Virus record (IMG/VR): IMGVR_UViG_3300045988_155520 | Span: 160,001-224,000 of that record | DNA: 64,000 nt | Direction: 5' to 3' (one strand) | Origin: a virus | In this document: one piece after another, positions 1 through 64,000 of the stretch | How positions within the stretch are numbered: position 1 is the first letter of the stretch | Layout: the number at the start of each line of letters is the position of its first letter | Notes under the pieces: generated by a model | The model's database searches: none | What the model saw: the letters and a program-made list of their open reading frames with translations, nothing else | What the model was told of the DNA's origin: nothing | Program-made: the position numbers and the translations under genes

Positions 1-741
1 ACGACTATTGCTAATCTTCTCATAAAGTCTGGCAACTTTGAGTTTTTGGTTTTCAAACCCTCGGCTGCCTTTCTTCTTGCGAGAAAGATGCTGCTGCGCC
101 TTAGCAAGTCTGCGTTCATATTTCTTCGTGTATCGGTTATTTTTAAAAGTTTCTCCTTCAGAAGTGATAAGCAAGTCCTTCAAACCCAAATCAACACCTA
201 CAGACTTGCCCGATTTTTCAATTGGTGTAATGTATTCCTCTTCCATGAATACGGAAACGAAATACTTGTCGCTTGGTGTCTTGGAAATAGTTACCTTCCC
301 TATTTTACCTTTTATCTCACGGTGAATACGGCACTTAATACCCTCCTTGAACTTGGGTATGAAAATCCTGTTTTCTGCGATAGAAGCGAATTGTGGTACG
401 GTAAAACTATCCTTGGAATGCTTAGATTTGAATTTGGGAAACTTTGCACGCTTCTTAAAGAAGTTTTTATAGGCTGTATCAAGTGAACGAAGAGCAAACT
501 GCAAGGATTGGGAATTTACTTCATTCAGCCATGCAGTTTCTTCCTGTTTCTTCATTTCAGTAAGACGCTTTGCTTGTTCGTAGTAATTATCACTCTTACC
601 AGTTAGTCTATATTGTTCTTTACGCTCATTGAGAAAGGTGTTGTAAACATAGCGAGTACATCCGAAGTGCTTTGTCAGCAATTCGATTTGCCCCTTATTC
701 GGTAGCAGTTTAAACCTATATGTCCTATTAATCTTTCTCAT
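1..741 (-). CDS. tnpB: TnpB (IS200/IS605-family OrfB, RNA-guided nuclease), N-terminal 247 codons; gene continues beyond the left window edge
   Basis: Not in the ORF track because it is open at the edge. My translation from ATG at 741: MRKINRTYRFKLLPNKGQIELLTKHFGCTRYVYNTFLNERKEQYRLTGKSDNYYEQAKRLTEMKKQEETAWLNEVNSQSLQFALRSLDTAYKNFFKKRAKFPKFKSKHSKDSFTV...SVGVDLGLKDLLITSEGE... This is a classic OrfB N-terminus with a RuvC-I Asp motif (GVDLG). No stop down to nt 1. Track ORFs 38..486(+) are antisense shadows. Confidence 0.85.
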   Translation of the reverse strand, partial: MRKINRTYRFKLLPNKGQIELLTKHFGCTRYVYNTFLNERKEQYRLTGKSDNYYEQAKRLTEMKKQEETAWLNEVNSQSLQFALRSLDTAYKNFFKKRAKFPKFKSKHSKDSFTVPQFASIAENRIFIPKFKEGIKCRIHREIKGKIGKVTISKTPSDKYFVSVFMEEEYITPIEKSGKSVGVDLGLKDLLITSEGETFKNNRYTKKYERRLAKAQQHLSRKKKGSRGFENQKLKVARLYEKISNSR

Positions 742-850
742 TTCACTTATAAATACAATAATAAATATTGTAAAATACAAAAAAAATTACAATAAATATA
801 ATGTCTTACATTCCATAAACTTAAGAATTATGGATTTTAAGGTACATTAA
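1..850 (-). mobile_element. Left-end portion of a putative IS200/IS605-family (tnpB-only?) element; boundaries not determinable here
   Basis: tnpB ORF, plus an imperfect hairpin TCCATAA-N9-TTATGGA at 812..834 upstream of its ATG. The right end and omega-RNA region would lie outside the window. Confidence 0.35.
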
Positions 851-905
851 ATAAATTAAGAGATTAATATAATATTTATTATTATATTATTAAATAATGT
901 AAATT

Positions 906-1622
906 ATGAATAAGAAGACAGAATTAGTTGAAATTAAAAAAGACAAAACAGGAACAGGTCTATTGATAGAACAAGATGGTTTTGTACAATTAAATAAAAA
1001 AGATTTCACAAAAACAGTTAATGAAAGTAAAGACGGAAATGAATGGCATTGTCCTTATCCTTTCATTGTAGATGCTGTATTTCAAAAATATGACATCAAG
1101 AATGCTAATGGAAGAATTTATCCAGAAAAGGTGCTAAAGAAACAAGTGGAAATCTACCAGAAAAAAATAGAAGAACATCGTGCATATGGAGAATGTAATC
1201 ACCCTACTGAAAGTACTATCGACCTTGGTCGTATATCTCATAATATTATAGAACTACATTGGGAAGGTCATACTCTTGTAGGAAAGATGGAGTTAAATAT
1301 AACTGAGGGTTTCCGTAGACATGGTATGTGTACATCTTTTGGTGATACTATAGCAAATATGTTACTTAATGGTTATAAACTTGGCGTATCATCAAGAGGT
1401 GTTGGTTCTGTTGAGGAAAAACTTGGTCAATACATTGTTGGAGATGATTTTGAATTGATTTGTTGGGATGTTGTTTCAGACCCTTCAACACCTATGGCAT
1501 ATATTTCTACAGACGGTCCTGAAGGATTAGAGACTTATATTGAAAGTAAAAATAATAATCCTCTCAATAAAAAGATTGTTTCAGAAAAGATTAATAGAAT
1601 TAATAAAATTTTATCAGAGTAA
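906..1622 (+). CDS. Prohead core protease, T4 gp21-like
   Basis: Motifs NANGRIYPEKVLKKQV, YGECNHP, LGVSSRGVGSV and DVVSDPSTP line up with T4 gp21 NRNKRLYPKRILEKAV, LGELNHP, PGVSSRGLGSL and DAVWGPSAP (recalled from memory). Confidence 0.88.
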   Translation: MNKKTELVEIKKDKTGTGLLIEQDGFVQLNKKDFTKTVNESKDGNEWHCPYPFIVDAVFQKYDIKNANGRIYPEKVLKKQVEIYQKKIEEHRAYGECNHPTESTIDLGRISHNIIELHWEGHTLVGKMELNITEGFRRHGMCTSFGDTIANMLLNGYKLGVSSRGVGSVEEKLGQYIVGDDFELICWDVVSDPSTPMAYISTDGPEGLETYIESKNNNPLNKKIVSEKINRINKILSE

Positions 1623-1625
1623 TTT

Positions 1626-2306
1626 ATGAAAAAAATTGTTTTAACTGAAAATCAATTATCTAATCTTTCTAAACATATTTTGCAAGAAAGAACTTTCGAA
1701 GATATGTATTACGATTATACCGAAAATTTTGACGTAGAAAATGTATTTCAGAATTTCTTAGATAATCCTAATGGAGTACAGTCATGGACACCGCTGATTG
1801 ATGCAAATTCTTACAAACAAGCATTGCAAGAATTTACTAAATATGGACAATTTATTAACTTCCCAACAAAACTTCTTTATCAGTGGGTAGGAATTTTGTT
1901 AAGAAATACAATGCAGTTAGATTATAATACAATTTTAGCTGGTCATACACAATCTAATCCATATGTATATCTTTCTGAAGAATTTGATTATATGGTTGAA
2001 GAATTAGGTAAAACAGAATGTAATGGTGTTGATATTACAGATATCGGTGAACATAATATATATGATAAACTTGAGGAAATGGGTTTGTATGACTGGTTGA
2101 AGCTTCCCGATGGTTCTGATGCATGGAGTGATTTTGGTCTAAAACCTATTTACAATCATTTGAAAGAATATGATTCGTCAATGCCACCAGAGAAAGTTAT
2201 AGTTTTAATTAACAAAGTGCTGGATGTTTATCATCAAAGAGGTGACTTAGCTTCGGCATTTATTGAAGGTGGAAGAAGTACTTTAACACAAATTTCCAAC
2301 ACATAA
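1626..2306 (+). CDS. Hypothetical protein (226 aa) starting MKKIVLTE
   Basis: ORF track. Lies 3 nt after the protease gene and carries the shared N-terminal LTE motif. Confidence 0.7.
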   Translation: MKKIVLTENQLSNLSKHILQERTFEDMYYDYTENFDVENVFQNFLDNPNGVQSWTPLIDANSYKQALQEFTKYGQFINFPTKLLYQWVGILLRNTMQLDYNTILAGHTQSNPYVYLSEEFDYMVEELGKTECNGVDITDIGEHNIYDKLEEMGLYDWLKLPDGSDAWSDFGLKPIYNHLKEYDSSMPPEKVIVLINKVLDVYHQRGDLASAFIEGGRSTLTQISNT

Positions 2307-2314
2307 CATAAAAA

Positions 2315-2340
2315 ATAGCGAGATTTAATTGTCTCGCTAT
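2315..2340. terminator. Bidirectional hairpin terminator between convergent genes
   Basis: ATAGCGAGA-N8-TCTCGCTAT, flanked by an A-run upstream and a T-run downstream. Confidence 0.7.
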
Positions 2341-2345
2341 TTTTA

Positions 2346-2495
2346 TTATACTTCATTATCATCATCATCTCCAAATGGCTCGTAGTTATTTAAAACATCA
2401 TCAAAATTCTCATCATTTTCAATAACTTCTTTAACTACATTCTTAACCAAACTTTGTAAATCATCTTCGGTTAATTTAACTATTCTTTTTGTCAT
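2346..2495 (-). CDS. Small acidic protein (49 aa) starting MTKRIVKLTE
   Basis: Below the ORF-track size cutoff. My translation: MTKRIVKLTEDDLQSLVKNVVKEVIENDENFDDVLNNYEPFGDDDDNEV. Lies 3 nt downstream of ORF 2499..2927. Confidence 0.5.
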   Translation of the reverse strand: MTKRIVKLTEDDLQSLVKNVVKEVIENDENFDDVLNNYEPFGDDDDNEV

Positions 2496-2498
2496 AAT

Positions 2499-2927
2499 CT
2501 ATTTTACTTTTGAAACAGAAAAATCATTATTTTCTAAACATTCTACAAGATTATCAGATACGTTACCAATACATTCAGAAAGTTCGTCATTTAATTCTTT
2601 TAAATTAACACAATCTGTCTGCTTAGCAAAAATATCGAATGAAAGAAACTTCTTATGTCCATACTTCATAGCACTTGGATTTATATCAAACTCAAAAATC
2701 ATTCCTCTTTCAAATCTTCCTGTTGATATAAGTCGATTTTTAAATTCTTTTTTATATTTGTTAAGAATAAAAGACATAGCATCATCATAATTCCCCTCAT
2801 ACATAGGAGTAATCCATGTTCTTCCATTAATATATACAACTTTCGGATTTTCCCTATTCATTGTGCCGTATTTCAATGTAACCTTGTCAGAAACATTTAA
2901 TTTAATTTCTTTGACCATCTTTTTCAT
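2499..2927 (-). CDS. Hypothetical protein (142 aa)
   Basis: ORF track; sits in the head-module operon. Confidence 0.7.
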   Translation of the reverse strand: MKKMVKEIKLNVSDKVTLKYGTMNRENPKVVYINGRTWITPMYEGNYDDAMSFILNKYKKEFKNRLISTGRFERGMIFEFDINPSAMKYGHKKFLSFDIFAKQTDCVNLKELNDELSECIGNVSDNLVECLENNDFSVSKVK

Positions 2928-2983
2928 AAACTATATCCCTTTATTAAAAGGTAAAGTAAAAAATAAGAAAGTCAAATTAGAAA

Positions 2984-3913
2984 TTAATCTTTGTCTTTTA
3001 AAACATCACAAATTTCTATCAGTTTAGCCAAATCACGGACTATTGTTTCAGAAGAATACTGCATACCCTGTATTTGTTCCTCTAAACGTTTTAAGTTATC
3101 TAATTCTTCAGAATCCTCTGTAACTGATAACAATTTACCAATCTCCGTTAAACTTTCATTCTTAAACTTATCTAACAACTTTTCACGCTTGGTATCAGCA
3201 TTCTTATTACGTATATTAGTTATATCCATAACAAGGCTTCTTTCGTCTTCATTAAGTTTATCTTTAAAAGTATTGTTGAAGTTATTAAACATTTCATCCA
3301 AATCAATCTTATCTGGATTAGTCGCACGATGTTCGTTAATGTAGTTACTAACAGTCATTAAACTATCAGATAATTTATTAATATTGGATAAGTTTTCACG
3401 TTTGGTTAACAAAGTATTACAACTCTCAAAGAAACGTCTTTTTTCATAAGATAATTTATCAGAAGGATATATTTCATTATCTTTCAAAAGTTTCGCTAAT
3501 TTAGCATTTGACTCTTTAATTGTCTTTTTATCCAGTTTACCTTCCGTGAGATTTAATGCCGTTCTTACAAAAGATGTACTGTCTGTAACACCATTATAAC
3601 CACGCAAAGCATTATAAAATTGGAATTGAGAAAGCAGATTCTTATCTTCTTTAATGGTACGCATAACACGTCCAACCAGTTTTCTATCTTTCTTAAATAA
3701 TTCTGGAAGTTCACTTTCAAAAATATGATTTAAAATACCAAAATTATTACCTTTATACTCATTTTCCATTTCCTGCTGTTTCAAAGCTACAGATACAGTA
3801 TCTTCAAATAATTCCACAGCATGATTATAAGTTTCAAAATCCTTTTTATCTAAAGATTCCTTTATAATTTTTATAAAATTATCTACCTTTTTATTGTATT
3901 CTGATTTTTTCAT
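2984..3913 (-). CDS. Hypothetical K/E-rich helical protein (309 aa); possible scaffolding protein
   Basis: ORF track. Charged, heptad-like composition, located directly downstream of the portal gene. The function is inferred only. Confidence 0.6.
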   Translation of the reverse strand: MKKSEYNKKVDNFIKIIKESLDKKDFETYNHAVELFEDTVSVALKQQEMENEYKGNNFGILNHIFESELPELFKKDRKLVGRVMRTIKEDKNLLSQFQFYNALRGYNGVTDSTSFVRTALNLTEGKLDKKTIKESNAKLAKLLKDNEIYPSDKLSYEKRRFFESCNTLLTKRENLSNINKLSDSLMTVSNYINEHRATNPDKIDLDEMFNNFNNTFKDKLNEDERSLVMDITNIRNKNADTKREKLLDKFKNESLTEIGKLLSVTEDSEELDNLKRLEEQIQGMQYSSETIVRDLAKLIEICDVLKDKD

Positions 3914-3956
3914 TTGTATAACATGTTTTACCTAAATAAATAGTATAAATAAACAA

Positions 3957-3985
3957 AAAGATGATGCTATAAAAACATCATCTTT
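3957..3985 (-). terminator. Hairpin after the portal gene
   Basis: AAAGATGATG-N9-CATCATCTTT, followed by a T-rich run on the minus strand. Confidence 0.55.
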
Positions 3986-3992
3986 TTAAAAT

Positions 3993-6650
3993 TTATTCAT
4001 TATCGTTCACTAAATTATCCAAAGAAGATATCATCTTATCAAATTCTTCATTAATCAATAAAGATTTATCATAGATATTTGCTCTTTCATAAGAAATTTC
4101 TTCAGCCTTCTTTTCCTTTCTATCAATACAATTAAGATATTCTTCAAATAGTGTATCTAATTTTTTATCACTATTTTTCTTCATCGCCTTTAATGTATTT
4201 TCAGTAATAAGAGGTTTTTTCTTATTTACAGATTCCATTGGAGTGCCTCCTGATTCTGGACCGCTACTTCCTGGTGCTTCGCCTCCTGGAGGTGCACCAG
4301 CATCACCACCCATGTCTCCTGTAGGCATTGAACCTTCTTCTCCTCCAATATCACCCATATCATCAGACCCAGGTGCACCGAGTGAATCAAGACCTCCACC
4401 GAAGTCTCCTCCGCCACCCATAGAGCCACCTCCCATGCCACTATCAGGACCTCCTTGTTGTGGTTGGTCATCCATGTATTCTGCTCCTGGTTCTCCATAT
4501 ATTCTATCGACTGTATCAAATAAACCAGTACGCTTGATGATTTGAGTTGTCTTTTCAAGTTCTGCGGAAATACCTTTCTCAAGACGTATCTCTTCAAGAT
4601 TTTCTTTAATCTCTTTGTCAGACCACTTCATAATAGTCTTTAATGCCTTTGCTTGAGACATAACAGGAATACCACCACCAGGGTCTGAAACGGCATCTCT
4701 AACAGCAGTAATCTTCTTCTCTATATTATCAATCTCAAGTGACTCTGCTTGAGTTGATGGGTTATTCATTGTAAGTGAGAAATTAGTTAATTCATCACTA
4801 AAACCAAGTAAGAATAAGTGAATGGATGCAACCTTAGTTAACTCCATTAAGAACGCCTGCTGAACTCTATTAACTGTTCTTGTGAAACGTATATCCATTA
4901 AAGCAAGATTCTTTCCGTCACCAGCAGTCTCTTCAAAATTAAGGAATGTTTTAGGTATTCTCAATGCCGTCAAAACCTTATTCTGAACAAACTTGATATC
5001 ATCCATCGCTGTCAAATTCTGCGCTGCTGACAAGGTATCAATAGGTGTTGGCGCATTCTGGTCTCTTACAGGGATAAAGATATCTTGGTCTACACAGTTG
5101 CTAACAAAACATCCATTTTCACACCAAGTTTTATCGGAATTGATTGAACGTATAGCAAAGTTGTGTCTATCTTCTTCACTATTAGGACCTTGTACGGTCA
5201 TACAATACACATCGTCTCCACCTATGATATCAACTTTTCTTATAAAGCGTAATTTCATAACTTCTACAGGGTCTGATTCGTTTTTACTTGAATCATTAAG
5301 AGTTACTTTTCTATATGATTTAGAAGAAATATCTAATACTCTATCGTAATCAGTATCATCTCTGTAGAAAGGCATTACACTTTCACCCACACTAACTTCA
5401 TCTGCTCTCTTCTTAGAACCATCACGCATTATGAGTTCGTGTTCACCAGCTAAATCTAAATATGTATCATCATCTAATGTTATACGATATAATTTATCTG
5501 CAGTGTAGTTTTTACCACACCAAACAACTTTTCCTGGTACAATTTTATGAGTATCATCTTGTACAGAATATACAAAATTTTCTTCACCATTTTCATACTC
5601 TTTTGCAAGATTCTCTATTGTTATAGTGCGTCCATCCAGCAAAGGAATTGGCGTATCTTTATGAACTGGGAGAATATTCTTTCTCAAATCCACTTGACCT
5701 GTCATTGGGTCAATAATAGGCGTTCTCTTAAAGTTATTAGCAATTTCTTCAACGTAAGCTGGTACATCAGCATCGTCAATAGCACCTACAAATATCTTAT
5801 ATACACGTCTTTCAATAGAACGTTCCAGACGATAGATAAGCATCATATCTTCCATTAAACTAAGCATACGCCAATGTCTACGAGCTGAATTTAAATAAGA
5901 AACGCCATAAGGAAGATACATAGAATTTGTTAACAGTCTAAAATGTGCAATCTGCCAATCTCTAAATGGAACTTGCGACTGGCTATCATCTAACCAGACA
6001 AATTTAGTAGACATATCAGAATTGGTATCTGTATTATTAGCTGCAACAGTGGAATATCCTGTTGAATATGGATTAGTAATACCGTTTTCTATACGTTCAA
6101 CATTAAATACAGGTAAACGTTTCCATCCTTTAACACCTAACTTATGGTCTATATCCAGCATCATATAATCATTTCCATATTTACACATGCCACGTATAAC
6201 CATTTGTGCTGTTAATTGTAAATTTAAACGATTAGTAAATAAATCTTCAAGAATACTTTTAACTCTATCTGATTTAGAATATACATTTACTATATTTCCT
6301 GTATCTGAAGGTAAACAGCTTTCTTCTGAAACAATATCAAGTGCAGCGCCTATTTCTGGAAATGAATCCATCAAATCGGCATCACGATACATCAACTTAA
6401 CATTATTAAGTCCTGAATAGGCACTTACATTTAAATCAACGTTAGCTTTAACCCATCTATTTTCAAGATATTTATTTTGTTGTAATTCTAATTTTACTTT
6501 TTCATAATTATCTTTATCGTTGGTTTGGTATATAACACCATTACCAGACATATCATAGTTATTGATATGTCTTGCCATTGTGTCCTGTGTATTCCAGTTA
6601 CCAGTTATAGCTTTATCTAATTGTTGAAAAACAGTTAATTTATTGGCCAT
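3993..6650 (-). CDS. Portal protein (T4 gp20-type) with an inserted Hint/intein domain and a Gly/Asp-rich C-terminal extension
   Basis: 885 aa and adjacent to TerL. Carries the conserved portal core ...DQDIFIPVRD..PIDTLSAAQNLTAMDDIKFVQNKVLTALRIPKTFL. Intein blocks lie at aa 328/333-518. Confidence 0.8.
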   Translation of the reverse strand: MANKLTVFQQLDKAITGNWNTQDTMARHINNYDMSGNGVIYQTNDKDNYEKVKLELQQNKYLENRWVKANVDLNVSAYSGLNNVKLMYRDADLMDSFPEIGAALDIVSEESCLPSDTGNIVNVYSKSDRVKSILEDLFTNRLNLQLTAQMVIRGMCKYGNDYMMLDIDHKLGVKGWKRLPVFNVERIENGITNPYSTGYSTVAANNTDTNSDMSTKFVWLDDSQSQVPFRDWQIAHFRLLTNSMYLPYGVSYLNSARRHWRMLSLMEDMMLIYRLERSIERRVYKIFVGAIDDADVPAYVEEIANNFKRTPIIDPMTGQVDLRKNILPVHKDTPIPLLDGRTITIENLAKEYENGEENFVYSVQDDTHKIVPGKVVWCGKNYTADKLYRITLDDDTYLDLAGEHELIMRDGSKKRADEVSVGESVMPFYRDDTDYDRVLDISSKSYRKVTLNDSSKNESDPVEVMKLRFIRKVDIIGGDDVYCMTVQGPNSEEDRHNFAIRSINSDKTWCENGCFVSNCVDQDIFIPVRDQNAPTPIDTLSAAQNLTAMDDIKFVQNKVLTALRIPKTFLNFEETAGDGKNLALMDIRFTRTVNRVQQAFLMELTKVASIHLFLLGFSDELTNFSLTMNNPSTQAESLEIDNIEKKITAVRDAVSDPGGGIPVMSQAKALKTIMKWSDKEIKENLEEIRLEKGISAELEKTTQIIKRTGLFDTVDRIYGEPGAEYMDDQPQQGGPDSGMGGGSMGGGGDFGGGLDSLGAPGSDDMGDIGGEEGSMPTGDMGGDAGAPPGGEAPGSSGPESGGTPMESVNKKKPLITENTLKAMKKNSDKKLDTLFEEYLNCIDRKEKKAEEISYERANIYDKSLLINEEFDKMISSLDNLVNDNE
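5097..5669 (-). mobile_element. Mini-intein (Hint domain, about 186-191 aa, no homing-endonuclease domain) inside the portal gene
   Basis: Block A-like DTPIPLLDGRTITIENL, block B LAGEHELIMRDG, block F DDVYCMTVQG..HNFAI, block G NGCFVSN followed by Cys+1. The exteins rejoin as a portal motif. Confidence 0.7.
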
Positions 6651-6702
6651 ATATATTTTTATTAAAAAATAACATTTTTAGTTGATTTCTAAATAGTTTC
6701 AA

Positions 6703-8583
6703 TTATTTCATACCGCTAAATAACCACATATAAGTTCCGCCTATATGTTTATTCGGCTTTGATGATAAAGAATTACTATTCATCATAGGAAGACCAGATT
6801 TAGGTGTCACAGGTTGACTGTATCTTATAGCTGGTCTTCTATAGTTACTACCATTTGTCATTCTGTAAGAACTTAATATTGCTTCATCTTTACGTTTGGC
6901 AGCTTCTATTTTACTAAGAGAATACTGCATCACAAAGAGAGCCATTGCAAGACATGTAATTGTGTCATCATGTGCACCTTCCATGTGGTCCATACGTCCA
7001 GTTTCGCCTTTAAAAATCCATGTATCAAGTTCATTAATAACACGTGCAGAACGTATTTTAAATTCGTTGTTTCTAACAAGTCCTGCAAAGTTAGCAAGTA
7101 CAGGGTATCTATTTCCTTGGAAGTGAAAACCAGGCAATCTATTCATATAATTACCATCTGACATAGATTGATTTTGCATTGTGTATGTCTTCTGAGAAGA
7201 GTCATCATAATGTAGGTTAGTATAACCAAGGTTCAACATTGTTAAAATAGCAGCATCTCCTTGACCACCAGTACAATCTACTACAACATAAGCATTATTA
7301 TATTGCTTGGCATAATAAACCGCCATAGAACCAATATCGTCGCCTAACTTCTTTCCGACATATTCCATTACTTGTTCTATGATTGGTTGACCGTTTTCAT
7401 CACGTCCATCCATATCTATAACCTCTATAGCAGTTCTATCGGCAGACACACCTCGTGATGGGTCAATTCCTAATATATATCTATGACCAGGAATAGGTGC
7501 TTTCCAATACCAAGTATCATCAACCATTGGGTCTTTTAAATCTGGCAGTGGGTCTCTAACATTAATTCTATTCTGTAGTTCTACAAATTCACTTGCAACA
7601 ACGTTGTTAGCTGAACCAAGGAACGACACATCAAGCTCTTGGGCTATTTTCATAGAATCATTATTGAAAGATTGACACATTGTTTCATACCAAGGAGAAG
7701 TCGGCATCCATCCCTCTTGTTCCAATTTGCGCCATCTTTCTTCGTTATATTCTATTCTTCCTGTATCATCTAATATTTCCTCTACAATCCACTTTTTCTC
7801 TCCAGTTTCAGCATCTTTCTTATACCACTTCAAATGTCTGTTATAACGCAAATCTTGATACCATTTAAATTCAACTGCGTTATAGTTATTTTCATGGCTT
7901 AATGCTTGACGATAAGTATTGTAATATAATTCATCTTTACCATTAGGTGTTGAAACCATTATTATCTTTGATTTATCACCATAAGATGATGTGGCAGCAA
8001 CCGCTGAAGAATAAACGGCTGGACCATTCTCAATAAAGGCTGCCTCGTCAAAAATCAATATCGAAACAGCTGAGATACCACGTGCAGCATTTTCTCCAGA
8101 AGACCTTGCGTATACAGAACATCCATTGAATAATTGTAATTCTGATTTACTATTTTTGGTGAAAATATCTTTCTTATTTTTCTCTGATTTTGGGTCTGGA
8201 GAATAATATTCGTCACCCCAATACCATCGTGGAACTTGCATCAAAAACTCTCTAATTTTTGTAACCAATTGGTTTGCAAGGTCAAGTTTGTTACCAATAC
8301 ACAAAATAGTTTCTGGCTTATCAGAATCAGCAAGTGCAATTTGTGCACATATCCATGCCGAAGAAACTGTAGTAATACCTGCCTGACGGTGTTTAATGGC
8401 TATGGAAGCCTTATGGTCAGCAAGACTCTGTAAAAATGCTTTCTGTCTTGGGAATAATAGGAATTGTGATTTTTTACCAACATTAGCATTAAACGTTGAT
8501 AGGTATTTTTCTATAAAATAAATTCTCGATTTATCAGCATAACTTCTTGCGTATTCTTCAGCAATCGTTTGTATATCTATCAT
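6703..8583 (-). CDS. Terminase large subunit (T4 gp17-like)
   Basis: RQAGITT (Walker A-like), ILIFDEAAF (Walker B) and IIMVSTPNG (coupling motif) resemble gp17 RQLGKTT, IYIDECAF and TTTPNG as I recall them. 626 aa. Confidence 0.88.
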   Translation of the reverse strand: MIDIQTIAEEYARSYADKSRIYFIEKYLSTFNANVGKKSQFLLFPRQKAFLQSLADHKASIAIKHRQAGITTVSSAWICAQIALADSDKPETILCIGNKLDLANQLVTKIREFLMQVPRWYWGDEYYSPDPKSEKNKKDIFTKNSKSELQLFNGCSVYARSSGENAARGISAVSILIFDEAAFIENGPAVYSSAVAATSSYGDKSKIIMVSTPNGKDELYYNTYRQALSHENNYNAVEFKWYQDLRYNRHLKWYKKDAETGEKKWIVEEILDDTGRIEYNEERWRKLEQEGWMPTSPWYETMCQSFNNDSMKIAQELDVSFLGSANNVVASEFVELQNRINVRDPLPDLKDPMVDDTWYWKAPIPGHRYILGIDPSRGVSADRTAIEVIDMDGRDENGQPIIEQVMEYVGKKLGDDIGSMAVYYAKQYNNAYVVVDCTGGQGDAAILTMLNLGYTNLHYDDSSQKTYTMQNQSMSDGNYMNRLPGFHFQGNRYPVLANFAGLVRNNEFKIRSARVINELDTWIFKGETGRMDHMEGAHDDTITCLAMALFVMQYSLSKIEAAKRKDEAILSSYRMTNGSNYRRPAIRYSQPVTPKSGLPMMNSNSLSSKPNKHIGGTYMWLFSGMK

Positions 8584-8588
8584 AATAA

Positions 8589-9830
8589 TTATATTTCTTT
8601 ATCATCTTCTATAACACCGCTTTCATTTTCCTCACTATCAATATTAAATGTATCAAGTTCAGCAGGTGAAAAATAACTATCATTTATAACATAAATATCA
8701 GATTGCTTGGTATCTATATCTTTTTTAAATCTTTGATAATCAATATTATGCAATACAGAATCTGTTAAACTATTAATATATCTTCTACCAAGTTTAGTCG
8801 GTGTAAGAATTTCTTTCATAATTTTATTAAACTCTTCAGGCGTATTTTCACATAATTTCATGAAAATGAAAGGAACTACGTCAGTATCATATCCATTCAT
8901 TAATGAATATAATTTATCCCATAAACCAACACCAAGTCGCATGTCCCATGGTTCAGCTTTGATAAAATCAGCTTTGCGTAAAATATAATTTGCTTTCTTT
9001 CTATCTTTTGGCAAACCATGTGAAGATACGAGTTCAAAAATTCCACGTATAGTTTCACGTAAAAGTAAAGGGAAATTAAGTGCTTGAACTGTTATAATAG
9101 GTCTTTCTGACTTTCCGCCTAATTTAACAGAAACATAAGAACCTTGATTTGTATTACCGTCTATTATTTTATCGTTTTTAACAAATGCCAGATAATCACC
9201 TAAATCCATTAATTCTTTATATAGAGTAATTAACTCTTCATCAATATTATCAAAATAATCATCTGATATAAAACTTAAATTAGATAACCTAATACTTGCA
9301 CCTTGAATTAATGAATCAATAACTCTTCTTTTAGATATTTCATTATCTATTTTATCTTTTTCTAATACATCCTCAAACTCATATTTATTATCCTCATCAT
9401 CCTCTTCAGGGGTTAATCTTGCATTTTCTGAATCAACCTTATCAACTATATTTAACGAAAAATTAATAGAGTTTTTAGGAATAGAGAATAAATCACAAAC
9501 AATATTATGACATACTTTTTCTAAATGATTACGTAAAGGTTCTTCTAAATCTCTAATTTTCAATAAACATTTAATAGCTCTATCTGATAACACATCAATA
9601 TCATTAATATTATAACCATATTTTTGAAGTGTATCAGAAACATCATTAAAACGTTTTTTAGCTATAATATAATCAAATGGATATATATCATCAGAAGGAA
9701 ATACAGCATTATTACCTAAAGATGTCTTATGTGAAGAAAGTGCTTTATATAAAAAAGATGGTAATTTACTTATAACCCTTTTCTTAATAACATTAATTTT
9801 ATCTTCTGTTAAATATATTCGTTTTATCAT
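8589..9830 (-). CDS. Hypothetical protein (413 aa) starting MIKRIYLTE
   Basis: ORF track; shared N-terminal LTE motif. Confidence 0.75.
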   Translation of the reverse strand: MIKRIYLTEDKINVIKKRVISKLPSFLYKALSSHKTSLGNNAVFPSDDIYPFDYIIAKKRFNDVSDTLQKYGYNINDIDVLSDRAIKCLLKIRDLEEPLRNHLEKVCHNIVCDLFSIPKNSINFSLNIVDKVDSENARLTPEEDDEDNKYEFEDVLEKDKIDNEISKRRVIDSLIQGASIRLSNLSFISDDYFDNIDEELITLYKELMDLGDYLAFVKNDKIIDGNTNQGSYVSVKLGGKSERPIITVQALNFPLLLRETIRGIFELVSSHGLPKDRKKANYILRKADFIKAEPWDMRLGVGLWDKLYSLMNGYDTDVVPFIFMKLCENTPEEFNKIMKEILTPTKLGRRYINSLTDSVLHNIDYQRFKKDIDTKQSDIYVINDSYFSPAELDTFNIDSEENESGVIEDDKEI

Positions 9831-10342
9831 AACAATTTTAAAAATTCATCCAAATCCTTTTTATTAAAAGGCACAGAATTATTTCTCATTTCTACTAATT
9901 TCCCATTTCTTTTATAGGAAGAATTTTCCATACTACCATTAGGCGTTGAACCTTTTGGAGTAACAACAGTATTTAACTGTGATGTTTTACTATTGTAAGC
10001 AACTATCTTAGCATCTTTCTTAGATGGGTCTTTAGCAGCATCTGTAACCTGTTTAACTGCTTCTGCTTTGTTTGACACATCAACATTAATCTGTTGACCC
10101 TCTCCTGAATTTGTATTCTGTTGTCCGTCAACTTGATTAGGTTGAAACGATACATTATTTACATTATGATTCTGATTAAGAGTACTTGCTGCGTTATTGA
10201 CCGCATCGGTTGGTGTCTTTGCAGAATTACTAATAGAAGCTGATACACCACCTGTATTAGTTACTTCTTTAATCTGAATATTTTTCTTAGAGAATGCGAT
10301 ACCCTCGTGCAATATTCCATTTATTTTAGTATAAACTCTCAT
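9827..10342 (-). CDS. Hypothetical N/S/T/Q-rich protein (171 aa)
   Basis: ORF track; 4-nt overlap with the downstream gene. Confidence 0.7.
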   Translation of the reverse strand: MRVYTKINGILHEGIAFSKKNIQIKEVTNTGGVSASISNSAKTPTDAVNNAASTLNQNHNVNNVSFQPNQVDGQQNTNSGEGQQINVDVSNKAEAVKQVTDAAKDPSKKDAKIVAYNSKTSQLNTVVTPKGSTPNGSMENSSYKRNGKLVEMRNNSVPFNKKDLDEFLKLL

Positions 10343-10354
10343 AATAGACTTAAA

Positions 10355-10370
10355 CTTTAATTATAAATAT
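10355..10370 (-). promoter_or_regulatory. Copy of the conserved 15-mer (sense ATATTTATAATTAAAG)
   Basis: Lies 12 nt upstream of ATG 10342. One of 7 copies of ATATTTATA(T/A)T(A/T)AAA. Confidence 0.45.
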
Positions 10371-10390
10371 ATAATTAGTGATATAAAAAA

Positions 10391-10414
10391 AAGAGGAAGT
10401 GCGAACTTCCTCTT
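10391..10414 (-). terminator. Rho-independent terminator
   Basis: AAGAGGAAGT-GCGA-ACTTCCTCTT, followed by a T-run on the minus strand. Confidence 0.7.
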
Positions 10415-10443
10415 TAGACCAGTTAACAAAGTACCATTTTTTT

Positions 10444-11013
10444 TTAAAAAGGTGACGAAAAAGGATTTTCATCATCAATATACGTCTTATCTAATTTCTT
10501 CTCTTGACGTGTATATTTTCTTTCGTCATTAACGTTGAAATATTCTTGTAGTGTTTCGGCAATGAGATTATCTATATAATTTCTTGATTCCATTGTCATA
10601 TCATCATTATCACCCTCTGGTGTTTCCTCATTATCATTATTTTCATCTTCATCAGACTTTTTATCATCACCACTTTTCATCTTCTCAGACCACTTATCAA
10701 CGTCATCGTCACCAACATTTTCATTCTTACCTACCGCTGGGGCTAACATACCCATGACATAATCCACAGTTTCCTCTGAAGCATCTGGCAAAATATAGCT
10801 TAACTCACCAGCAGCCTTTTGCGCTTTATTATCAACACCATTAGAGTCTGGTGCATTTGCTTCATCATTATCATCTGTTGGATTATCACCTCCGTTTACG
10901 TCATCAGACATAGGGTCACTACCCATATCAAACCCACTTGGCTCATTCATCTGTGGCGGAATAGGCGATGGTGCTGGCTGCGGATTTAGGTCAGCAGCCA
11001 TACGACCAGGCAA
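10444..11013 (-). CDS. Very acidic hypothetical protein (189 aa; the true start may be ATG at 11001)
   Basis: ORF track (TTG start). D/E/N-rich low complexity. Confidence 0.65.
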   Translation of the reverse strand: MPGRMAADLNPQPAPSPIPPQMNEPSGFDMGSDPMSDDVNGGDNPTDDNDEANAPDSNGVDNKAQKAAGELSYILPDASEETVDYVMGMLAPAVGKNENVGDDDVDKWSEKMKSGDDKKSDEDENNDNEETPEGDNDDMTMESRNYIDNLIAETLQEYFNVNDERKYTRQEKKLDKTYIDDENPFSSPF

Positions 11014-11029
11014 CTTTAGTTTAGTTGGT

Positions 11030-12736
11030 CTACTTTCGTTTAGATTTTTTTTTTAAATTGCGTAGATTTCTACGAATTGATTCAGCGATTGAATTTTCAA
11101 CTGTTTTTACATCTAAATCAAATGGTGCGCCACTACCGATATTAGTTGCATATGGTGTGTCATTTTTAGCAGACTCATCATTCATGTCATAATATCCATC
11201 AAACTCTTGATGATTTTTATTTGGCGTAGTCATAGGCTGCTTTCTGAAGCATGGATGCTTACCAAATTCATCAAGTGCATTCATATTACCATTAGGTACA
11301 CGATTAGCATTAGAGAAAGGTTTCATACCGCCTTCATTCATACGACGTTTCGCTTTCTTAAATGCTCTTGATTCAAAAATCTGATAACCTTTACGATTTC
11401 TTGATTCCATAGGCATTTCATCTTCCTCTTTCTCGTCATCTTCAATACCGTCGCCAAACTCATCCTCAGATTCATCATCATCTGAATATAAGTCATCATC
11501 GTCTTCAAACTCTTCAGTATCAAAGTCATTAGTGTCAATACCTAATTTCTGTGCGATTTGTTCAAGAGTATCTTCCATTGCTTCTACACGTGCAGACAAG
11601 TCATCTTCATCAAACTCATCTTCGTCATCCCCGAAGTCATCATCATCCTCGAAGTCGTCTTCGTCATTCTCGGCATCAATAGCCTCGTCACCAAGTGTAT
11701 CGTCTTCTATACCTTCATCACCCATAGTGTCATCAGCATCGTCCATGACATCATCAGTATTTTCTAAATCAGTATCAACTTCATTATCTTCAACATCCTC
11801 AGAATTTTCAGGATTTTCATCAGGAATTTCATCAAGTCCCTCATTTACATTGGTTTCCTTGTCAAAAGGAGCTGAATCACCAACTTTATTAACACCTACG
11901 TTAGGTGTATTCTGATTCTCAGCATCATGCATAGCAACTCCCTCTTCAACTGTTTCCTCATCAAAAGGTGCTGAACTACCAACCTCGGTACCATGAGATT
12001 TATCCATATATGTATCAGCCATGTTGCCCTTTGCATCCTGACCTTCCTGATGCCAAGCTAAAGGTTCAGCAGACTCTTTAACTGCCTTGTAATCATTTGC
12101 ATCTTTAGCCTTACCTGTCTGGTGCTTAGATTTACGGAAACTATTCTTTGGATTAGCATCCTTTAAGTTCTCATAACCCTCAACATCAGCTGATTTTGAA
12201 GCATCTTCACCCTTGCACTCTTTTGAACCACAAACACCACATGAGTTATCACTCTCCATAGTCATTGACTGAGGTTTAGATTCATTAATACAAGCAGCAT
12301 TATACATAATCTGACGTTCACGAAGAATCTCCTTACGCATTTTCTCAGTTGATTCAAGAGTAAGGTTTTCTTTCTTGTCAGGATTCCAAGACTCAATCAT
12401 GATATTCTTACCATTTGCATATGCCTCACGAATTGACATCATTTTAAGTTCAAAATTCTTCTGTGCAGCAGCAAAACTTGAATATTCGTTATCTTTTCTG
12501 TTTTTAAAACCACCAATATAGTTGAAGTCCTCTTTTACTAAAGTCTTCTTGTTAGGTGCTGTTTCAATGTAATACTTAGAACCTTCTCTAATAATTCCAT
12601 ATACATTTCCATCTGCACCAAGTTTCTGATACTCAATAGAAGAGTATGTATTATTCTTAGATTCTGTCTGAAGACCATAATTCATCAAACCTTTCATTCG
12701 AGAAAGCTGGTCATTGACATTTACCTTTTTATTCAT
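11030..12736 (-). CDS. Very acidic hypothetical protein (568 aa) with three G-x-x-APFD repeats and a long D/E tract
   Basis: ORF track. Repeats GSSAPFDEET, GDSAPFDKET and GSGAPFDLDV. The Ser-rich plus-strand ORF 11532..11915 is its antisense shadow. Confidence 0.75.
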   Translation of the reverse strand: MNKKVNVNDQLSRMKGLMNYGLQTESKNNTYSSIEYQKLGADGNVYGIIREGSKYYIETAPNKKTLVKEDFNYIGGFKNRKDNEYSSFAAAQKNFELKMMSIREAYANGKNIMIESWNPDKKENLTLESTEKMRKEILRERQIMYNAACINESKPQSMTMESDNSCGVCGSKECKGEDASKSADVEGYENLKDANPKNSFRKSKHQTGKAKDANDYKAVKESAEPLAWHQEGQDAKGNMADTYMDKSHGTEVGSSAPFDEETVEEGVAMHDAENQNTPNVGVNKVGDSAPFDKETNVNEGLDEIPDENPENSEDVEDNEVDTDLENTDDVMDDADDTMGDEGIEDDTLGDEAIDAENDEDDFEDDDDFGDDEDEFDEDDLSARVEAMEDTLEQIAQKLGIDTNDFDTEEFEDDDDLYSDDDESEDEFGDGIEDDEKEEDEMPMESRNRKGYQIFESRAFKKAKRRMNEGGMKPFSNANRVPNGNMNALDEFGKHPCFRKQPMTTPNKNHQEFDGYYDMNDESAKNDTPYATNIGSGAPFDLDVKTVENSIAESIRRNLRNLKKKSKRK

Positions 12737-12762
12737 AATTGATATAATAATTGATTGATTAT

Positions 12763-12777
12763 TTTAATATAAATATC
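12763..12777 (-). promoter_or_regulatory. Copy of the conserved 15-mer (sense ATATTTATATTAAAA)
   Basis: Lies 26 nt upstream of ATG 12736. The exact 15-mer also occurs at 20666 and 32261. Confidence 0.45.
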
Positions 12778-12811
12778 TTTATCAAATAAAAAATAATTGA
12801 TAATAAAGATA

Positions 12812-14050
12812 TTATCTAACATCATCGGCTGTTCCACCTTTGTTATCTCTACCTCTGGTATCAAACTGTACTTGGAATAAACGTCGTGTAAACTTATCTA
12901 ACGCTCTTATGTAAACGGTTGAACCCTCTTCCATTGTATAAGGGTCAAACTCAAGACATATAGCATAATTATAACCTATTAGATTAGATAATTGAGGAAT
13001 ATTGTAAACTTTATAAGTTTTACCATTTTCCTTACTTGTCATAAGGATGCCGTTATTTAAGATAAAATTCTTAAGAGTGTCACGTTCATGTCTCCAACGT
13101 TCTGCAAATGGATTATGGTCGGCATTTCCGTCAGCAACCACCTCTTCATTCAAAGAGTTAACATCGTCATATAAGGAAGCAATTAAATCCCACAATTTAT
13201 CCAGATAACCTGCTCTACGTAAAACTTTATACACAATGTTACCAACACCCATTTCACCGTCTTCAAGACCTTCCTTTCTTGTTTCCTGAATTGTTGATAA
13301 CAAATCTTCCGCTTCTTCTGAAATCTTCTCTAAGACATGTTTATCATCGGTAGATTTTGCACTGTCTATTAAATCATCTATCTGAGTCATGAAATCAGCT
13401 GCTATAGACTTGATTTCATATTTCTCTAAACCTATTTCTTCTATATCATCTGGATTTGGCTTTTTTAACCATTCATTACCTTCCAAATCATATATACCGC
13501 CTGATTCAGTTTCAGCATCAATATCTTCAACGTAAAGTTCTACTTTATATCCGTAAATCTCGAGTGAATCATGTTCGTTATTCCATGCATTCTTCTTAGC
13601 TTTAAAATATTCTTCAACAAACTCTACACGTTTATCAACTTTTTCAAAATCTACTACAATATGTAAATCAATATCAGAATATTCAGACCAATTAAAATTA
13701 CATATGGAACCAGTTAAAATATAACCTTCAGGTTTTACCCATGTAACACCCATAGTGTCCCAAAAATCATCAGCTATATCTAATAGACGTAAACGTACTT
13801 TAGAATCAAGTTTATCATCCTTCCATATTTCTGGTACAAGGGTCTTTTCTTTTTTAAAAGAACTTAAACTAATTTCCTCTGCATCAACTTCTGGAATAAC
13901 ATTTTCCCCCAAACTATCTTGCACAACATGACCATACTCAAGACTAGTACCAGTATTTAACTTATAGTTATCTTGAGAAACGAAATCATTATTATTTTCT
14001 TTTAATAATGATAATTTACTATTTGGAATGAAAACCTTTTTACTCATCAT
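12812..14050 (-). CDS. Pol-beta-superfamily nucleotidyltransferase-domain protein (412 aa)
   Basis: Signature LTGSICNFNWSEYSDIDLHIVVD (G-S-x10-D-x-D), plus a downstream acidic strand VELYVED. Confidence 0.6.
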   Translation of the reverse strand: MMSKKVFIPNSKLSLLKENNNDFVSQDNYKLNTGTSLEYGHVVQDSLGENVIPEVDAEEISLSSFKKEKTLVPEIWKDDKLDSKVRLRLLDIADDFWDTMGVTWVKPEGYILTGSICNFNWSEYSDIDLHIVVDFEKVDKRVEFVEEYFKAKKNAWNNEHDSLEIYGYKVELYVEDIDAETESGGIYDLEGNEWLKKPNPDDIEEIGLEKYEIKSIAADFMTQIDDLIDSAKSTDDKHVLEKISEEAEDLLSTIQETRKEGLEDGEMGVGNIVYKVLRRAGYLDKLWDLIASLYDDVNSLNEEVVADGNADHNPFAERWRHERDTLKNFILNNGILMTSKENGKTYKVYNIPQLSNLIGYNYAICLEFDPYTMEEGSTVYIRALDKFTRRLFQVQFDTRGRDNKGGTADDVR

Positions 14051-14292
14051 TATAAATGATTAGATGGCGGAAAATTCTTACCTTCTCCCTTAAAATCAAT
14101 TTTATGTTTCTCTACTTTAGATACAAGCAAATCACTTGGTACAGCATCTTCCTGACCCAACATCAAACCATCCTTATCTGGTCCGACTTTAATATCCTTG
14201 TCAGGTTCATACTCTACACGAGTTTGCATTGCCATAGTCTCAAATCTTTCTGGTTCGTTAAAACCATAACCATCATATTCTTGTTCTAACAT
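14050..14292 (-). CDS. Hypothetical protein (80 aa from ATG 14292; the track ORF extends to 14337)
   Basis: ORF track. The first ATG gives MLEQEYDGYGF... Confidence 0.5.
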   Translation of the reverse strand: MLEQEYDGYGFNEPERFETMAMQTRVEYEPDKDIKVGPDKDGLMLGQEDAVPSDLLVSKVEKHKIDFKGEGKNFPPSNHL

Positions 14293-14339
14293 GTTTAATA
14301 CTTTTTTTAATAAATAGGTTATAAAATAAAAAAGCACTG

Positions 14340-14924
14340 CTATTTAGCGGTGCTTTTATTAAATGTAACTACTTCATTAGTAACAAAGTTTATATAGAAG
14401 TGAGATATATCTTCTAAATCTTTCATATAAGCTTTAAAAGCAATATCTTTCCGTCCCCATTTAGCTCGTTGATAAGGTACATAGCATTCTTGAGGTGTAT
14501 CGTAAACAATATTTTTCCCACTACTAATATATTCTTTATATTTGGTTTCAGCGAAATACGTTAATTGTTCTCGTTTTACAAAAAGAAGTTTATTATCTGT
14601 TTTAAAAACAATATAATCTTCTTCCCCATAAATCCATCCTGGCTTTCCACTGACATTCTGTATCTCTAACCAAGTTATACTATAATCTTTATTAGAGTCA
14701 GTTCTTTTATTCTTACGTGAATCTTTAACATCTACTCCATATCTTTTTCCATTAGGTGCATCCCACCAAAAATCAACATGCTTCTTTGTATCTTCTGTTA
14801 TTGTTGATTGATAGCATTTACCGCCTAATAATGTTTCAATCTTATCACGTGTAAATAAGTCAGCTTTCATACCCTCATCGAAACATCGTTTAGTTTCTTT
14901 TTTTACAACATAAGATACACTCAT
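14340..14924 (-). CDS. Hypothetical protein (194 aa); weak PD-(D/E)xK-like pattern
   Basis: ORF track. Pattern HVDFWWD...YGVDVKDSRK. 4-nt overlap with thyA. The nuclease idea is speculative. Confidence 0.65.
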   Translation of the reverse strand: MSVSYVVKKETKRCFDEGMKADLFTRDKIETLLGGKCYQSTITEDTKKHVDFWWDAPNGKRYGVDVKDSRKNKRTDSNKDYSITWLEIQNVSGKPGWIYGEEDYIVFKTDNKLLFVKREQLTYFAETKYKEYISSGKNIVYDTPQECYVPYQRAKWGRKDIAFKAYMKDLEDISHFYINFVTNEVVTFNKSTAK

Positions 14925-16000
14925 CCGACACTTAAAGGAAACTTAATTGAAGCATCTGGATGATAATTATAAATTAAGAAACTATCATATTTAAAATCAT
15001 CCATACTTCTTATTTCGCCTTGTATTCTGAGCTGTGGTAGAGTATTACTACCAGTACGTTTTAATTGCTCCTGTACGCCATTTAATTGGTTCTCATAGAT
15101 ATGACAATCACCGCCAATATAAACCAACTCATCTACGGTCATATTACAAACATGCGCAAACATGTGCGTTAACAAAGCTGCTGAACAAATATTATAAGGA
15201 CAACCCAAAGGTAAATCATTACTTCTAATATTCAACATGCAACTTAATTTATACTTTGGAATATCAATATAATTTAGAAATGTTTCCGTAACATCACATT
15301 GTTCACCTTCATTTAAACTTTCTTTATACAAATCTATACGTTCACCCAATGTAAGTTCTTTTGTATAGAATTGATACATTATATGACAAGGATATAACGC
15401 AGCTTCATCTACAGTATCTGGGTCATAACAAGTTAAAATAATACGTCTTGATGTAGGGTCATTCCTTAGTAGATTGACAAGTTCCCTAATTTGGTCTTTA
15501 CCAGAAGAACCAAAATGCCTCCAGTTCTTACCATACATAGCACCAAGGTCTCCATACTTATACTCTTTTTCTATCTTTTCATCATCAACACAACGTACAA
15601 CCCTAACTTTCTCTCCTGCTTTAACTTTCTCTAAAAACTCTTCTTTAGATATTCCAGATAAAATATGATAGCCCATTTTTACCATACGTTCGTTCATACA
15701 TTGGTCATTCTTAACAGCGATGTCGTTAAAATAACGAAACGCATCATCATTCCAAATATTAACACCATTATCTACAAGATATTTAATATTCGTAGAACCT
15801 GAAATAAACCAAAGTAACTCATGAATTATTCCTTTTGTGCTTACTTTTTTGGTTGTAAGTAAAGGTAGTCCATCTTTTAAATTAAAACGCATCATACGTC
15901 CAAAAACAGACTTTACAAGTCCACTACGTGTCTTACGTTCACTACCATTTTCTAAAACATCTCGAAGTAAATCAAGATATTGTTTATCAACATTATTCAT
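14921..16000 (-). CDS. thyA: Thymidylate synthase (ThyA family) with two large insertions
   Basis: Motifs IIHELLWF, SRRIIL, LYPCH (catalytic Cys-His), IRSND, PYNICS (Asn retained) and GGDCHIY. 359 aa versus about 264 in E. coli. Confidence 0.85.
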   Translation of the reverse strand: MNNVDKQYLDLLRDVLENGSERKTRSGLVKSVFGRMMRFNLKDGLPLLTTKKVSTKGIIHELLWFISGSTNIKYLVDNGVNIWNDDAFRYFNDIAVKNDQCMNERMVKMGYHILSGISKEEFLEKVKAGEKVRVVRCVDDEKIEKEYKYGDLGAMYGKNWRHFGSSGKDQIRELVNLLRNDPTSRRIILTCYDPDTVDEAALYPCHIMYQFYTKELTLGERIDLYKESLNEGEQCDVTETFLNYIDIPKYKLSCMLNIRSNDLPLGCPYNICSAALLTHMFAHVCNMTVDELVYIGGDCHIYENQLNGVQEQLKRTGSNTLPQLRIQGEIRSMDDFKYDSFLIYNYHPDASIKFPLSVG

Positions 16001-16211
16001 TATCTCTATTTTTATTTAATATTACATCTGCAAACTTAGAAGGGTATAATTGAGGATGAATGATTTTTTGATAATATTTAAACTCTTTCTTAATATCATC
16101 AAATCCTGTAACGTAAGTAATTTTATCAGCAGGTATCCGCCTACTAACCCCGTTTCCTAAATCGACGTATAATAATACATCTTCGCTATTTTCATTTGTC
16201 TTGTGGCTCAT
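15993..16211 (-). CDS. Hypothetical protein (72 aa)
   Basis: ORF track; overlaps both neighbours in the operon. Confidence 0.55.
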   Translation of the reverse strand: MSHKTNENSEDVLLYVDLGNGVSRRIPADKITYVTGFDDIKKEFKYYQKIIHPQLYPSKFADVILNKNRDNE

Positions 16212-16926
16212 GTTTAATTCTTTTTTCCAACCATGTTTTAATTTTATTCAATGTTTCAAACGTATCTTTGTCAATTAAAATACCAACAGAATCTGGTTTA
16301 AACTTTTCAAATTTTTCATTACACTCATTAACGATATAAGACAAATTTTGTAAATCGTTAGGAGTAAACAAAAAATTCGTTAATTGTATTTCTTCTTCTC
16401 TAATCTGTATTCCTGATTCTGCAGCATCAATATAATCTGATTTTAGTTCTGCTGTTATAACACCTTTATTACCATTCAATAAATTATAAACATACGCATT
16501 CATCATTGAAAAATTACCGATGAATTGTCCTTTACTTAAACTATGTTTAAAGCAATGTTCCAAAGTACGTTCTTCAATCAAATCAATCCACTCCGTCCAC
16601 TTATTATCTATTTCTTGAATCTGTTTTGCTGGTTTGTGTGCCATTACAAAATTTTCGACAAATTCATTTCTACGAGAACGTTCTGGATAAAATAGATTAA
16701 AATCAACGCCACGTGAGTTTAATTCTTCACATATTGCAGGATGAGAAGAAATCAAAACAATATCAGTTTTATCTACAATTGATAAAACATAATCTACATA
16801 ATTGTCTGGAAACCCATCTGAATCATAATCAGAAACTTTAACGTTTTCAACTGTTATTCCATCACGACAATTCGTTTTCAAATATCGTCTTCCACAACCA
16901 GGAAAACCACTAACAATAACCCCCAT
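16192..16926 (-). CDS. P-loop-like protein (244 aa), possible kinase
   Basis: N-terminal VIVSGFPGCGRRY resembles a Walker A motif with Arg in place of Lys. Confidence 0.45.
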   Translation of the reverse strand: MGVIVSGFPGCGRRYLKTNCRDGITVENVKVSDYDSDGFPDNYVDYVLSIVDKTDIVLISSHPAICEELNSRGVDFNLFYPERSRRNEFVENFVMAHKPAKQIQEIDNKWTEWIDLIEERTLEHCFKHSLSKGQFIGNFSMMNAYVYNLLNGNKGVITAELKSDYIDAAESGIQIREEEIQLTNFLFTPNDLQNLSYIVNECNEKFEKFKPDSVGILIDKDTFETLNKIKTWLEKRIKHEPQDK

Positions 16927-16929
16927 ATA

Positions 16930-17379
16930 CTACAACTTTTTAATTTTAACTCCTACTGATAATAAAATGTCATTAATCATCTCGTATGTATCAGTGTCTA
17001 AAGTTTTATCCAACTCATACAAAATTATACCTGCATGGTCCTTAATTGTAAACTTATCATTATTATCCATGTACATACCATTATTTGAACGGTAGATATA
17101 TTCTTCGTTAATAACATCTACGTTAACATCCTCTAAACGGTTACATGTATATTTTTTAATATACGAATTAAGTGCCTTACCTTGCGAATCACCATCTCTA
17201 AAGAACAAGTAATCTCTTACATCAACATCATTATATTGATACTGTCTACCATTTGAGAAAACGACCTTTAAAGTCTTAGGTTTATTGTCATTATCAATAC
17301 ACTCAGAATATAATATATTAGAACTCTTATACCATGTTCTATCTATATTATCACTATAAACATTAAGTAATTTACTCAT
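16930..17379 (-). CDS. Hypothetical protein (149 aa)
   Basis: ORF track; -7 box at 17411..17418. Confidence 0.7.
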   Translation of the reverse strand: MSKLLNVYSDNIDRTWYKSSNILYSECIDNDNKPKTLKVVFSNGRQYQYNDVDVRDYLFFRDGDSQGKALNSYIKKYTCNRLEDVNVDVINEEYIYRSNNGMYMDNNDKFTIKDHAGIILYELDKTLDTDTYEMINDILLSVGVKIKKL

Positions 17380-17410
17380 ATTATCTATGTTTTAAAAATT
17401 AAACTTACTG

Positions 17411-17418
17411 CAAAGATA
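17411..17418 (-). promoter_or_regulatory. Bacteroidota-type -7 box
   Basis: Sense TATCTTTG (TAnnTTTG), about 32 nt upstream of ATG 17379. Confidence 0.6.
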
Positions 17419-17453
17419 CAATATTTTTAGAAAACAACAAAACGAAATAAAAA

Positions 17454-17480
17454 AAGCTAACAAAAAAAAATTGTTAGCTT
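17454..17480 (-). terminator. Rho-independent terminator
   Basis: AAGCTAACA-N9-TGTTAGCTT, followed by a T-run on the minus strand. Confidence 0.7.
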
Positions 17481-17500
17481 TAAATCTGATTGACTTTACC

Positions 17501-17872
17501 TTACTTAAATTTCTTGTACTGACGTTTCATACCACGACCCAAAGTATCAGCAGCGTCACGATAGTATTCACCATCATTCTCTCTATCACGGTAATACTGG
17601 TAATCCTCTTGGTCTTCCATACCCTGCTTGAAAGCGTGTCGTCTAAATAACTTATCGGCTACTTTCTTATCATCAGCTGCTGGGTCCTCTGGACGGTGAT
17701 TTTTAGCTGCCATAAAAGTATCCTTATCCTTATTTGCTTTAGCACGACCAGCTACACGACCAAGCATGTATTGACCCTTTTGTGTATCACCAATCTCAGT
17801 CAATGCTCTGCGTACGGAATTTTCTACAAGTCTATGAAGGTCACTTTCTGTAAGTCTTACAATTTTTTTCAT
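17501..17872 (-). CDS. Hypothetical basic protein (123 aa) starting MKKIVRLTE
   Basis: ORF track; shared N-terminal LTE motif. Confidence 0.7.
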   Translation of the reverse strand: MKKIVRLTESDLHRLVENSVRRALTEIGDTQKGQYMLGRVAGRAKANKDKDTFMAAKNHRPEDPAADDKKVADKLFRRHAFKQGMEDQEDYQYYRDRENDGEYYRDAADTLGRGMKRQYKKFK

Positions 17873-17900
17873 TTTTTATATAATATTATTTTTTATTAAA

Positions 17901-17915
17901 CTTTAATATAAATAT
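17901..17915 (-). promoter_or_regulatory. Copy of the conserved 15-mer (sense ATATTTATATTAAAG)
   Basis: Lies 28 nt upstream of ATG 17872, in a divergent intergenic region. Confidence 0.4.
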
Positions 17916-18007
17916 CCAAATAATTCAAATGTTATCTTTTTCTATTTAAACGCCACACTTGACAAGCGTATAAAATACATTATCTTTTAAAAAAGACAAT
18001 TTTATTA

Positions 18008-20488
18008 ATGGACGAAATAAGATTAATGTATAGCAAAGAATTGGATGAAGTTGTATTATATATGGAAACATCTATTCTTAATGAAATACCCTCCAAAGAG
18101 TTAACACCAGAACACTTCGTTCTTGCAATGTTAGATACAAAAAACTGTCATGCACACATGATTCTTGAAAGTTATTTAATGAACAACAACATAGTAAGTT
18201 TAAGAGAGTTGTTTGCTAACGCATTAACGGCATGTAATAACGAGATAAGTGGACTAACAAATAATATAATTGAAATTCCTTTCAGTAAAGAAATGAATAA
18301 ATTAATGGAAGATGCTGAGAATGAAAAAGAAATTACGAAAAGTAAAATTTTAGGTACTGAACATTTCCTTTTAGCATTACTAAATCCAGAATTGAATTTA
18401 AATAGCGGAAAAATTCTTAAAAGTGCTGGTATTGATTATAACAATATTTTGAGTAAATGTCAAAGCGAAACAAAAAATAGACATACTAAAAAACCGAAGA
18501 CTAAAAATAATAACATGAATATTCCTTCAAAAAGTGAAATTAATATTAAATCAGTTTCACCAAAAGATAATTTTATAAAGCAATATACTATCAATTTAAA
18601 TCAAATTATAAAAGATGGTAAAGTTGATAAAACAATCGGACGAGAAAAAGAACTTAAAATTATCATGCAGGTACTTTCAAGACGTAGAAAGAATAATGTA
18701 GTACTTGTAGGTAAAGGAGGTGTCGGAAAGACTTCAATTGTTTACGGTCTTGCAAAGTTAATTAACGAACATAAAGTACCAAGTGTATTAGACGGCAAAG
18801 AATTACTTCTACTCAATATTATGAGTATGGTATCGGGAACGAGTTTAAGAGGTATGTTTGAAGAACGAGTTAAAGGACTATTTGACGAATTGGAAAACAA
18901 TGACAAATATATCCTTGTTATTGACGATATGCAGATGGTACTTAAGAATGGTAATAAAGATAGAGATACAGACATTTCTGATAAAATTGGTAAGATTTTG
19001 GAAGACGGTAATGTTAGAGTCATAGGTACATTACCTTTTAAGGAATATCGTAATTGTGTTGAAAATAATACACAACTATCTCGTAAATTACAGAAAATTG
19101 TTATTGAACCAAACAATGCTTCTGAAACAATACAAATTATAAAAGAAAATAAAAAGTTTTACGAGGATTATCATAACACAATTTATAGTGATGAAATAAT
19201 CAAAAAAGCGGTTGAACTTTCTGAAAAGTATATAAACGACAGATGTTTGCCTGATTCTGCAATAGATGTGATTGACCTTGCTGGTGCTGGATTATGTCTA
19301 ACCAAAACGGAACCAGAAATGATTACTTCTACAAGAAGCCGTCTGCATGAGATTGCAAATGAAAAAAAGAAGTACATGAATAATGGTGAATGGGAACTTG
19401 TTGAAGTCTTAAATAAAGAAGAGAAGGCACTTAATCGTAAATTAACTGATTATAAGAGAGAACAAAAGAAAGATAATAAACATATAGTACCTATTACTGA
19501 AAATGATATTGCAAAAGTAATATCAGATATAACTGGAGTACCAGTAACCAAATTGTCAAGTAATGAGAAAACTAAAATCGCTCATATTGATAATATATTA
19601 AAGGAAAGTATTATAGGTCAAGATGAAGCCGTAGAAGCAATCTGTAAGGTTATTAAAAGAAATAAAGTAGGGCTTGGTGATAAAACAAAGACAATGTCAA
19701 ATATTCTTATGATGGGCCCTTCAGGTTGTGGTAAAACGTTGATTGCTAAGAAGTTAGCAGAAGAAATATTCGGTGATGAAAAATCATTAATACGCATTGA
19801 TATGTCTGAATATTCTGAGAAAAATTCAATTTCAAAACTTACAGGTGCATCTCCTGGTTATGTAGGATATGAAAATGGTGGACAATTAACCGAGGCAATT
19901 AAAAATAAGCAACACTGTGTCTTACTTTTAGATGAAATTGAAAAAGCTGACCAAGAAGTTTATAATCTGTTTTTACAATTATTCGATGATGGTAGATTAA
20001 CAGACTCATCTGGGCAACTTGTTAATTTTAAGAACGTTATTGTTTTAATGACATCAAATATCGGTGCTAAGCAAGCATCTGAGTTTGGAAAAAGCATTGG
20101 CTTTTCTACAAATGTTGGTAATAATAAGAAAGCCATCATTGAAAAAGAAATGAAAAGTAAATTTACACCAGAATTTCTTAATAGAATTGACCAAATTGTT
20201 TACTTTAATAGTTTAACAGATGATAACCTCAAAGGTATTACTGAATTAGAAATAAAGAAGTTCTCCAATAGAGTTAAACAAGCTGGTTATAATATAACAT
20301 ATACACCAAAGGTTGTTGATTTCATCTATCAAAAAGCAGTAAAACAGAAAGAGTATGGCGCTCGCCCAATTATTCGATTTGTACAAAACGAACTTGAAGA
20401 TAAGTTGACAGATGTAATCTTACTTGGGGATTATGAAAATGAGCATACATTTAATTTTGATTTCGAAAACGAATTAATCATTTCGTAA
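18008..20488 (+). CDS. ClpA/ClpC-like two-ring AAA+ unfoldase
   Basis: Clp_N repeats (EHFVLAMLD, TEHFLLALLN). D1 has GKGGVGKTS and LVIDDMQ. D2 has GPSGCGKT, LLLDEIEKA and GARPIIR. The KSIGFS loop at 20096..20104 aligns with the ClpA KSIGLI ClpP-docking loop. Confidence 0.85.
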   Translation: MDEIRLMYSKELDEVVLYMETSILNEIPSKELTPEHFVLAMLDTKNCHAHMILESYLMNNNIVSLRELFANALTACNNEISGLTNNIIEIPFSKEMNKLMEDAENEKEITKSKILGTEHFLLALLNPELNLNSGKILKSAGIDYNNILSKCQSETKNRHTKKPKTKNNNMNIPSKSEINIKSVSPKDNFIKQYTINLNQIIKDGKVDKTIGREKELKIIMQVLSRRRKNNVVLVGKGGVGKTSIVYGLAKLINEHKVPSVLDGKELLLLNIMSMVSGTSLRGMFEERVKGLFDELENNDKYILVIDDMQMVLKNGNKDRDTDISDKIGKILEDGNVRVIGTLPFKEYRNCVENNTQLSRKLQKIVIEPNNASETIQIIKENKKFYEDYHNTIYSDEIIKKAVELSEKYINDRCLPDSAIDVIDLAGAGLCLTKTEPEMITSTRSRLHEIANEKKKYMNNGEWELVEVLNKEEKALNRKLTDYKREQKKDNKHIVPITENDIAKVISDITGVPVTKLSSNEKTKIAHIDNILKESIIGQDEAVEAICKVIKRNKVGLGDKTKTMSNILMMGPSGCGKTLIAKKLAEEIFGDEKSLIRIDMSEYSEKNSISKLTGASPGYVGYENGGQLTEAIKNKQHCVLLLDEIEKADQEVYNLFLQLFDDGRLTDSSGQLVNFKNVIVLMTSNIGAKQASEFGKSIGFSTNVGNNKKAIIEKEMKSKFTPEFLNRIDQIVYFNSLTDDNLKGITELEIKKFSNRVKQAGYNITYTPKVVDFIYQKAVKQKEYGARPIIRFVQNELEDKLTDVILLGDYENEHTFNFDFENELIIS

Positions 20489-20495
20489 AACAAAA

Positions 20496-20521
20496 TGAAC
20501 GGGGCAATCAAACCCCGTTCA
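20496..20521. terminator. Hairpin between convergent genes
   Basis: TGAACGGGG-N8-CCCCGTTCA. Confidence 0.6.
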
Positions 20522-20529
20522 TAAAAATC

Positions 20530-20655
20530 TTAATACTCACATCCTACAAGTGCCACAACTATAAAGAAGAATATAATCAGGCATGTCTGGATAAAGAAAT
20601 AAGTTTTACAATACTTTTTGAAAAAAGATGCTACTTTTGAAAATAATTTCTTCAT
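20530..20655 (-). CDS. Small membrane peptide (41 aa)
   Basis: Below the track cutoff. My translation: MKKLFSKVASFFKKYCKTYFFIQTCLIIFFFIVVALVGCEY. Confidence 0.4.
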   Translation of the reverse strand: MKKLFSKVASFFKKYCKTYFFIQTCLIIFFFIVVALVGCEY

Positions 20656-20665
20656 GATATTTAAG

Positions 20666-20680
20666 TTTTAATATAAATAT
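20666..20680 (-). promoter_or_regulatory. Copy of the conserved 15-mer (sense ATATTTATATTAAAA)
   Basis: Lies 10 nt upstream of ATG 20655. Confidence 0.4.
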
Positions 20681-20776
20681 TGTATTTCAGACAAATATAC
20701 TAAATTACTCACCAAAATTATTGATTAAATTTATGTTAAAATATTTAATTGATTTGGGCGTTAAAAATATTTTTCA

Positions 20777-20784
20777 TATCTTTG
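20777..20784 (+). promoter_or_regulatory. Bacteroidota-type -7 box
   Basis: TATCTTTG, about 52 nt upstream of ATG 20837. Confidence 0.55.
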
Positions 20785-20836
20785 CAACCGTGTTAAAAAT
20801 TAATAGAAAACAGTTTTATAAACTATTTATCTTTAT

Positions 20837-21220
20837 ATGCATGACACAAAAATGAAGTTAAAACAATATAATAAACAACTTAACGAAGAATTTAGAAAAG
20901 AAGTATTAAGAGAGAGTTACTCTGATAAAGTGTCAGTAATTCAAAGTTTCTTAGATAAAAATTTTATTCGTGCAAAATATACAGGAGAAGATGATAATGG
21001 CATCCTTGTTAATATACCAATAGTCATACAAATGGACGAAAATGGACAACCATCCAAAAAGTCATTAACTGACCAACAATTATTCTATCTCCTACAAAAT
21101 AAATTTAAAACGATACTACCAAAAGAACATGGTAGAGATAAATTTATTATACAAGTATTAAAAGATTGGTACAGTCAGAAGATTACCAAATATGGTACTC
21201 TAACTAAATACGGCTTTTAA
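20837..21220 (+). CDS. Hypothetical protein (127 aa)
   Basis: ORF track. Confidence 0.65.
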   Translation: MHDTKMKLKQYNKQLNEEFRKEVLRESYSDKVSVIQSFLDKNFIRAKYTGEDDNGILVNIPIVIQMDENGQPSKKSLTDQQLFYLLQNKFKTILPKEHGRDKFIIQVLKDWYSQKITKYGTLTKYGF

Positions 21221-21318
21221 TTAATAAGAGGTCAAAACAGCACAGAACGGAGTCTCACACAGTGCTAAATTGTAAAACATAACTTAGGTTTTGATTTACA
21301 CCTCACTTAAAAATAAAA

Positions 21319-21756
21319 ATGATGAGAAATTACAAAAAATTATTTCTAATGGTTCTTTTTGCGATTCTGTCCACAACTACAGTAAACGCACAAAGTTGTT
21401 CACATGGATTTGATTGGTCACGTCTGATTGCTGCAATGATTCACATTGAAAGCAAAGGTCAAAACAATGCAAGAAATGGAAAATCATTAGGGGTACTTCA
21501 AATTACGCCATCAGCCGTAGCTGAATGTAACAACATTCTGAAAAAGAAGAAAATTAAGAAACGTTACACTCTTGAAGATAGAAGAGACCCTCAGAAGTCT
21601 AAGGAAATCTTTATTCACCTTCAAGAACATTTTAACCCAGAACATAGCTTTGAAAAAGCTACAAAATGCTGGAATCATGGTTTTTATGTAAAGAATATCA
21701 AAAGTTTACCTAATACATATTACCATAAAGTTATGAAACAAATGTCAAAAATGTAA
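21319..21756 (+). CDS. Secreted lytic transglycosylase (SLT-like) domain protein; possible endolysin
   Basis: Signal-peptide-like N-terminus MMRNYKKLFLMVLFAILSTTTVNA, and the motif IHIESKG...SLGVLQITP (E-S ... G-L-M-Q type). Confidence 0.6.
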   Translation: MMRNYKKLFLMVLFAILSTTTVNAQSCSHGFDWSRLIAAMIHIESKGQNNARNGKSLGVLQITPSAVAECNNILKKKKIKKRYTLEDRRDPQKSKEIFIHLQEHFNPEHSFEKATKCWNHGFYVKNIKSLPNTYYHKVMKQMSKM

Positions 21757-21763
21757 ATAACAG

Positions 21764-21793
21764 AAAAGATGATAGTTTTTTCTATCATCTTTT
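21764..21793. terminator. Bidirectional hairpin terminator
   Basis: AAAAGATGATA-N8-TATCATCTTTT. Confidence 0.65.
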
Positions 21794-21799
21794 TTTATT

Positions 21800-22522
21800 T
21801 TAATAACCAACAATCTTATCACCAACATTCTCTTTCCAACCTGGAATATCAATATTTTTATATGTTTCAACAGCTGCCATTGGAACTTCTATTCTATCAA
21901 TTCTTTCAAAAGTATCCAACTCAAATTCTGGTGGAATCAGACTTTGGAAACGTACAGAACCATTTTTACCGTTGTCAAGTGAATAAAAATTATAACCTAT
22001 TTTTTTTACTGAATGAGGAATTACTATTTTTTCAATATTTGTACGACCAAAAGAATAATTACCTATTTCTAAAACACCTTCAGGTATAGTAATTTCTTTC
22101 AAAGATTTACAGTTATCAAGTAATGAATCTGAAATTGTTTTGATGTTTTTAGGTAGTATAATATTTGTTAGTAGGGTATCAGATGTAAAACATGAAACTC
22201 CAATGTCTTCTATCGTATCAGGTAATATAATTTCTTTAAAACCTGCATAGGAGAACATACCCATATATAATTTTCTTCCATTGAATTTAGAAAAATCTAC
22301 TTGTGTAATCTTCTGATTTTTTTCCACATCTCCCCAATTACCTATGAAGAACCCATCTTTCAATTCACCATTCATGTCTAAAGTATTCCATCCAGGATGT
22401 AAAAATAATAAATTAGGTGATGAAAAATCAATAATATCTAAATTTCCTTTTAAAATAGGTACATCATCACTCCCCTCAACAAACAATCTAATTATATTCT
22501 CAACGACACGGTTATACCTCAC
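21800..22522 (-). CDS. BspA-type leucine-rich-repeat protein, main body (240 aa), out of frame with its own N-terminal exon
   Basis: LRR_5-like repeats (IILPDTIEDIGVSCF, IILPKNIKTISDSLLDNCKSLKEITIPEGVLEIGNYSF). The track start is a GTG inside the G-tract region. Confidence 0.75.
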   Translation of the reverse strand: MRYNRVVENIIRLFVEGSDDVPILKGNLDIIDFSSPNLLFLHPGWNTLDMNGELKDGFFIGNWGDVEKNQKITQVDFSKFNGRKLYMGMFSYAGFKEIILPDTIEDIGVSCFTSDTLLTNIILPKNIKTISDSLLDNCKSLKEITIPEGVLEIGNYSFGRTNIEKIVIPHSVKKIGYNFYSLDNGKNGSVRFQSLIPPEFELDTFERIDRIEVPMAAVETYKNIDIPGWKENVGDKIVGY

Positions 22523-22629
22523 ACCCCCCCCCCTTGAGCATCAGTACCTACAAATGGTTCCAAATATTCAGTTCCATCTACATAGGTCTGCAATTCATTT
22601 GCATTACCAAATAATTTTAAATGTTTCAT
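22519..22629 (-). CDS. N-terminal fragment (36 codons) of the same LRR gene
   Basis: My translation: MKHLKLFGNANELQTYVDGTEYLEPFVGTDAQGGGV*. Colinear with the N-terminus of paralog 34017..34727. Confidence 0.6.
   Translation of the reverse strand: MKHLKLFGNANELQTYVDGTEYLEPFVGTDAQGGGV
22524..22533 (-). repeat. G10 (C10 on the plus strand) homopolymer inside the LRR gene
   Basis: Counted directly. One extra G would fuse the two ORFs. Confidence 0.95.
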
Positions 22630-22636
22630 ATACTAC

Positions 22637-22653
22637 TTTTTAATTATAAATAT
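22637..22653 (-). promoter_or_regulatory. Copy of the conserved motif (sense ATATTTATAATTAAAAA)
   Basis: Lies 7 nt upstream of ATG 22629. Confidence 0.4.
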
Positions 22654-22702
22654 TTAACACATTTTTATAATATAATAATTTGTAATTACCATAATTTATT
22701 TG

Positions 22703-22710
22703 TATCTTTG
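22703..22710 (+). promoter_or_regulatory. Bacteroidota-type -7 box
   Basis: TATCTTTG, 22 nt upstream of ATG 22733. Confidence 0.6.
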
Positions 22711-22732
22711 CAAAAATAATAATATAAAGGTT

Positions 22733-23605
22733 ATGGAAGAAGAAAAACAAATTGGTTATCTCGTAGCACCTAATTTTAAGTAATATAAGACTGAATATAA
22801 AGAAGGTAAAGAACATAATTGTTTAGACAGCAATTTTTACAGATATGGTTATGCAGTTTATCGTAATTTGTTCGATTTGATAGCTGTAACAGATATTTCC
22901 ATTCATACATATTTCATGGTAGAATGCAGTGAAATAGATAAAGTACATAGCGACCCATTACATATAACTTGTAAGCACATTAAAGTTATAAAAGAAATTG
23001 CTATTGAAGATATCGCAGAAGACACTTCTGAATACCAAAAAGAATATGTTGAGAAGTTGGTAATAACATCTGATAAAGTAGCTCACGGTCAGATAACAAA
23101 TTCTGTAGATAGATGTATAATGACTATGCATAATGAATTAGGTTCGGTAAATAATAGTGGTTTATTTTGTGTGGTTAACCTTGATGGTTCAAGGTGTACT
23201 TGTAATCTTACCCGTAATAACAATATAGTTACTTCTAATGGTAAATCAAATAAAATTATTGCATCTGATACAGGTAATACATTCATTGTACGTGAAGAAG
23301 ATAATACTTTATCCATAACTGGTGGGTTTAATAATATTATTTCAACTGGTAAAAATAATAATATCTCATGTATTAGTGATACAAATAGAATAATATGTAA
23401 CGGAGAAAATAATATTGTTTATCTGCATGGAAATAATAATAAAATAAAAGCTACAGTAGGAACAACTATCATATATTCCGAACGTAATAACGAAAATGAG
23501 AAAGAACCTGCGACAGTAAAAACAATCTATGTTGATGGAGCTAATGTTAAACCAGATACGTGGTATATCATTGAAAATGGAGAAATCAAAGAATGTGATA
23601 AATGA
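22733..23605 (+). pseudogene. Paralog of 29425..30294, interrupted by an in-frame TAA at 22781..22783
   Basis: MEEEKQIGYLVAPNFK*YKTEYKEGKEHN... aligns with MVEKQTAYLVGSKDKDSSFYYEVGKEYKG... across the stop. The track ORF 22868..23605 is the downstream part. Confidence 0.55.
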
Positions 23606-23721
23606 ACAGATTCAAAAACTTGTTGTACAGCAACAATGTCAATACTTAAGAAATAAAATTGAAACTGAATTAGAACGTAAGAAAATTTTCAAAAAGTTAT
23701 AAACATTAAAAAATAAAAGTT

Positions 23722-24024
23722 ATGAATGAAAAATTATTGTCAGCAGAAGAACTAAAAGAAAAAGTAGTTAACGAAGTATCAAATCTAAAAAACGGAATTT
23801 ATAATTATTGTGAAAATATAATATCAAATTTAGAAAAAGAACTTATATTAGGAAAGTGTTGTGTTAAAATCAAATATAATCAAGATAAGATAAATTTTGT
23901 TAAACTAACATATATTATCCGTAAACTTAGAGAATTGGGTTATACAGTAGATTACTGTCAAGATAGTGAAAGAACAAGTGTAGATGAAGATACATATTTT
24001 TATGTTTTAACTGTAAGAGTATAA
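23722..24024 (+). CDS. Hypothetical protein (100 aa)
   Basis: ORF track. Confidence 0.6.
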   Translation: MNEKLLSAEELKEKVVNEVSNLKNGIYNYCENIISNLEKELILGKCCVKIKYNQDKINFVKLTYIIRKLRELGYTVDYCQDSERTSVDEDTYFYVLTVRV

Positions 24025-24026
24025 AA

Positions 24027-25346
24027 ATGGAAACATTTGAAAATATTAGAAAAGAGAGTAGATTATTATTTGAATACGTTAGAGGTAGTCATCTTTATGG
24101 ATTGAATAATGAAGACTCAGATTTAGATACTGGTGGATTGTTTATCTGTAATCCATCAGATTTAACAGGACTTGGACTTAATTATTCTCCACAGGTTGCA
24201 GATAGTAGAAATGACACAACGTGGTATGAATTAGGCAAGTATTTTCAAATGCTTCTTAAATCAAATGCAACTGTGCTTGAAACTCTGTTTATACCAGAGG
24301 ATAAAATGATTTTAAAGCCATCCCCTGTTCTTGATGAGTTATTTGCAAATAAAGATAAATTCATTACCAAGCAGTGTTTTAAACCTTTCGTTGCTTATTC
24401 TTTAGAACAAATTAGAAAAGCACGTGGACTTAATAAGAAGATTGTTAATCCAGTTACCAAGCGTTTAAAGCCAATGGATTTCTGTTATACATTCAAAGAC
24501 CAAGGTAGTACTAAAATGGAATATTGGCTGGAATATAGAGGTATGAAACAGGAATATTGTGGTCTTGTTAAAATACCTAATATGGAGGGTATCTATGGCG
24601 TTTATTACGACTGGGGACAACACTTTCAAAGGGAAGGAGTTGAAGACAAAAATTTCGAGGGTTGTTATATACGTCTATTTAACACAAAAGATATTATTAC
24701 ACGTTTAAAGGAAGCACAAGCTAATAATAATCAAGCAGGTATAGAAATAGAAACCCGTCTTCTTAAACGCTCTTATATGCAAAATATGGCTCAGTTTATC
24801 ATGAACTATACCAATATTGACGATTGGGATGATTTCCTGTGGTGGTTTCGTGTAAATCAAACACCTAAAGGATATAAAGGCATTGTGCGAGAAAATTCAA
24901 ATGAAATGGTCCTATCACCAGTAGCTAAGGGAGAGAAACCAATATGCTACATGTCTTTCAATTCTAACGGATATTCAGCTCATTGTGCAGACTATAAACA
25001 TTATAAAGATTGGGAAGAAAAGCGTAACGAGAAGAGATATCAATCCAATCTTACAAAGAACTATGATTCTAAAAATATGATGCATAGTTTCCGTTTAATT
25101 CAAATGGGTCTTGAAATTGCAAGTGGAGAAGGGGTAAATCTTGACAGAAATAAGATTGGAGATAGAGATTTGCTTATGAATATTAGAAATCATAAATATG
25201 AGTATGATGAACTTATGGATATGATTGATAAAAAGAAAGCAGAAATGGACAAAGCAATGAAAAATTCTACTCTTCCAGAAACTATAGATGTACAAATGGT
25301 CGAAGATATTCTGCAAAATATCAGAAAGAAACAAATGATTGTATAG
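24027..25346 (+). CDS. Pol-beta-type nucleotidyltransferase of the RlaP-like (PF10127-like) kind
   Basis: The N-terminal LFEYVRGSHLYGLNNEDSDLDTGGLF matches the GSxxYG...DSDxD signature as I recall it. Confidence 0.55.
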   Translation: METFENIRKESRLLFEYVRGSHLYGLNNEDSDLDTGGLFICNPSDLTGLGLNYSPQVADSRNDTTWYELGKYFQMLLKSNATVLETLFIPEDKMILKPSPVLDELFANKDKFITKQCFKPFVAYSLEQIRKARGLNKKIVNPVTKRLKPMDFCYTFKDQGSTKMEYWLEYRGMKQEYCGLVKIPNMEGIYGVYYDWGQHFQREGVEDKNFEGCYIRLFNTKDIITRLKEAQANNNQAGIEIETRLLKRSYMQNMAQFIMNYTNIDDWDDFLWWFRVNQTPKGYKGIVRENSNEMVLSPVAKGEKPICYMSFNSNGYSAHCADYKHYKDWEEKRNEKRYQSNLTKNYDSKNMMHSFRLIQMGLEIASGEGVNLDRNKIGDRDLLMNIRNHKYEYDELMDMIDKKKAEMDKAMKNSTLPETIDVQMVEDILQNIRKKQMIV

Positions 25347-25407
25347 TTGGAATTTAATATTTTAGAATTATTAACTATTAATTCTTCAGGATTACTAATT
25401 TAATCAG

Positions 25408-25415
25408 TATCTTTG
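25408..25415 (+). promoter_or_regulatory. Bacteroidota-type -7 box
   Basis: TATCTTTG, 27 nt upstream of ATG 25443. Confidence 0.6.
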
Positions 25416-25442
25416 CATTGTAATTTTAATAAATAAGAAAAT

Positions 25443-25751
25443 ATGAAATACGAAAGATTTAGAGAAGTAATTAATGTCATTGTTAAGGAAATGAATGAAG
25501 ATGCAATGACAAAGTTTGAAAATAGTGCTGCAGAGCTAAATATGACAGATAAGGAATATGCTAAGCATATCGGTTTGTCTGATGATGAATTTAAGGCACT
25601 TGTCAGTGGGAATTGCTCCATTTCCACATTTGCGACTGTTATGTCAAATGCTGGATATGTTTTGGATGTCAAGACATTTAGCGAGGCTGGATTCCCAGAA
25701 GATGAATACTATGTGATTGACAAGCCAACGACTAATGATGTAACAGAGTAA
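25443..25751 (+). CDS. Possible XRE-like HTH protein (102 aa)
   Basis: MTDKEYAKHIGLSDDEFKALVSGNCSISTFATVMSNAGY resembles an HTH_XRE layout. Confidence 0.4.
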   Translation: MKYERFREVINVIVKEMNEDAMTKFENSAAELNMTDKEYAKHIGLSDDEFKALVSGNCSISTFATVMSNAGYVLDVKTFSEAGFPEDEYYVIDKPTTNDVTE

Positions 25752-25801
25752 ATAATTAAAAGAAGTTGGGCAAGTTGCTCAGCTTCTTATCTTTATAATA
25801 T

Positions 25802-27619
25802 ATGAGAAGAAAGAAAAAAGAAGAAATTAAAGTATATAAGCCAAGCAAATATCAATTAGCTATATATGACTTTGTTGAACACGGTCTCGGTAATGCGGTT
25901 ATTTCAGCATCTGCAGGGTCTGGCAAAACATATACTATTATTAAATCTTTAGACTATATACCAGAAGATAAAAAAGTTCTTATTGTTGCTTTTAATAGAG
26001 ATATACGTCAAGAAATAAAAAAGAAAGTAGCACTTGCAGGTCATAAAAACGTTCAAGTTGAAACATTTCATAGCTTAGGATATAAGATATTAAATGCTAA
26101 TTTTAATAGACGCTTTATGAATACTGAACCAAATGAGTATAAGTATTCATCGTATATTAATAATAATATATCCAAACTTGCAACAATAAATACATTCCGT
26201 CTCGGTAAACAATTCTCTCAATATCTATCTAACATTCAAAGTCTTGTAAACTTTGGTAGATGTTACCTTTCAGAAACTGTGGAAGATTTAGAAAAAGTTT
26301 GTAGTAGATATGGTATTGTATGTGTAGGTGATGAGAAAGAAGTAGCTGTTAAAGTGTTAGAATGGGGCAAAACATATCTGGATGAAATTGATTATGGCGA
26401 TATGGTTTGGTTGCCTAATATTCTTCACCTTGATAGTAAGTTTTATAAGTATGATTGGATAATCGTAGATGAATGTCAAGACCTAAATATGGTAGAAAAA
26501 GACATGTTGTTTACTTGTCGAAGGATGGGCACACGAATGATGTTCTTTGGTGACAAAGCGCAAGCTATTTATTCTTTCTCTGGTGCAGATTCTGAAGCGT
26601 TCGACAAACTAAAAGAGTTGGAAGATACTATTCAGTTACCCCTTTCTATTAGTTATCGCTGTCCTAAGAATATTGTTGAGTATGTACACTATCTTGTACC
26701 AACCATGGAGTATGATAAAAAGAATAAAGTAAAAGGTGAAATCATACAAAATGCAAATCTATCAGATGTTAAAGACGGTGATATGATTTTATGCCGTAAC
26801 AATGCCCCTCTTGCACAAGTTTATATTGAACTATTAAAGAATGGTATAAAGGCTAAAATACTTGGTAAAGATTATTCTAACAACTTATCAAAAACGATAA
26901 GAAATACAAAAGAACAAATATTGAATGTAAATCTTGATAAACAAGGCGTTTTCTCAAAATTATATGATGTATTCTATGATTTCCTTGAAACAACAATGCG
27001 TAAGCAGAATATATCAAAGGAGGAAGCGTTAACAAGTGCATCTATCGTATCAAAACTTGACGAAATTAAAGTATTGGAGATTCTATCAGATGGCTTAACG
27101 ACCGCTAAGGAATTACAAGACCGTATCAAAGATATTTTTACTAATAATAAAGATAGCGGTATTATACTGTCAACAATTCACAAATCAAAAGGATTAGAGT
27201 CTCCAAATGTATATATAGCTTGCAAATCTCTCATGCCGTCTAAGACAGCAAAACAACCATGGGAGATAGAACAAGAAAATAATCTTATTTACGTTGCATA
27301 TACACGTACTAAGAACATATTGGGTTTTCTTGATGAAAGTGAGTTCAAACAGTTTGATGCATATAACCCAGAAACTATTCGTTCTCTTAAATCAAAACAG
27401 ATTGTTATTGATAAGTTATATAATAAGAAGAGAAACGAAGTGACAACAATAGACCAAGCAAGACATATTATAGAAACTGCAACAACAATTAGTGAAACAG
27501 CAGATACTAAAAATGAATTTGTTATAGAGTCTAAAAATAAACCTAAAAATGCTATTGAAGCATTTGGAAATTTAATGAAAAGTAAAAAAACAAGAATAAT
27601 AAGGAGAATTAAAAAATGA
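25802..27619 (+). CDS. UvrD/PcrA-like SF1 DNA helicase
   Basis: Motifs ASAGSGKTYT (Walker A), IIVDECQDLN, QAIYSFSGAD, SYRCPKNIV, TIHKSKGLE and VAYTRTKN. Confidence 0.85.
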   Translation: MRRKKKEEIKVYKPSKYQLAIYDFVEHGLGNAVISASAGSGKTYTIIKSLDYIPEDKKVLIVAFNRDIRQEIKKKVALAGHKNVQVETFHSLGYKILNANFNRRFMNTEPNEYKYSSYINNNISKLATINTFRLGKQFSQYLSNIQSLVNFGRCYLSETVEDLEKVCSRYGIVCVGDEKEVAVKVLEWGKTYLDEIDYGDMVWLPNILHLDSKFYKYDWIIVDECQDLNMVEKDMLFTCRRMGTRMMFFGDKAQAIYSFSGADSEAFDKLKELEDTIQLPLSISYRCPKNIVEYVHYLVPTMEYDKKNKVKGEIIQNANLSDVKDGDMILCRNNAPLAQVYIELLKNGIKAKILGKDYSNNLSKTIRNTKEQILNVNLDKQGVFSKLYDVFYDFLETTMRKQNISKEEALTSASIVSKLDEIKVLEILSDGLTTAKELQDRIKDIFTNNKDSGIILSTIHKSKGLESPNVYIACKSLMPSKTAKQPWEIEQENNLIYVAYTRTKNILGFLDESEFKQFDAYNPETIRSLKSKQIVIDKLYNKKRNEVTTIDQARHIIETATTISETADTKNEFVIESKNKPKNAIEAFGNLMKSKKTRIIRRIKK

Positions 27620-27903
27620 GTAAAGTTAAGAAGATTGTTAAATTATCAGCAGTATGGTGCGCACCATGTAAGGCTTATGCAAGTGTTTTTGAAGAGGTAT
27701 CTAAGAAAGACGAAAACAAAGATATTAAGTTTGTGTCTTATGATGTAGAAGACGATGATGAAGGCAATGAGTTAGCCGAGAAGTATCATGTAAGAAATAT
27801 TCCTACCTCGTTATTCTTTGATGAGAATGATGAACTCATTTACAAGTTAAGTGGTAGTGTTAATAGTAATATTCTACAAGATTTAATTAATAAACACAAT
27901 TAA
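27616..27903 (+). CDS. Thioredoxin
   Basis: WCAPCK active site; 95 aa; 4-nt overlap with the helicase gene. Confidence 0.85.
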   Translation: MSKVKKIVKLSAVWCAPCKAYASVFEEVSKKDENKDIKFVSYDVEDDDEGNELAEKYHVRNIPTSLFFDENDELIYKLSGSVNSNILQDLINKHN

Positions 27904-27904
27904 T

Positions 27905-28795
27905 ATGATTATAGGATTAAGTGGAAGAATGATGTCTGGTAAGTCTGAACTTACCAAACTTCTCATTGAGAAAGGTTATAAAAGCATTTATTTTGCACAG
28001 CCTCTTAAGAAAATGTGTATGGAATGGTTAAACGTTGCAAATATAGACGTTTTTAACGAAATGAAAAACACTAATGAGGAATTGAACATTCTCTTTGATA
28101 AAGATGCGTGTGAATACTTTGCTAAACGTATTGAAGTACCGACTGATGTTATCTGGAATATTGTTCAGAAAGAAAATATAAATGGTGTAATGATTAAAAA
28201 TGTACGTCATTTGCTTCAGTTCTTAGGTACAAATATCATACGATATATTAATCCTGATTGGCATATGGAGAAAATCAGGGAATATATCCAATTACATCCT
28301 GCCGATTACGTTATAGAAGATGTACGTTTTCCAAACGAAAAAAGAATGATTGAAGAAATGGGCGGTGATACTTGGTATATAGTAAGACCTGATATTTCTA
28401 ATGTATCAAATCACCTCTCAGAAATATCTCTTAATTGGCAACTGTTCGGAAATAACGTACTGTTCAATGATGGTACACTTGATGAATTATTGAATAAGTG
28501 GTCTAATTTCATTGATGATTATCAACATAATAAAGAATTAAGAGATGAAACAATGGAGTTATTAAAGAAAGAAAAAACATCAGACGCATTTAACTTATGT
28601 GATAAATTGATGATTTCTCCAGAGTTCTTTAATTACAGACCTTTTGGATATGACCCTGATATTAAGAATGAAGCAACAATAGAACCTGTTATTGAAGACG
28701 GAAAATATAAAGTTGCAATTCTATGGAATGACGGTCGTAAACCAGATGTAATATCTAATCCTCTTAATATAGAAGATTTTAAAAATCTGTTGTAA
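27905..28795 (+). CDS. dNMP kinase (T4 gp1-like) with a C-terminal extension
   Basis: IGLSGRMMSGKSE, FAQPLKKM, LLQFLGTNIIR, VIEDVRFPNE, WYIVRP and NDGTLDEL parallel T4 gp1 motifs as recalled. Confidence 0.7.
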   Translation: MIIGLSGRMMSGKSELTKLLIEKGYKSIYFAQPLKKMCMEWLNVANIDVFNEMKNTNEELNILFDKDACEYFAKRIEVPTDVIWNIVQKENINGVMIKNVRHLLQFLGTNIIRYINPDWHMEKIREYIQLHPADYVIEDVRFPNEKRMIEEMGGDTWYIVRPDISNVSNHLSEISLNWQLFGNNVLFNDGTLDELLNKWSNFIDDYQHNKELRDETMELLKKEKTSDAFNLCDKLMISPEFFNYRPFGYDPDIKNEATIEPVIEDGKYKVAILWNDGRKPDVISNPLNIEDFKNLL

Positions 28796-28797
28796 AT

Positions 28798-29418
28798 ATG
28801 AAGACCTATGATATGAAATTTAATGATGGTGAAAAAATTTATTTCACATCTGATACACATTTCAATCACGAAAATATAATCAAATTCTGCAATCGACCAT
28901 ATAAATCGGTTGCAGAAATGAATAATGATATGATTGAGAAGTGGAATAATAAAGTTCCAAAAGATGCCTTAGTATTCCATCTCGGAGATTTTGCCTATGG
29001 TAAATTCGTTGAAACAAAAGAAATAAGAGATAAACTGAATGGTAAAATAATTCTCATCAAAGGTAATCACGATTGGAAAAATAACGCATCATCACCTACT
29101 CAAGAAAAGATATTATTTGAAAACGTTTATAATCAACTATTGATTAAAATTGATAAACGATATGTTTATTTAAATCATTATCCGTTCTTATGTTACGCTG
29201 GTACGTATTCGGATGTTGAGGACCAATATTATCAATTATTCGGACACGTCCATTCGAGAAATAAAATGCAATCTACAGGGAAAGATGATGAACGACTTAA
29301 ATATCTATTTCCAACACAATATGATGTCGGTGTAGACAATAATGATTTTACACCATTATCATGGAAAGATGTAGATAATATAATTTCTTATCAAGTTAAT
29401 TCATATTATAAAAAGTAA
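28798..29418 (+). CDS. Calcineurin-like metallophosphoesterase
   Basis: Motifs SDTHFNH, HLGDF, KGNHD and GHVH. Confidence 0.75.
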   Translation: MKTYDMKFNDGEKIYFTSDTHFNHENIIKFCNRPYKSVAEMNNDMIEKWNNKVPKDALVFHLGDFAYGKFVETKEIRDKLNGKIILIKGNHDWKNNASSPTQEKILFENVYNQLLIKIDKRYVYLNHYPFLCYAGTYSDVEDQYYQLFGHVHSRNKMQSTGKDDERLKYLFPTQYDVGVDNNDFTPLSWKDVDNIISYQVNSYYKK

Positions 29419-29424
29419 AAAAAT

Positions 29425-30294
29425 ATGGTAGAAAAACAAACAGCATATCTCGTTGGTAGCAAAGATAAAGATAGCTCATTTTACTACGAAGTTGGTAAAG
29501 AATATAAAGGACATTTTACCACAGGTGGTTATCATGTATACGATACAATATTAGATGCATTAAAATATTGTTTTATATATAGTAGTGATGTATTCGAATG
29601 TATATGTTATGATGTTGAAAAAAATAATTTATTAACTTTAACATGTAAAAGAATGAAAGTTCTTCACAAACTTACATTAGAAGATATTTTGACAGAAGTA
29701 AAAAGACATTACGAAACCATTTCAAATATTGCATATAGAAAAACTGATAAACTCTTTATTTCTCATAAAGATTCCTATGAATATACAAAATGTTATGACG
29801 AAGTGAAAGCTACATTCCTATTACGTAGTGCATGTGGTAGATTTGACAATTGTAGTCAATTTAATGATTCATTGTTAATTGAAGATGAAATAAAATGTAA
29901 TTTGACTTCTCATCATAATACAGCTGTATCATTCGGAGATTTCAATAAGATAAATTCAAATGGTGATTTTAATACAATTATTACTTATGGAGATGATAAT
30001 AATATAAATGTTAATAGCAGTAATAATAAAATTATATCATTAGGTGGAAACACTATTATTATGTGCAATGGTGAAAATAATAGTATTGTATGTAATAGCT
30101 GTCATAACACTATTTTCCTATATGGTAGACATAACCATGTACAAGCTGAATGTGGAACTAAAATAGTTTTCTCAGATTATTGTAACACTGATTCTAAAGA
30201 TTATACTACTGTGTGTGTTTTCACTATTGATAGAAAAGAATTTCATCCAAATGTGTGGTATACAATGGAAAATGGAAAGATAACTGAATGTTGA
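29425..30294 (+). CDS. Hypothetical protein (289 aa) with a C-terminal N/G-rich beta-solenoid-like repeat; intact paralog of 22733..23605
   Basis: ORF track. Shared ends ...VKPDTWYIIENGEIKEC / ...HPNVWYTMENGKITEC. Confidence 0.7.
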   Translation: MVEKQTAYLVGSKDKDSSFYYEVGKEYKGHFTTGGYHVYDTILDALKYCFIYSSDVFECICYDVEKNNLLTLTCKRMKVLHKLTLEDILTEVKRHYETISNIAYRKTDKLFISHKDSYEYTKCYDEVKATFLLRSACGRFDNCSQFNDSLLIEDEIKCNLTSHHNTAVSFGDFNKINSNGDFNTIITYGDDNNINVNSSNNKIISLGGNTIIMCNGENNSIVCNSCHNTIFLYGRHNHVQAECGTKIVFSDYCNTDSKDYTTVCVFTIDRKEFHPNVWYTMENGKITEC

Positions 30295-30309
30295 TACCAA
30301 TAATACAAA

Positions 30310-30334
30310 AAGCGGTCGATTTTTTCGACCGCTT
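30310..30334. terminator. Bidirectional hairpin terminator
   Basis: AAGCGGTCGA-TTTTT-TCGACCGCTT. Confidence 0.75.
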
Positions 30335-30654
30335 TACTTTTCTTCCTCTGTTTCTTCATTAACGTCTAAACTACGTTTATTCTGCCTTCTATCAACTAAT
30401 GCTTTAGTTAAACCAGAACCTGCCATGTAACCACCAGTGCATAAAATAAAGAACCCAGCATCCCATAGACTTGTCTTGATATAACCATTTGCAGTTACAT
30501 CATATACAAGCACAAAACAAATAGTTAAGTTTACAAGAGCACTTATTATCGCTGATAACATTAAGACAAAGTTCTTTGTACTATTTGATGAATGTGTATC
30601 AAGTAATGACTTAAAATACTCAGTAGTTTTCATAGTTCTTTGTGTTTTTCCCAT
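30334..30654 (-). CDS. Two-TM membrane protein (106 aa); possible holin
   Basis: Hydrophobic segments FVLMLSAIISALVNLTICFVLVY and AGFFILCTGGYMAGSGL. The function is inferred. Confidence 0.55.
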   Translation of the reverse strand: MGKTQRTMKTTEYFKSLLDTHSSNSTKNFVLMLSAIISALVNLTICFVLVYDVTANGYIKTSLWDAGFFILCTGGYMAGSGLTKALVDRRQNKRSLDVNEETEEEK

Positions 30655-30677
30655 ATAATATTATTGTTGTTTACTAA

Positions 30678-30869
30678 TTAAAGGATAAGACCAGTACGTT
30701 TGAACATTTCCATTACGTTTTTCTTCTGTGTTTCAATCGTCTCTTCTAATTCTTTTTCTTTTGCTTTAGATGATTTATATGCATCAACAGCATCTCCACC
30801 AAGCATATTAGCTATGTCAGAACCAGTTAAATTAATTGTTTCTCTAATCATTCTTTTCTTCTTTATCAT
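30678..30869 (-). CDS. Hypothetical protein (63 aa)
   Basis: ORF track. Confidence 0.5.
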   Translation of the reverse strand: MIKKKRMIRETINLTGSDIANMLGGDAVDAYKSSKAKEKELEETIETQKKNVMEMFKRTGLIL

Positions 30870-32247
30870 TTTCTTTAAAGTAATCTAAAATATTATTTGT
30901 TATATATGTGGCAGCACCTGCAATTGAATCAAATACAACACCAGCATTTTTCCTATTGCCTCCCCATCCTGCTATATAATTCAAAGATGTATCATCTTCT
31001 ATATCTAATTCTTTTAATACAACCAATGCTGTTAATTCCGCCTGTTGTTCAACAAGTGCACGACCAGCTGATGTACCAACGAAATAGTCTTTCACTTCAG
31101 GATTCTTAGACTTAAGATAAGTAAAATGTAATAACTGATGAGCCGTTTCATGTATGACTGTATTTAACATTCCGACATTTCTTGGCGCATTCTGAATTAA
31201 ATTAATAACACCAGTAGACGTTGCGTTTCCTTTAGCACCTCCTAACTCTTCTTCTGATTTATATTGTATATTAACACCAGCTTTCTGTGCTACAGCGATA
31301 GCTGCATCAATTAAATCAGACATATATTCATTTTCTTCGGCATCATAACTATTCCAAGGAAGATTGTTTATAGCACTTGGGTCGCCATAAATGTCTTCTT
31401 TATATTCTATCTGTTTTGTAAAACGTACATCACACCAATTAGGGCTAAAAGAGAACCCACGACTTGCATCATTTGTATTTAAAAGCACTCTAAGGCGTTC
31501 TTTTTCTCCAGGTGTTAAATCATCCACGGACTCTTTTTCAACGCTCTCTAAGAACTTTAAAGTGGTTCTTTCACGTTCTTCTTTTGTTCTATATAACTTA
31601 GAACCATTCGGTCTAAACATACATATTCTCAAAGCATCATGATTGACACTCCTATTAAGTTCTCCCCAGTTAGTATCAGACCTAACATCAGTAGCTTTTG
31701 CATCCTGAATATAAATCAACAAAGTATTACGTATAGAATAAGCATAACCGCAAGATGCACGTAATTTAAGTATAGGTGCTATTTTATCAATGAAATCTTT
31801 AGAAGACATTGTTGAAATAATATCTTCTTTTATTTGTGTTAACTTGTCTGTTACTTCATTTTTAGACATACATTTAACACTACCTTGATTAACAATATCT
31901 GTGTCTTCGGAAGCATTCTTCATATCGTTAATTAGTTGGTCAATAACATCAACAAATTCTCTTTTCTGACCATTTTCCTCAGAAGGTTGTTCAACGGATG
32001 TTAAAAACTCTATCGCTGGTTTTACTTGTGTTTCGATACGTGGGTCATTAGGGCTTTTAAGCCACCATACCCAAGCACCTCTTCTTCCAATTCCACTCAT
32101 AAAAGAAGCACCAAACTCATTCTTCAATTTATCTTTATATTGAAAGGTATTCTCACTACTTGAAGAATCTATATAAGCCATTAGCTTTTTCTTACCTTTG
32201 TTGGTGGTGTAATATCCAGTCCTGTAATCAAAAATCTCGTTAATCAT
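30844..32247 (-). CDS. HExxH zinc-metallopeptidase-motif protein with an ArdC-like N-terminal region (467 aa)
   Basis: Carries VIHETAHQLLH. The segment YSIRNTLLIYIQDAKATDVRSDTNWGELNRSV resembles the ArdC ssDNA-binding domain pattern (from memory). Confidence 0.45.
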   Translation of the reverse strand: MINEIFDYRTGYYTTNKGKKKLMAYIDSSSSENTFQYKDKLKNEFGASFMSGIGRRGAWVWWLKSPNDPRIETQVKPAIEFLTSVEQPSEENGQKREFVDVIDQLINDMKNASEDTDIVNQGSVKCMSKNEVTDKLTQIKEDIISTMSSKDFIDKIAPILKLRASCGYAYSIRNTLLIYIQDAKATDVRSDTNWGELNRSVNHDALRICMFRPNGSKLYRTKEERERTTLKFLESVEKESVDDLTPGEKERLRVLLNTNDASRGFSFSPNWCDVRFTKQIEYKEDIYGDPSAINNLPWNSYDAEENEYMSDLIDAAIAVAQKAGVNIQYKSEEELGGAKGNATSTGVINLIQNAPRNVGMLNTVIHETAHQLLHFTYLKSKNPEVKDYFVGTSAGRALVEQQAELTALVVLKELDIEDDTSLNYIAGWGGNRKNAGVVFDSIAGAATYITNNILDYFKENDKEEKND

Positions 32248-32260
32248 TCTTTTTAAGTAA

Positions 32261-32275
32261 TTTTAATATAAATAT
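32261..32275 (-). promoter_or_regulatory. Copy of the conserved 15-mer (sense ATATTTATATTAAAA)
   Basis: Lies 13 nt upstream of ATG 32247, in a divergent region. Confidence 0.4.
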
Positions 32276-32381
32276 TTTGCATTATTAATTATGTATATAA
32301 TTAAAGTTATACATATATTTATACATATAAAAAGATAATGTAAATACGAGTGAAATAATATGAGAAAATTAATTAAAGTAT

Positions 32382-33616
32382 ATGGAAACAATAGCTGAAT
32401 TATTAATAAAAATATCAACCATAAAAAATGAATTAAAAGAAACCATTAATTGTTTGGGTGGATTTGCTGATAATGATTTTACAAAATATAAGGAATATTT
32501 AATTAAATTTTATATTGAGGGAGGAGGGGCTAATGGAAATTATATTGAAAAGTTAGAAATACCATCTTATGTAACTAATATTAGTAATTATAGGTTTAAG
32601 TTGTCAAAATTTAAAGAAGTGGTAGTACCCAGTAGTGTTCAAGTTATTAATGATGGGGCGTTTTGTTATAACTCAAATCTTAAAAAAGTTACATTGAATG
32701 AAGGTGTTATGAGTATTGGGAGTGAGGTATTTAGTCAATGTACGAATTTGGAGGAAATTAATCTCCCTGATAGTTTAAGTTATATGAACAATAAATGTTT
32801 TGATAATTGTCAAAAATTGAAATCAATAACTTTACCAAGTAATTTACAAGGTCTTGGACAGAGTTGCTTTAATCAATGTAAATCATTAACAGAGGTTACT
32901 TTTCCTAAGAAAATTAAAAATACAGGAAGTTACAGTTTTGGATGGTGTAGTGGATTAACTACAGTAACAATTCCAAAAACAGTAGGAAGTATTAGTAATA
33001 GTACATTTACAAACTGCACATCTCTAAAAAAAGTTATATTTGTTGAGGGGGAAAAAGAACAAAATCCATTCTTTCCACCATTTATGATGCGAGGTGGAAT
33101 AATTGAAGATAGCGCTTTTGAAAATTGTAAATCGTTAACTGAAATTACAATACCTGATGATTTTGAGAACTTGAGTAGAAGAGTTTTTTATAATGCAGTA
33201 ATTTAACAGGTGTGACACTTTCAAATAAAGTGATAAATATTGGTGATGAGGCATTTGGGAATTGTTTAAAACTAACGGAAGTAACGATTCCTGATAGTGT
33301 AAAATATATTGGTAAATTTTGTTTTTTTGGTTGCACTTCATTAACGGCACTTACAATACCGAGTGGTGTAATCGAAATAAATACAAGGATGTTTGGAAAC
33401 TGCACATCGTTAACAACACTTAATTTGTCTAAAAATATTAAGTCTATACATGATGGTATATTCTTTGGTTGTACACAGCCAATAAGAATTAATTATAATG
33501 GTACACGTAACGAATGGATAAGTATAAAAAGAGAAGAAACAGATATACCAAGTGGTAGTAAATTAGTATGTACTGATGGTGAATATACGCTTGACAGAAC
33601 ATTAACACCGTCATAA
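32382..33616 (+). pseudogene. BspA-type LRR protein split by a 1-nt frame offset near 33194..33203 (track ORFs 32382..33206 and 33212..33616)
   Basis: The repeat register continues across the break: ...RRVFYN / CSNLTGVTLSNKVINIGDEAFGNC in the -1 frame. Confidence 0.65.
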
Positions 33617-33746
33617 ATAAATGCAATTTATATAATGTGTGGAGAATTTTGTGGTTATCCAATTTTTAATTGATATTTATTAATAGCGAGCTATCCATTA
33701 GCTAAAGACTCATAGGTAGATTGCAGCATAGTAACGAATATTAAAT

Positions 33747-34013
33747 ATGGTTAATATAAAGAAGATAATAAATGAAGAGTTAAACAACATTGCTCAAGAA
33801 AAAGATGGTGGGCAAGTATATAATGGTATCATTAAAAGCCTTGACCATGTTGATATGGTTTTTGATTCAATTGAAGACGGTCTGAATATAGTCAGACAAG
33901 AAAATGGTTACACAAAACGAAAATTTTATAGACTTGCAAAAGATGCTCAACGCATACGAAAATCTATACAAAACCTAAGAGATATTATGAAAAAAACATA
34001 TTATAATATATAA
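33747..34013 (+). CDS. Hypothetical protein (88 aa)
   Basis: ORF track. Confidence 0.6.
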   Translation: MVNIKKIINEELNNIAQEKDGGQVYNGIIKSLDHVDMVFDSIEDGLNIVRQENGYTKRKFYRLAKDAQRIRKSIQNLRDIMKKTYYNI

Positions 34014-34016
34014 ATT

Positions 34017-34727
34017 ATGAAAAACGTTAAATTATTTACAACAAAACAACTAAGAAGTGATTATGAAGACTCAAGTAACTACACAGAACCATACGTAAGT
34101 CTGGAAGAAGAGGGTAATGAAGTAAAATATAATAATATATCAATTATTAGAATTACAGTAAAAGATGGAGGAAATGCTACATTACAAGGAGGTATTACTC
34201 TTAAACCTGGAGAACATGTTATAAATATGAAACAGAATTATTCGTTACCACTTGGAATTACTAATGGAAAGGAGTACATTGAAGAAGTAGATTTATTTGA
34301 TTATAATGAGACATCTGTAGGACGTTCACTTTTTGAAGGTTTTACTAACTTAAGAAAAGTTTACCTATCTAATAAAATAACTGCTATAGAAGATTGGGCT
34401 TTCAACCGTTGTACTAACTTGGAAGAAGTTATAAATACTGAAAATATTTCCAGCATAGGACTTAACAGCTTCTCTGATTGTAGTAGTTTAGAAAAAATCA
34501 CATTCTCAGATAAAATTAACACTATTTCTCCTTATTCTTTTAAGAATAGTACCAGTTTAAAAAATATAATATTCAATTCGGATACTCCAAAAGATACATT
34601 TCTAAATATATTACAACAAATACCTACTATTCAAAGTATCTATGTTCCACAAGATGCGGTACGAACATATAAGACAGCTTCTGGATGGTCAAGTTATACT
34701 TCTATGATTAAACCAATAGAGCAATAG
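34017..34727 (+). CDS. BspA-type LRR protein (236 aa), intact
   Basis: Repeats such as FEGFTNLRKVYLSNKITAIEDWAFNRCTNLEEV. Confidence 0.75.
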   Translation: MKNVKLFTTKQLRSDYEDSSNYTEPYVSLEEEGNEVKYNNISIIRITVKDGGNATLQGGITLKPGEHVINMKQNYSLPLGITNGKEYIEEVDLFDYNETSVGRSLFEGFTNLRKVYLSNKITAIEDWAFNRCTNLEEVINTENISSIGLNSFSDCSSLEKITFSDKINTISPYSFKNSTSLKNIIFNSDTPKDTFLNILQQIPTIQSIYVPQDAVRTYKTASGWSSYTSMIKPIEQ

Positions 34728-34748
34728 ATTGTAATTATACAATTTATA

Positions 34749-34786
34749 AATCGGTATTACTGCAGATTTTAGCAATAATACCGATT
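34749..34786. terminator. Bidirectional hairpin terminator
   Basis: AATCGGTATTA-N16-TAATACCGATT (11 bp). Confidence 0.7.
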
Positions 34787-34814
34787 ATTATTTTATTAAT
34801 GAATAAATACAAAA

Positions 34815-35174
34815 TTAAACAGCTACAGCAGCCATTTCCACACCTCCAGCAGCGCCTTCAATACCACCAGCAAGACCTTCAGCACCTCCTGCCATTCCTT
34901 CCATTCCACCAGCAGAACCTTCTGAACTTCCACCTAAAGCATTTCCAGATAAGTTAGTGGAAGGAAGGTTGGAATTATTTGAAATATTTCCACCATTATT
35001 ATTCATTTTACCATCAACAGCATCTGAACCATTAGAATATCCATCTTTGAAATCTTTTATAGGATTCCATGACTTTATTTCATCTGGAACAAGTGAAGAT
35101 ACGCTACCATTTTCTTCAGTGTCTTCTTTTAAAAATCTTTTTATCTCTTCATTAACGATTTTTCTAATATTCAT
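34815..35174 (-). CDS. Hypothetical protein (119 aa) with a Gly/Ala-rich C-terminus
   Basis: ORF track. Repeat AGGMEGMAGGAEGLAGGIEGAAGG. Confidence 0.6.
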   Translation of the reverse strand: MNIRKIVNEEIKRFLKEDTEENGSVSSLVPDEIKSWNPIKDFKDGYSNGSDAVDGKMNNNGGNISNNSNLPSTNLSGNALGGSSEGSAGGMEGMAGGAEGLAGGIEGAAGGVEMAAVAV

Positions 35175-35177
35175 AAA

Positions 35178-35456
35178 CTATTTTTTTTCTTTATAAATAG
35201 TTTCATTTTCAAGATGGTCTATAAATTTATTAAGTTCACTTCTTAATAACTTCATTTTTTCTAAAAAATCGTATACGCTATCATCCTTACTCTTATGTAA
35301 TCTAATAGAGCCGTGGCAATCATTAACTTCGAGAAACAAATTGCGATACATATTATCTTGTGATTCAAATTCTCCATCATAACATACAACAGAACCTGTA
35401 GATGGAGAATCTTCTCTATTTAGCCACTTTCGAGTGGAATAAAATGTTTTAAACAT
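35178..35456 (-). CDS. Hypothetical protein (92 aa)
   Basis: ORF track. Confidence 0.6.
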   Translation of the reverse strand: MFKTFYSTRKWLNREDSPSTGSVVCYDGEFESQDNMYRNLFLEVNDCHGSIRLHKSKDDSVYDFLEKMKLLRSELNKFIDHLENETIYKEKK

Positions 35457-35748
35457 ATTTTTCTAATTCTTTAACAAATTCAGCAGCATTTGGGCCGACA
35501 TGTTCCCATTCCTTCAAATCTTCCCAATTTCTTTTCAATTCTTCTTCGGAAGCATTATTTAAAAACTCATTCAGTTCTTTAAGTAATGAAGAGATAGACT
35601 CTTTATATTGTTCATGAATTTCATTCTCATCTGTAATAACATATGGACCTATTTCATTCAAATAGTCAAATTCTTCCATATCTTTATCTAAAATATCTTT
35701 TGGTGTATTATTGAAATATTCTTCAAGTTGTTCCACTAATTTTCCCAT
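35449..35748 (-). CDS. Hypothetical acidic protein (99 aa)
   Basis: ORF track. Confidence 0.6.
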   Translation of the reverse strand: MGKLVEQLEEYFNNTPKDILDKDMEEFDYLNEIGPYVITDENEIHEQYKESISSLLKELNEFLNNASEEELKRNWEDLKEWEHVGPNAAEFVKELEKYV

Positions 35749-35974
35749 AATTATTAATATAATTCTTTAATTTCTTAATTTCATCTTTATTCCAATAATC
35801 GAAAACTAAAGATATAGCATATTCACCATTCTCTTCTTGTTTTATTCTCGGAGTTGACATACTTGAGTCTTTTAACAGAAAGTTCCCTAATAAAATTTTT
35901 TTTCCTATATTTTCTCTCTCTTTCTTAGCCTGCTCACACCAGTCATTATACATTTTTTCTACGTTCATTTCCAT
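35723..35974 (-). CDS. Hypothetical protein (83 aa)
   Basis: ORF track; -7 box at 35992..35999. Confidence 0.6.
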   Translation of the reverse strand: MEMNVEKMYNDWCEQAKKERENIGKKILLGNFLLKDSSMSTPRIKQEENGEYAISLVFDYWNKDEIKKLKNYINNYGKISGTT

Positions 35975-35991
35975 ATCTTATATTTTTTCAG

Positions 35992-35999
35992 CAAAAGTA
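35992..35999 (-). promoter_or_regulatory. Bacteroidota-type -7 box
   Basis: Sense TACTTTTG, 18 nt upstream of ATG 35974. Confidence 0.5.
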
Positions 36000-36074
36000 C
36001 ACATAAAAAATTATATTACCAAATATTTTAAATAAATTTATATATTATTATTTGGTATTATGAAAAATAAACTA

Positions 36075-36082
36075 TATCTTTG
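36075..36082 (+). promoter_or_regulatory. Bacteroidota-type -7 box
   Basis: TATCTTTG, about 70 nt upstream of ATG 36152. Confidence 0.5.
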
Positions 36083-36151
36083 CAATAATAAAAATTCTGC
36101 TTCATTTTAATATACTATTAAAACGATGCAAAAATATTAAAATATATTCAC

Positions 36152-36310
36152 ATGACAGCAAAAGAAGAATTAATAGAAAAAATACTTGCATACGATAAAG
36201 CATTTAACGAGAAAACTAAGAACTATAAACAATTTGTTATATGCACAAATGCTGAAATAGCAAAACTGTTTAGAGAAAAATTAGAAGAAAATAATAATTC
36301 ACTAAAATAA
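36152..36310 (+). CDS. Small hypothetical protein (52 aa)
   Basis: Below the track cutoff. My translation: MTAKEELIEKILAYDKAFNEKTKNYKQFVICTNAEIAKLFREKLEENNNSLK. Confidence 0.4.
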   Translation: MTAKEELIEKILAYDKAFNEKTKNYKQFVICTNAEIAKLFREKLEENNNSLK

Positions 36311-36328
36311 CAAATGCTGATTAACATT

Positions 36329-36340
36329 ATATTTATATTA
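36329..36340 (+). promoter_or_regulatory. Copy of the conserved motif (ATATTTATATTA)
   Basis: Lies 21 nt upstream of ATG 36362. Confidence 0.4.
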
Positions 36341-36361
36341 TATAAAAAAAATATTAATATA

Positions 36362-36740
36362 ATGTCAAAAAAAAATTATTAGATTAACCGAATCAGATAT
36401 ACATCGCATGGTAGAGAATGCCACATATAGAATTATAAAAGAAATGTCCGAAAGCGGTGTGGATAAGGAAGGAAATAATTACTTCGCAGTTAATAAAAGA
36501 ACTGGTTTAATAGTTTATGGTTGGGATTACAGAGATTACGAACCATCTGAATTGAAAAGTTTTAAAAATGATTATTTCTTTCAAGATTTAAAAGACAACG
36601 ATTTGAATCCAAAAGATTACAAAATTGTAACTGGTAAATATCTACAAAGAAATGGCGTAGACATTAACGACCAAATGAATTGTTGGTCAAATAATGGAGA
36701 ATTGTCATGCGCAGAAGAACGTCAGCAAAATACGATTTAA
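36362..36740 (+). CDS. Hypothetical protein whose start codon (36362) is out of frame with the body (track ORF 36408..36740) because of an A9 tract
   Basis: The body frame reads ..KKIIRLTESDIHRMVENATY.. with no in-frame ATG before 36408. With A8 it would read MSKKIIRLTESDIHRMVEN. Confidence 0.55.
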
Positions 36741-36760
36741 ACGCAATTTATTCATATGAA

Positions 36761-36799
36761 AAGTCACACTTCCTACTATAAAAATAGGTTGTGTGACTT
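36761..36799 (+). terminator. Rho-independent terminator
   Basis: AAGTCACAC-N21-GTGTGACTT, followed by CTTTTTT. Confidence 0.65.
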
Positions 36800-36806
36800 C
36801 TTTTTT

Positions 36807-37586
36807 CTATTCTTCTTTATTCATATCACAATACTCGTCATAAGTAAACAAACTTAAATCATCCATTAATATACAAGCTGTAAAACAATCTATACAAGCA
36901 AAATCTTTATACATAACTGGAACTTCACCGACATTCGTGTGACCGAAGATTTGCATCTTGCAATCCCCAATTCTCTTGTCATCATAGAACTCTCTTAAGT
37001 CACACCATAAACAAGAACCAGTTTTATCATATCCACCACGCATTTCACCAATCTGACCAAGCAATCTTACAAATTTATCTCTTTTGTTTGCCTTATCAGA
37101 TACCTTGGTAGTGAATAAAACATCCCATTCGTCTTTGTCATACTTATTCTTAAGTTCTTTATACCAAGAATGACTAATTCCAGCATGAGAGAAGTACACA
37201 ATTTCTCCACCAATTTCTTCTCTACAAGCAAAACGCATATCAAGAGGTTTCATTACATCATTGAAAATTCCTTTAATTGTATTTTCAAATTTATCACTGT
37301 AACGTGTACTTACTGCAATATCATAAAAATAATCACTAATATAATGAAAATCATGATTACCTACAAGGAATCTATATAGATTAGGACTTAAATTCTTTGT
37401 AACGGTATCATATAAATCTAAGAAGTTTTTAATAGCATCCGTTTCAGTTATTCCCTCAGATGGATAAGGGTCAAAATAATCACCAATAAAGATAATTCTC
37501 TCTACATCCAACTTTCCATCAATCACATCTTGTATCGGCTTCTTCCAAAAATCCCGACCGTGTATATCTCCAATTAATAAAATCAT
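36807..37586 (-). CDS. Ser/Thr-phosphatase-like / ApaH-like metallophosphoesterase
   Basis: Motifs LLIGDIHGR, FIGDYFD, VGNHD, FSHAG and IFGHT. Confidence 0.75.
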   Translation of the reverse strand: MILLIGDIHGRDFWKKPIQDVIDGKLDVERIIFIGDYFDPYPSEGITETDAIKNFLDLYDTVTKNLSPNLYRFLVGNHDFHYISDYFYDIAVSTRYSDKFENTIKGIFNDVMKPLDMRFACREEIGGEIVYFSHAGISHSWYKELKNKYDKDEWDVLFTTKVSDKANKRDKFVRLLGQIGEMRGGYDKTGSCLWCDLREFYDDKRIGDCKMQIFGHTNVGEVPVMYKDFACIDCFTACILMDDLSLFTYDEYCDMNKEE

Positions 37587-37611
37587 ATCATTTATTTTTT
37601 AAATTACTTTG

Positions 37612-37619
37612 CAAAGATA
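37612..37619 (-). promoter_or_regulatory. Bacteroidota-type -7 box
   Basis: Sense TATCTTTG, 26 nt upstream of ATG 37586. Confidence 0.6.
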
Positions 37620-37704
37620 CAATTTTTAATTTGAATAATAAGAAAAAGTTCGTTAAAAATATATAAATAACTGATTTATATTTGCCTATATAAAGTATTA
37701 TGAC

Positions 37705-37712
37705 TATCTTTG
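37705..37712 (+). promoter_or_regulatory. Bacteroidota-type -7 box
   Basis: TATCTTTG, 41 nt upstream of ATG 37754. Confidence 0.6.
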
Positions 37713-37753
37713 TATCATATTAAAAAAATAGTAGTACATTAAAAATAAAATTT

Positions 37754-38527
37754 ATGGTATTTCAAATTGATAACAAGGATTTTGATTCTTCAATTTTTAC
37801 AAGATTCTCTAGTAATTCTAAATTTGTAAGATTATGTAATGAACTATACAATAGAATTGAGTGGGACTTAATGTTTACAAATGACAATGATGATAAAGAA
37901 TTTACATTTGAATACAAGCAAAACATTGTTGAATTTATTGATACAATAACACTTAGGGTTGTTATTATTCAAAACCGTATGTATAAACGTTTGCCTATTA
38001 TTCAATTTGATAATGATGAGGTAGTTAGTGGTACTAATCAGTTGAGTAATCCAACCGTCACTTTATTTTTGAATAGTATTGATAAAAAGGAATTTGTAGA
38101 GAATTTTGGTATGACAATAGATTTTCTAAATATTCTATGGAATACGATATACAAAAAGTACCACAATATTCAATGGGGTGAAATTCAATCTTTTGACCCA
38201 TTATCATGTGATATGACAATTCTTATTGAAATTTATAAATTATTTCCTCATTGGTCCCATGCAGGTATTACAATGCTTCATTTCACTGACCATGAAATGC
38301 TATTTCAAAAGATAATGAAAACTCAAGATGAAGTCTATTTCTTACAAAGATGGTTTTATACTATTGATGTTATTAATAAGGACGATAATGATTTTAAAAA
38401 TCATTTCACAAAAGCATTCAATGTAGATATTTCTGAATTTGAAAAATTAAGACAAAGGTTAATATTCATGTATTTGCTTTACTTGAGATATTACTCATTT
38501 ATTTCTAAAATGTTTTATAAAAAATAA
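37754..38527 (+). CDS. Hypothetical protein (257 aa), paralog A
   Basis: ORF track. Similar to 38558..39352 along the whole length (e.g. FTRFSSNSKFVRLCNELY / FTSFSHDSKIVELCNELY). Confidence 0.7.
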   Translation: MVFQIDNKDFDSSIFTRFSSNSKFVRLCNELYNRIEWDLMFTNDNDDKEFTFEYKQNIVEFIDTITLRVVIIQNRMYKRLPIIQFDNDEVVSGTNQLSNPTVTLFLNSIDKKEFVENFGMTIDFLNILWNTIYKKYHNIQWGEIQSFDPLSCDMTILIEIYKLFPHWSHAGITMLHFTDHEMLFQKIMKTQDEVYFLQRWFYTIDVINKDDNDFKNHFTKAFNVDISEFEKLRQRLIFMYLLYLRYYSFISKMFYKK

Positions 38528-38557
38528 ATTGCATGTCAAACTAAAATAAAAACGAAT

Positions 38558-39352
38558 ATGAACGTACAAAGTTATAATAATAATTTTAATCTTTCAGAAT
38601 TTACAAGTTTCTCTCATGATTCTAAGATTGTGGAATTATGTAATGAATTATATGAAGAGGCAAAAAAGAATGTATATAAATGTAGTGAACATCTATCAGT
38701 AACATCGGTAAATAAATATACACCTATTGTAGATATTGAAATTTGTAATAGTTTATCAATGAGTATATCTATTTCACCAGATAACAATGTTAATATACCA
38801 TATTATATATTTAGTGATATGTTTCAGATGGTTAGTGATACTAACCAGTTCAATAATCTTACTATAGTTTTATATCTTACTAATTTTGAGAAAGAAAATT
38901 TTATAGAGTGTGCTGGACAAAGTATAGACCAAATTCTAAGAATTTATAATACAATCAATAAGAAAATAGATTATGATAAGTGGAATGATATAACTTCCAT
39001 TGATTCAACGAAAGAAAATATAACATATCTTTCAAGACAAATACTTAGCTTTTTGGAAGAAAATGCACGTATCGTTTATTGTATTAATAATCGTCCTGAA
39101 ACTTTAAACTCACAAGAACTGGACAAGATAAAAGAATATATAGATTTATTTAAGTGTTGGTTGTATACAATAGATGTCACGAAAAAAGATGATAAAGAAT
39201 TTGAAAAGTTATTTACTGAAACATTTTTTTCCTCTTATAATAGTAAACTCTCTGATTTTAATAACTTAAGAAATACTTTAATATTTGCATTATTCGAAAG
39301 TTTAAAACTTTACTCTATACTTCTAAAATATTTTAACAATGGAACAATATAA
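38558..39352 (+). CDS. Hypothetical protein (264 aa), paralog B
   Basis: ORF track. Overlaps the methyltransferase gene by 14 nt. Confidence 0.7.
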   Translation: MNVQSYNNNFNLSEFTSFSHDSKIVELCNELYEEAKKNVYKCSEHLSVTSVNKYTPIVDIEICNSLSMSISISPDNNVNIPYYIFSDMFQMVSDTNQFNNLTIVLYLTNFEKENFIECAGQSIDQILRIYNTINKKIDYDKWNDITSIDSTKENITYLSRQILSFLEENARIVYCINNRPETLNSQELDKIKEYIDLFKCWLYTIDVTKKDDKEFEKLFTETFFSSYNSKLSDFNNLRNTLIFALFESLKLYSILLKYFNNGTI

Positions 39353-40595
39353 GAGAACATATAATACAGAATGGGACTTTAACAATGTCAACACAAAAGA
39401 ATACACTCATTGCTATCACAAATATCCAGCAATGATGATTCCACAGGTGGCAAGAAAACTTATTGAAGAATATAGACCAGATGGTCAAATTAAAACCATT
39501 CTTGACCCATATATGGGAAGTGGTACAACTCTCGTAGAATCACTTCTTGCTAACATTAATGCTATCGGTACAGATATTAATCCGCTTGCAAGATTTATTA
39601 GTGAAATTAAGACAACCACATACGATATTAATGCGATTATTAACGATTATAAATTAATAGATAAAGAAATATTATCTTACGATATTAATAAAGCTGTAAA
39701 ACAAGATTATTCTCGTTTGATAAACTATCTGTACTGGTATAAAGAAGATGTCTTATTAAAACTTTCATACATAGAACAAACTATAAAAGTATGTGCATCA
39801 AGACCTAAATTCTTTTTGCTAATTTTAGCCGAACTTGTCAGAGAAGTATCTTACACAAGAAAAAGTGAATTTAAACGTTATAAAATGACTGATAAACAAA
39901 TCGCTAATTTTAATCCAGATGTGTTTGGTTTATTCTATAAAATAGTCGCACGGAATATTAAGGGGCTGAAAGAATTTAATGGAAAAATCTCACATGATAG
40001 ATGTATGAGTTCTGCACAGATATGTAACTTCAATAGTGTATACGAAATACCAAATGATATTATAGAAGATGAAACTATTGATATGGTTGTAACTTCACCG
40101 CCTTATGGGGATAGTAAAACAACTGTAGCTTATGGACAATTTTCAAGTTGGGCAAACCAATGGTTTAATTTCAATGACACAAAAAATATTGATAGACTAT
40201 TGATGGGAGGGGTAAAACAAACGGAAGAAACATTTACCACAACATCAATTAGAGAAGAATTAGACCAAATAAAAAATATAGACTATAATAGATATAAAGA
40301 TGTAATAGCATTCCTTAATGACTATAGTAACTCTATTAGAAATGTTGCAAAGAAAGTTAGAACAAAAGGAAAAATATGTTATGTGGTTGGATGTAGAACC
40401 GTGAAAGGTATACAGATTCCTCTTGACTATTTTACAGCCGAGATGTTTGAACAGAATAATTGCAAACATATAGAAACTATAGTTAGGAATATTCCAAGTA
40501 AAAGAATGCCATCTAAAAATAGTCCAACAAATAAAGTCGGAGAAACAGTAACAACAATGAATCACGAATATATCGTGATAATGGAAAAGATGTAA
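39339..40595 (+). CDS. DNA amino-methyltransferase (N6-A or N4-C); motif I precedes motif IV
   Basis: HKYPAMMIPQ, DPYMGSGTT (aa 56-64) and VTSPPYGDS (aa 251-259), with about 190 aa between motifs I and IV. Confidence 0.78.
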   Translation: MEQYKRTYNTEWDFNNVNTKEYTHCYHKYPAMMIPQVARKLIEEYRPDGQIKTILDPYMGSGTTLVESLLANINAIGTDINPLARFISEIKTTTYDINAIINDYKLIDKEILSYDINKAVKQDYSRLINYLYWYKEDVLLKLSYIEQTIKVCASRPKFFLLILAELVREVSYTRKSEFKRYKMTDKQIANFNPDVFGLFYKIVARNIKGLKEFNGKISHDRCMSSAQICNFNSVYEIPNDIIEDETIDMVVTSPPYGDSKTTVAYGQFSSWANQWFNFNDTKNIDRLLMGGVKQTEETFTTTSIREELDQIKNIDYNRYKDVIAFLNDYSNSIRNVAKKVRTKGKICYVVGCRTVKGIQIPLDYFTAEMFEQNNCKHIETIVRNIPSKRMPSKNSPTNKVGETVTTMNHEYIVIMEKM

Positions 40596-40675
40596 AACAA
40601 ATTGTTCAAAATAAATAATATGTTCAATAATAATGAACAAGTTAAAAATGTTGAACACAAATAAATTATAAAATA

Positions 40676-41374
40676 ATGAATAAAGAAATAAAAAACATAG
40701 ATGGTATACTTTATCAAGTAATAGACACTAAACTCTATTATAAAGGGACTTTATATATAATAAATCAATCAATAGATAAATTACCTGATAATTTAGTTGT
40801 AGATGGAGACCTTATTATTCATAATTGTTGTTTTTTAAAAAGAATACCTCATAAATTGAATGTTAATGGCTCATTGTATATCAATGAATGTAATATAAAA
40901 TCATTACCATGTAGTCTGAAAGTGAAAAATAATATAACACTTATCGGCTGTAGACAATTTACAACACTACCAAATAATTTAAATATTAATGGTCATCTTA
41001 CAATTGTAAATTCACCGATATTATCAATACCAGATAATATACATGTAGGACAGTCAATCACATTACGTTCAACCTCTATACAAAAACTCCCAAACAACTT
41101 AACAGTTAAAAGAGAACTTACTCTTAGTCATTGTTATGATTTAACTGTTTTACCAGAAAATTTAAAAGTAGAATATAATCTTATTCTGGATAGTTGCATT
41201 AACTTGAATACAATTTCAAAAAATACAATAGTCGGAAGTTATATGACTTTGAAAGATTGTTTTAAACTTACAGAACTACCAGAAGATTTAAAAGTAGGAA
41301 ATTTTATATTCTTAAAAACCTCATACTTAAATAATATACCAAATCACTTAAAAGAAAAGGTGATGGTTTCATAA
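40676..41374 (+). CDS. LPxNL(T/I)V-type leucine-rich-repeat protein (232 aa), paralog 1
   Basis: Repeats of about 22-23 aa such as LPNNLNINGHLTIVNSPILSIPDNIHVGQSITL. Confidence 0.72.
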   Translation: MNKEIKNIDGILYQVIDTKLYYKGTLYIINQSIDKLPDNLVVDGDLIIHNCCFLKRIPHKLNVNGSLYINECNIKSLPCSLKVKNNITLIGCRQFTTLPNNLNINGHLTIVNSPILSIPDNIHVGQSITLRSTSIQKLPNNLTVKRELTLSHCYDLTVLPENLKVEYNLILDSCINLNTISKNTIVGSYMTLKDCFKLTELPEDLKVGNFIFLKTSYLNNIPNHLKEKVMVS

Positions 41375-41392
41375 ATTAAATGTTACGACAGA

Positions 41393-43456
41393 ATGAAACA
41401 AGAAAATAAAATATATAAAGAAATAGACGGTGTTAAATATGAAGTAAGAGATAATAAATACTTTTACGATGGTGACTTGAATATAGATAAAACAAATAAT
41501 GGTTATCTACCAGATAATTTAACTATATCAGGACATTTATATGCAGATAATTATGACAAAAATTTAGAACTCCCTAAAAACTTGACAGTTGGAGAAGATT
41601 TAAACTTGTATAATACACCAATAAAAACTTTACCGTCAGGTTTAATTGTAGGTGGAGATTTAGATGCAGACAATTGTACAATGCTGAAAGTTATACCTGA
41701 TTCATTAATTGTTGGAGGTAATTTAACTCTAAGCAATTGTACCAATCTCGTAGAACTATTAATTACTAAAGTTGGGGGGATATTAGATGTTGAAAACACA
41801 AAAATTAAAAAACTGCCAGATAATCTTATCGTTGGAGATTCCCTTTGGCTTGGATATACAAATATAACCGCATTACCAAATAAAATAACAGTAGGACGCT
41901 CCATTGATTTAAACGAAACCCCAATTGAATATATACCAAATGATATCGTTATTGGAGAAAATCTTATATTAAACAAATGTAAAAATATTTACACATTACC
42001 TGATAATATTACAATAGGTAATGACCTGTTTATTGAACGTTCAAATATTAAGACCTTACCACAAAATTTAACGGTGATAGGTGATTTGTTCTTATACTAT
42101 TACCAGAATATAAAAACTTTACCAGATAATATAATCGTACACGGAAATGTTTTTGCGGATGATTCAAGTATTAATAATACCTATGTTAATAAAATTATAC
42201 CCGAGAATGTAATCCATAAATTAAATGATTTACATAATATGGTGATTATATGGGAAAGAAATAATATAACATATATAAAAATAGGAAAACTCTTTACTGT
42301 AATTGATTCAAAATACCAAAACGTTTATCATGCACACGTACTCGGTGATGATACAAAACTATATATCTTAACTGACGGAGAAAATCATTGGGCATACGGA
42401 AAAACTAAAGAAGAAGCATGGATAAAACTTATGTACTCTATCAAAAGAGACCATATCATATACTATCATGATATGAGAATGAACACCAAAATTACAATAG
42501 AAGATGCTTCAAGTATGTTTAAAATAATAACAAATATATTTCATCAAGATATGAATAAAATTGATAACCCATTTAGATTTATACAACAAAAATATATTAC
42601 ATTAAATGATTTATATACACTGCTGAAACTACAATTCGGAAATGATGTGGTGGATAAATATATTAATGCCATAAATTCAACAGAACAATGCGATTGTACA
42701 GCGAAATATAACGATAATATTAAAACACTAACTGCATTTAAACCAATCATCATTACTCTTAATGGTGTGGGATTCTATAAAAAATTAAATCAAAAAATAC
42801 AAAAGCCATTCGATTCTAAGTTTAATAAACTTATGAATGAAACGCTTATATATCTTCTCGAAAATCTACCATATACAAAAGTTGGATATACATGGAGATA
42901 TGAAATGAATATCATTATTAATATTCCAACATATTTTAATACAAATGCACTGTGGAAAAGAGATGTATCAAAAATACAAAGTATTGTAGCATCAATGGCA
43001 AGCACATTCTTTACAAGAGAATATCATGAACTTTTCCAAACAGAAAATAATACAATACTCTTTGAATTTGATTGCCAAACATGGAATACACCAACAGTAG
43101 AAGATGCATATAATTGGTTAGTGTATAGACAAGAAGAATGTATTGATAATAGCATAAAACGTTTCGCAAGATTCTTCTTAACAATTGGAGAAATGAAAGG
43201 GAAGACATCAGAAGAACTTATCAAATATCTCATAGAACATTATAATACAAATTGGAATCATGAGAAAGCAGATAATAAGTTCGGAAGAATATTCATAAAA
43301 GAAAAAGTGATTCAATTCGATATAGATGAAAAAACAAATGAACAAAAAGTATATGGAAAAGAAGAATGGGAAAGATTATCAGTATTCTTCTTCACATTAA
43401 AAGATGAGAAAATAAAAGAGATTATTATCAACGAAATGAATAAAACAGATGAATAA
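41393..43456 (+). CDS. LPxNL-repeat protein fused to a shared middle module and a C-terminal Thg1/TLP-like domain (687 aa), paralog 2
   Basis: Repeats at aa 38-250. Middle module IWERNNITYIKIG...LTDGENHWAYG. The C-terminal PIIITLNGVGFYKK..KPFDSKFNKLMNET..GYTWRYEMNIII..SKIQSIVASMAS..FDCQTWN..NWLVYRQEECIDNSI follows the Thg1-like family pattern. Confidence 0.7.
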   Translation: MKQENKIYKEIDGVKYEVRDNKYFYDGDLNIDKTNNGYLPDNLTISGHLYADNYDKNLELPKNLTVGEDLNLYNTPIKTLPSGLIVGGDLDADNCTMLKVIPDSLIVGGNLTLSNCTNLVELLITKVGGILDVENTKIKKLPDNLIVGDSLWLGYTNITALPNKITVGRSIDLNETPIEYIPNDIVIGENLILNKCKNIYTLPDNITIGNDLFIERSNIKTLPQNLTVIGDLFLYYYQNIKTLPDNIIVHGNVFADDSSINNTYVNKIIPENVIHKLNDLHNMVIIWERNNITYIKIGKLFTVIDSKYQNVYHAHVLGDDTKLYILTDGENHWAYGKTKEEAWIKLMYSIKRDHIIYYHDMRMNTKITIEDASSMFKIITNIFHQDMNKIDNPFRFIQQKYITLNDLYTLLKLQFGNDVVDKYINAINSTEQCDCTAKYNDNIKTLTAFKPIIITLNGVGFYKKLNQKIQKPFDSKFNKLMNETLIYLLENLPYTKVGYTWRYEMNIIINIPTYFNTNALWKRDVSKIQSIVASMASTFFTREYHELFQTENNTILFEFDCQTWNTPTVEDAYNWLVYRQEECIDNSIKRFARFFLTIGEMKGKTSEELIKYLIEHYNTNWNHEKADNKFGRIFIKEKVIQFDIDEKTNEQKVYGKEEWERLSVFFFTLKDEKIKEIIINEMNKTDE

Positions 43457-44648
43457 TGTAATAAAACAATTTGTTAAAGAAACTGGTTACAATTTAGAAA
43501 TAAGGAATGGAAAACCATATTATATTGGCGATTTGGATTTACGTGATATCACTATCTCATCTATTCCAAATGACCTAACTGTAGATGGAAATTTATTTCT
43601 AAAAGGCGATAACGCTAAATTGATGCCAGATAATTTAACAGTATTAGATAAATTATCAATATGGTGTGCTAATATTAAATCCTTACCTAATAATCTGATA
43701 GTAAGATATGGATTAGATTTTATAGACTCCACAATAGAAAATATCCCTAACAATACTGTTATTGGAGGATGGCTTAATTTAAGTGGTACAGCAATTACAG
43801 AGTTACCTGATAACCTAACCATTGGAGGAACTCTTTACCTACTTAATAGTAAAATCACTTCATTACCAAATAACTTAACTGTAGGAGGCGGAATTGATTT
43901 ATCTAATAGTTCAATTAAAACGATACCTCAAAACTTAACAGTACATACTTTTTTAGATTTAGGTGATACAAATATCACATCACTTCCAGATAATTTAACT
44001 GTAGGAGGTTATCTTGATTTGGAATATTCAAATATTATTAAAATTCCTAATAATTTAACTGTATATGGCTATCTTTGTTTGGAAGGCACAAAAATTGAAG
44101 AAGTACCAAATGATTCATTAATATATGGCTGTATATACTATAATGATAATCGTATGGTTCACCCATCACTCCCTTTAGAGGATTATGACAAACGTCAAAA
44201 ATTCCGAAATGAACCTATCTTCTGGGAATCTAATGGGGTGAGGTATATTAAAGTGGATGATATTCTTAGTATCATTGATTCTCAACATGGCAATGTTTAT
44301 CGCACTCATCAGGTCGGTTATGATAAAGAATTATATATTGTTACCGATGGAGAAAATAATTGGGCACATGGTGAAACCCTTAAAGAAGCAAAACTTGACC
44401 TAATTTATAAAATTTCAGACAGAGATACATCCGCTTACAAAAACATGTCACTTGATGATGTCTTGACGTTTGAAGAAGCTATTATAGCATATCGTACCAT
44501 TACTGGTGCATGTTCAGCTGGTACAAGAGATTTTATAGAACACCGACTACCAGAACCACGCAAGAAAACATATACAATAGGAGAAATTATTGAATTGACC
44601 GATAATGAATATGGTAGTGATAAATTTAAAGAGTTTTTTGGAAAATGA
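43449..44648 (+). CDS. LPxNL-repeat protein with the shared middle module (399 aa), paralog 3
   Basis: Repeats, then FWESNGVRYIKVD...VTDGENNWAHG. 8-nt overlap with the upstream gene. Confidence 0.72.
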   Translation: MNNVIKQFVKETGYNLEIRNGKPYYIGDLDLRDITISSIPNDLTVDGNLFLKGDNAKLMPDNLTVLDKLSIWCANIKSLPNNLIVRYGLDFIDSTIENIPNNTVIGGWLNLSGTAITELPDNLTIGGTLYLLNSKITSLPNNLTVGGGIDLSNSSIKTIPQNLTVHTFLDLGDTNITSLPDNLTVGGYLDLEYSNIIKIPNNLTVYGYLCLEGTKIEEVPNDSLIYGCIYYNDNRMVHPSLPLEDYDKRQKFRNEPIFWESNGVRYIKVDDILSIIDSQHGNVYRTHQVGYDKELYIVTDGENNWAHGETLKEAKLDLIYKISDRDTSAYKNMSLDDVLTFEEAIIAYRTITGACSAGTRDFIEHRLPEPRKKTYTIGEIIELTDNEYGSDKFKEFFGK

Positions 44649-44672
44649 TTATTAACAAGTTATTTAAAATAG

Positions 44673-44966
44673 ATGAAGAAAAATTTAAAATTAGAAAACT
44701 TACTTAGAGAATTTTTAAATATTATGGTAAAACGATATACTTGGCTTACTATAAAATTTGAATATAACGAAAATAAACAACAATATCTTGTATCATATTC
44801 ACCTAAAGATAGAATACAAAGTGATAATGAATTTATGACAGATAGTATGATGTTGGAAGATATGTTTAATGATTTTTTTGGAGAATATGCACCACTGTTC
44901 TGTGATGAAGAAGAATATTTCAAACTATCTCCTAATGCAGAAGTAATAAAATATGAAAGCAAATAG
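44673..44966 (+). CDS. Hypothetical protein (97 aa)
   Basis: ORF track. Preferred over the antisense low-complexity ORF 44660..45016. Confidence 0.55.
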   Translation: MKKNLKLENLLREFLNIMVKRYTWLTIKFEYNENKQQYLVSYSPKDRIQSDNEFMTDSMMLEDMFNDFFGEYAPLFCDEEEYFKLSPNAEVIKYESK

Positions 44967-45010
44967 ATAAATAATAAAACTATAAAGTAATTTATATAGT
45001 ATACGAATAT

Positions 45011-45039
45011 AAGCATTGCGAAAATTAATCGTAGTGCTT
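45011..45039 (+). terminator. Rho-independent terminator ending the rightward arm
   Basis: AAGCATTGCG-N9-CGTAGTGCTT (with G-U pairs), followed by ATTTTAGTTTT. Confidence 0.6.
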
Positions 45040-45426
45040 ATTTTAGTTTTAATAAATCTATAGTAAAAAAAAAATGAAATATTAATATAGATACATAAAA
45101 AATGATGACCCTTCTGGAAAATATAAGAAAAAATTTTTTGGAAAATTTTTTTTGAAAGGGTATGGGTAAGAAAAAAGGCCCCATCATGGAAAACGGTGAA
45201 TTTTTTTGGAAAATTTTGGACGGAGAACCGTGGGCGTTCTCAAACACCCCCTTTTATGGCGGTGGGTAGGTGGGTTAAATAGGTGTCCCCCCCATAGGGT
45301 CTACCAATACTATATATTCAGTGAACAAATTAAAATTAAAGCATATTCTTTTTAATTCTAACCGCTTAATAAAATAAAATGATATAAGTTATCATATAAA
45401 TTATTTAAAGTCCTTACAGACGAAAT

Positions 45427-45463
45427 AAAAGGGGTACAGACAAATCAAACAAGTACCCCTTTT
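45427..45463 (-). terminator. Rho-independent terminator ending the leftward arm
   Basis: AAAAGGGGTAC-N15-GTACCCCTTTT. Confidence 0.75.
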
Positions 45464-45473
45464 CTCTATCATG

Positions 45474-45815
45474 CTACAATTTTTTATTTCTAATAACCCA
45501 GTCCGTTTTAATCCACTTTTTTAATGTATTAACCAACATCTTTCTTAATTGTGAAAGATTTTTACACCTCAAATATTTTGGTTCACACTCAATAACCTCA
45601 AATTTATCAAACGCCCTGCATAAACCTTTTTCAAGTAGTTTATTATGAAAGGTTGTTAATTCTTTTTTTTCCTCAACTGATAATATTTCAGACAGCATAA
45701 TAAAACCGACCCCCGAAAACAAATCTATATTATAGATTTTTAAAGTAAAGTTCTCATCAAATTCTAATTTGAGAACACATTTAAAAGTATATTCGCCTAC
45801 TTGTTTAATTTCCAT
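45474..45815 (-). CDS. Hypothetical protein (113 aa)
   Basis: ORF track; last gene of the leftward array. Confidence 0.6.
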   Translation of the reverse strand: MEIKQVGEYTFKCVLKLEFDENFTLKIYNIDLFSGVGFIMLSEILSVEEKKELTTFHNKLLEKGLCRAFDKFEVIECEPKYLRCKNLSQLRKMLVNTLKKWIKTDWVIRNKKL

Positions 45816-45835
45816 AGTCCAATATATTTAGTTAG

Positions 45836-46078
45836 TTACTTTACTTCAATTCCATATACGTAATACATATCGTATTCGCCCGAATTAATGTTTTCAAATA
45901 CTACTTTATAGTCGGTGGTTGTAACTTTAATATCCTTAGTAATTTTATCTTTGTGCTTTTGCACACACTCGTTCCAATATTTTTTAGCGTCCTCCTCCTT
46001 TTGGAAAAGTTCTAAAATCTTATCATACTCGCAATAATTGTTATGAGTAGTAAACCAAACACCATATACTTTATTCAT
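45836..46078 (-). CDS. Hypothetical protein (80 aa)
   Basis: ORF track; class III leader and -7 box upstream. Confidence 0.6.
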   Translation of the reverse strand: MNKVYGVWFTTHNNYCEYDKILELFQKEEDAKKYWNECVQKHKDKITKDIKVTTTDYKVVFENINSGEYDMYYVYGIEVK

Positions 46079-46090
46079 AATTCAATGATT

Positions 46091-46134
46091 TAATTTAACC
46101 GATACTTGAAATAGGGTGGTCGGTTGTTAACCCC
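46091..46134 (-). promoter_or_regulatory. Class III conserved leader, copy 1
   Basis: Plus strand TAATTTAACCGATACTTGAAATAGGGTGGTCGGTTGTTAACCCC, containing AACCGA/TCGGTT arms. Confidence 0.5.
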
Positions 46135-46154
46135 TTTATTATTGATTGACGATG

Positions 46155-46162
46155 CAAAGATA
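46155..46162 (-). promoter_or_regulatory. -7 box
   Basis: Sense TATCTTTG, about 77 nt upstream of ATG 46078. Confidence 0.6.
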
Positions 46163-46239
46163 AGCAATTAATTTTAAACTACCAAATGTTTTATTAAAAA
46201 TATTCATAGCGTTAACTTTTATTAACAATTAAGTATTAT

Positions 46240-46270
46240 TCCTTCGTGTGTGCGTATATATAATATTATA
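46240..46270 (-). repeat. Alternating purine-pyrimidine element, copy E (inverted orientation)
   Basis: TCCTTCGTGTGTGCGTATATATAATATTATA. 18 nt of perfect R/Y alternation at 46245..46262. Confidence 0.8.
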
Positions 46271-46398
46271 ACAATAAAGTAAATTACGCTATTAGTTCAT
46301 TTATTTGCGTTCTAATACGTTTAATTAAAGAAATACTGTAATTATAGGTTTGTTTGAATAAAACCGCTTAAAAGTGAAATAAACCATATATAAACAAT

Positions 46399-46429
46399 AA
46401 AGGTAGTACCCTAAATTGATACTACCTTT
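46399..46429 (-). terminator. Rho-independent terminator
   Basis: AAAGGTAGTA-N11-TACTACCTTT. Confidence 0.75.
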
Positions 46430-46436
46430 CAAGTAT

Positions 46437-47015
46437 TTACTTTGTCAACATATCCCACAACATTTTTAGGTCGTGCGTTTTACCTATTTGCACAATGTTC
46501 TGTAGTTTATATGTAACAACCTTCGTTTGCTCCTCCATTTCAAGTCCTGCCTCCGTTTGTTTTGCATTGTCTTTTTTAGGTGCGGTATAAATCCAACTTT
46601 CAATGTCCGCACGTGTTGTGTCGTCTGTGACCACTTTGCCGTCTAATACAAAGACGTTTTCAAAAGTGGTTTTGTCTGAAGGGCGGTAATTCATTGTTAA
46701 ATAAAATTGTTCACTATCTTTGTCAGACTGAAGAATATAAGGGTACATACCTTCTACAAATTTCATTCCTTTTCGGGGTGCTGCTTTGTAGTCAGTATCA
46801 AGTCCCTTCTTTTCCAAAGTAGCGTTTACACTATTTACATAACTACCAAAACGGCAATTTGTTATTAGTGTCATTTTCTCTACCCTTCCCACGAAAGGAC
46901 AACTTTTACCTCCTCTAAATTTTGGTTCCGACTTTACAACCATTGCAGCACCAAACTTTGTGCTAATAGTCTTAACTAAATTGTAAACGCTTTCGATGTT
47001 TGTTGTATTATTCAT
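46437..47015 (-). CDS. Hypothetical protein (192 aa)
   Basis: ORF track. Confidence 0.7.
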   Translation of the reverse strand: MNNTTNIESVYNLVKTISTKFGAAMVVKSEPKFRGGKSCPFVGRVEKMTLITNCRFGSYVNSVNATLEKKGLDTDYKAAPRKGMKFVEGMYPYILQSDKDSEQFYLTMNYRPSDKTTFENVFVLDGKVVTDDTTRADIESWIYTAPKKDNAKQTEAGLEMEEQTKVVTYKLQNIVQIGKTHDLKMLWDMLTK

Positions 47016-47030
47016 AATTCAATGATAATT

Positions 47031-47071
47031 AATTTAACGGACATTTTATTTAGGTAGTCTGTTGTTATACC
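47031..47071 (-). promoter_or_regulatory. Class III conserved leader, copy 2
   Basis: AATTTAACGGACATTTTATTTAGGTAGTCTGTTGTTATACC. Confidence 0.45.
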
Positions 47072-47092
47072 TTTTGTTATTGATTGACATTG

Positions 47093-47100
47093 CAAAGATA
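47093..47100 (-). promoter_or_regulatory. -7 box
   Basis: Sense TATCTTTG, about 78 nt upstream of ATG 47015. Confidence 0.6.
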
Positions 47101-47173
47101 GGCAATTAATTTGAGTTATGCAAATAAAATAAAGTATTTAACATTATTTTAACAATAAAAACTACTCTTTGTT

Positions 47174-47395
47174 TTAATATCTATTGTGTCCATAATTCTT
47201 TTCCACGTAATGTTCACCGATTTTATTATAGATGTCTTCAATGTGGATAAGTATTAGACACACGAAATAGACACCTAAAAGAATAAACCACGCTGAAATA
47301 TTTTGACAGCCACTAAGAAGTAAGTAAGCGTTTACAATATACATTAATATTGTTGACAAACATACCAAGCCATATTGTATAAAAATTTTATTCAT
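47174..47395 (-). CDS. Small membrane protein (73 aa)
   Basis: ORF track; two hydrophobic spans. Confidence 0.6.
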   Translation of the reverse strand: MNKIFIQYGLVCLSTILMYIVNAYLLLSGCQNISAWFILLGVYFVCLILIHIEDIYNKIGEHYVEKNYGHNRY

Positions 47396-47410
47396 AATTC
47401 AATATCTTTA

Positions 47411-47453
47411 AATTTAACCAACTCTTTAATTAGGGTGGTCGGTTGTTTAACCC
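47411..47453 (-). promoter_or_regulatory. Class III conserved leader, copy 3 (no -7 box of its own)
   Basis: AATTTAACCAACTCTTTAATTAGGGTGGTCGGTTGTTTAACCC. Confidence 0.45.
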
Positions 47454-47457
47454 TTTG

Positions 47458-47601
47458 TTATTTATTTATCAAATAGACACCTAAAAACATAAAGCAATAT
47501 GAAATCATTTTCCAATCACTCAAAGTTGAGTAAGTGTGTGCAACATGAAGTAATATTATTAACAATAATATTAAACCAATCAGTATTATATTTCTTTTCA
47601 T
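47458..47601 (-). CDS. Small membrane peptide (47 aa), partial paralog of 47174..47395
   Basis: Below the track cutoff. My translation: MKRNIILIGLILLLIILLHVAHTYSTLSDWKMISYCFMFLGVYLINK. Shares the DNA block AAATAGACACCTAAAA with the neighbouring gene. Confidence 0.45.
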   Translation of the reverse strand: MKRNIILIGLILLLIILLHVAHTYSTLSDWKMISYCFMFLGVYLINK

Positions 47602-47627
47602 AATTCAATGTTTTTAAAAAATTTTGT

Positions 47628-47639
47628 GGGACTATTCTT
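47628..47639 (-). promoter_or_regulatory. Class II leader element (degenerate)
   Basis: GGGACTATTCTT within TTGTGGGACTATTCTTATTTG. Confidence 0.4.
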
Positions 47640-47654
47640 ATTTGATTGATGTTG

Positions 47655-47662
47655 CAAAGTTA
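47655..47662 (-). promoter_or_regulatory. -7 box
   Basis: Sense TAACTTTG, about 54 nt upstream of ATG 47601. Confidence 0.55.
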
Positions 47663-47768
47663 AGCAATTTATTTCATTCCACAAAATTATTATAGTTAAT
47701 TAAAGTTAACGCACGTATTTTACTTGTACTTATATAAGTCAGTGTTTGGATATTGATTTGGTTTATAT

Positions 47769-47800
47769 GTCTTATACGTGTGTATATATAATATATATAT
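47769..47800 (-). repeat. Alternating purine-pyrimidine element, copy F (degenerate, inverted orientation)
   Basis: GTCTTATACGTGTGTATATATAATATATATAT. R/Y alternation at 47773..47790. Confidence 0.6.
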
Positions 47801-47811
47801 AATATAATAAC

Positions 47812-47843
47812 AAAGGGACAGCAATATAAATTACTATCCCTTT
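47812..47843 (-). terminator. Rho-independent terminator
   Basis: AAAGGGA-N18-TCCCTTT. Confidence 0.6.
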
Positions 47844-47870
47844 TATACAAGTTATCTATGTGTTTGTTTA

Positions 47871-48182
47871 TTAATACTCTTGTTCCTCAAAGTAGTCAAT
47901 AATCTCATCAATATTATCATTAATGGTTAACATAACATCGCCTGCTGTACCGCTAATTACATTTCCGTTTCTGTCATATTTAAAGAAACTATCGTATGGG
48001 TTAAACTTTCCGCTTGCGAGTTTGCGTGCAATTTCAAATGGTGGGTAGTCTGCAAAATGATTATCAAAGTCGCTCATTGCATACCATTTGTTTGGTGACT
48101 CTACAGCATCCCAATACTCTTCGGCATATTGAAATTTCTCTACTGGTGATAAAGTTTCCCACTTTTCATATAAATTTTCCAT
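47871..48182 (-). CDS. Hypothetical protein (103 aa), paralog pair with 48296..48604
   Basis: MENLYEKWETLSPVEKFQYAEEYW versus MERLYRIWKTLSPIDKFFYAQEYW. Confidence 0.7.
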   Translation of the reverse strand: MENLYEKWETLSPVEKFQYAEEYWDAVESPNKWYAMSDFDNHFADYPPFEIARKLASGKFNPYDSFFKYDRNGNVISGTAGDVMLTINDNIDEIIDYFEEQEY

Positions 48183-48295
48183 ATCTATATTTTACTTTTT
48201 ATTATGTATTTATTTGCTTTAAAAGTTGATTTAATCTTATATAATTATCATACACAATCTATTTGTACTTAATTAAGTATAGATGTAATAATAAT

Positions 48296-48604
48296 TTATA
48301 ATTCGTTTGCGTTATATTCTATAATGTTATCAATATCGGAATTAATATCCTTCATGACATCTTCTGCGTTTCCGCTAACTAAAAGATGATGTTCATTGTA
48401 TCTAAAGAAACTATCTCTTATATCAAACTCTCTTGGTTGTATTATGCTTAAAACATCAATAGGTTTGTAACCTTTTAACTTTGTATCTATTTCATTCATT
48501 CCATACCACATTTTTGGTGAGTTAACACTCTTCCAATACTCTTGTGCGTAAAAGAATTTATCTATAGGTGATAATGTCTTCCAAATTCTATATAAACGTT
48601 CCAT
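48296..48604 (-). CDS. Hypothetical protein (102 aa), paralog of 47871..48182
   Basis: ORF track plus paralogy. Confidence 0.7.
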   Translation of the reverse strand: MERLYRIWKTLSPIDKFFYAQEYWKSVNSPKMWYGMNEIDTKLKGYKPIDVLSIIQPREFDIRDSFFRYNEHHLLVSGNAEDVMKDINSDIDNIIEYNANEL

Positions 48605-48675
48605 ATATTATTAATTGTATATTTTATCTATTCTATTTAATAAATATGTTTATTTAGAATAAAAATAACTCCCTA

Positions 48676-48939
48676 TTAATAGAGAGTTATCTTCTTTATT
48701 TCAATTTTACTATACTCATCGCTATCTATTACATTAATATAAATTGCGTGTTCATTCTCATCTACAAAAATGTCGTCTATAGGAAACTCGTTTTCAAAGT
48801 AAGACATATCTTCTTTGATAAGTTCCTTCATTTTCTTTTTAGCGTCTTCCTCGTTGCTATACGCTGCAATAGTAGCATAGTATGTTTCTCCACACATTTG
48901 TGTTTCCTGTGTAACGATAAAAATATTCTTTCCTTCCAT
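48676..48939 (-). CDS. Hypothetical protein (87 aa)
   Basis: ORF track. Weak similarity to 48978..49256 and 45836..46078 (..EEDAKKKMKE.. pattern). Confidence 0.6.
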   Translation of the reverse strand: MEGKNIFIVTQETQMCGETYYATIAAYSNEEDAKKKMKELIKEDMSYFENEFPIDDIFVDENEHAIYINVIDSDEYSKIEIKKITLY

Positions 48940-48977
48940 AATTATTCTTTGTTTTTATTTGTTAATAAATTTATCTG

Positions 48978-49256
48978 TTACTTTTCCCACTTATCAAGTA
49001 TTGTTTCGGTAATTCTCAATGTTGTGTGAACACTATTCTGAACTTCTGAAATGTGCATTATATCATCACTCTTTGTAATTATATAATCATTTTTATTCAT
49101 TTTGGAATATTCACTCTCGTAAATAGTTTCAAATGTTTCCTTCATTGCTTGTTTAGCACTTCTTTCACTACTAAATGTGCCAAGTACTAATACATCATTA
49201 GTAAACTTAACTTTTTCCTCCAACGTTAAAACGTACACTTTCTTAATTTGTTTCAT
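48978..49256 (-). CDS. Hypothetical protein (92 aa)
   Basis: ORF track. Confidence 0.6.
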   Translation of the reverse strand: MKQIKKVYVLTLEEKVKFTNDVLVLGTFSSERSAKQAMKETFETIYESEYSKMNKNDYIITKSDDIMHISEVQNSVHTTLRITETILDKWEK

Positions 49257-49286
49257 AATTCTTATTTGTTTTCTGATTTACATTTG

Positions 49287-49294
49287 CAAAGTTA
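49287..49294 (-). promoter_or_regulatory. -7 box
   Basis: Sense TAACTTTG, about 31 nt upstream of ATG 49256. Confidence 0.55.
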
Positions 49295-49364
49295 AGGATA
49301 ATAATTGATATTACCAAATTATATTTGACTGAATATGTATTATTCTTTTTCATAACCCTATATA

Positions 49365-49949
49365 TTAACTGAAATAAAGTAAATCAAAGAAGAATGTAAT
49401 CAAATCTTCCTTCTTCATATCTTTAATCTCAATCTTTATTTTATCATCTTCTTTCTCTCCCAATCGGACAAAATATAATTCTGTAGGTTTATTTACCAAA
49501 CTGAAATAACGTCCGCTTAATACACTTATATCGTCCGTGTGTTTAATTAATTCTTTTGTAAACTTGAAGATAATACGTTTAACATCGTCCTCCGTGTACT
49601 TATCATATCCTATAAAGAAAGATAAACTACACATGATACTATTTTTGGTTTTCTCGTCCAATTCGTGTGTAATCTCTTTAATTGCAATATTATTCCTAAA
49701 GGACCAACCATATAACCGAGCAAATACATACTCATTGTAATTCTCTCTTGCAATGACACGATTGTATTTATAATCATAATCAAAGCATATAGCAATCATA
49801 TTCCTATCTTTATCTGAAACATAAAAGCGTTTCATATTGTAGGCAAGTTTAATTACATTTACTTTGTAATTAACGTTCTCCAAAAATCCTTCAAAGTTAT
49901 TGTCTTTAATAACTTTATCCAAGATAGAATTTAAATTAGGACTTGTCAT
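49365..49949 (-). CDS. Hypothetical protein (194 aa)
   Basis: ORF track. Confidence 0.7.
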   Translation of the reverse strand: MTSPNLNSILDKVIKDNNFEGFLENVNYKVNVIKLAYNMKRFYVSDKDRNMIAICFDYDYKYNRVIARENYNEYVFARLYGWSFRNNIAIKEITHELDEKTKNSIMCSLSFFIGYDKYTEDDVKRIIFKFTKELIKHTDDISVLSGRYFSLVNKPTELYFVRLGEKEDDKIKIEIKDMKKEDLITFFFDLLYFS

Positions 49950-49974
49950 AATTACTTGTTTTTATTTGTTCTGT

Positions 49975-49986
49975 AGGACTATTCCT
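49975..49986 (-). promoter_or_regulatory. Class II leader element (degenerate)
   Basis: AGGACTATTCCT within CTGTAGGACTATTCCTTTATTGTTT. Confidence 0.4.
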
Positions 49987-50002
49987 TTATTGTTTACGTA
50001 TG

Positions 50003-50010
50003 CAAAGGTA
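50003..50010 (-). promoter_or_regulatory. -7 box
   Basis: Sense TACCTTTG, about 54 nt upstream of ATG 49949. Confidence 0.55.
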
Positions 50011-50058
50011 AGTAATTTATTTCAATTAACCAAATTATTTATGTTAATAAAAACAAAA

Positions 50059-50091
50059 AACCATAACTACTTATCTCAAGCGGTTATGGTT
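50059..50091 (-). terminator. Rho-independent terminator
   Basis: AACCATAAC-N15-GTTATGGTT. Confidence 0.7.
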
Positions 50092-50143
50092 TGACTAAAC
50101 AATTTAATAACTAAATTAATATTAACTACAAAACTTATCTATA

Positions 50144-50398
50144 CTAATCTATATTTGAGATTGAATGCCAGCCATTTTCTGTTTGTTTCCACGCAACTTC
50201 GAACTTTTCCTTCTTATCTCCAAAAGCAAGTTTAAGCACTGATACATCATTTCCAACGTCCGTTAGTGTTATCTCTGTTGCAAGTCCTCCTAACGTTTCA
50301 TTCACTCGTTCAGAAAGGATTTCTCGCTTTCTGAACTTTGCAGGTTTCCAATTCTTTAATAAGTTGGACTTTATTACATCTCTAAATGTATTACTCAT
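50144..50398 (-). CDS. Hypothetical protein (84 aa)
   Basis: ORF track. Confidence 0.6.
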   Translation of the reverse strand: MSNTFRDVIKSNLLKNWKPAKFRKREILSERVNETLGGLATEITLTDVGNDVSVLKLAFGDKKEKFEVAWKQTENGWHSISNID

Positions 50399-50409
50399 AA
50401 CCTTATATC

Positions 50410-50955
50410 TTACAAGTGAAAATTTGGTTTAATACGCTTATATGTATTCTCGTTTGGACACTTGTTACTTGATACAACAACGTCCGTTGCCCATGAGCTG
50501 ATAAATTTCAGTTCCCCTTCGTTAGGGTTGTAATCGTGGCACTTATCATAACTCAACTTGGTAAGGATAGGTAGTGGGTGCACAATCATATCCTTAACAT
50601 TTGGACAATCTTCAATGTCGACAAATTCCTTCTTTGTCTTATTGATAAAGTAACGGTACTCATTTGCTTTCAAGTCCTTTACATTCTCGTCAGTATTATT
50701 GATACGTGCAATATCCCAATGGTTATATTTTCCGTCTACCTCGTCCGCATAGTCACCTGCCCATACCATAGGATAACCTTTATACTTTCCGTCCTCATCA
50801 TTAATAAGAGTAGCAAAGGTATTAACAAATATATTACCCACGTAAGAATGTTCCATTAACTTGGAACCGCAGTTTAAGTCATGTGAGTGCAATGATGCAA
50901 TTACTTTTTTACTATCTTTTTTGTCAATAATGATAGGTTTAAAATATTGTCCCAT
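50410..50955 (-). CDS. Hypothetical protein (181 aa)
   Basis: ORF track. Confidence 0.7.
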   Translation of the reverse strand: MGQYFKPIIIDKKDSKKVIASLHSHDLNCGSKLMEHSYVGNIFVNTFATLINDEDGKYKGYPMVWAGDYADEVDGKYNHWDIARINNTDENVKDLKANEYRYFINKTKKEFVDIEDCPNVKDMIVHPLPILTKLSYDKCHDYNPNEGELKFISSWATDVVVSSNKCPNENTYKRIKPNFHL

Positions 50956-50992
50956 AATTCTTAAATGTTTTGTTTGTTTTTAAATGATAGTG

Positions 50993-51000
50993 CAAAGATA
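50993..51000 (-). promoter_or_regulatory. -7 box
   Basis: Sense TATCTTTG, about 38 nt upstream of ATG 50955. Confidence 0.6.
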
Positions 51001-51037
51001 AGCAATTATCATTACACTACCAAATAATTTTGTCTGT

Positions 51038-51376
51038 TTAACTTTTATTTAACATATTGCGGTACTTTGGATTTCCATAAAACAAAGCAATATGATAATA
51101 ATCAACCACACCACACATCCCTTCAATTCCCTTAATATCTTTTTCGGAAAGGTCTATTTTACGTGGATATTCCAAGATAATACTATCTTTGTCCGTCTTA
51201 GTTTCGGGAACTCCATTTACAATATTTACCTCCTCTGCAATTCCGTCTTTAAACAACATTTTGAACTCGTGTTCAGTACGTGGGTTTTTGTCATTAAAGA
51301 AAGGACCATATCCCATATTGATAAGAGTTTCGTCACAAATATAGATAGTGTCCCAATAACTTTCTAATACTTCCAT
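51038..51376 (-). CDS. Hypothetical protein (112 aa)
   Basis: ORF track. Confidence 0.65.
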   Translation of the reverse strand: MEVLESYWDTIYICDETLINMGYGPFFNDKNPRTEHEFKMLFKDGIAEEVNIVNGVPETKTDKDSIILEYPRKIDLSEKDIKGIEGMCGVVDYYHIALFYGNPKYRNMLNKS

Positions 51377-51391
51377 AATGCTTATTATTTA

Positions 51392-51688
51392 TTATAAAGA
51401 TGTTTCAAGTATAGCATTATAAACATTCATTTGACTAATACTATCGCATTTTTCGATAGATGTTTGTTCCCATTCATTCATACTATCATCTGTCATTAAG
51501 TCAACACAAATGTCATTACCAACAACAAAGGCTCTTATAACGGGATAATATTCTTTATCGCTTTCAATATAAGCCATAGCAGGAATATTCTCAACAAGTG
51601 CATATCCGTCTTCGTCAATAAAGCGCACTTCTTGTAAATCGTTATTTTTAAAAAAACGTATTACTCTTTGTTTAATTTCATTGTTCAT
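51392..51688 (-). CDS. Hypothetical protein (98 aa), paralog of 56061..56375
   Basis: RVIRFFKNNDLQEVRFIDEDGYALVENIP versus HAISLMKANDIKELTFISNEGEWLIEDVP. Confidence 0.65.
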   Translation of the reverse strand: MNNEIKQRVIRFFKNNDLQEVRFIDEDGYALVENIPAMAYIESDKEYYPVIRAFVVGNDICVDLMTDDSMNEWEQTSIEKCDSISQMNVYNAILETSL

Positions 51689-51731
51689 AATTCTTAATGT
51701 TTTTAATTTGTTTGTTATTGAAATACATCTG

Positions 51732-51739
51732 CAAATTTA
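51732..51739 (-). promoter_or_regulatory. -7 box abutting a stem-loop
   Basis: Sense TAAATTTG, about 44 nt upstream of ATG 51688. Confidence 0.5.
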
Positions 51740-51774
51740 ACAAGGAAAATTTATATATTTGGATTTTCCTTGTT
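51739..51774 (-). terminator. 12-bp stem-loop immediately upstream of the -7 box
   Basis: AACAAGGAAAAT-N12-ATTTTCCTTGTT. Confidence 0.7.
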
Positions 51775-51788
51775 AAATTATGTTTAGT

Positions 51789-52502
51789 TTAAGAATATAA
51801 TTTTTCTACAAATTCTATTACGTTTTTATAGAAGTTATAATATTTCTCACCACGTAATTTTGCAAAATCTAAAATTTCGTCCTTTGTTCCGTTGATAAAG
51901 AGCGTGGACCATTGATTATTAGAACGTGTATAAACAAAAGTGTGACCACCTTCCCAATTTTCATGACCTACATAGTAGTCAGCAGGTGACATTATTTTTG
52001 CATCACTAATAAAGCGTACAAAATCGTATATATAAGCGTCACCACAAACAATTGCATTATCTCTCACCAAGCAAGTACCTATTAAATTTGCATTGTCACA
52101 AACTTGTGCATTATCTAATAGAAGGGAATTACCATACACTTGTGCGTTATCCTTAACAATAGAACAACCTTCCATACGTGCGTTATTAAACACACGTGCG
52201 TTATCTTTAACTTTAGAATGTCCTCTTACTTGTGCATTACCAAATACCACTGCATTGCCACAAACTTGTGCAAAGCCGTCTATTATACCATTACCAAATA
52301 CCTTTGCATTGTCGTAAACTTTTCCGTCCAAGAATATCCAACAATTGCCTTCTTGTGAAAGATTATCTTCTTTCTCAATAAAACCACCTATACTACCCTT
52401 CTTGACATTTCCAAAGTCTTTAAGAGCCTCAACTCGATAAAGTTTGTGTCCGTCAAATGTATAACTTAAATCTTTTCTGATTTTATATTTCTTTGTTTCC
52501 AT
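51789..52502 (-). CDS. Left-handed-beta-helix-like repeat protein (237 aa), paralog of 61385..62119
   Basis: Hexapeptide-like repeats VFGNAQVRGHSKVKDNARVFNNARMEG... Confidence 0.7.
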   Translation of the reverse strand: METKKYKIRKDLSYTFDGHKLYRVEALKDFGNVKKGSIGGFIEKEDNLSQEGNCWIFLDGKVYDNAKVFGNGIIDGFAQVCGNAVVFGNAQVRGHSKVKDNARVFNNARMEGCSIVKDNAQVYGNSLLLDNAQVCDNANLIGTCLVRDNAIVCGDAYIYDFVRFISDAKIMSPADYYVGHENWEGGHTFVYTRSNNQWSTLFINGTKDEILDFAKLRGEKYYNFYKNVIEFVEKLYS

Positions 52503-52532
52503 AATTCTAATTTGTTTATTAATTTATGATTG

Positions 52533-52540
52533 CAAAGTTA
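52533..52540 (-). promoter_or_regulatory. -7 box
   Basis: Sense TAACTTTG, about 31 nt upstream of ATG 52502. Confidence 0.55.
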
Positions 52541-52613
52541 AATAATTAATTTCAATCTACCAAAGAAAATTACTAATTTAACATATAATTAACATTAAGT
52601 GCCTTTTGTGTAT

Positions 52614-52646
52614 TATATATAATATATTACGCATACACATGAAGGA
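52614..52646 (+). repeat. Alternating purine-pyrimidine element, copy A
   Basis: TATATATAATATATTACGCATACACATGAAGGA. Confidence 0.8.
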
Positions 52647-52761
52647 AAAAATAAACTTATTCTAAAGCGTTCTAACCGCTTATTTTAGTGTTTATCTTAT
52701 AAGTTATCAAGTTTATATATCCAAGTCGTCAGAAACGAAATAAAGTGACAATAAATAGAAA

Positions 52762-52792
52762 AGTGGTACTACTTATCCCAAGCAATACCACT
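52762..52792 (-). terminator. Rho-independent terminator
   Basis: AGTGGTA-N17-TACCACT, followed by a T-rich run on the minus strand. Confidence 0.6.
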
Positions 52793-52825
52793 ATTAGCAT
52801 AAAAACAATTTATATTTAATAAGAT

Positions 52826-53347
52826 TTATTTCTTGTCATCAATTCCATAAACCTTCTTTACAAAAGGACGGATACTCTTTGTAGCCTTCTTAAATTGCTT
52901 TAGGTTCATTCCTCCGCACGCAATTTTGTTCATAATGTCATAGGCTCTCTTTTCAGTGTCCACGTATCTATACAATACGTTGTTTGTTCCGTCATGATGT
53001 ACACCCCTAAATCGTACATTCCACTCGTCCAAGTACCACTCGCACTCATCACATGATGTGTTCTGTAGAATGTCTGAAATGTCGTTGTACACCTTTGATG
53101 CAACACGTACACCATTCCATAGTCCAAGTTCTGCAAACGCTACTACATACCCCTTAAAATTAGTATATTTTTCAGAAAGATTATCTCTTTCGTCATCAAT
53201 GTACATATTATTTGTTTCGTCAATAACTCTCATTACGTTATTGTCTGAAAGGTCATTGAAGTTTTGTTCACGCATATATTCACGTGTTTCCTTCATTGTT
53301 TCCTCATCATAGAGGTCAATGTTTGTCCAAATTAAGCAACGTTTCAT
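52826..53347 (-). CDS. Hypothetical protein (173 aa)
   Basis: ORF track. Confidence 0.7.
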   Translation of the reverse strand: MKRCLIWTNIDLYDEETMKETREYMREQNFNDLSDNNVMRVIDETNNMYIDDERDNLSEKYTNFKGYVVAFAELGLWNGVRVASKVYNDISDILQNTSCDECEWYLDEWNVRFRGVHHDGTNNVLYRYVDTEKRAYDIMNKIACGGMNLKQFKKATKSIRPFVKKVYGIDDKK

Positions 53348-53374
53348 AATTCTAATTGTTTTAATTAAATTGTG

Positions 53375-53390
53375 TCAGCAATATCACTGA
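53375..53390. promoter_or_regulatory. Class I leader near-palindrome
   Basis: TCAGCAATATCACTGA, between the -7 box and the ATG. Confidence 0.5.
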
Positions 53391-53400
53391 TTTACATTTG

Positions 53401-53408
53401 CAAAAGTA
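53401..53408 (-). promoter_or_regulatory. -7 box
   Basis: Sense TACTTTTG, about 54 nt upstream of ATG 53347. Confidence 0.55.
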
Positions 53409-53463
53409 CGTATTTATTTTGACTTGTGCAAATTTTTAATATTTATAAATGTTAATCGAATTA

Positions 53464-53808
53464 TTATTTGTATATACTTAAGATGTTGAGAGTTTTAATA
53501 AACTCGTTCTGTAGTGTTTCTGATGCGTCTATACTTCGAACACTCCATGCAATAGGCTCGTTATCATCACACTCTCCACTCTTCCAATCGTGCAACTCAA
53601 ATAACTTCTCATTAACACTAATAACCCACGTGTAATGTATCTCTTTATCTTTACTTAATTTGTCCTTTGTCGGTTCTCCAAATACACTTTCTAAAACACT
53701 CTTCGCAATAGGTTTTGTTTGCGTAATAAATGTTGTACAAGTGTCGGGAATGTTATCCTCCTTCTGATATACTTCAATTTGAAGGTTATTAATATTTACT
53801 TGTTTCAT
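53464..53808 (-). CDS. Hypothetical protein (114 aa); distant member of the 60722/62301/63264 family
   Basis: ORF track. G-x-P ... W-[YV]-[LI] pattern. Confidence 0.6.
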   Translation of the reverse strand: MKQVNINNLQIEVYQKEDNIPDTCTTFITQTKPIAKSVLESVFGEPTKDKLSKDKEIHYTWVISVNEKLFELHDWKSGECDDNEPIAWSVRSIDASETLQNEFIKTLNILSIYK

Positions 53809-53812
53809 AATC

Positions 53813-54103
53813 TTAAACTAATATGTTAGTAAAAACTTTTTCGCACATATCATCTGATAATACACTATCTTCTGATGATGTAACCATTTCTCCATTAAGT
53901 AAATTAGTGGACGTAAAATAGAATTTATCTGTCTTCTTGTTATAAGAAACTCTTTTTACAGCACACATATAAACATCTTGATGATTAATTGATAATACTT
54001 CAATGTATGGACGTTCATTCAATTTCCTATCACTAAAATCTACAATGAACGTACGATTCTTTTTCATACGTGCGATAGCTTTCTTTCTATTATCTTGATA
54101 CAT
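53813..54103 (-). CDS. Hypothetical protein (96 aa), paralog of 57765..58097
   Basis: RKKAIARMKKNRTFIVDF versus RKDAINRMEKFNTFEVDF. Confidence 0.65.
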   Translation of the reverse strand: MYQDNRKKAIARMKKNRTFIVDFSDRKLNERPYIEVLSINHQDVYMCAVKRVSYNKKTDKFYFTSTNLLNGEMVTSSEDSVLSDDMCEKVFTNILV

Positions 54104-54137
54104 AATTCTATTTGTTTAATTTTTTGTAAAGTGTGTA

Positions 54138-54362
54138 TTACTTTCTGTTTCGCTTTTGTAAACAAGTTGTAACATAATCAAATAGTTTATCTTCATTTAT
54201 GTTACCTTCCTTGTCTTCAAAGTCCGACAACGTTTTACCTTCAAACTGATATACACTATCTTTATCAGTGTTAATACCGAAATCTAAAGTAACTTTTATT
54301 CCTTTTATATTTGCACATGAATAATTCTTTATTGCACACGCACCAATTCTAACTTCTTTCAT
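54138..54362 (-). CDS. Hypothetical protein (74 aa)
   Basis: ORF track. Confidence 0.6.
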   Translation of the reverse strand: MKEVRIGACAIKNYSCANIKGIKVTLDFGINTDKDSVYQFEGKTLSDFEDKEGNINEDKLFDYVTTCLQKRNRK

Positions 54363-54390
54363 AATTCTATTTGTTATTGATTTATATTTG

Positions 54391-54398
54391 CAAAGTTA
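54391..54398 (-). promoter_or_regulatory. -7 box
   Basis: Sense TAACTTTG, about 29 nt upstream of ATG 54362. Confidence 0.55.
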
Positions 54399-54454
54399 AT
54401 GATATAAATCGAATATACAAAATTATTATAGTTAAACAAAGTTAATACATAAAA

Positions 54455-54488
54455 ATAACCGACATGACATTTGTTTCGTGTCGGTTAT
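54455..54488 (-). terminator. Rho-independent terminator
   Basis: ATAACCGACA-N14-TGTCGGTTAT. Confidence 0.7.
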
Positions 54489-54500
54489 AAATTATGTCTT

Positions 54501-54854
54501 TTATATAGACATTTTCAAATAATCATTTACGTAATTCATAGTTTCTTTGTCTTCAAATATTTTATCACGATACTTGTTTACTAACTCAAGTGCCTCATTA
54601 TCGGTAACACTTTTAATATTATAATCTTTATCGCACGTATAAAAATTATGTCTAGTATTGAAGTTTATAAAGTTAAGTTGTTTTTTGAAATCTTTTCTAT
54701 TAAAGGAATGTACCCACTGACCATAATCACACATAGGGTGTAAAAATATTTCTTCATTATTATTGTTAGCAAATGTATTGTGTATAAAAATTTTCTCTTC
54801 AAGTTGAAGGGTGTCAAAAATTCTATTGAATCTTTTAAAATCTATATTAATCAT
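54501..54854 (-). CDS. Hypothetical protein (117 aa), related to the C-terminal half of 54891..55532
   Basis: FIHNTFANNNNEEIFLHPM / LIHNEYALFNAVDDYLIPM, and YTCDKDYNIKSVT / FVCDKERNTKSLT. Confidence 0.65.
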   Translation of the reverse strand: MINIDFKRFNRIFDTLQLEEKIFIHNTFANNNNEEIFLHPMCDYGQWVHSFNRKDFKKQLNFINFNTRHNFYTCDKDYNIKSVTDNEALELVNKYRDKIFEDKETMNYVNDYLKMSI

Positions 54855-54890
54855 AACTTTATTTTTAAATGTTACTTAAAAGTGTACTTA

Positions 54891-55532
54891 TTATTTATCT
54901 CCAAACAAGATAGGATATTTTTCATGTAATTTTTTCATAAAGTTAATATCATAATACATTTCAGTTAGATATTTGAAAGTTATATCTGATGCCTCCCTTC
55001 TTGTCAAACTCTTTGTATTCCTTTCTTTGTCACATACAAAGTATTTACTTTTTTTGTTAAACTTATCTTCACAAATTAATGGTTTCTTTCCACACTCAAT
55101 CTCCATATTTTTAAAAATATCGAAATATTCCATAGGGATTAGATAATCATCTACAGCGTTAAATAACGCATATTCATTGTGTATCAAAGTTCTTTCCTTA
55201 ACACTTAAAGTTTTAAATCTTTCCTCAAATTCATAAGGATATACGTTATTAAGAAAGTTTCTCTTAATACAATTGAATACCTCCCATTTAGAGTATGTAT
55301 CAATATCCATATCATTAAGAATATAATTGTTACCGCAATATGTTACGTAATATAGTAATCTATCATAATCGAAACAATCATCTATTATCACTTTATTAAC
55401 GGAAACATTGCAATAGTTTCCGTTAAAATCGGCACAAACTTCGGGTACATCATTTTTAAAGACGAATCCCTTTATATTATTCCTTCTCATAAAAGACATA
55501 AGGAAATATTTAAATTCTTCTCTATTATTCAT
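54891..55532 (-). CDS. Hypothetical protein (213 aa)
   Basis: ORF track. Confidence 0.7.
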   Translation of the reverse strand: MNNREEFKYFLMSFMRRNNIKGFVFKNDVPEVCADFNGNYCNVSVNKVIIDDCFDYDRLLYYVTYCGNNYILNDMDIDTYSKWEVFNCIKRNFLNNVYPYEFEERFKTLSVKERTLIHNEYALFNAVDDYLIPMEYFDIFKNMEIECGKKPLICEDKFNKKSKYFVCDKERNTKSLTRREASDITFKYLTEMYYDINFMKKLHEKYPILFGDK

Positions 55533-55561
55533 AATTCTTATTTGTTATTAATTTATGTATG

Positions 55562-55569
55562 CAAAAATA
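55562..55569 (-). promoter_or_regulatory. -7 box
   Basis: Sense TATTTTTG, about 30 nt upstream of ATG 55532. Confidence 0.5.
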
Positions 55570-55654
55570 ACAATAAACTTTCAAATAAACAAATAAAAAT
55601 CTATATTTAACATATAATTAACTTTATTACTCTTGAGATATTATTTCGATATGC

Positions 55655-55687
55655 TATATATAATATATTACGCATACGCATGAAGGA
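55655..55687 (+). repeat. Alternating purine-pyrimidine element, copy B
   Basis: TATATATAATATATTACGCATACGCATGAAGGA. Confidence 0.8.
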
Positions 55688-55793
55688 TATACAGTTAAAC
55701 CATAATTTGCGTTTTAAGCGTGTTTTATAGTCACTTTCTTATAACTTGTCAAGAATATAATTTAAGTCCGTCAAACACAAAATAAAACCCCAC

Positions 55794-55818
55794 CAACGCA
55801 ATGTATTATATTACGTTG
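55794..55818 (-). terminator. Hairpin terminator
   Basis: CAACGCAAT-N7-ATTACGTTG (1 mismatch). Confidence 0.5.
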
Positions 55819-55846
55819 ATAGGATTAAATTATGAAAGTATTTATT

Positions 55847-56071
55847 TTAATTGTTTTCGTCTTCTATCTTTTCAATTTCATAAGAATAAGCGGTTCTTTC
55901 CTCCCACCCATTTTTAATGTAAATTTCACTATCCCCTGCCACACCATTATCTCTCATTCTGAAAATAACCCATGTCAGTTCATTATCACCTTCACAGAAA
56001 CTTTCACTATCACTATTATAGCGTACCGAATCTCCGCAATAAAGTTCCTTTCCGTTCTTATCAGTTACCAT
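55847..56071 (-). CDS. Hypothetical protein (74 aa), possibly YopX-like
   Basis: DKNGKELYCGDSV resembles the YopX D-x-N-G-K-E-I-Y-E-G-D motif. Confidence 0.5.
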   Translation of the reverse strand: MVTDKNGKELYCGDSVRYNSDSESFCEGDNELTWVIFRMRDNGVAGDSEIYIKNGWEERTAYSYEIEKIEDENN

Positions 56072-56375
56072 TTCCCAATTCCTTGTTTATGTCTTCTATT
56101 ATAGTTGAGTAAACATATTCCATTGTGTTATATAATGGGTCGTACTCGTTTAATCTATAAACATCATCACAATCATTTACAATAATTTGCAATTTATCAT
56201 CATCATTCAAGATGACTTTACTAACTGCCAAATCTAAAATATCTTCTTTTACTTGACAAAGAACATAAGGCACATCTTCGATTAACCATTCGCCTTCATT
56301 ACTGATAAACGTTAATTCTTTAATATCATTTGCTTTCATTAAAGAAATTGCGTGTTTTCTAAATAGTCCGTTCAT
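56061..56375 (-). CDS. Hypothetical protein (104 aa), paralog of 51392..51688
   Basis: ORF track plus paralogy. Confidence 0.65.
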   Translation of the reverse strand: MNGLFRKHAISLMKANDIKELTFISNEGEWLIEDVPYVLCQVKEDILDLAVSKVILNDDDKLQIIVNDCDDVYRLNEYDPLYNTMEYVYSTIIEDINKELGNGN

Positions 56376-56402
56376 AATTCTATTATTTAAATTTGTTTGT
56401 TC

Positions 56403-56765
56403 TTACTTAATTTCGAATAGTGTTGAGAGTTTCTTAAGTTCATTCTTAATCCACATAGTATCTTCCAATACGTCCTTCAATTCATAGGGTGCACCATTCT
56501 TTCCGTGTCCGTCCCAATCAAGCCAAATGTAAGTTTCATATGATACATCATAACTCTCGTCATATTCTTTGAATGTTTTATAAATTTGTTCCTTTGTAGT
56601 GTTGTCCTTAAACTCGTACTCAAAAACAATATCACGTCCTGTAGGCGACCATTTTTCAATCGAAAGTTCAACTTGTTTCTCTTTTTCGTTGATTGTCGTG
56701 CTAACCTTCCACTCTGTATCTTTTAACTTATTCTCAAAATACTTTTCAATATTAACTAAATTCAT
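56403..56765 (-). CDS. Hypothetical protein (120 aa)
   Basis: ORF track. Confidence 0.65.
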   Translation of the reverse strand: MNLVNIEKYFENKLKDTEWKVSTTINEKEKQVELSIEKWSPTGRDIVFEYEFKDNTTKEQIYKTFKEYDESYDVSYETYIWLDWDGHGKNGAPYELKDVLEDTMWIKNELKKLSTLFEIK

Positions 56766-56808
56766 AATTCTTAAATGTTTTAATTGTTAATGTTTTGAAT
56801 AACTGATG

Positions 56809-56816
56809 CAAAGGTA
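56809..56816 (-). promoter_or_regulatory. -7 box
   Basis: Sense TACCTTTG, about 44 nt upstream of ATG 56765. Confidence 0.55.
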
Positions 56817-56893
56817 CAAATAAGTTTTTTATTATGCAAGTAAAATTAAGTATTTAACATTTAATTAACATATCTATAATTTTAGATGTAAAC

Positions 56894-56936
56894 CAAAGAA
56901 GATAAGCAATTATTCTCAAACTACTTACCTTCTTTG
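56894..56936 (-). terminator. Hairpin terminator
   Basis: CAAAGAAGATAAG-N17-CTTACCTTCTTTG (1 mismatch). Confidence 0.6.
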
Positions 56937-56941
56937 TTCAC

Positions 56942-57466
56942 TTATTTTTTACAACACAACTCTTGTATCTTGTCATAAAAGTTTTTCTCAAACTTATCAA
57001 AATTATTCAAAAAGTACTCCATATCATTTATTACGTCTTGAGGATATGGATATTCAAAAATATCTATTTTGTTCCAAAAAGTGCCGTAAAATACACCTTC
57101 CTGAGAAATCATAAGATTTTTTGGATTCTCTGTGCTACCGTTTTCCACACCGATATATTTTATTCTTTCTTTCTCATCATCATCACCTATAATTGCATAA
57201 CAACTAAGAAAACCTAATTTTTCATCCCAACCATTAGCAATTGCACATAAAGTACGTGTTTTATCACTTTCCTTTAATTTACTATGTTTAAGTGTACTAA
57301 CAAGCAAAAATCTATGCTTTATCAAATGATTTGCAGTATCTATCAAATCTATAATTCTATCACCCAAAGAAAGAATTTTATCTCTCAATGAAAACATTTT
57401 CTCCTTCTGTTTGTACTCTTCACTCTGCTTGTAAGCGTTGGCAATTTCGTTTTCAAACTTAATCAT
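56942..57466 (-). CDS. Hypothetical protein (174 aa)
   Basis: ORF track. Confidence 0.7.
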   Translation of the reverse strand: MIKFENEIANAYKQSEEYKQKEKMFSLRDKILSLGDRIIDLIDTANHLIKHRFLLVSTLKHSKLKESDKTRTLCAIANGWDEKLGFLSCYAIIGDDDEKERIKYIGVENGSTENPKNLMISQEGVFYGTFWNKIDIFEYPYPQDVINDMEYFLNNFDKFEKNFYDKIQELCCKK

Positions 57467-57494
57467 AATTCTAAATTGTTTTAAATTGTTTGTT

Positions 57495-57510
57495 TCAGCA
57501 ATATTACTGA
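57495..57510. promoter_or_regulatory. Class I leader near-palindrome
   Basis: TCAGCAATATTACTGA. Confidence 0.5.
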
Positions 57511-57520
57511 TTTATGCTTG

Positions 57521-57528
57521 CAAATGTA
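57521..57528 (-). promoter_or_regulatory. -7 box
   Basis: Sense TACATTTG, about 55 nt upstream of ATG 57466. Confidence 0.55.
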
Positions 57529-57601
57529 AGGATAAAAATTCAAATACGCAAGTAAATTTCTTATTTTAACTTTTAATTAACATTTGAATGATTATAGAAG
57601 A

Positions 57602-57631
57602 TTATATAATATACACATACGCATGAATGAA
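57602..57631 (+). repeat. Alternating purine-pyrimidine element, copy D
   Basis: TTATATAATATACACATACGCATGAATGAA. R/Y alternation at 57609..57625. Confidence 0.75.
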
Positions 57632-57720
57632 TCTAATATATGCGTTTTAAGACGTTTAAATAATAGTAACCTTATATGTACCTATAAAGTTGAATATAAG
57701 CTATTAGATAACAAAAGAAA

Positions 57721-57756
57721 ACCTCATAAAGGTATTTGTATATTCCTTCATGAGGT
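57721..57756 (-). terminator. Rho-independent terminator
   Basis: ACCTCATAAAGG-N12-CCTTCATGAGGT (1 mismatch). Confidence 0.65.
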
Positions 57757-57764
57757 AACTATGT

Positions 57765-58097
57765 TTATATTTTCTTGTACACTGATATATTGATATAATT
57801 CAACACTTCATTAAATACAAAATCGCACATAGAATAAGAAAACTCATCTTCATTTAATCTCTTTTCTATTCGTGTGTTGTATGTTTCGTATTTCAAAGTA
57901 AATACGTCTTTATTTTTATCATATTGTACTTCATTTATTATGATTGTACATACACACCCTTCACCAACAACCCTTATAGAAGGGCGTGAACTTCTTACTA
58001 TGATAGTAAAATCAACTTCAAACGTATTGAATTTTTCCATACGATTTATAGCATCTTTCCTATCTTGTTCTATGTATGTCTTATATATTCCCTCCAT
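57765..58097 (-). CDS. Hypothetical protein (110 aa), paralog of 53813..54103
   Basis: ORF track plus paralogy. Confidence 0.65.
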   Translation of the reverse strand: MEGIYKTYIEQDRKDAINRMEKFNTFEVDFTIIVRSSRPSIRVVGEGCVCTIIINEVQYDKNKDVFTLKYETYNTRIEKRLNEDEFSYSMCDFVFNEVLNYINISVYKKI

Positions 58098-58172
58098 TAT
58101 TGTTTATTTTATTATGTAATACAATCATATTTACTTGTTTTATTCATTTGCAAGTATATTAACTTGTTTTAC

Positions 58173-58397
58173 TTACTTTGCTGTAATTGTTACCTTTGTA
58201 AGTTTCAACCACTGATATCCTAAAGCACTTTTACGCTTTTTATTTGCGCACGCTGCAATATTTCCAATGGTTGCACGATTGTTACTTCCTAAAGCAATTG
58301 CAGCCTCCGTGCATGAATTATAACGTGCAATTACTTTGCCGTCCTTCACTTGTGCAACGGCTACTGATTGATATTTCTTTTTCTTATTTTCTCCCAT
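58173..58397 (-). CDS. Stand-alone NUMOD/IENR-like HTH DNA-binding protein (74 aa)
   Basis: QVKDGKVIARYNSCTEAAIALGSNNRATIGNIAACANKKRKSALGYQW matches the DNA-binding module found at homing-endonuclease C-termini (from memory). Confidence 0.55.
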   Translation of the reverse strand: MGENKKKKYQSVAVAQVKDGKVIARYNSCTEAAIALGSNNRATIGNIAACANKKRKSALGYQWLKLTKVTITAK

Positions 58398-58413
58398 ATT
58401 ATTGTCCTTCCTT

Positions 58414-58608
58414 TTAATCTAACTTAATCGGAGAAATACCACAAGTTTTTAACATTTCATTTACTTTGTCCATGTTTGTTTCTCTTTCAGCACCAACTTC
58501 CTCCAAAAAATCTTGCAACGTTTGCCCGATAAATGATATACCTCCAAAAGGTGTGTTATCATCTTCTAACTTCACATTGAGATATTTGCTTACTGACTTG
58601 TTACTCAT
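58414..58608 (-). CDS. Hypothetical protein (64 aa)
   Basis: ORF track; 16 nt upstream of the HTH gene. Confidence 0.55.
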   Translation of the reverse strand: MSNKSVSKYLNVKLEDDNTPFGGISFIGQTLQDFLEEVGAERETNMDKVNEMLKTCGISPIKLD

Positions 58609-58740
58609 GACTTCTAATTTTATATATTTATTTAATTATATTCTTATATTTAGATATATTAATGTATTTATATCTTTTTATAATTGTTTATTTATTCATA
58701 TCCTCCCTTCACTTGAAAGGAGGTTATGAATATTTTGTTT

Positions 58741-59094
58741 TTAATCGGTTGTTTGAATAAAGTAATTTAAATCATCACCTTTGAAAGTAGAGAGTGCTTT
58801 ATCTCGTGCAACATAATAGAGTTCAGTGTACAATCTTGTAAGTTGCTCATTTCCTCTCTCATGTAATTCCCATGCCTTGATGTTAAGAGCCATAGTAAAC
58901 TCTGTAAAATATTTCACATCGTCCTTCCACTCTTTTACAATACGATTAAAGGTTTCCTCAATTGCCTTCTGTCCTCCCATTAATTCTGCAATTGTTAAAT
59001 CACTTGAAAATGTTGTAAAACGTTCATATCCGCTTTCAGCCATGACATTTTCAAAGTAATTTTCTGACATCATTGCTGCTTGAAATACGTTCAT
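58741..59094 (-). CDS. Hypothetical protein (117 aa)
   Basis: ORF track. Confidence 0.65.
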   Translation of the reverse strand: MNVFQAAMMSENYFENVMAESGYERFTTFSSDLTIAELMGGQKAIEETFNRIVKEWKDDVKYFTEFTMALNIKAWELHERGNEQLTRLYTELYYVARDKALSTFKGDDLNYFIQTTD

Positions 59095-59122
59095 AATTCT
59101 TATTTGTTTTAATTTGTTATAT

Positions 59123-59134
59123 GGGAATATTCCC
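59123..59134. promoter_or_regulatory. Class II leader palindrome (perfect)
   Basis: GGGAATATTCCC within ATATGGGAATATTCCCTTGTTGTTTT. Confidence 0.55.
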
Positions 59135-59155
59135 TTGTTGTTTTGAATTACGATG

Positions 59156-59163
59156 CAAAGATA
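59156..59163 (-). promoter_or_regulatory. -7 box
   Basis: Sense TATCTTTG, about 62 nt upstream of ATG 59094. Confidence 0.6.
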
Positions 59164-59250
59164 GTAATAAAAGTTGGAATGTACAAGTAAATTTTTCTTT
59201 TTAACTTGAGATTAACATTTCTATAAATTTATGTTAATTTATTTAGATAA

Positions 59251-59258
59251 TAACTTTG
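59251..59258 (+). promoter_or_regulatory. Orphan plus-strand TAnnTTTG box pointing into the non-coding region
   Basis: TAACTTTG on the plus strand, with no plus-strand ORF downstream. Confidence 0.3.
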
Positions 59259-59440
59259 CAATTGAAGTATAAATTAATAAATTAGCTATAAGGCTGTTTA
59301 TTTTCGTTATAAGGGACTTTATACTACAAAGTGGTATATTTACTCATAAAACAAAAAATAAAGCGTCAAAACGCAAATATTTAAATTATTTCAGTTGGAA
59401 TGATGATAGTTTTATTATTTTCAAATTTTCTGCAAAAGTT

Positions 59441-59473
59441 TCCTTCGTGCGTGCGCATGCGTATATATTATAT
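59441..59473 (-). repeat. Alternating purine-pyrimidine element, copy G (inverted orientation, longest)
   Basis: TCCTTCGTGCGTGCGCATGCGTATATATTATAT. 23 nt of perfect R/Y alternation at 59446..59468. Confidence 0.8.
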
Positions 59474-59562
59474 CTAGTAATAATAATATAATACTAGTAA
59501 TTAATATATAATTAAAATATAATATCTAGTATATAATAAATTAATTATATATTCTAGTATTA
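59468..59562. repeat. Four AT-rich CTAGTA-containing iteron-like units
   Basis: CTAG at 59474, 59494, 59526 and 59554, each within (A/T)T(A/C)TCTAGTA(A/T)TAAT-like units. Confidence 0.6.
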
Positions 59563-59779
59563 ATTTATAATATTATAAAAAGAAAAAAATATAAAAAAAG
59601 AAAAAGTTAAAACTTTCAGAGTGCAATAGAAAAGTCATTGTTTGGAAAGTTTTTATTTTTAATAAAAATCATATTCCAACTTTAGATTTAAAAATTACCG
59701 TGGCCAGGCCATGAAAAACGGAAAAAATTGAAGGAATTTTCACTTTTCAGAATTTTTTGAGTAGAGTAGAAAAAGAATA

Positions 59780-59818
59780 AACGGCTCAGATTAGCGTTTA
59801 TTTGCTCTCTAAGCCGTT
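59780..59818 (-). terminator. Hairpin terminator
   Basis: AACGGCT-N25-AGCCGTT. Confidence 0.45.
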
Positions 59819-59865
59819 ATAACCACATTTGCAGTATAATTGTACTCTAAATCAAAAACAAGCCG

Positions 59866-60522
59866 TTAGAACGCAACAAATAGGGTTTTATCGTAAATCA
59901 TTTCTGTTGAGTAACATTGTACAGCCAAACGGCACATACGCAGTCCAAAGTTTTCAGGAGAACCAAGTTCACCTTCGTTCCATAGTTCGTTTATCTGCTT
60001 TAAGACAATAATTTTACCATAAGTTTTGTTTAACCTTTCCAAAGTGTTGTACAATCTTCTGCAGGCGTTTTCGTCATAGCAAAGATACCTTCTTTCTCCA
60101 AACTCATTAATATCTTTGTTTTCACGATGCAAACTAACTTCATAATACATTAGCGGTCTTAAATTAGGAATAAACTTGTTTAGTTTATCAAACGAAGGAC
60201 ATGGTTTTTTATATAACCCCACTTTGTAATAAATTTTACCAATTCTTTCCTCTATGCGTTCTACTTTTACCAAACAGCCATAATTTTCCTTATAACTATC
60301 TACTATTTCAAGAACACTGAAACGTCCTACCTTATAGTGGTGAAGTATTGCAGAATTATTATTAAAAGATATTTCGGTAATTTCTAACTTTATCTTTGCT
60401 GTAAAAGTTAAAATAAGTTCTGAAAAATTATTTGTTCTATCTTTCAATAACTTGTCAACCGCAGTAGAAATTGTTTCGTTTAAAAACTCTTTCAAATCAT
60501 CTAAATAGTGAATTTCTTTCAT
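59866..60522 (-). CDS. Hypothetical protein (218 aa)
   Basis: ORF track. Confidence 0.7.
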   Translation of the reverse strand: MKEIHYLDDLKEFLNETISTAVDKLLKDRTNNFSELILTFTAKIKLEITEISFNNNSAILHHYKVGRFSVLEIVDSYKENYGCLVKVERIEERIGKIYYKVGLYKKPCPSFDKLNKFIPNLRPLMYYEVSLHRENKDINEFGERRYLCYDENACRRLYNTLERLNKTYGKIIVLKQINELWNEGELGSPENFGLRMCRLAVQCYSTEMIYDKTLFVAF

Positions 60523-60549
60523 AATTCTATTTGTTTTAAATTGTTTGTT

Positions 60550-60565
60550 TCAGCACTATTACTGA
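60550..60565. promoter_or_regulatory. Class I leader near-palindrome
   Basis: TCAGCACTATTACTGA. Confidence 0.5.
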
Positions 60566-60575
60566 TTTATATTTG

Positions 60576-60583
60576 CAAAGATA
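60576..60583 (-). promoter_or_regulatory. -7 box
   Basis: Sense TATCTTTG, about 54 nt upstream of ATG 60522. Confidence 0.6.
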
Positions 60584-60660
60584 AGCATAAATTTTCAAAC
60601 CACCAAATTTATAACGTTAAATGATGTTAAACAAAAACTTTAATTGAATTAAATAAAAAA

Positions 60661-60695
60661 GTAGTGTGCTAACTATATAAGTAAAAACACACTAC
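60661..60695 (-). terminator. Rho-independent terminator
   Basis: GTAGTGTG-N19-CACACTAC. Confidence 0.6.
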
Positions 60696-60721
60696 CATAA
60701 ACAAATGTATAGAATTATGAA

Positions 60722-61276
60722 TTAATAATCAAGTTCAATATATCCGTCAGAGATAAGTTCATGTAAAGAAACCTCGTCTAAAAGTTTATTAATCAAAAAC
60801 TCTCTCAATACCTTCTTAAAAGATACTTTTGAATCACTATCAGTATCAAAGGCAAAATCATACCAAACATCAGCATTGAAATATGTATCAACAAGTTCCA
60901 ACAACTCACTATTTGTTTTCTTTTCTAACAAGTTTTTATAACCTTTAGAAAGAAACAGAAAATATTTGAGGATAAGTTCCAAATCTTCATTTTTTGTATT
61001 AGTCGTTGAAATCTGAATTTTATTATATGTTCGAGAAATTTTATCTATTGTCAAACTTATAAGAATAATATCATCATTAACATTTAAATACCAACTATCC
61101 GCATTATAATCAATTCTCGTATTTGGTACACCAAGTATGCGAATAATATCATCAATAGGTAAATTAACGGTCCTATTATACTTTTCCTTAAATTTGATAT
61201 CACTATAATCATCAAATTCCTCATCATACAAAGCATTAATAATTGAATTAACCTTTGGAAAATCAATCTGTAGCAT
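60722..61276 (-). CDS. Hypothetical protein (184 aa), paralog of 63264..63815
   Basis: ADSWYLNVNDDIILISLT / SATWYLQIHEGIYTLTFS, plus shared C-terminal halves. Confidence 0.7.
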   Translation of the reverse strand: MLQIDFPKVNSIINALYDEEFDDYSDIKFKEKYNRTVNLPIDDIIRILGVPNTRIDYNADSWYLNVNDDIILISLTIDKISRTYNKIQISTTNTKNEDLELILKYFLFLSKGYKNLLEKKTNSELLELVDTYFNADVWYDFAFDTDSDSKVSFKKVLREFLINKLLDEVSLHELISDGYIELDY

Positions 61277-61305
61277 AACTCTTAAATGTTTTAGTTTGTT
61301 TTTGT

Positions 61306-61317
61306 GGGACTATTCCC
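61306..61317. promoter_or_regulatory. Class II leader element
   Basis: GGGACTATTCCC within TTGTGGGACTATTCCCTTGTTGTTT. Confidence 0.5.
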
Positions 61318-61333
61318 TTGTTGTTTATGTTTG

Positions 61334-61341
61334 CAAAGGTA
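61334..61341 (-). promoter_or_regulatory. -7 box overlapping a stem-loop
   Basis: Sense TACCTTTG, about 58 nt upstream of ATG 61276. Confidence 0.5.
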
Positions 61342-61375
61342 CGGATAAAAAGTCATATAAACAAATTATCCGTAC
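61339..61375 (-). terminator. 9-bp stem-loop overlapping the -7 box
   Basis: GTACGGATA-N19-TATCCGTAC. Confidence 0.65.
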
Positions 61376-61384
61376 TAAATAATG

Positions 61385-62119
61385 TTAACAACCTTTACAA
61401 CTTTCAATGTCGTTGTATGTTTCCTCTACATACTTAACAATTCGTTCATAGTTACGACCGCTTAACTCACTATCTTCATAAGCCTTCTTTATTAGTTCCT
61501 CGCTTGTTCCATAGAAACAACCTACTTTCCACATATTATTAGGACGTGTGTACGTGAAATAACGTCCGCTACTCCATATGTTCTTTCCAACATAATAATC
61601 AGACATTTCCTTAATTTCAACATTACCACATATCACTGCTTTACCTTTGACAGAAGTTTTAATAACTGAATTACCAAAAACAAGTACATTATCGGTAATT
61701 AAAGCATGACTATAAATCATGGCATTCTCATAAACTTGTGCATAATCATGAAGACTTGCATTTTCAAATATTTGGGCATTATCTGATAAAATAACATTAT
61801 CAAAAATCTTTGCATTGCCAAATACTTTTACATTGTCATAAACGGTCACATCATCAAAGATTTTTGCATTGTCATATATTTGTGCATAACCTGTAACAGT
61901 AGCGTTTCCACAAACACGTGCGTCACCATATACCATTGCCTCATGATAAATCCAACAATTACCTTTTTGAGAAAGGTTTTCCTCCTTCTCAACCCAACCG
62001 CCTAAGTCACCCTTATGAAGATTTCTAAAATCTCGTAATAGTTCAATACGATAGAGTTTGTGACCATTATATGACATTGTAAGGTCTTCTCTCAACTTAA
62101 ACTTCTTTTCTGTTTTCAT
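61385..62119 (-). CDS. Left-handed-beta-helix-like repeat protein (244 aa from ATG 62119; track ORF extends to 62167), paralog of 51789..52502
   Basis: MKTEKKFKLREDLTMSYNGHKLYRIELL versus METKKYKIRKDLSYTFDGHKLYRVEAL. ATG 62119 has the conserved GAATTATG context. Confidence 0.7.
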   Translation of the reverse strand: MKTEKKFKLREDLTMSYNGHKLYRIELLRDFRNLHKGDLGGWVEKEENLSQKGNCWIYHEAMVYGDARVCGNATVTGYAQIYDNAKIFDDVTVYDNVKVFGNAKIFDNVILSDNAQIFENASLHDYAQVYENAMIYSHALITDNVLVFGNSVIKTSVKGKAVICGNVEIKEMSDYYVGKNIWSSGRYFTYTRPNNMWKVGCFYGTSEELIKKAYEDSELSGRNYERIVKYVEETYNDIESCKGC

Positions 62120-62164
62120 AATTCTATTTGTTTTAATTGTTTGTTTACTATTGAAATACGATTG

Positions 62165-62172
62165 CAAAATTA
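62165..62172 (-). promoter_or_regulatory. -7 box
   Basis: Sense TAATTTTG, about 46 nt upstream of ATG 62119. Confidence 0.5.
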
Positions 62173-62300
62173 ATCATAATAATTGAAACTACCAAAAATA
62201 TTATATTAATAAAAGTTAACTACATACTAAAAATAAAAGTGACATAACCTTCATATAGGAAAGTTACGCCACTATAAACAAATTATCGAACTATGAACAT

Positions 62301-62654
62301 TTAAATTTCGTCCTCCTTCTCATCAAATTCCTTTTTAAGACTCTCTTCAATAGCATTGATAACTTTATTGTTAATCGGTAATTCCGAAGATAGATACAAT
62401 GTCTTAAACCTTCCATTATCACCATTAACAAACATAGCCTTGAATATTTGTCCGTTATAATTCAAATACCAATCAGTATGTTTACTGAAAGTATGTACGG
62501 GTCTTCCTAATTGATTAACAATATCCCTACGAATTAAGTCCACATCAACAACGGACATATCAATAAGATTTAATTCATAGTCAATCTTATCAAACTCTTC
62601 CTCTGTATATGATTTCAAGTCCTCCAAATGTTTTTTTAAAAACGTCTGTTTCAT
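62301..62654 (-). CDS. Hypothetical protein (117 aa from ATG 62654; track ORF extends to 62696), N-terminal-domain paralog of the 60722/63264 family
   Basis: ATG 62654 has the GAATTATG context. HTDWYLNYNGQIFKAMF. Confidence 0.65.
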   Translation of the reverse strand: MKQTFLKKHLEDLKSYTEEEFDKIDYELNLIDMSVVDVDLIRRDIVNQLGRPVHTFSKHTDWYLNYNGQIFKAMFVNGDNGRFKTLYLSSELPINNKVINAIEESLKKEFDEKEDEI

Positions 62655-62679
62655 AATTCTAAATGTTTTAGTTGTTTTA

Positions 62680-62976
62680 TTAAAAGTTATTGTCAAGATA
62701 TTTTAACAACTCACGAAAAGTATCACCAGTAAAAGAATCTGTACTGATAGGGGCATTATCTTCCTCTAAATCATCATAATAACAAAAATTGTAATATAAT
62801 ATATCATTTTCAATGTAAAGACTTTGTAGTTCAATTTCTACATCATCTTCATTAATATAAAAATCATTTTCTATTGTTATCTTTCCTCCTTTGTTCTCAA
62901 CAAATTCTTTAATAGCATCGACAATAGACTTTTTAATATCATCATATTGCTTGATAAGTTCTTTAATTTTATCCAT
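62680..62976 (-). CDS. Hypothetical acidic protein (98 aa)
   Basis: ORF track. Confidence 0.65.
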   Translation of the reverse strand: MDKIKELIKQYDDIKKSIVDAIKEFVENKGGKITIENDFYINEDDVEIELQSLYIENDILYYNFCYYDDLEEDNAPISTDSFTGDTFRELLKYLDNNF

Positions 62977-63000
62977 AATTTTAATATTGATTTATGACTG

Positions 63001-63008
63001 CAAAGATA
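63001..63008 (-). promoter_or_regulatory. -7 box
   Basis: Sense TATCTTTG, about 25 nt upstream of ATG 62976. Confidence 0.6.
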
Positions 63009-63084
63009 GATAATAAATCTCAAACAGCCAAAAGAAATTAAATGTTTAACATATAATTAACAATTCAAAAACAAACGCTATATT

Positions 63085-63114
63085 GATATAATATATACGC
63101 ATACGAATGAAAGA
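63085..63114 (+). repeat. Alternating purine-pyrimidine element, copy C
   Basis: GATATAATATATACGCATACGAATGAAAGA. Confidence 0.7.
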
Positions 63115-63211
63115 ATTATCAAACATGAAATAAAAGCGTTTTAAGACGTTGAAATACATCTAAGTGAACAATTATACTAAACTATAGTTTAAAACGCTTA
63201 GAACGAAAGAA

Positions 63212-63249
63212 AAGCGGTATATAAGCAATTCTATGCAAATACACCGCTT
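63212..63249 (-). terminator. Hairpin terminator
   Basis: AAGCGGT-N24-ACCGCTT. Confidence 0.5.
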
Positions 63250-63263
63250 AAACATTTATAGAA

Positions 63264-63815
63264 TTATGTTTGCCAAAAGCCGTCTTTTATAAGTTTATCT
63301 ATATCTAAATGAGTTGAAATCAACCTACATAACCAATCTTTTAAAAGTTTGTTATGTGGTTCCGTACTCTCCCCTTCGATTTGTAGAAAATACTCGTACC
63401 AAATTTCTTTACTGAAATAATGGTTTGTTATTTTAATAAGTTCGTCATTTGACAAGTTATGTAGTTTTTCTCTAAAACTAATTTCATACTTTGTGAAATA
63501 GTTTAATAACTTATCGGCAATTTCCAAGCTACATTCCTTTGTACCTTTAATTTTAAGGTAACAATAGTTTGTACTATCTACATCATCTTTTGAAAATGTA
63601 AGAGTATAGATACCTTCGTGAATTTGTAAATACCATGTAGCACTATATGGTTCACTATTTGCAGCCCTTCCCAATTGAAAAAAGAGTTCCATAGTAGGAT
63701 ATTCAATCTTTTTGACACAAAGCATATTAAAATTATTCAACTTGTCTTTTTCTATCTCGTCATGTTGAAGGGATATTGCATAAGTGCCTAAATGTAAACC
63801 GAAAATAGGTAACAT
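63264..63815 (-). CDS. Hypothetical protein (183 aa), paralog of 60722..61276
   Basis: ORF track plus paralogy. Confidence 0.7.
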   Translation of the reverse strand: MLPIFGLHLGTYAISLQHDEIEKDKLNNFNMLCVKKIEYPTMELFFQLGRAANSEPYSATWYLQIHEGIYTLTFSKDDVDSTNYCYLKIKGTKECSLEIADKLLNYFTKYEISFREKLHNLSNDELIKITNHYFSKEIWYEYFLQIEGESTEPHNKLLKDWLCRLISTHLDIDKLIKDGFWQT

Positions 63816-63843
63816 AAATGTATGTTTTGAAAATTAATATTAT

Positions 63844-63880
63844 TATAAGTGCTATCAACATTCAATCAATAGCACTTATA
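63844..63880 (-). terminator. Rho-independent terminator
   Basis: TATAAGTGCTAT-N13-ATAGCACTTATA (12 bp). Confidence 0.75.
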
Positions 63881-63894
63881 TTTTGTTATCTTAC

Positions 63895-64000
63895 TTACTT
63901 CTTTCTTACAAAATACTTTCCGTCGTAAAAGTCGTAAATATCATATGTAGGGTTTTTGCTACAGATATTTTTCAAAGGTTCATATAAGAACTCTGAAATT
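63895..64000 (-). CDS. C-terminal 34 codons of a gene that starts beyond the right window edge
   Basis: My translation: ..ISEFLYEPLKNICSKNPTYDIYDFYDGKYFVRKK*. Open to nt 64000. Confidence 0.5.
   Translation of the reverse strand, partial: ISEFLYEPLKNICSKNPTYDIYDFYDGKYFVRKK

Follow-up and report, generated by a model that had tools for sequence, protein, structure and literature searches.

Why does a short tract of alternating purines and pyrimidines recur between the genes of a phage gene array, and is it kept for its letters or for its shape? The window (the whole stretch of 64,000 nucleotides that was analyzed) is part of a roughly 210–250 kb jumbo phage of human oral metagenomes. Portal, terminase and helicase genes identify it as phage DNA, and the same genes were found on human oral metagenome contigs of 240–312 kb. 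The promoters of this phage are of the Bacteroidota type, with TTTG at -33 and TAnnTTTG at -7. From approximately 45000 to 64000, the minus strand carries an array of small, co-oriented ORFan genes, which terminator hairpins and promoters of this type divide into units. The array runs ~8 kb past the end of the window, amounting to roughly 27 kb in total, and is mosaic when compared among relatives. It contains 15 of the 19 minus-strand matches to TTTG-N17-23-TAnnTTTG, and its genes probably belong to an early class read by the host RNA polymerase.

An initial sequence-only reading had placed the alternating element (hereafter RY element) at 46240, 47769, 52614, 55655, 57602, 59441 and 63085, in both orientations and with uninterrupted R/Y runs of 14–23 nt. 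All seven copies are indeed present at these positions, four reading TATATA..RY..GAAGGA on the plus strand and three on the minus strand, and their runs measure 18, 18, 14, 14, 17, 23 and 15 nt. The minus-strand copies, which follow the gene direction, span 46238..46270 (TATATA-RY-GAAGGAA; run 46245-46262), 47767..47798 (run 47773-47790) and 59438..59476 (run 59446-59468); the last holds the longest run, as had been stated, and also the most CpG-rich one. Against the gene direction, on the plus strand, lie the copies at 52615..52648 (run 52628-52641), 55655..55689 (run 55669-55682, which is (TACGCA)2TG), 57602..57633 (run 57609-57625) and 63083..63117 (run 63091-63105). The proposed consensus is roughly correct, but copy 47769 is degenerate at its GAAGGA end (TAAGACA). 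The element is built from a (TA)-rich block, a (YR)n core of 10–26 nt with CpG and CpA steps, and a loose AAGGAA. Alternation is broken in some copies and orthologs, for example in TACGAATACACATG, TACGCAGACACATG and window copy 63085 (TACGCATACGAATG).

Between 45 and 64 kb, seven R/Y runs reach 14 nt or more and include four or more G/C, versus 0.79 expected (mean of 300 dinucleotide-preserving shuffles; sd 0.94, maximum 6). A profile made from the seven copies recovers exactly those seven in the 64-kb window (E<=1) and has no match in 0.75 Mb of other loci from the same lineage and distant relatives. Within the window, the copies are confined to the minus-strand ORFan array, and no copy was found upstream of genes outside the array in either the window or the 0.75 Mb of other loci. 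A further member of the lineage, represented by a 163-kb contig, also has copies of the element.

As a next step, we considered the position of the copies within the intergenic cassettes. Along transcription, a cassette consists of the stop codon, a terminator hairpin, often a GCGTTYTAA-type motif, the RY element, a TTAAC pair, the -33 box, the -7 box, a leader and the ATG. Each copy is flanked by a terminator hairpin on one side and a TTAAC-N5-7-TTAAC repeat on the other, in line with the position first claimed for it. The terminator hairpins, all on the minus strand, are located at 46399..46429 (ending the unit upstream of copy 46240), 47812..47843, 52762..52792 and 55786..55826, followed by terminator-like hairpins with a subsequent T run at 57721..57756 (ACCTCATGAAGG..CCTTTATGAGGT), 59781..59817 (AACGGCTTAG..CTGAGCCGTT) and 63212..63249 (AAGCGGTGTAT..ATATACCGCTT). 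Between element and promoter, the TTAAC pairs are found at 46212..46226 (TTAAC-N5-TTAAC), 47695..47709, 52578..52593 (GTTAATTATATGTTAA on the gene strand, 53 nt from the -7 box), 55607..55622, 57566..57581, 59201..59216 and 63046..63061. The corresponding minus-strand -7 boxes read TATCTTTG at 46155..46162 (downstream of copy 46240), 59156..59163 and 63001..63008, TAACTTTG at 47655..47662 (downstream of copy 47769) and 52533..52540, TATTTTTG at 55562..55569, and TACATTTG at 57521..57528.

The spacing within these cassettes is regular. In most cassettes, a constant 53 nt separates the TTAAC pair from the -7 box, the alternatives being 48, 64 or 74 nt, and the RY core is placed just distal to this pair. 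From the promoter-proximal edge of the element to the -7 box we measured 73–85 nt in five copies, ~105 nt in copy 47769 and 274 nt in copy 59441. Across ~15 element families, the distance from RY core to -7 box is 73–111 nt in nearly all, in both orientations; in the 59441 family it is 282–323 nt, and 89 nt in relatives without a 209-nt insertion. Since about five terminator-plus-TTAAC cassettes of the window have no RY element, a working cassette does not require it. The GCGTTYTRA motif occurs nine times versus 1.2 expected. It had been described, as GCGTT(T/C)TAA, as accompanying most copies in a fixed orientation; it is present at six of the seven (47769 has none), but the orientation is fixed in five of seven only. 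On the plus strand, it reads GCGTTCTAA at 46307..46315 and 52667..52675 and GCGTTTTAA at 55709..55717, 57642..57650 and 63136..63144, and a reversed GCGTTTTGA lies on the minus strand at 59366..59374.

This arrangement agrees with the earlier view that the element is not a core promoter: it contains no -33/-7 motif, and it occurs in both orientations at equal distance from a genuine host-type promoter. Could it nevertheless be used by a different polymerase or sigma factor as a promoter or start of its own, with TATATA..RY..GAAGGA giving rise to antisense or extra transcripts, or be related to an origin? TATAAT-like words do occur within the AT-rich block. However, about two thirds of the families would then fire away from the genes and into a terminator, a two-part promoter could not accommodate a core of variable length, genes outside the array have no copy upstream in the window and the 0.75 Mb of other loci, sigma-70-like matches are at chance level (130 versus 125), and a search for an RNA family or conserved hairpin at the element found none. 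An origin-related role is suggested by copy 59441, which adjoins an origin-like AT-rich region of tandem repeats with the otherwise avoided CTAG and GGCC, but it is the only copy with such a neighbourhood. We regard this whole group of explanations as highly improbable.

Next, we analyzed the conservation of the element. Relatives yielded 142 hits with 69 distinct variants, located at orthologous loci in fixed orientation, and no orthologous locus has lost the element in relatives of 70–90% identity. It is present at equivalent junctions and positionally regular, where the sequence-only reading had allowed for absence or irregularity. In four paralogous spacers with a whole-spacer mean column identity of 65%, the RY block is among the few conserved islands. 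Cores of 10 to 26 nt occur among the variants with the alternation kept, and fewer columns are variable in the core than in the flanks (21% versus 30%, p=0.03). Variable columns are transition-only at 21:4 in the core versus 108:195 in the flanks (orthologs, p=5e-6), so that the alternation is preserved. This bias is seen at reference positions with G/C (12:2 versus 45:53) as well as A/T (9:2 versus 63:140), and CpG positions in the flanks show none (11:11). It weakens to 16:7 versus 189:278 under another alignment scheme, and part of it could stem from CpG/TpG/CpA interconversion or dinucleotide slippage. In addition, CGCG was found only nine times in 0.9 Mb of close relatives versus ~378 expected, and eight of these nine surviving words are inside RY elements.

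These patterns have to be weighed against a functionless origin, in which a compound dinucleotide microsatellite, (TA)n(CR)n, would descend from a duplicated spacer, be maintained by slippage and hitch-hike with the promoter modules. The spacers are indeed paralogous at the identity given above, the length changes resemble dinucleotide slippage, several cassettes work without the element, and it is restricted to one lineage. However, such a remnant would hardly be conserved block-wise, with the RY block recognisable where the surrounding spacer has diverged and with a core less variable than its flanks. Neither the regular distance to the -7 box in both orientations, nor the presence at every orthologous locus, nor the retention of CGCG in a lineage otherwise purged of it fits this explanation, which we consider unlikely. 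Substitutions, core length and CGCG retention rather indicate a structural constraint, and the element seems to be kept for DNA shape rather than for exact letters.

The structural role suggested at the outset is thereby upheld in part, but a strong Z-propensity is limited to one copy family. Based on Z-propensity energies taken from PMC3024258, 59446-59461 ranks first among the predicted Z-forming sites of the window, and for the 59446 family the label "Z-DNA-prone" is clearly justified (estimated critical superhelical density ~-0.049). It does not clearly extend to the other copies: three have a predicted B-Z onset of -0.061 to -0.063, which many coding segments reach as well, and the remaining three are absent from the 25 best predicted Z sites. 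These onset figures are for the B-Z transition alone, with which melting of the neighbouring AT-rich DNA would compete. Neither cruciform potential nor dyad symmetry was found in the elements.

Taken together, we tentatively favor, at somewhat less than an even chance, that the RY element forms the distal upstream part of terminator/promoter cassettes similar to the PeSL modules discussed below, and that it acts through its shape and in either orientation. The main rival, possible but rather less probable, is a sequence-specific protein site, at which a phage early/middle regulator or a host factor would activate or repress the adjacent early promoter from upstream. A position at -75 to -110, adjoining the rigid TTAAC pair, is typical of upstream factor sites. 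Most families keep the directional AAGGAA flank and a preferred core start, TATACGCA (TA-TACGCA), pointing to a degree of base-specific reading; the cleanest copies have the tandem hexamer (TACGCA)2 as their core, and in four copies the GCGTTYTAA partner motif lies 15–25 nt away. However, the spacing from TA block to AAGGAA varies with the 10–26 nt of the core, several families are without AAGGAA (..CGTAagattaaa, ..TATAagaca, ..CACAatatatt), and dyad symmetry is absent. Orthologs at a single locus change letters and keep alternation (TATGCGCGCGCACG versus TACGCATGCGCACGCACG), and no DNA-binding domain is recorded among the array genes.

The sequence-only reading had also raised a recombination hotspot, by which cassettes would be shuffled between phages through Z-DNA-stimulated exchange or a shared homology island. 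The array is mosaic among relatives, and breakpoint clusters touch an element at 55667, 55699-55706 and 59446; among them are the 209-nt indel, which abuts the 59446 core, and a hybrid spacer in L078. However, these are only about three of ~57 clusters, all derived from HSP ends, which are imprecise. Recurrent breakpoints instead fall at the promoter, leader or start codon (46075, 47376-47413, 49309, 51382, 52482-52525, 54404, 57463 and 58127-58174). The hotspot proposal is therefore not borne out, and we find it quite improbable.

Under the shape-based explanation that we favor, the element would act in cis on the neighbouring promoter via a physical property of (YR)n DNA and not via base-specific contacts. 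Such DNA untwists and kinks easily, with a possible flip to Z-DNA in the best copies. The element might soak up negative supercoils left behind polymerases departing the promoter, or it might be the flexible hinge around which upstream DNA wraps or loops. Under both options, it might tune firing and uncouple the promoter from the upstream unit. A simple insulator picture is, however, weakened by the fact that co-directional units should largely cancel their mutual supercoils.

Several known systems offer points of comparison. Transcription-driven negative supercoiling gathers upstream of active promoters. Z-forming alternating purine-pyrimidine segments were reportedly described in the SV40 enhancer by Nordheim and Rich in 1983, and (CG)n upstream of a promoter is said to flip in vivo in E. 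coli (Rahmouni and Wells, 1989). We are not aware of any natural regulatory Z-element established for a phage or bacterium. A further example of Z-forming tracts is provided by 'flipons' (PMC10474125). The RY element shares with such tracts the alternation with CG, CA and TG steps, the place upstream of an active promoter and the orientation independence, but its tracts are short and TA-rich, and flipping at physiological average superhelical density is predicted for one family only. Strong bacterial promoters have architectural regions, such as the UP element and Fis sites of rrnB P1 or the HU-bound apex of the GalR loop. The cassettes resemble these in their layered upstream region, with a fixed proximal element (here the TTAAC pair) and a distal element at ~-80 to -110 tolerated either way round; unlike them, they show no matching binding consensus and have no known cognate protein. 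Compound dinucleotide microsatellites and phase-variable (TA)n promoter spacers are likewise a known type. The RY element is similarly made of dinucleotide units and length-polymorphic among strains, but it is not located between promoter hexamers, is short and interrupted with a conserved non-repeat flank, and holds a fixed position relative to the promoter.

The closest parallel at the level of cassettes is provided by the PeSL (promoter-early stem-loop) cassettes of T4-type phages (Arbiol et al. 2010, PMC2839356; Comeau et al. 2014, PMC4122927). According to their abstracts, these are also small composite terminator-plus-early-promoter modules repeated between ORFan genes of a hyperplastic region, and in both systems ends of indels or replacements between close relatives fall in the modules. 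The likeness covers the cassettes, and the phage studied here is not assigned as T4-like. Its promoters are of the Bacteroidota -33/-7 type instead of sigma-70-like, and most of its breakpoints fall at promoter or leader and not in the RY block. The TTAAC pair and the RY element represent two extra upstream blocks that lie outside the PeSL definitions given in those abstracts.

Besides the portal protein, large terminase, helicase and other phage functions, the window encodes an array of small ORFan genes at ~45–64 kb, all of them on the minus strand without exception. The encoded proteins comprise 50–290 aa, and the Pfam matches on record for them are limited to faint hexapeptide-repeat matches and one GP88 match. 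The array extends ~8 kb past the window end, up to a divergent point, and its gene content differs between relatives. Read on the coding strand, its spacers follow the order stop codon, terminator hairpin, spacer sequence, GTTAA-N6-GTTAA, TTTG, TAnnTTTGCA, a leader ending in AGAATT, and ATG. The −33/−7 pattern TTTG/TAnnTTTG belongs to the primary sigma factor of Bacteroidota, and 15 of 19 minus-strand matches to TTTG-N17–23-TAnnTTTG in the window fall within the array. Based on this Bacteroidota-type pattern, the array would represent early genes read by the host polymerase.

Several paralogs of a beta-solenoid/hexapeptide-repeat gene family are distributed along the array; one such gene (61385–62167) contains a 54-nt tandem repeat of 2.5 copies (61756–61887). 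Read from the sequence, hairpins of three recurring classes occur in the 5′ leaders, downstream of the −7 box and ahead of the start codon: AACCGACCACCC..TCGGTT (46079–46140, 47016–47075 and 47396–47470), CAGTAATATTGCTG (53348–53400, 57467–57510 and 60523–60565) and GGGAATAGTCCC (49950–49990, 59095–59135 and 61277–61320). They may serve as shared translational or stability signals. Outside the array, the window encodes a 687-aa protein with a Thg1 domain (tRNA-His guanylyltransferase, 3′-5′ polymerase; 41393–43456, plus strand), which is unusual in a phage, and a phage-encoded BspA-type leucine-rich-repeat protein (32382–33206, plus strand).

Within the array spacers, we found all seven copies of the alternating purine-pyrimidine (R/Y) element at the positions where the sequence-only reading had placed them. 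The arrangement TATATA..RY..GAAGGA runs on the plus strand at 52615–52648, 55655–55689, 57602–57633 and 63083–63117, and on the minus strand at 46238–46270, 47767–47798 and 59438–59476. Unbroken alternation, claimed to span 14–23 nt, measured 18, 18, 14, 14, 17, 23 and 15 nt, and an alternating tract of at least ~12 bp with CG, CA or TG steps is present in all seven copies. R/Y runs that reach 14 nt or more and include four or more G/C occur seven times in the 45–64 kb region versus 0.79 ± 0.94 in dinucleotide-preserving shuffles; a profile built from the seven copies recovers exactly those seven in the 64-kb window (E ≤ 1), and the core pattern TACGCATACRCATG, with up to two mismatches allowed, gave five matches versus 0.36 expected. 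The companion motif GCGTTYTRA, said to accompany most copies, is likewise real (nine occurrences versus 1.2 expected), and TTAAC-N5–7-TTAAC occurs 14 times versus 1.7 expected, with 12 of the 14 within the array. Three parts make up the element: a block rich in (TA), a stretch of consecutive pyrimidine-purine steps (TA, CG, CA and TG) that includes CpG, and a loosely conserved purine-rich AAGGAA with the variants AATGAA, AAAGAA and AAGA. In the cleanest copies the core reads (TACGCA)2TG; the (TACGCA)2 repeat is present in some copies only. In relatives, the R/Y tract spans 10–26 nt, with a few tracts broken.

All seven spacers carrying the element also contain a terminator hairpin and a TTTG/TAnnTTTG promoter, the element forming an extra block inside this module (in the following, cassette, including the TTAAC double repeat). 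It is restricted to long spacers of at least 287 nt, and about five other spacers have a terminator and TTAAC repeat without it. In the window and its relatives, the double repeat stands rigidly 53 nt upstream of the −7 box, more rarely at 48, 64 or 74 nt; examples at array promoters, in either orientation, are located at 52578–52593, 55607–55622, 56854–56869 and 63046–63061. It probably serves the primary promoter of each unit as a phased activator site or UP-like site. Whichever its orientation, 73–111 nt separate the RY core from the −7 box downstream of it in nearly all families (orthologous copies at one locus across window and relatives). The exception is the 59441 family with 282–323 nt, in which three relatives lacking a 209-nt insertion beside the core show a distance of 89 nt. 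From the stop codon to the element, the distance varies between 72 and 389 nt. Given the regular spacing to the −7 box and the variable spacing to the stop codon, the element is tied to the promoter and not to the terminator. Helical phasing between element and TTAAC repeat, suggested by window spacings of 11, 20, 21, 21 and 32 nt, was rejected since this spacing forms a continuous spread of 15–36 nt across families.

A search of the deposited phage genomes in INPHARED revealed no close relative of this phage. Terminase relatives with 99–100% identity are found on IMG/VR contigs of up to 211–222 kb, and the window's genes recur on human oral metagenome contigs of 240–312 kb; in a search for the host, the terminase relatives in genomes were a 49% match in a Paludibacteraceae MAG and a 56% match in a probably mis-binned Mycoplasmatota MAG, with no others. 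Loci of relatives were retrieved with two query proteins, one of 399 aa that flanks the array loci and one of 173 aa from the array, and by look-ups of exact proteins. Conservation in relatives, proposed earlier as a check, is evident: the element recurs in them at the orthologous positions, with its orientation unchanged. The profile search of relatives yielded 142 matches with 69 distinct variants; about ten families are oriented away from the promoter, and about five face it. At the 59441 locus, for example, letters and length differ and the alternation is retained (TATGCGCGCGCACG, TACGCATGCGCACGCACG and TATACGCATGCGCACGCACGTG). Copies are also present in a further lineage member on a 163-kb contig. 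Other loci totalling 0.75 Mb, among them terminase neighbourhoods and distant relatives, yielded no copy; the sole matches there were unrelated sequences fetched by a pattern scan. That scan of viral contigs gave 14 singletons in unrelated contigs, about chance level, which are missing the TA-rich block and of which eight share one identical flanking context. Synteny is absent in the distant relatives L070–L073, as is the cassette architecture in two unrelated phages with a homolog of an array gene (L100 and L101).

The array is a mosaic between relatives, and phages that are 85–97% identical differ by the presence or absence of whole cassettes. For example, the two-gene unit 54501–55532 is missing in several relatives (54404–55699 compared with L083, L088, L091, L092 and L096), and ~3.4 kb is inserted at 58160–58174 in most of them. 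The gene at 54891–55532 is strain-variable, as its protein has no relative in IMG/VR. Cassette indel junctions fall in promoter or leader sequence, and recurrent homology-end clusters are located at promoters, leaders and start codons. The sequence-only reading had considered a recombination hotspot for cassette shuffling. Only about three of ~57 homology-end clusters reach an element (55667, 55699–55706 and 59446), which speaks against this role and leaves it distinctly unlikely. Two relatives carry further genes that the window lacks: at the array edge a TnpB/IS605-type gene (L076, 1–951), and within the array a resolvase-family gene (L099, 20213–20777).

The R/Y alternation of the element appears to be maintained. 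Variable core columns among orthologs comprised 21 with transitions only and four with a transversion, compared to 108 and 195 in the 70-nt flanks (Fisher p = 5e-6). This bias was found at window G/C positions (12:2 in the core versus 45:53 in the flanks) as well as at window A/T positions (9:2 versus 63:140). An alternative alignment extraction gave 16:7 in the core versus 189:278 in the flanks, so the direction of the bias is robust and its size alignment-dependent; in this extraction, flank CpG positions showed no transition bias (11:11). Variable columns are also less frequent in the core than in the flanks (21% versus 30%, p = 0.03), and the alternation is broken in several copies and orthologs. 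It seems unlikely that the element is a functionless compound microsatellite inherited with a duplicated spacer.

A second, independent hint of kept alternation comes from tetranucleotide counts. In the window, GATC (0 versus 157 expected), CCGG (0 versus 26) and CGCG (0 versus 21) are missing, and CTAG (7 versus 87) and GGCC (6 versus 20) are avoided; this extreme avoidance of four-base palindromes suggests strong restriction pressure in the host. In ~0.9 Mb of close-relative loci (L001–L017, L026, L033, L035, L041, L056–L069 and L074–L096), we counted one GATC versus 2164 expected, no CCGG versus 330, and nine CGCG versus ~378. Eight of the nine CGCG sites lie inside RY elements, and the ninth in a short RY run beside a TTAAC repeat.

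All copies had been described as Z-DNA-prone. Critical superhelical densities were estimated for one segment with two junctions, taking dinucleotide energies and a junction cost of 5 kcal/mol from the table in PMC3024258. By this simple estimate, which includes no melting competition from adjacent AT-rich DNA, 59446–59461 is the best predicted Z-forming site in the window (~−0.049). The copies at 46245, 57610 and 55669 have a predicted B-Z transition at −0.061 to −0.063, among ordinary coding segments, and the other three are outside the 25 best predicted Z sites in the window. On these predicted densities, the label appears justified for the 59446 family and marginal for the rest. Cruciforms or hairpins find no counterpart in the seven copies, as single-strand DNA folding gave z-scores of +0.73 to −2.19 with no shared structure; a hairpin or cruciform element, such as an N4-type hairpin promoter, was rejected on the basis of this folding and the lack of a stable inverted repeat. 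A known RNA family or tRNA was rejected as well, with no covariance-model match (Rfam at gathering threshold) and no tRNA in the window.

The strongest RY copy lies in a 771-nt, gene-free spacer (59095–59865) with long A/T runs and AT-rich tandem repeats of ~20–28 nt (59463–59577). This spacer holds four of the seven CTAG sites and two of the six GGCC sites of the window (CATGGCCTGGCCACGG at ~59700), and repeat number and a 209-nt segment vary between relatives; it looks origin-like or otherwise special. Elsewhere in the window, a 359-aa thymidylate-synthase-family protein (14921–16000, minus strand), a dNMP kinase (DNMK; 27905–28795, plus strand) and an N6/N4 DNA methylase (39339–40595, plus strand) leave open a modified pyrimidine in virion DNA, which would be relevant to Z-DNA propensity.

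The earlier argument against a core promoter, drawn from orientation independence, holds: both orientations occur, the element contains no TTTG/TAnnTTTG motif, and the true promoter lies at least 73 nt downstream. A core or alternative promoter was rejected for the missing −33/−7 motif, the variable core length, the orientation of most families away from genes and the chance-level number of sigma-70-like matches in the region (130 versus 125). A TTGAYA-N17-TAnnAT match is found upstream of the GCGTT motif in two spacers (52614 and 55655) and in the orthologs of both, and not in other spacers; a sigma-70-type promoter there was rejected, since such matches are at chance level in this AT-rich DNA. 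That the element is a separate promoter or an origin-related site is, in our view, highly improbable. A small peptide starting at the ATG of CATGAAGGA was likewise discarded, because all three inverted copies and some orthologs have ACG in its place, and because the short reading frames bear no relation to one another.

The directional AAGGAA flank and the preference for TACGCA at the start favor a sequence-specific protein-binding site. Against it stands the core length of 10–26 nt; the fixed length and constantly spaced half-sites of an operator or activator site were not found in the element, nor was an inverted repeat consistent across copies, and the records of the array genes list no DNA-binding domain. 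We regard such an ordinary protein site as possible rather than probable, and nearly as likely as a shape-based function.

Altogether, the RY element is a conserved, lineage-specific, orientation-independent block within a modular terminator/promoter cassette, and it stands at a regular distance upstream of host-type promoters. We tentatively favor, with less than even confidence, a shape-based upstream block. The element would act via the physical properties of (YR)n DNA, which untwists and kinks readily; the best copies might undergo a B-Z transition. It could respond to, or buffer, the negative supercoils behind departing polymerases or, alternatively, act as a hinge when upstream DNA is wrapped or looped. 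A more specific version, which we consider rather improbable, is that the elements are natural bacterial-virus ‘flipons’, with short (YR)n tracts containing CpG steps kept ~80–110 bp upstream of early promoters by selection. Transcription-driven negative supercoiling would then flip or unwind the tracts, with feedback on the re-firing of the promoter and insulation between neighbouring units; a modified pyrimidine could lower the B-Z threshold further. Such a function would explain the tolerance of CGCG in a genome otherwise purged of it.

The apparently maintained alternation and the CGCG tolerance make a shape-based function directly testable. If shape and not sequence is read, this would be a rare natural case of prokaryotic regulation by an alternating purine-pyrimidine tract. 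Independent of the mechanism, the analysis defines how the region upstream of early promoters is built in an uncultured jumbo phage of oral Bacteroidota (−7, −33, TTAAC double repeat at 53 nt, RY block), which is useful for annotating such phages and for Bacteroidota expression parts. Alternating purine-pyrimidine tracts near eukaryotic and viral promoters have been discussed as Z-DNA elements, and in E. coli, flipping has been shown for engineered (CG)n tracts placed upstream of an active promoter. The RY block resembles such tracts in sequence.

The closest parallel to the cassette as a whole is provided by the PeSL modules of T4-type phages, described as a terminator plus early promoter between the ORFans of hyperplastic regions and at indel junctions (PMC2839356, PMC4122927). 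Like them, the cassette combines a stem-loop terminator with a host-type early promoter inside a single short intergenic module, and its neighbours are likewise small genes, mostly ORFans, in a hyperplastic region. Here too, indel and replacement junctions of relatives fall in the modules, with about three of 57 clusters at the RY block itself, and the presence or absence of cassettes reads as PeSL-like shuffling. In contrast to PeSL modules, the promoter is Bacteroidota-type and not sigma-70-like, no T4-like affiliation was found, and the cassette has two added upstream blocks that are absent from the PeSL definitions in the abstracts of PMC2839356 and PMC4122927. Because promoter type and phage lineage differ and two upstream blocks are added, the cassette can be described as behaving like PeSL modules and not as a strict member of that family. 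PeSL-like terminator/promoter cassettes, known from T4-type phages, are thereby paralleled in a phage and host of a very different kind.
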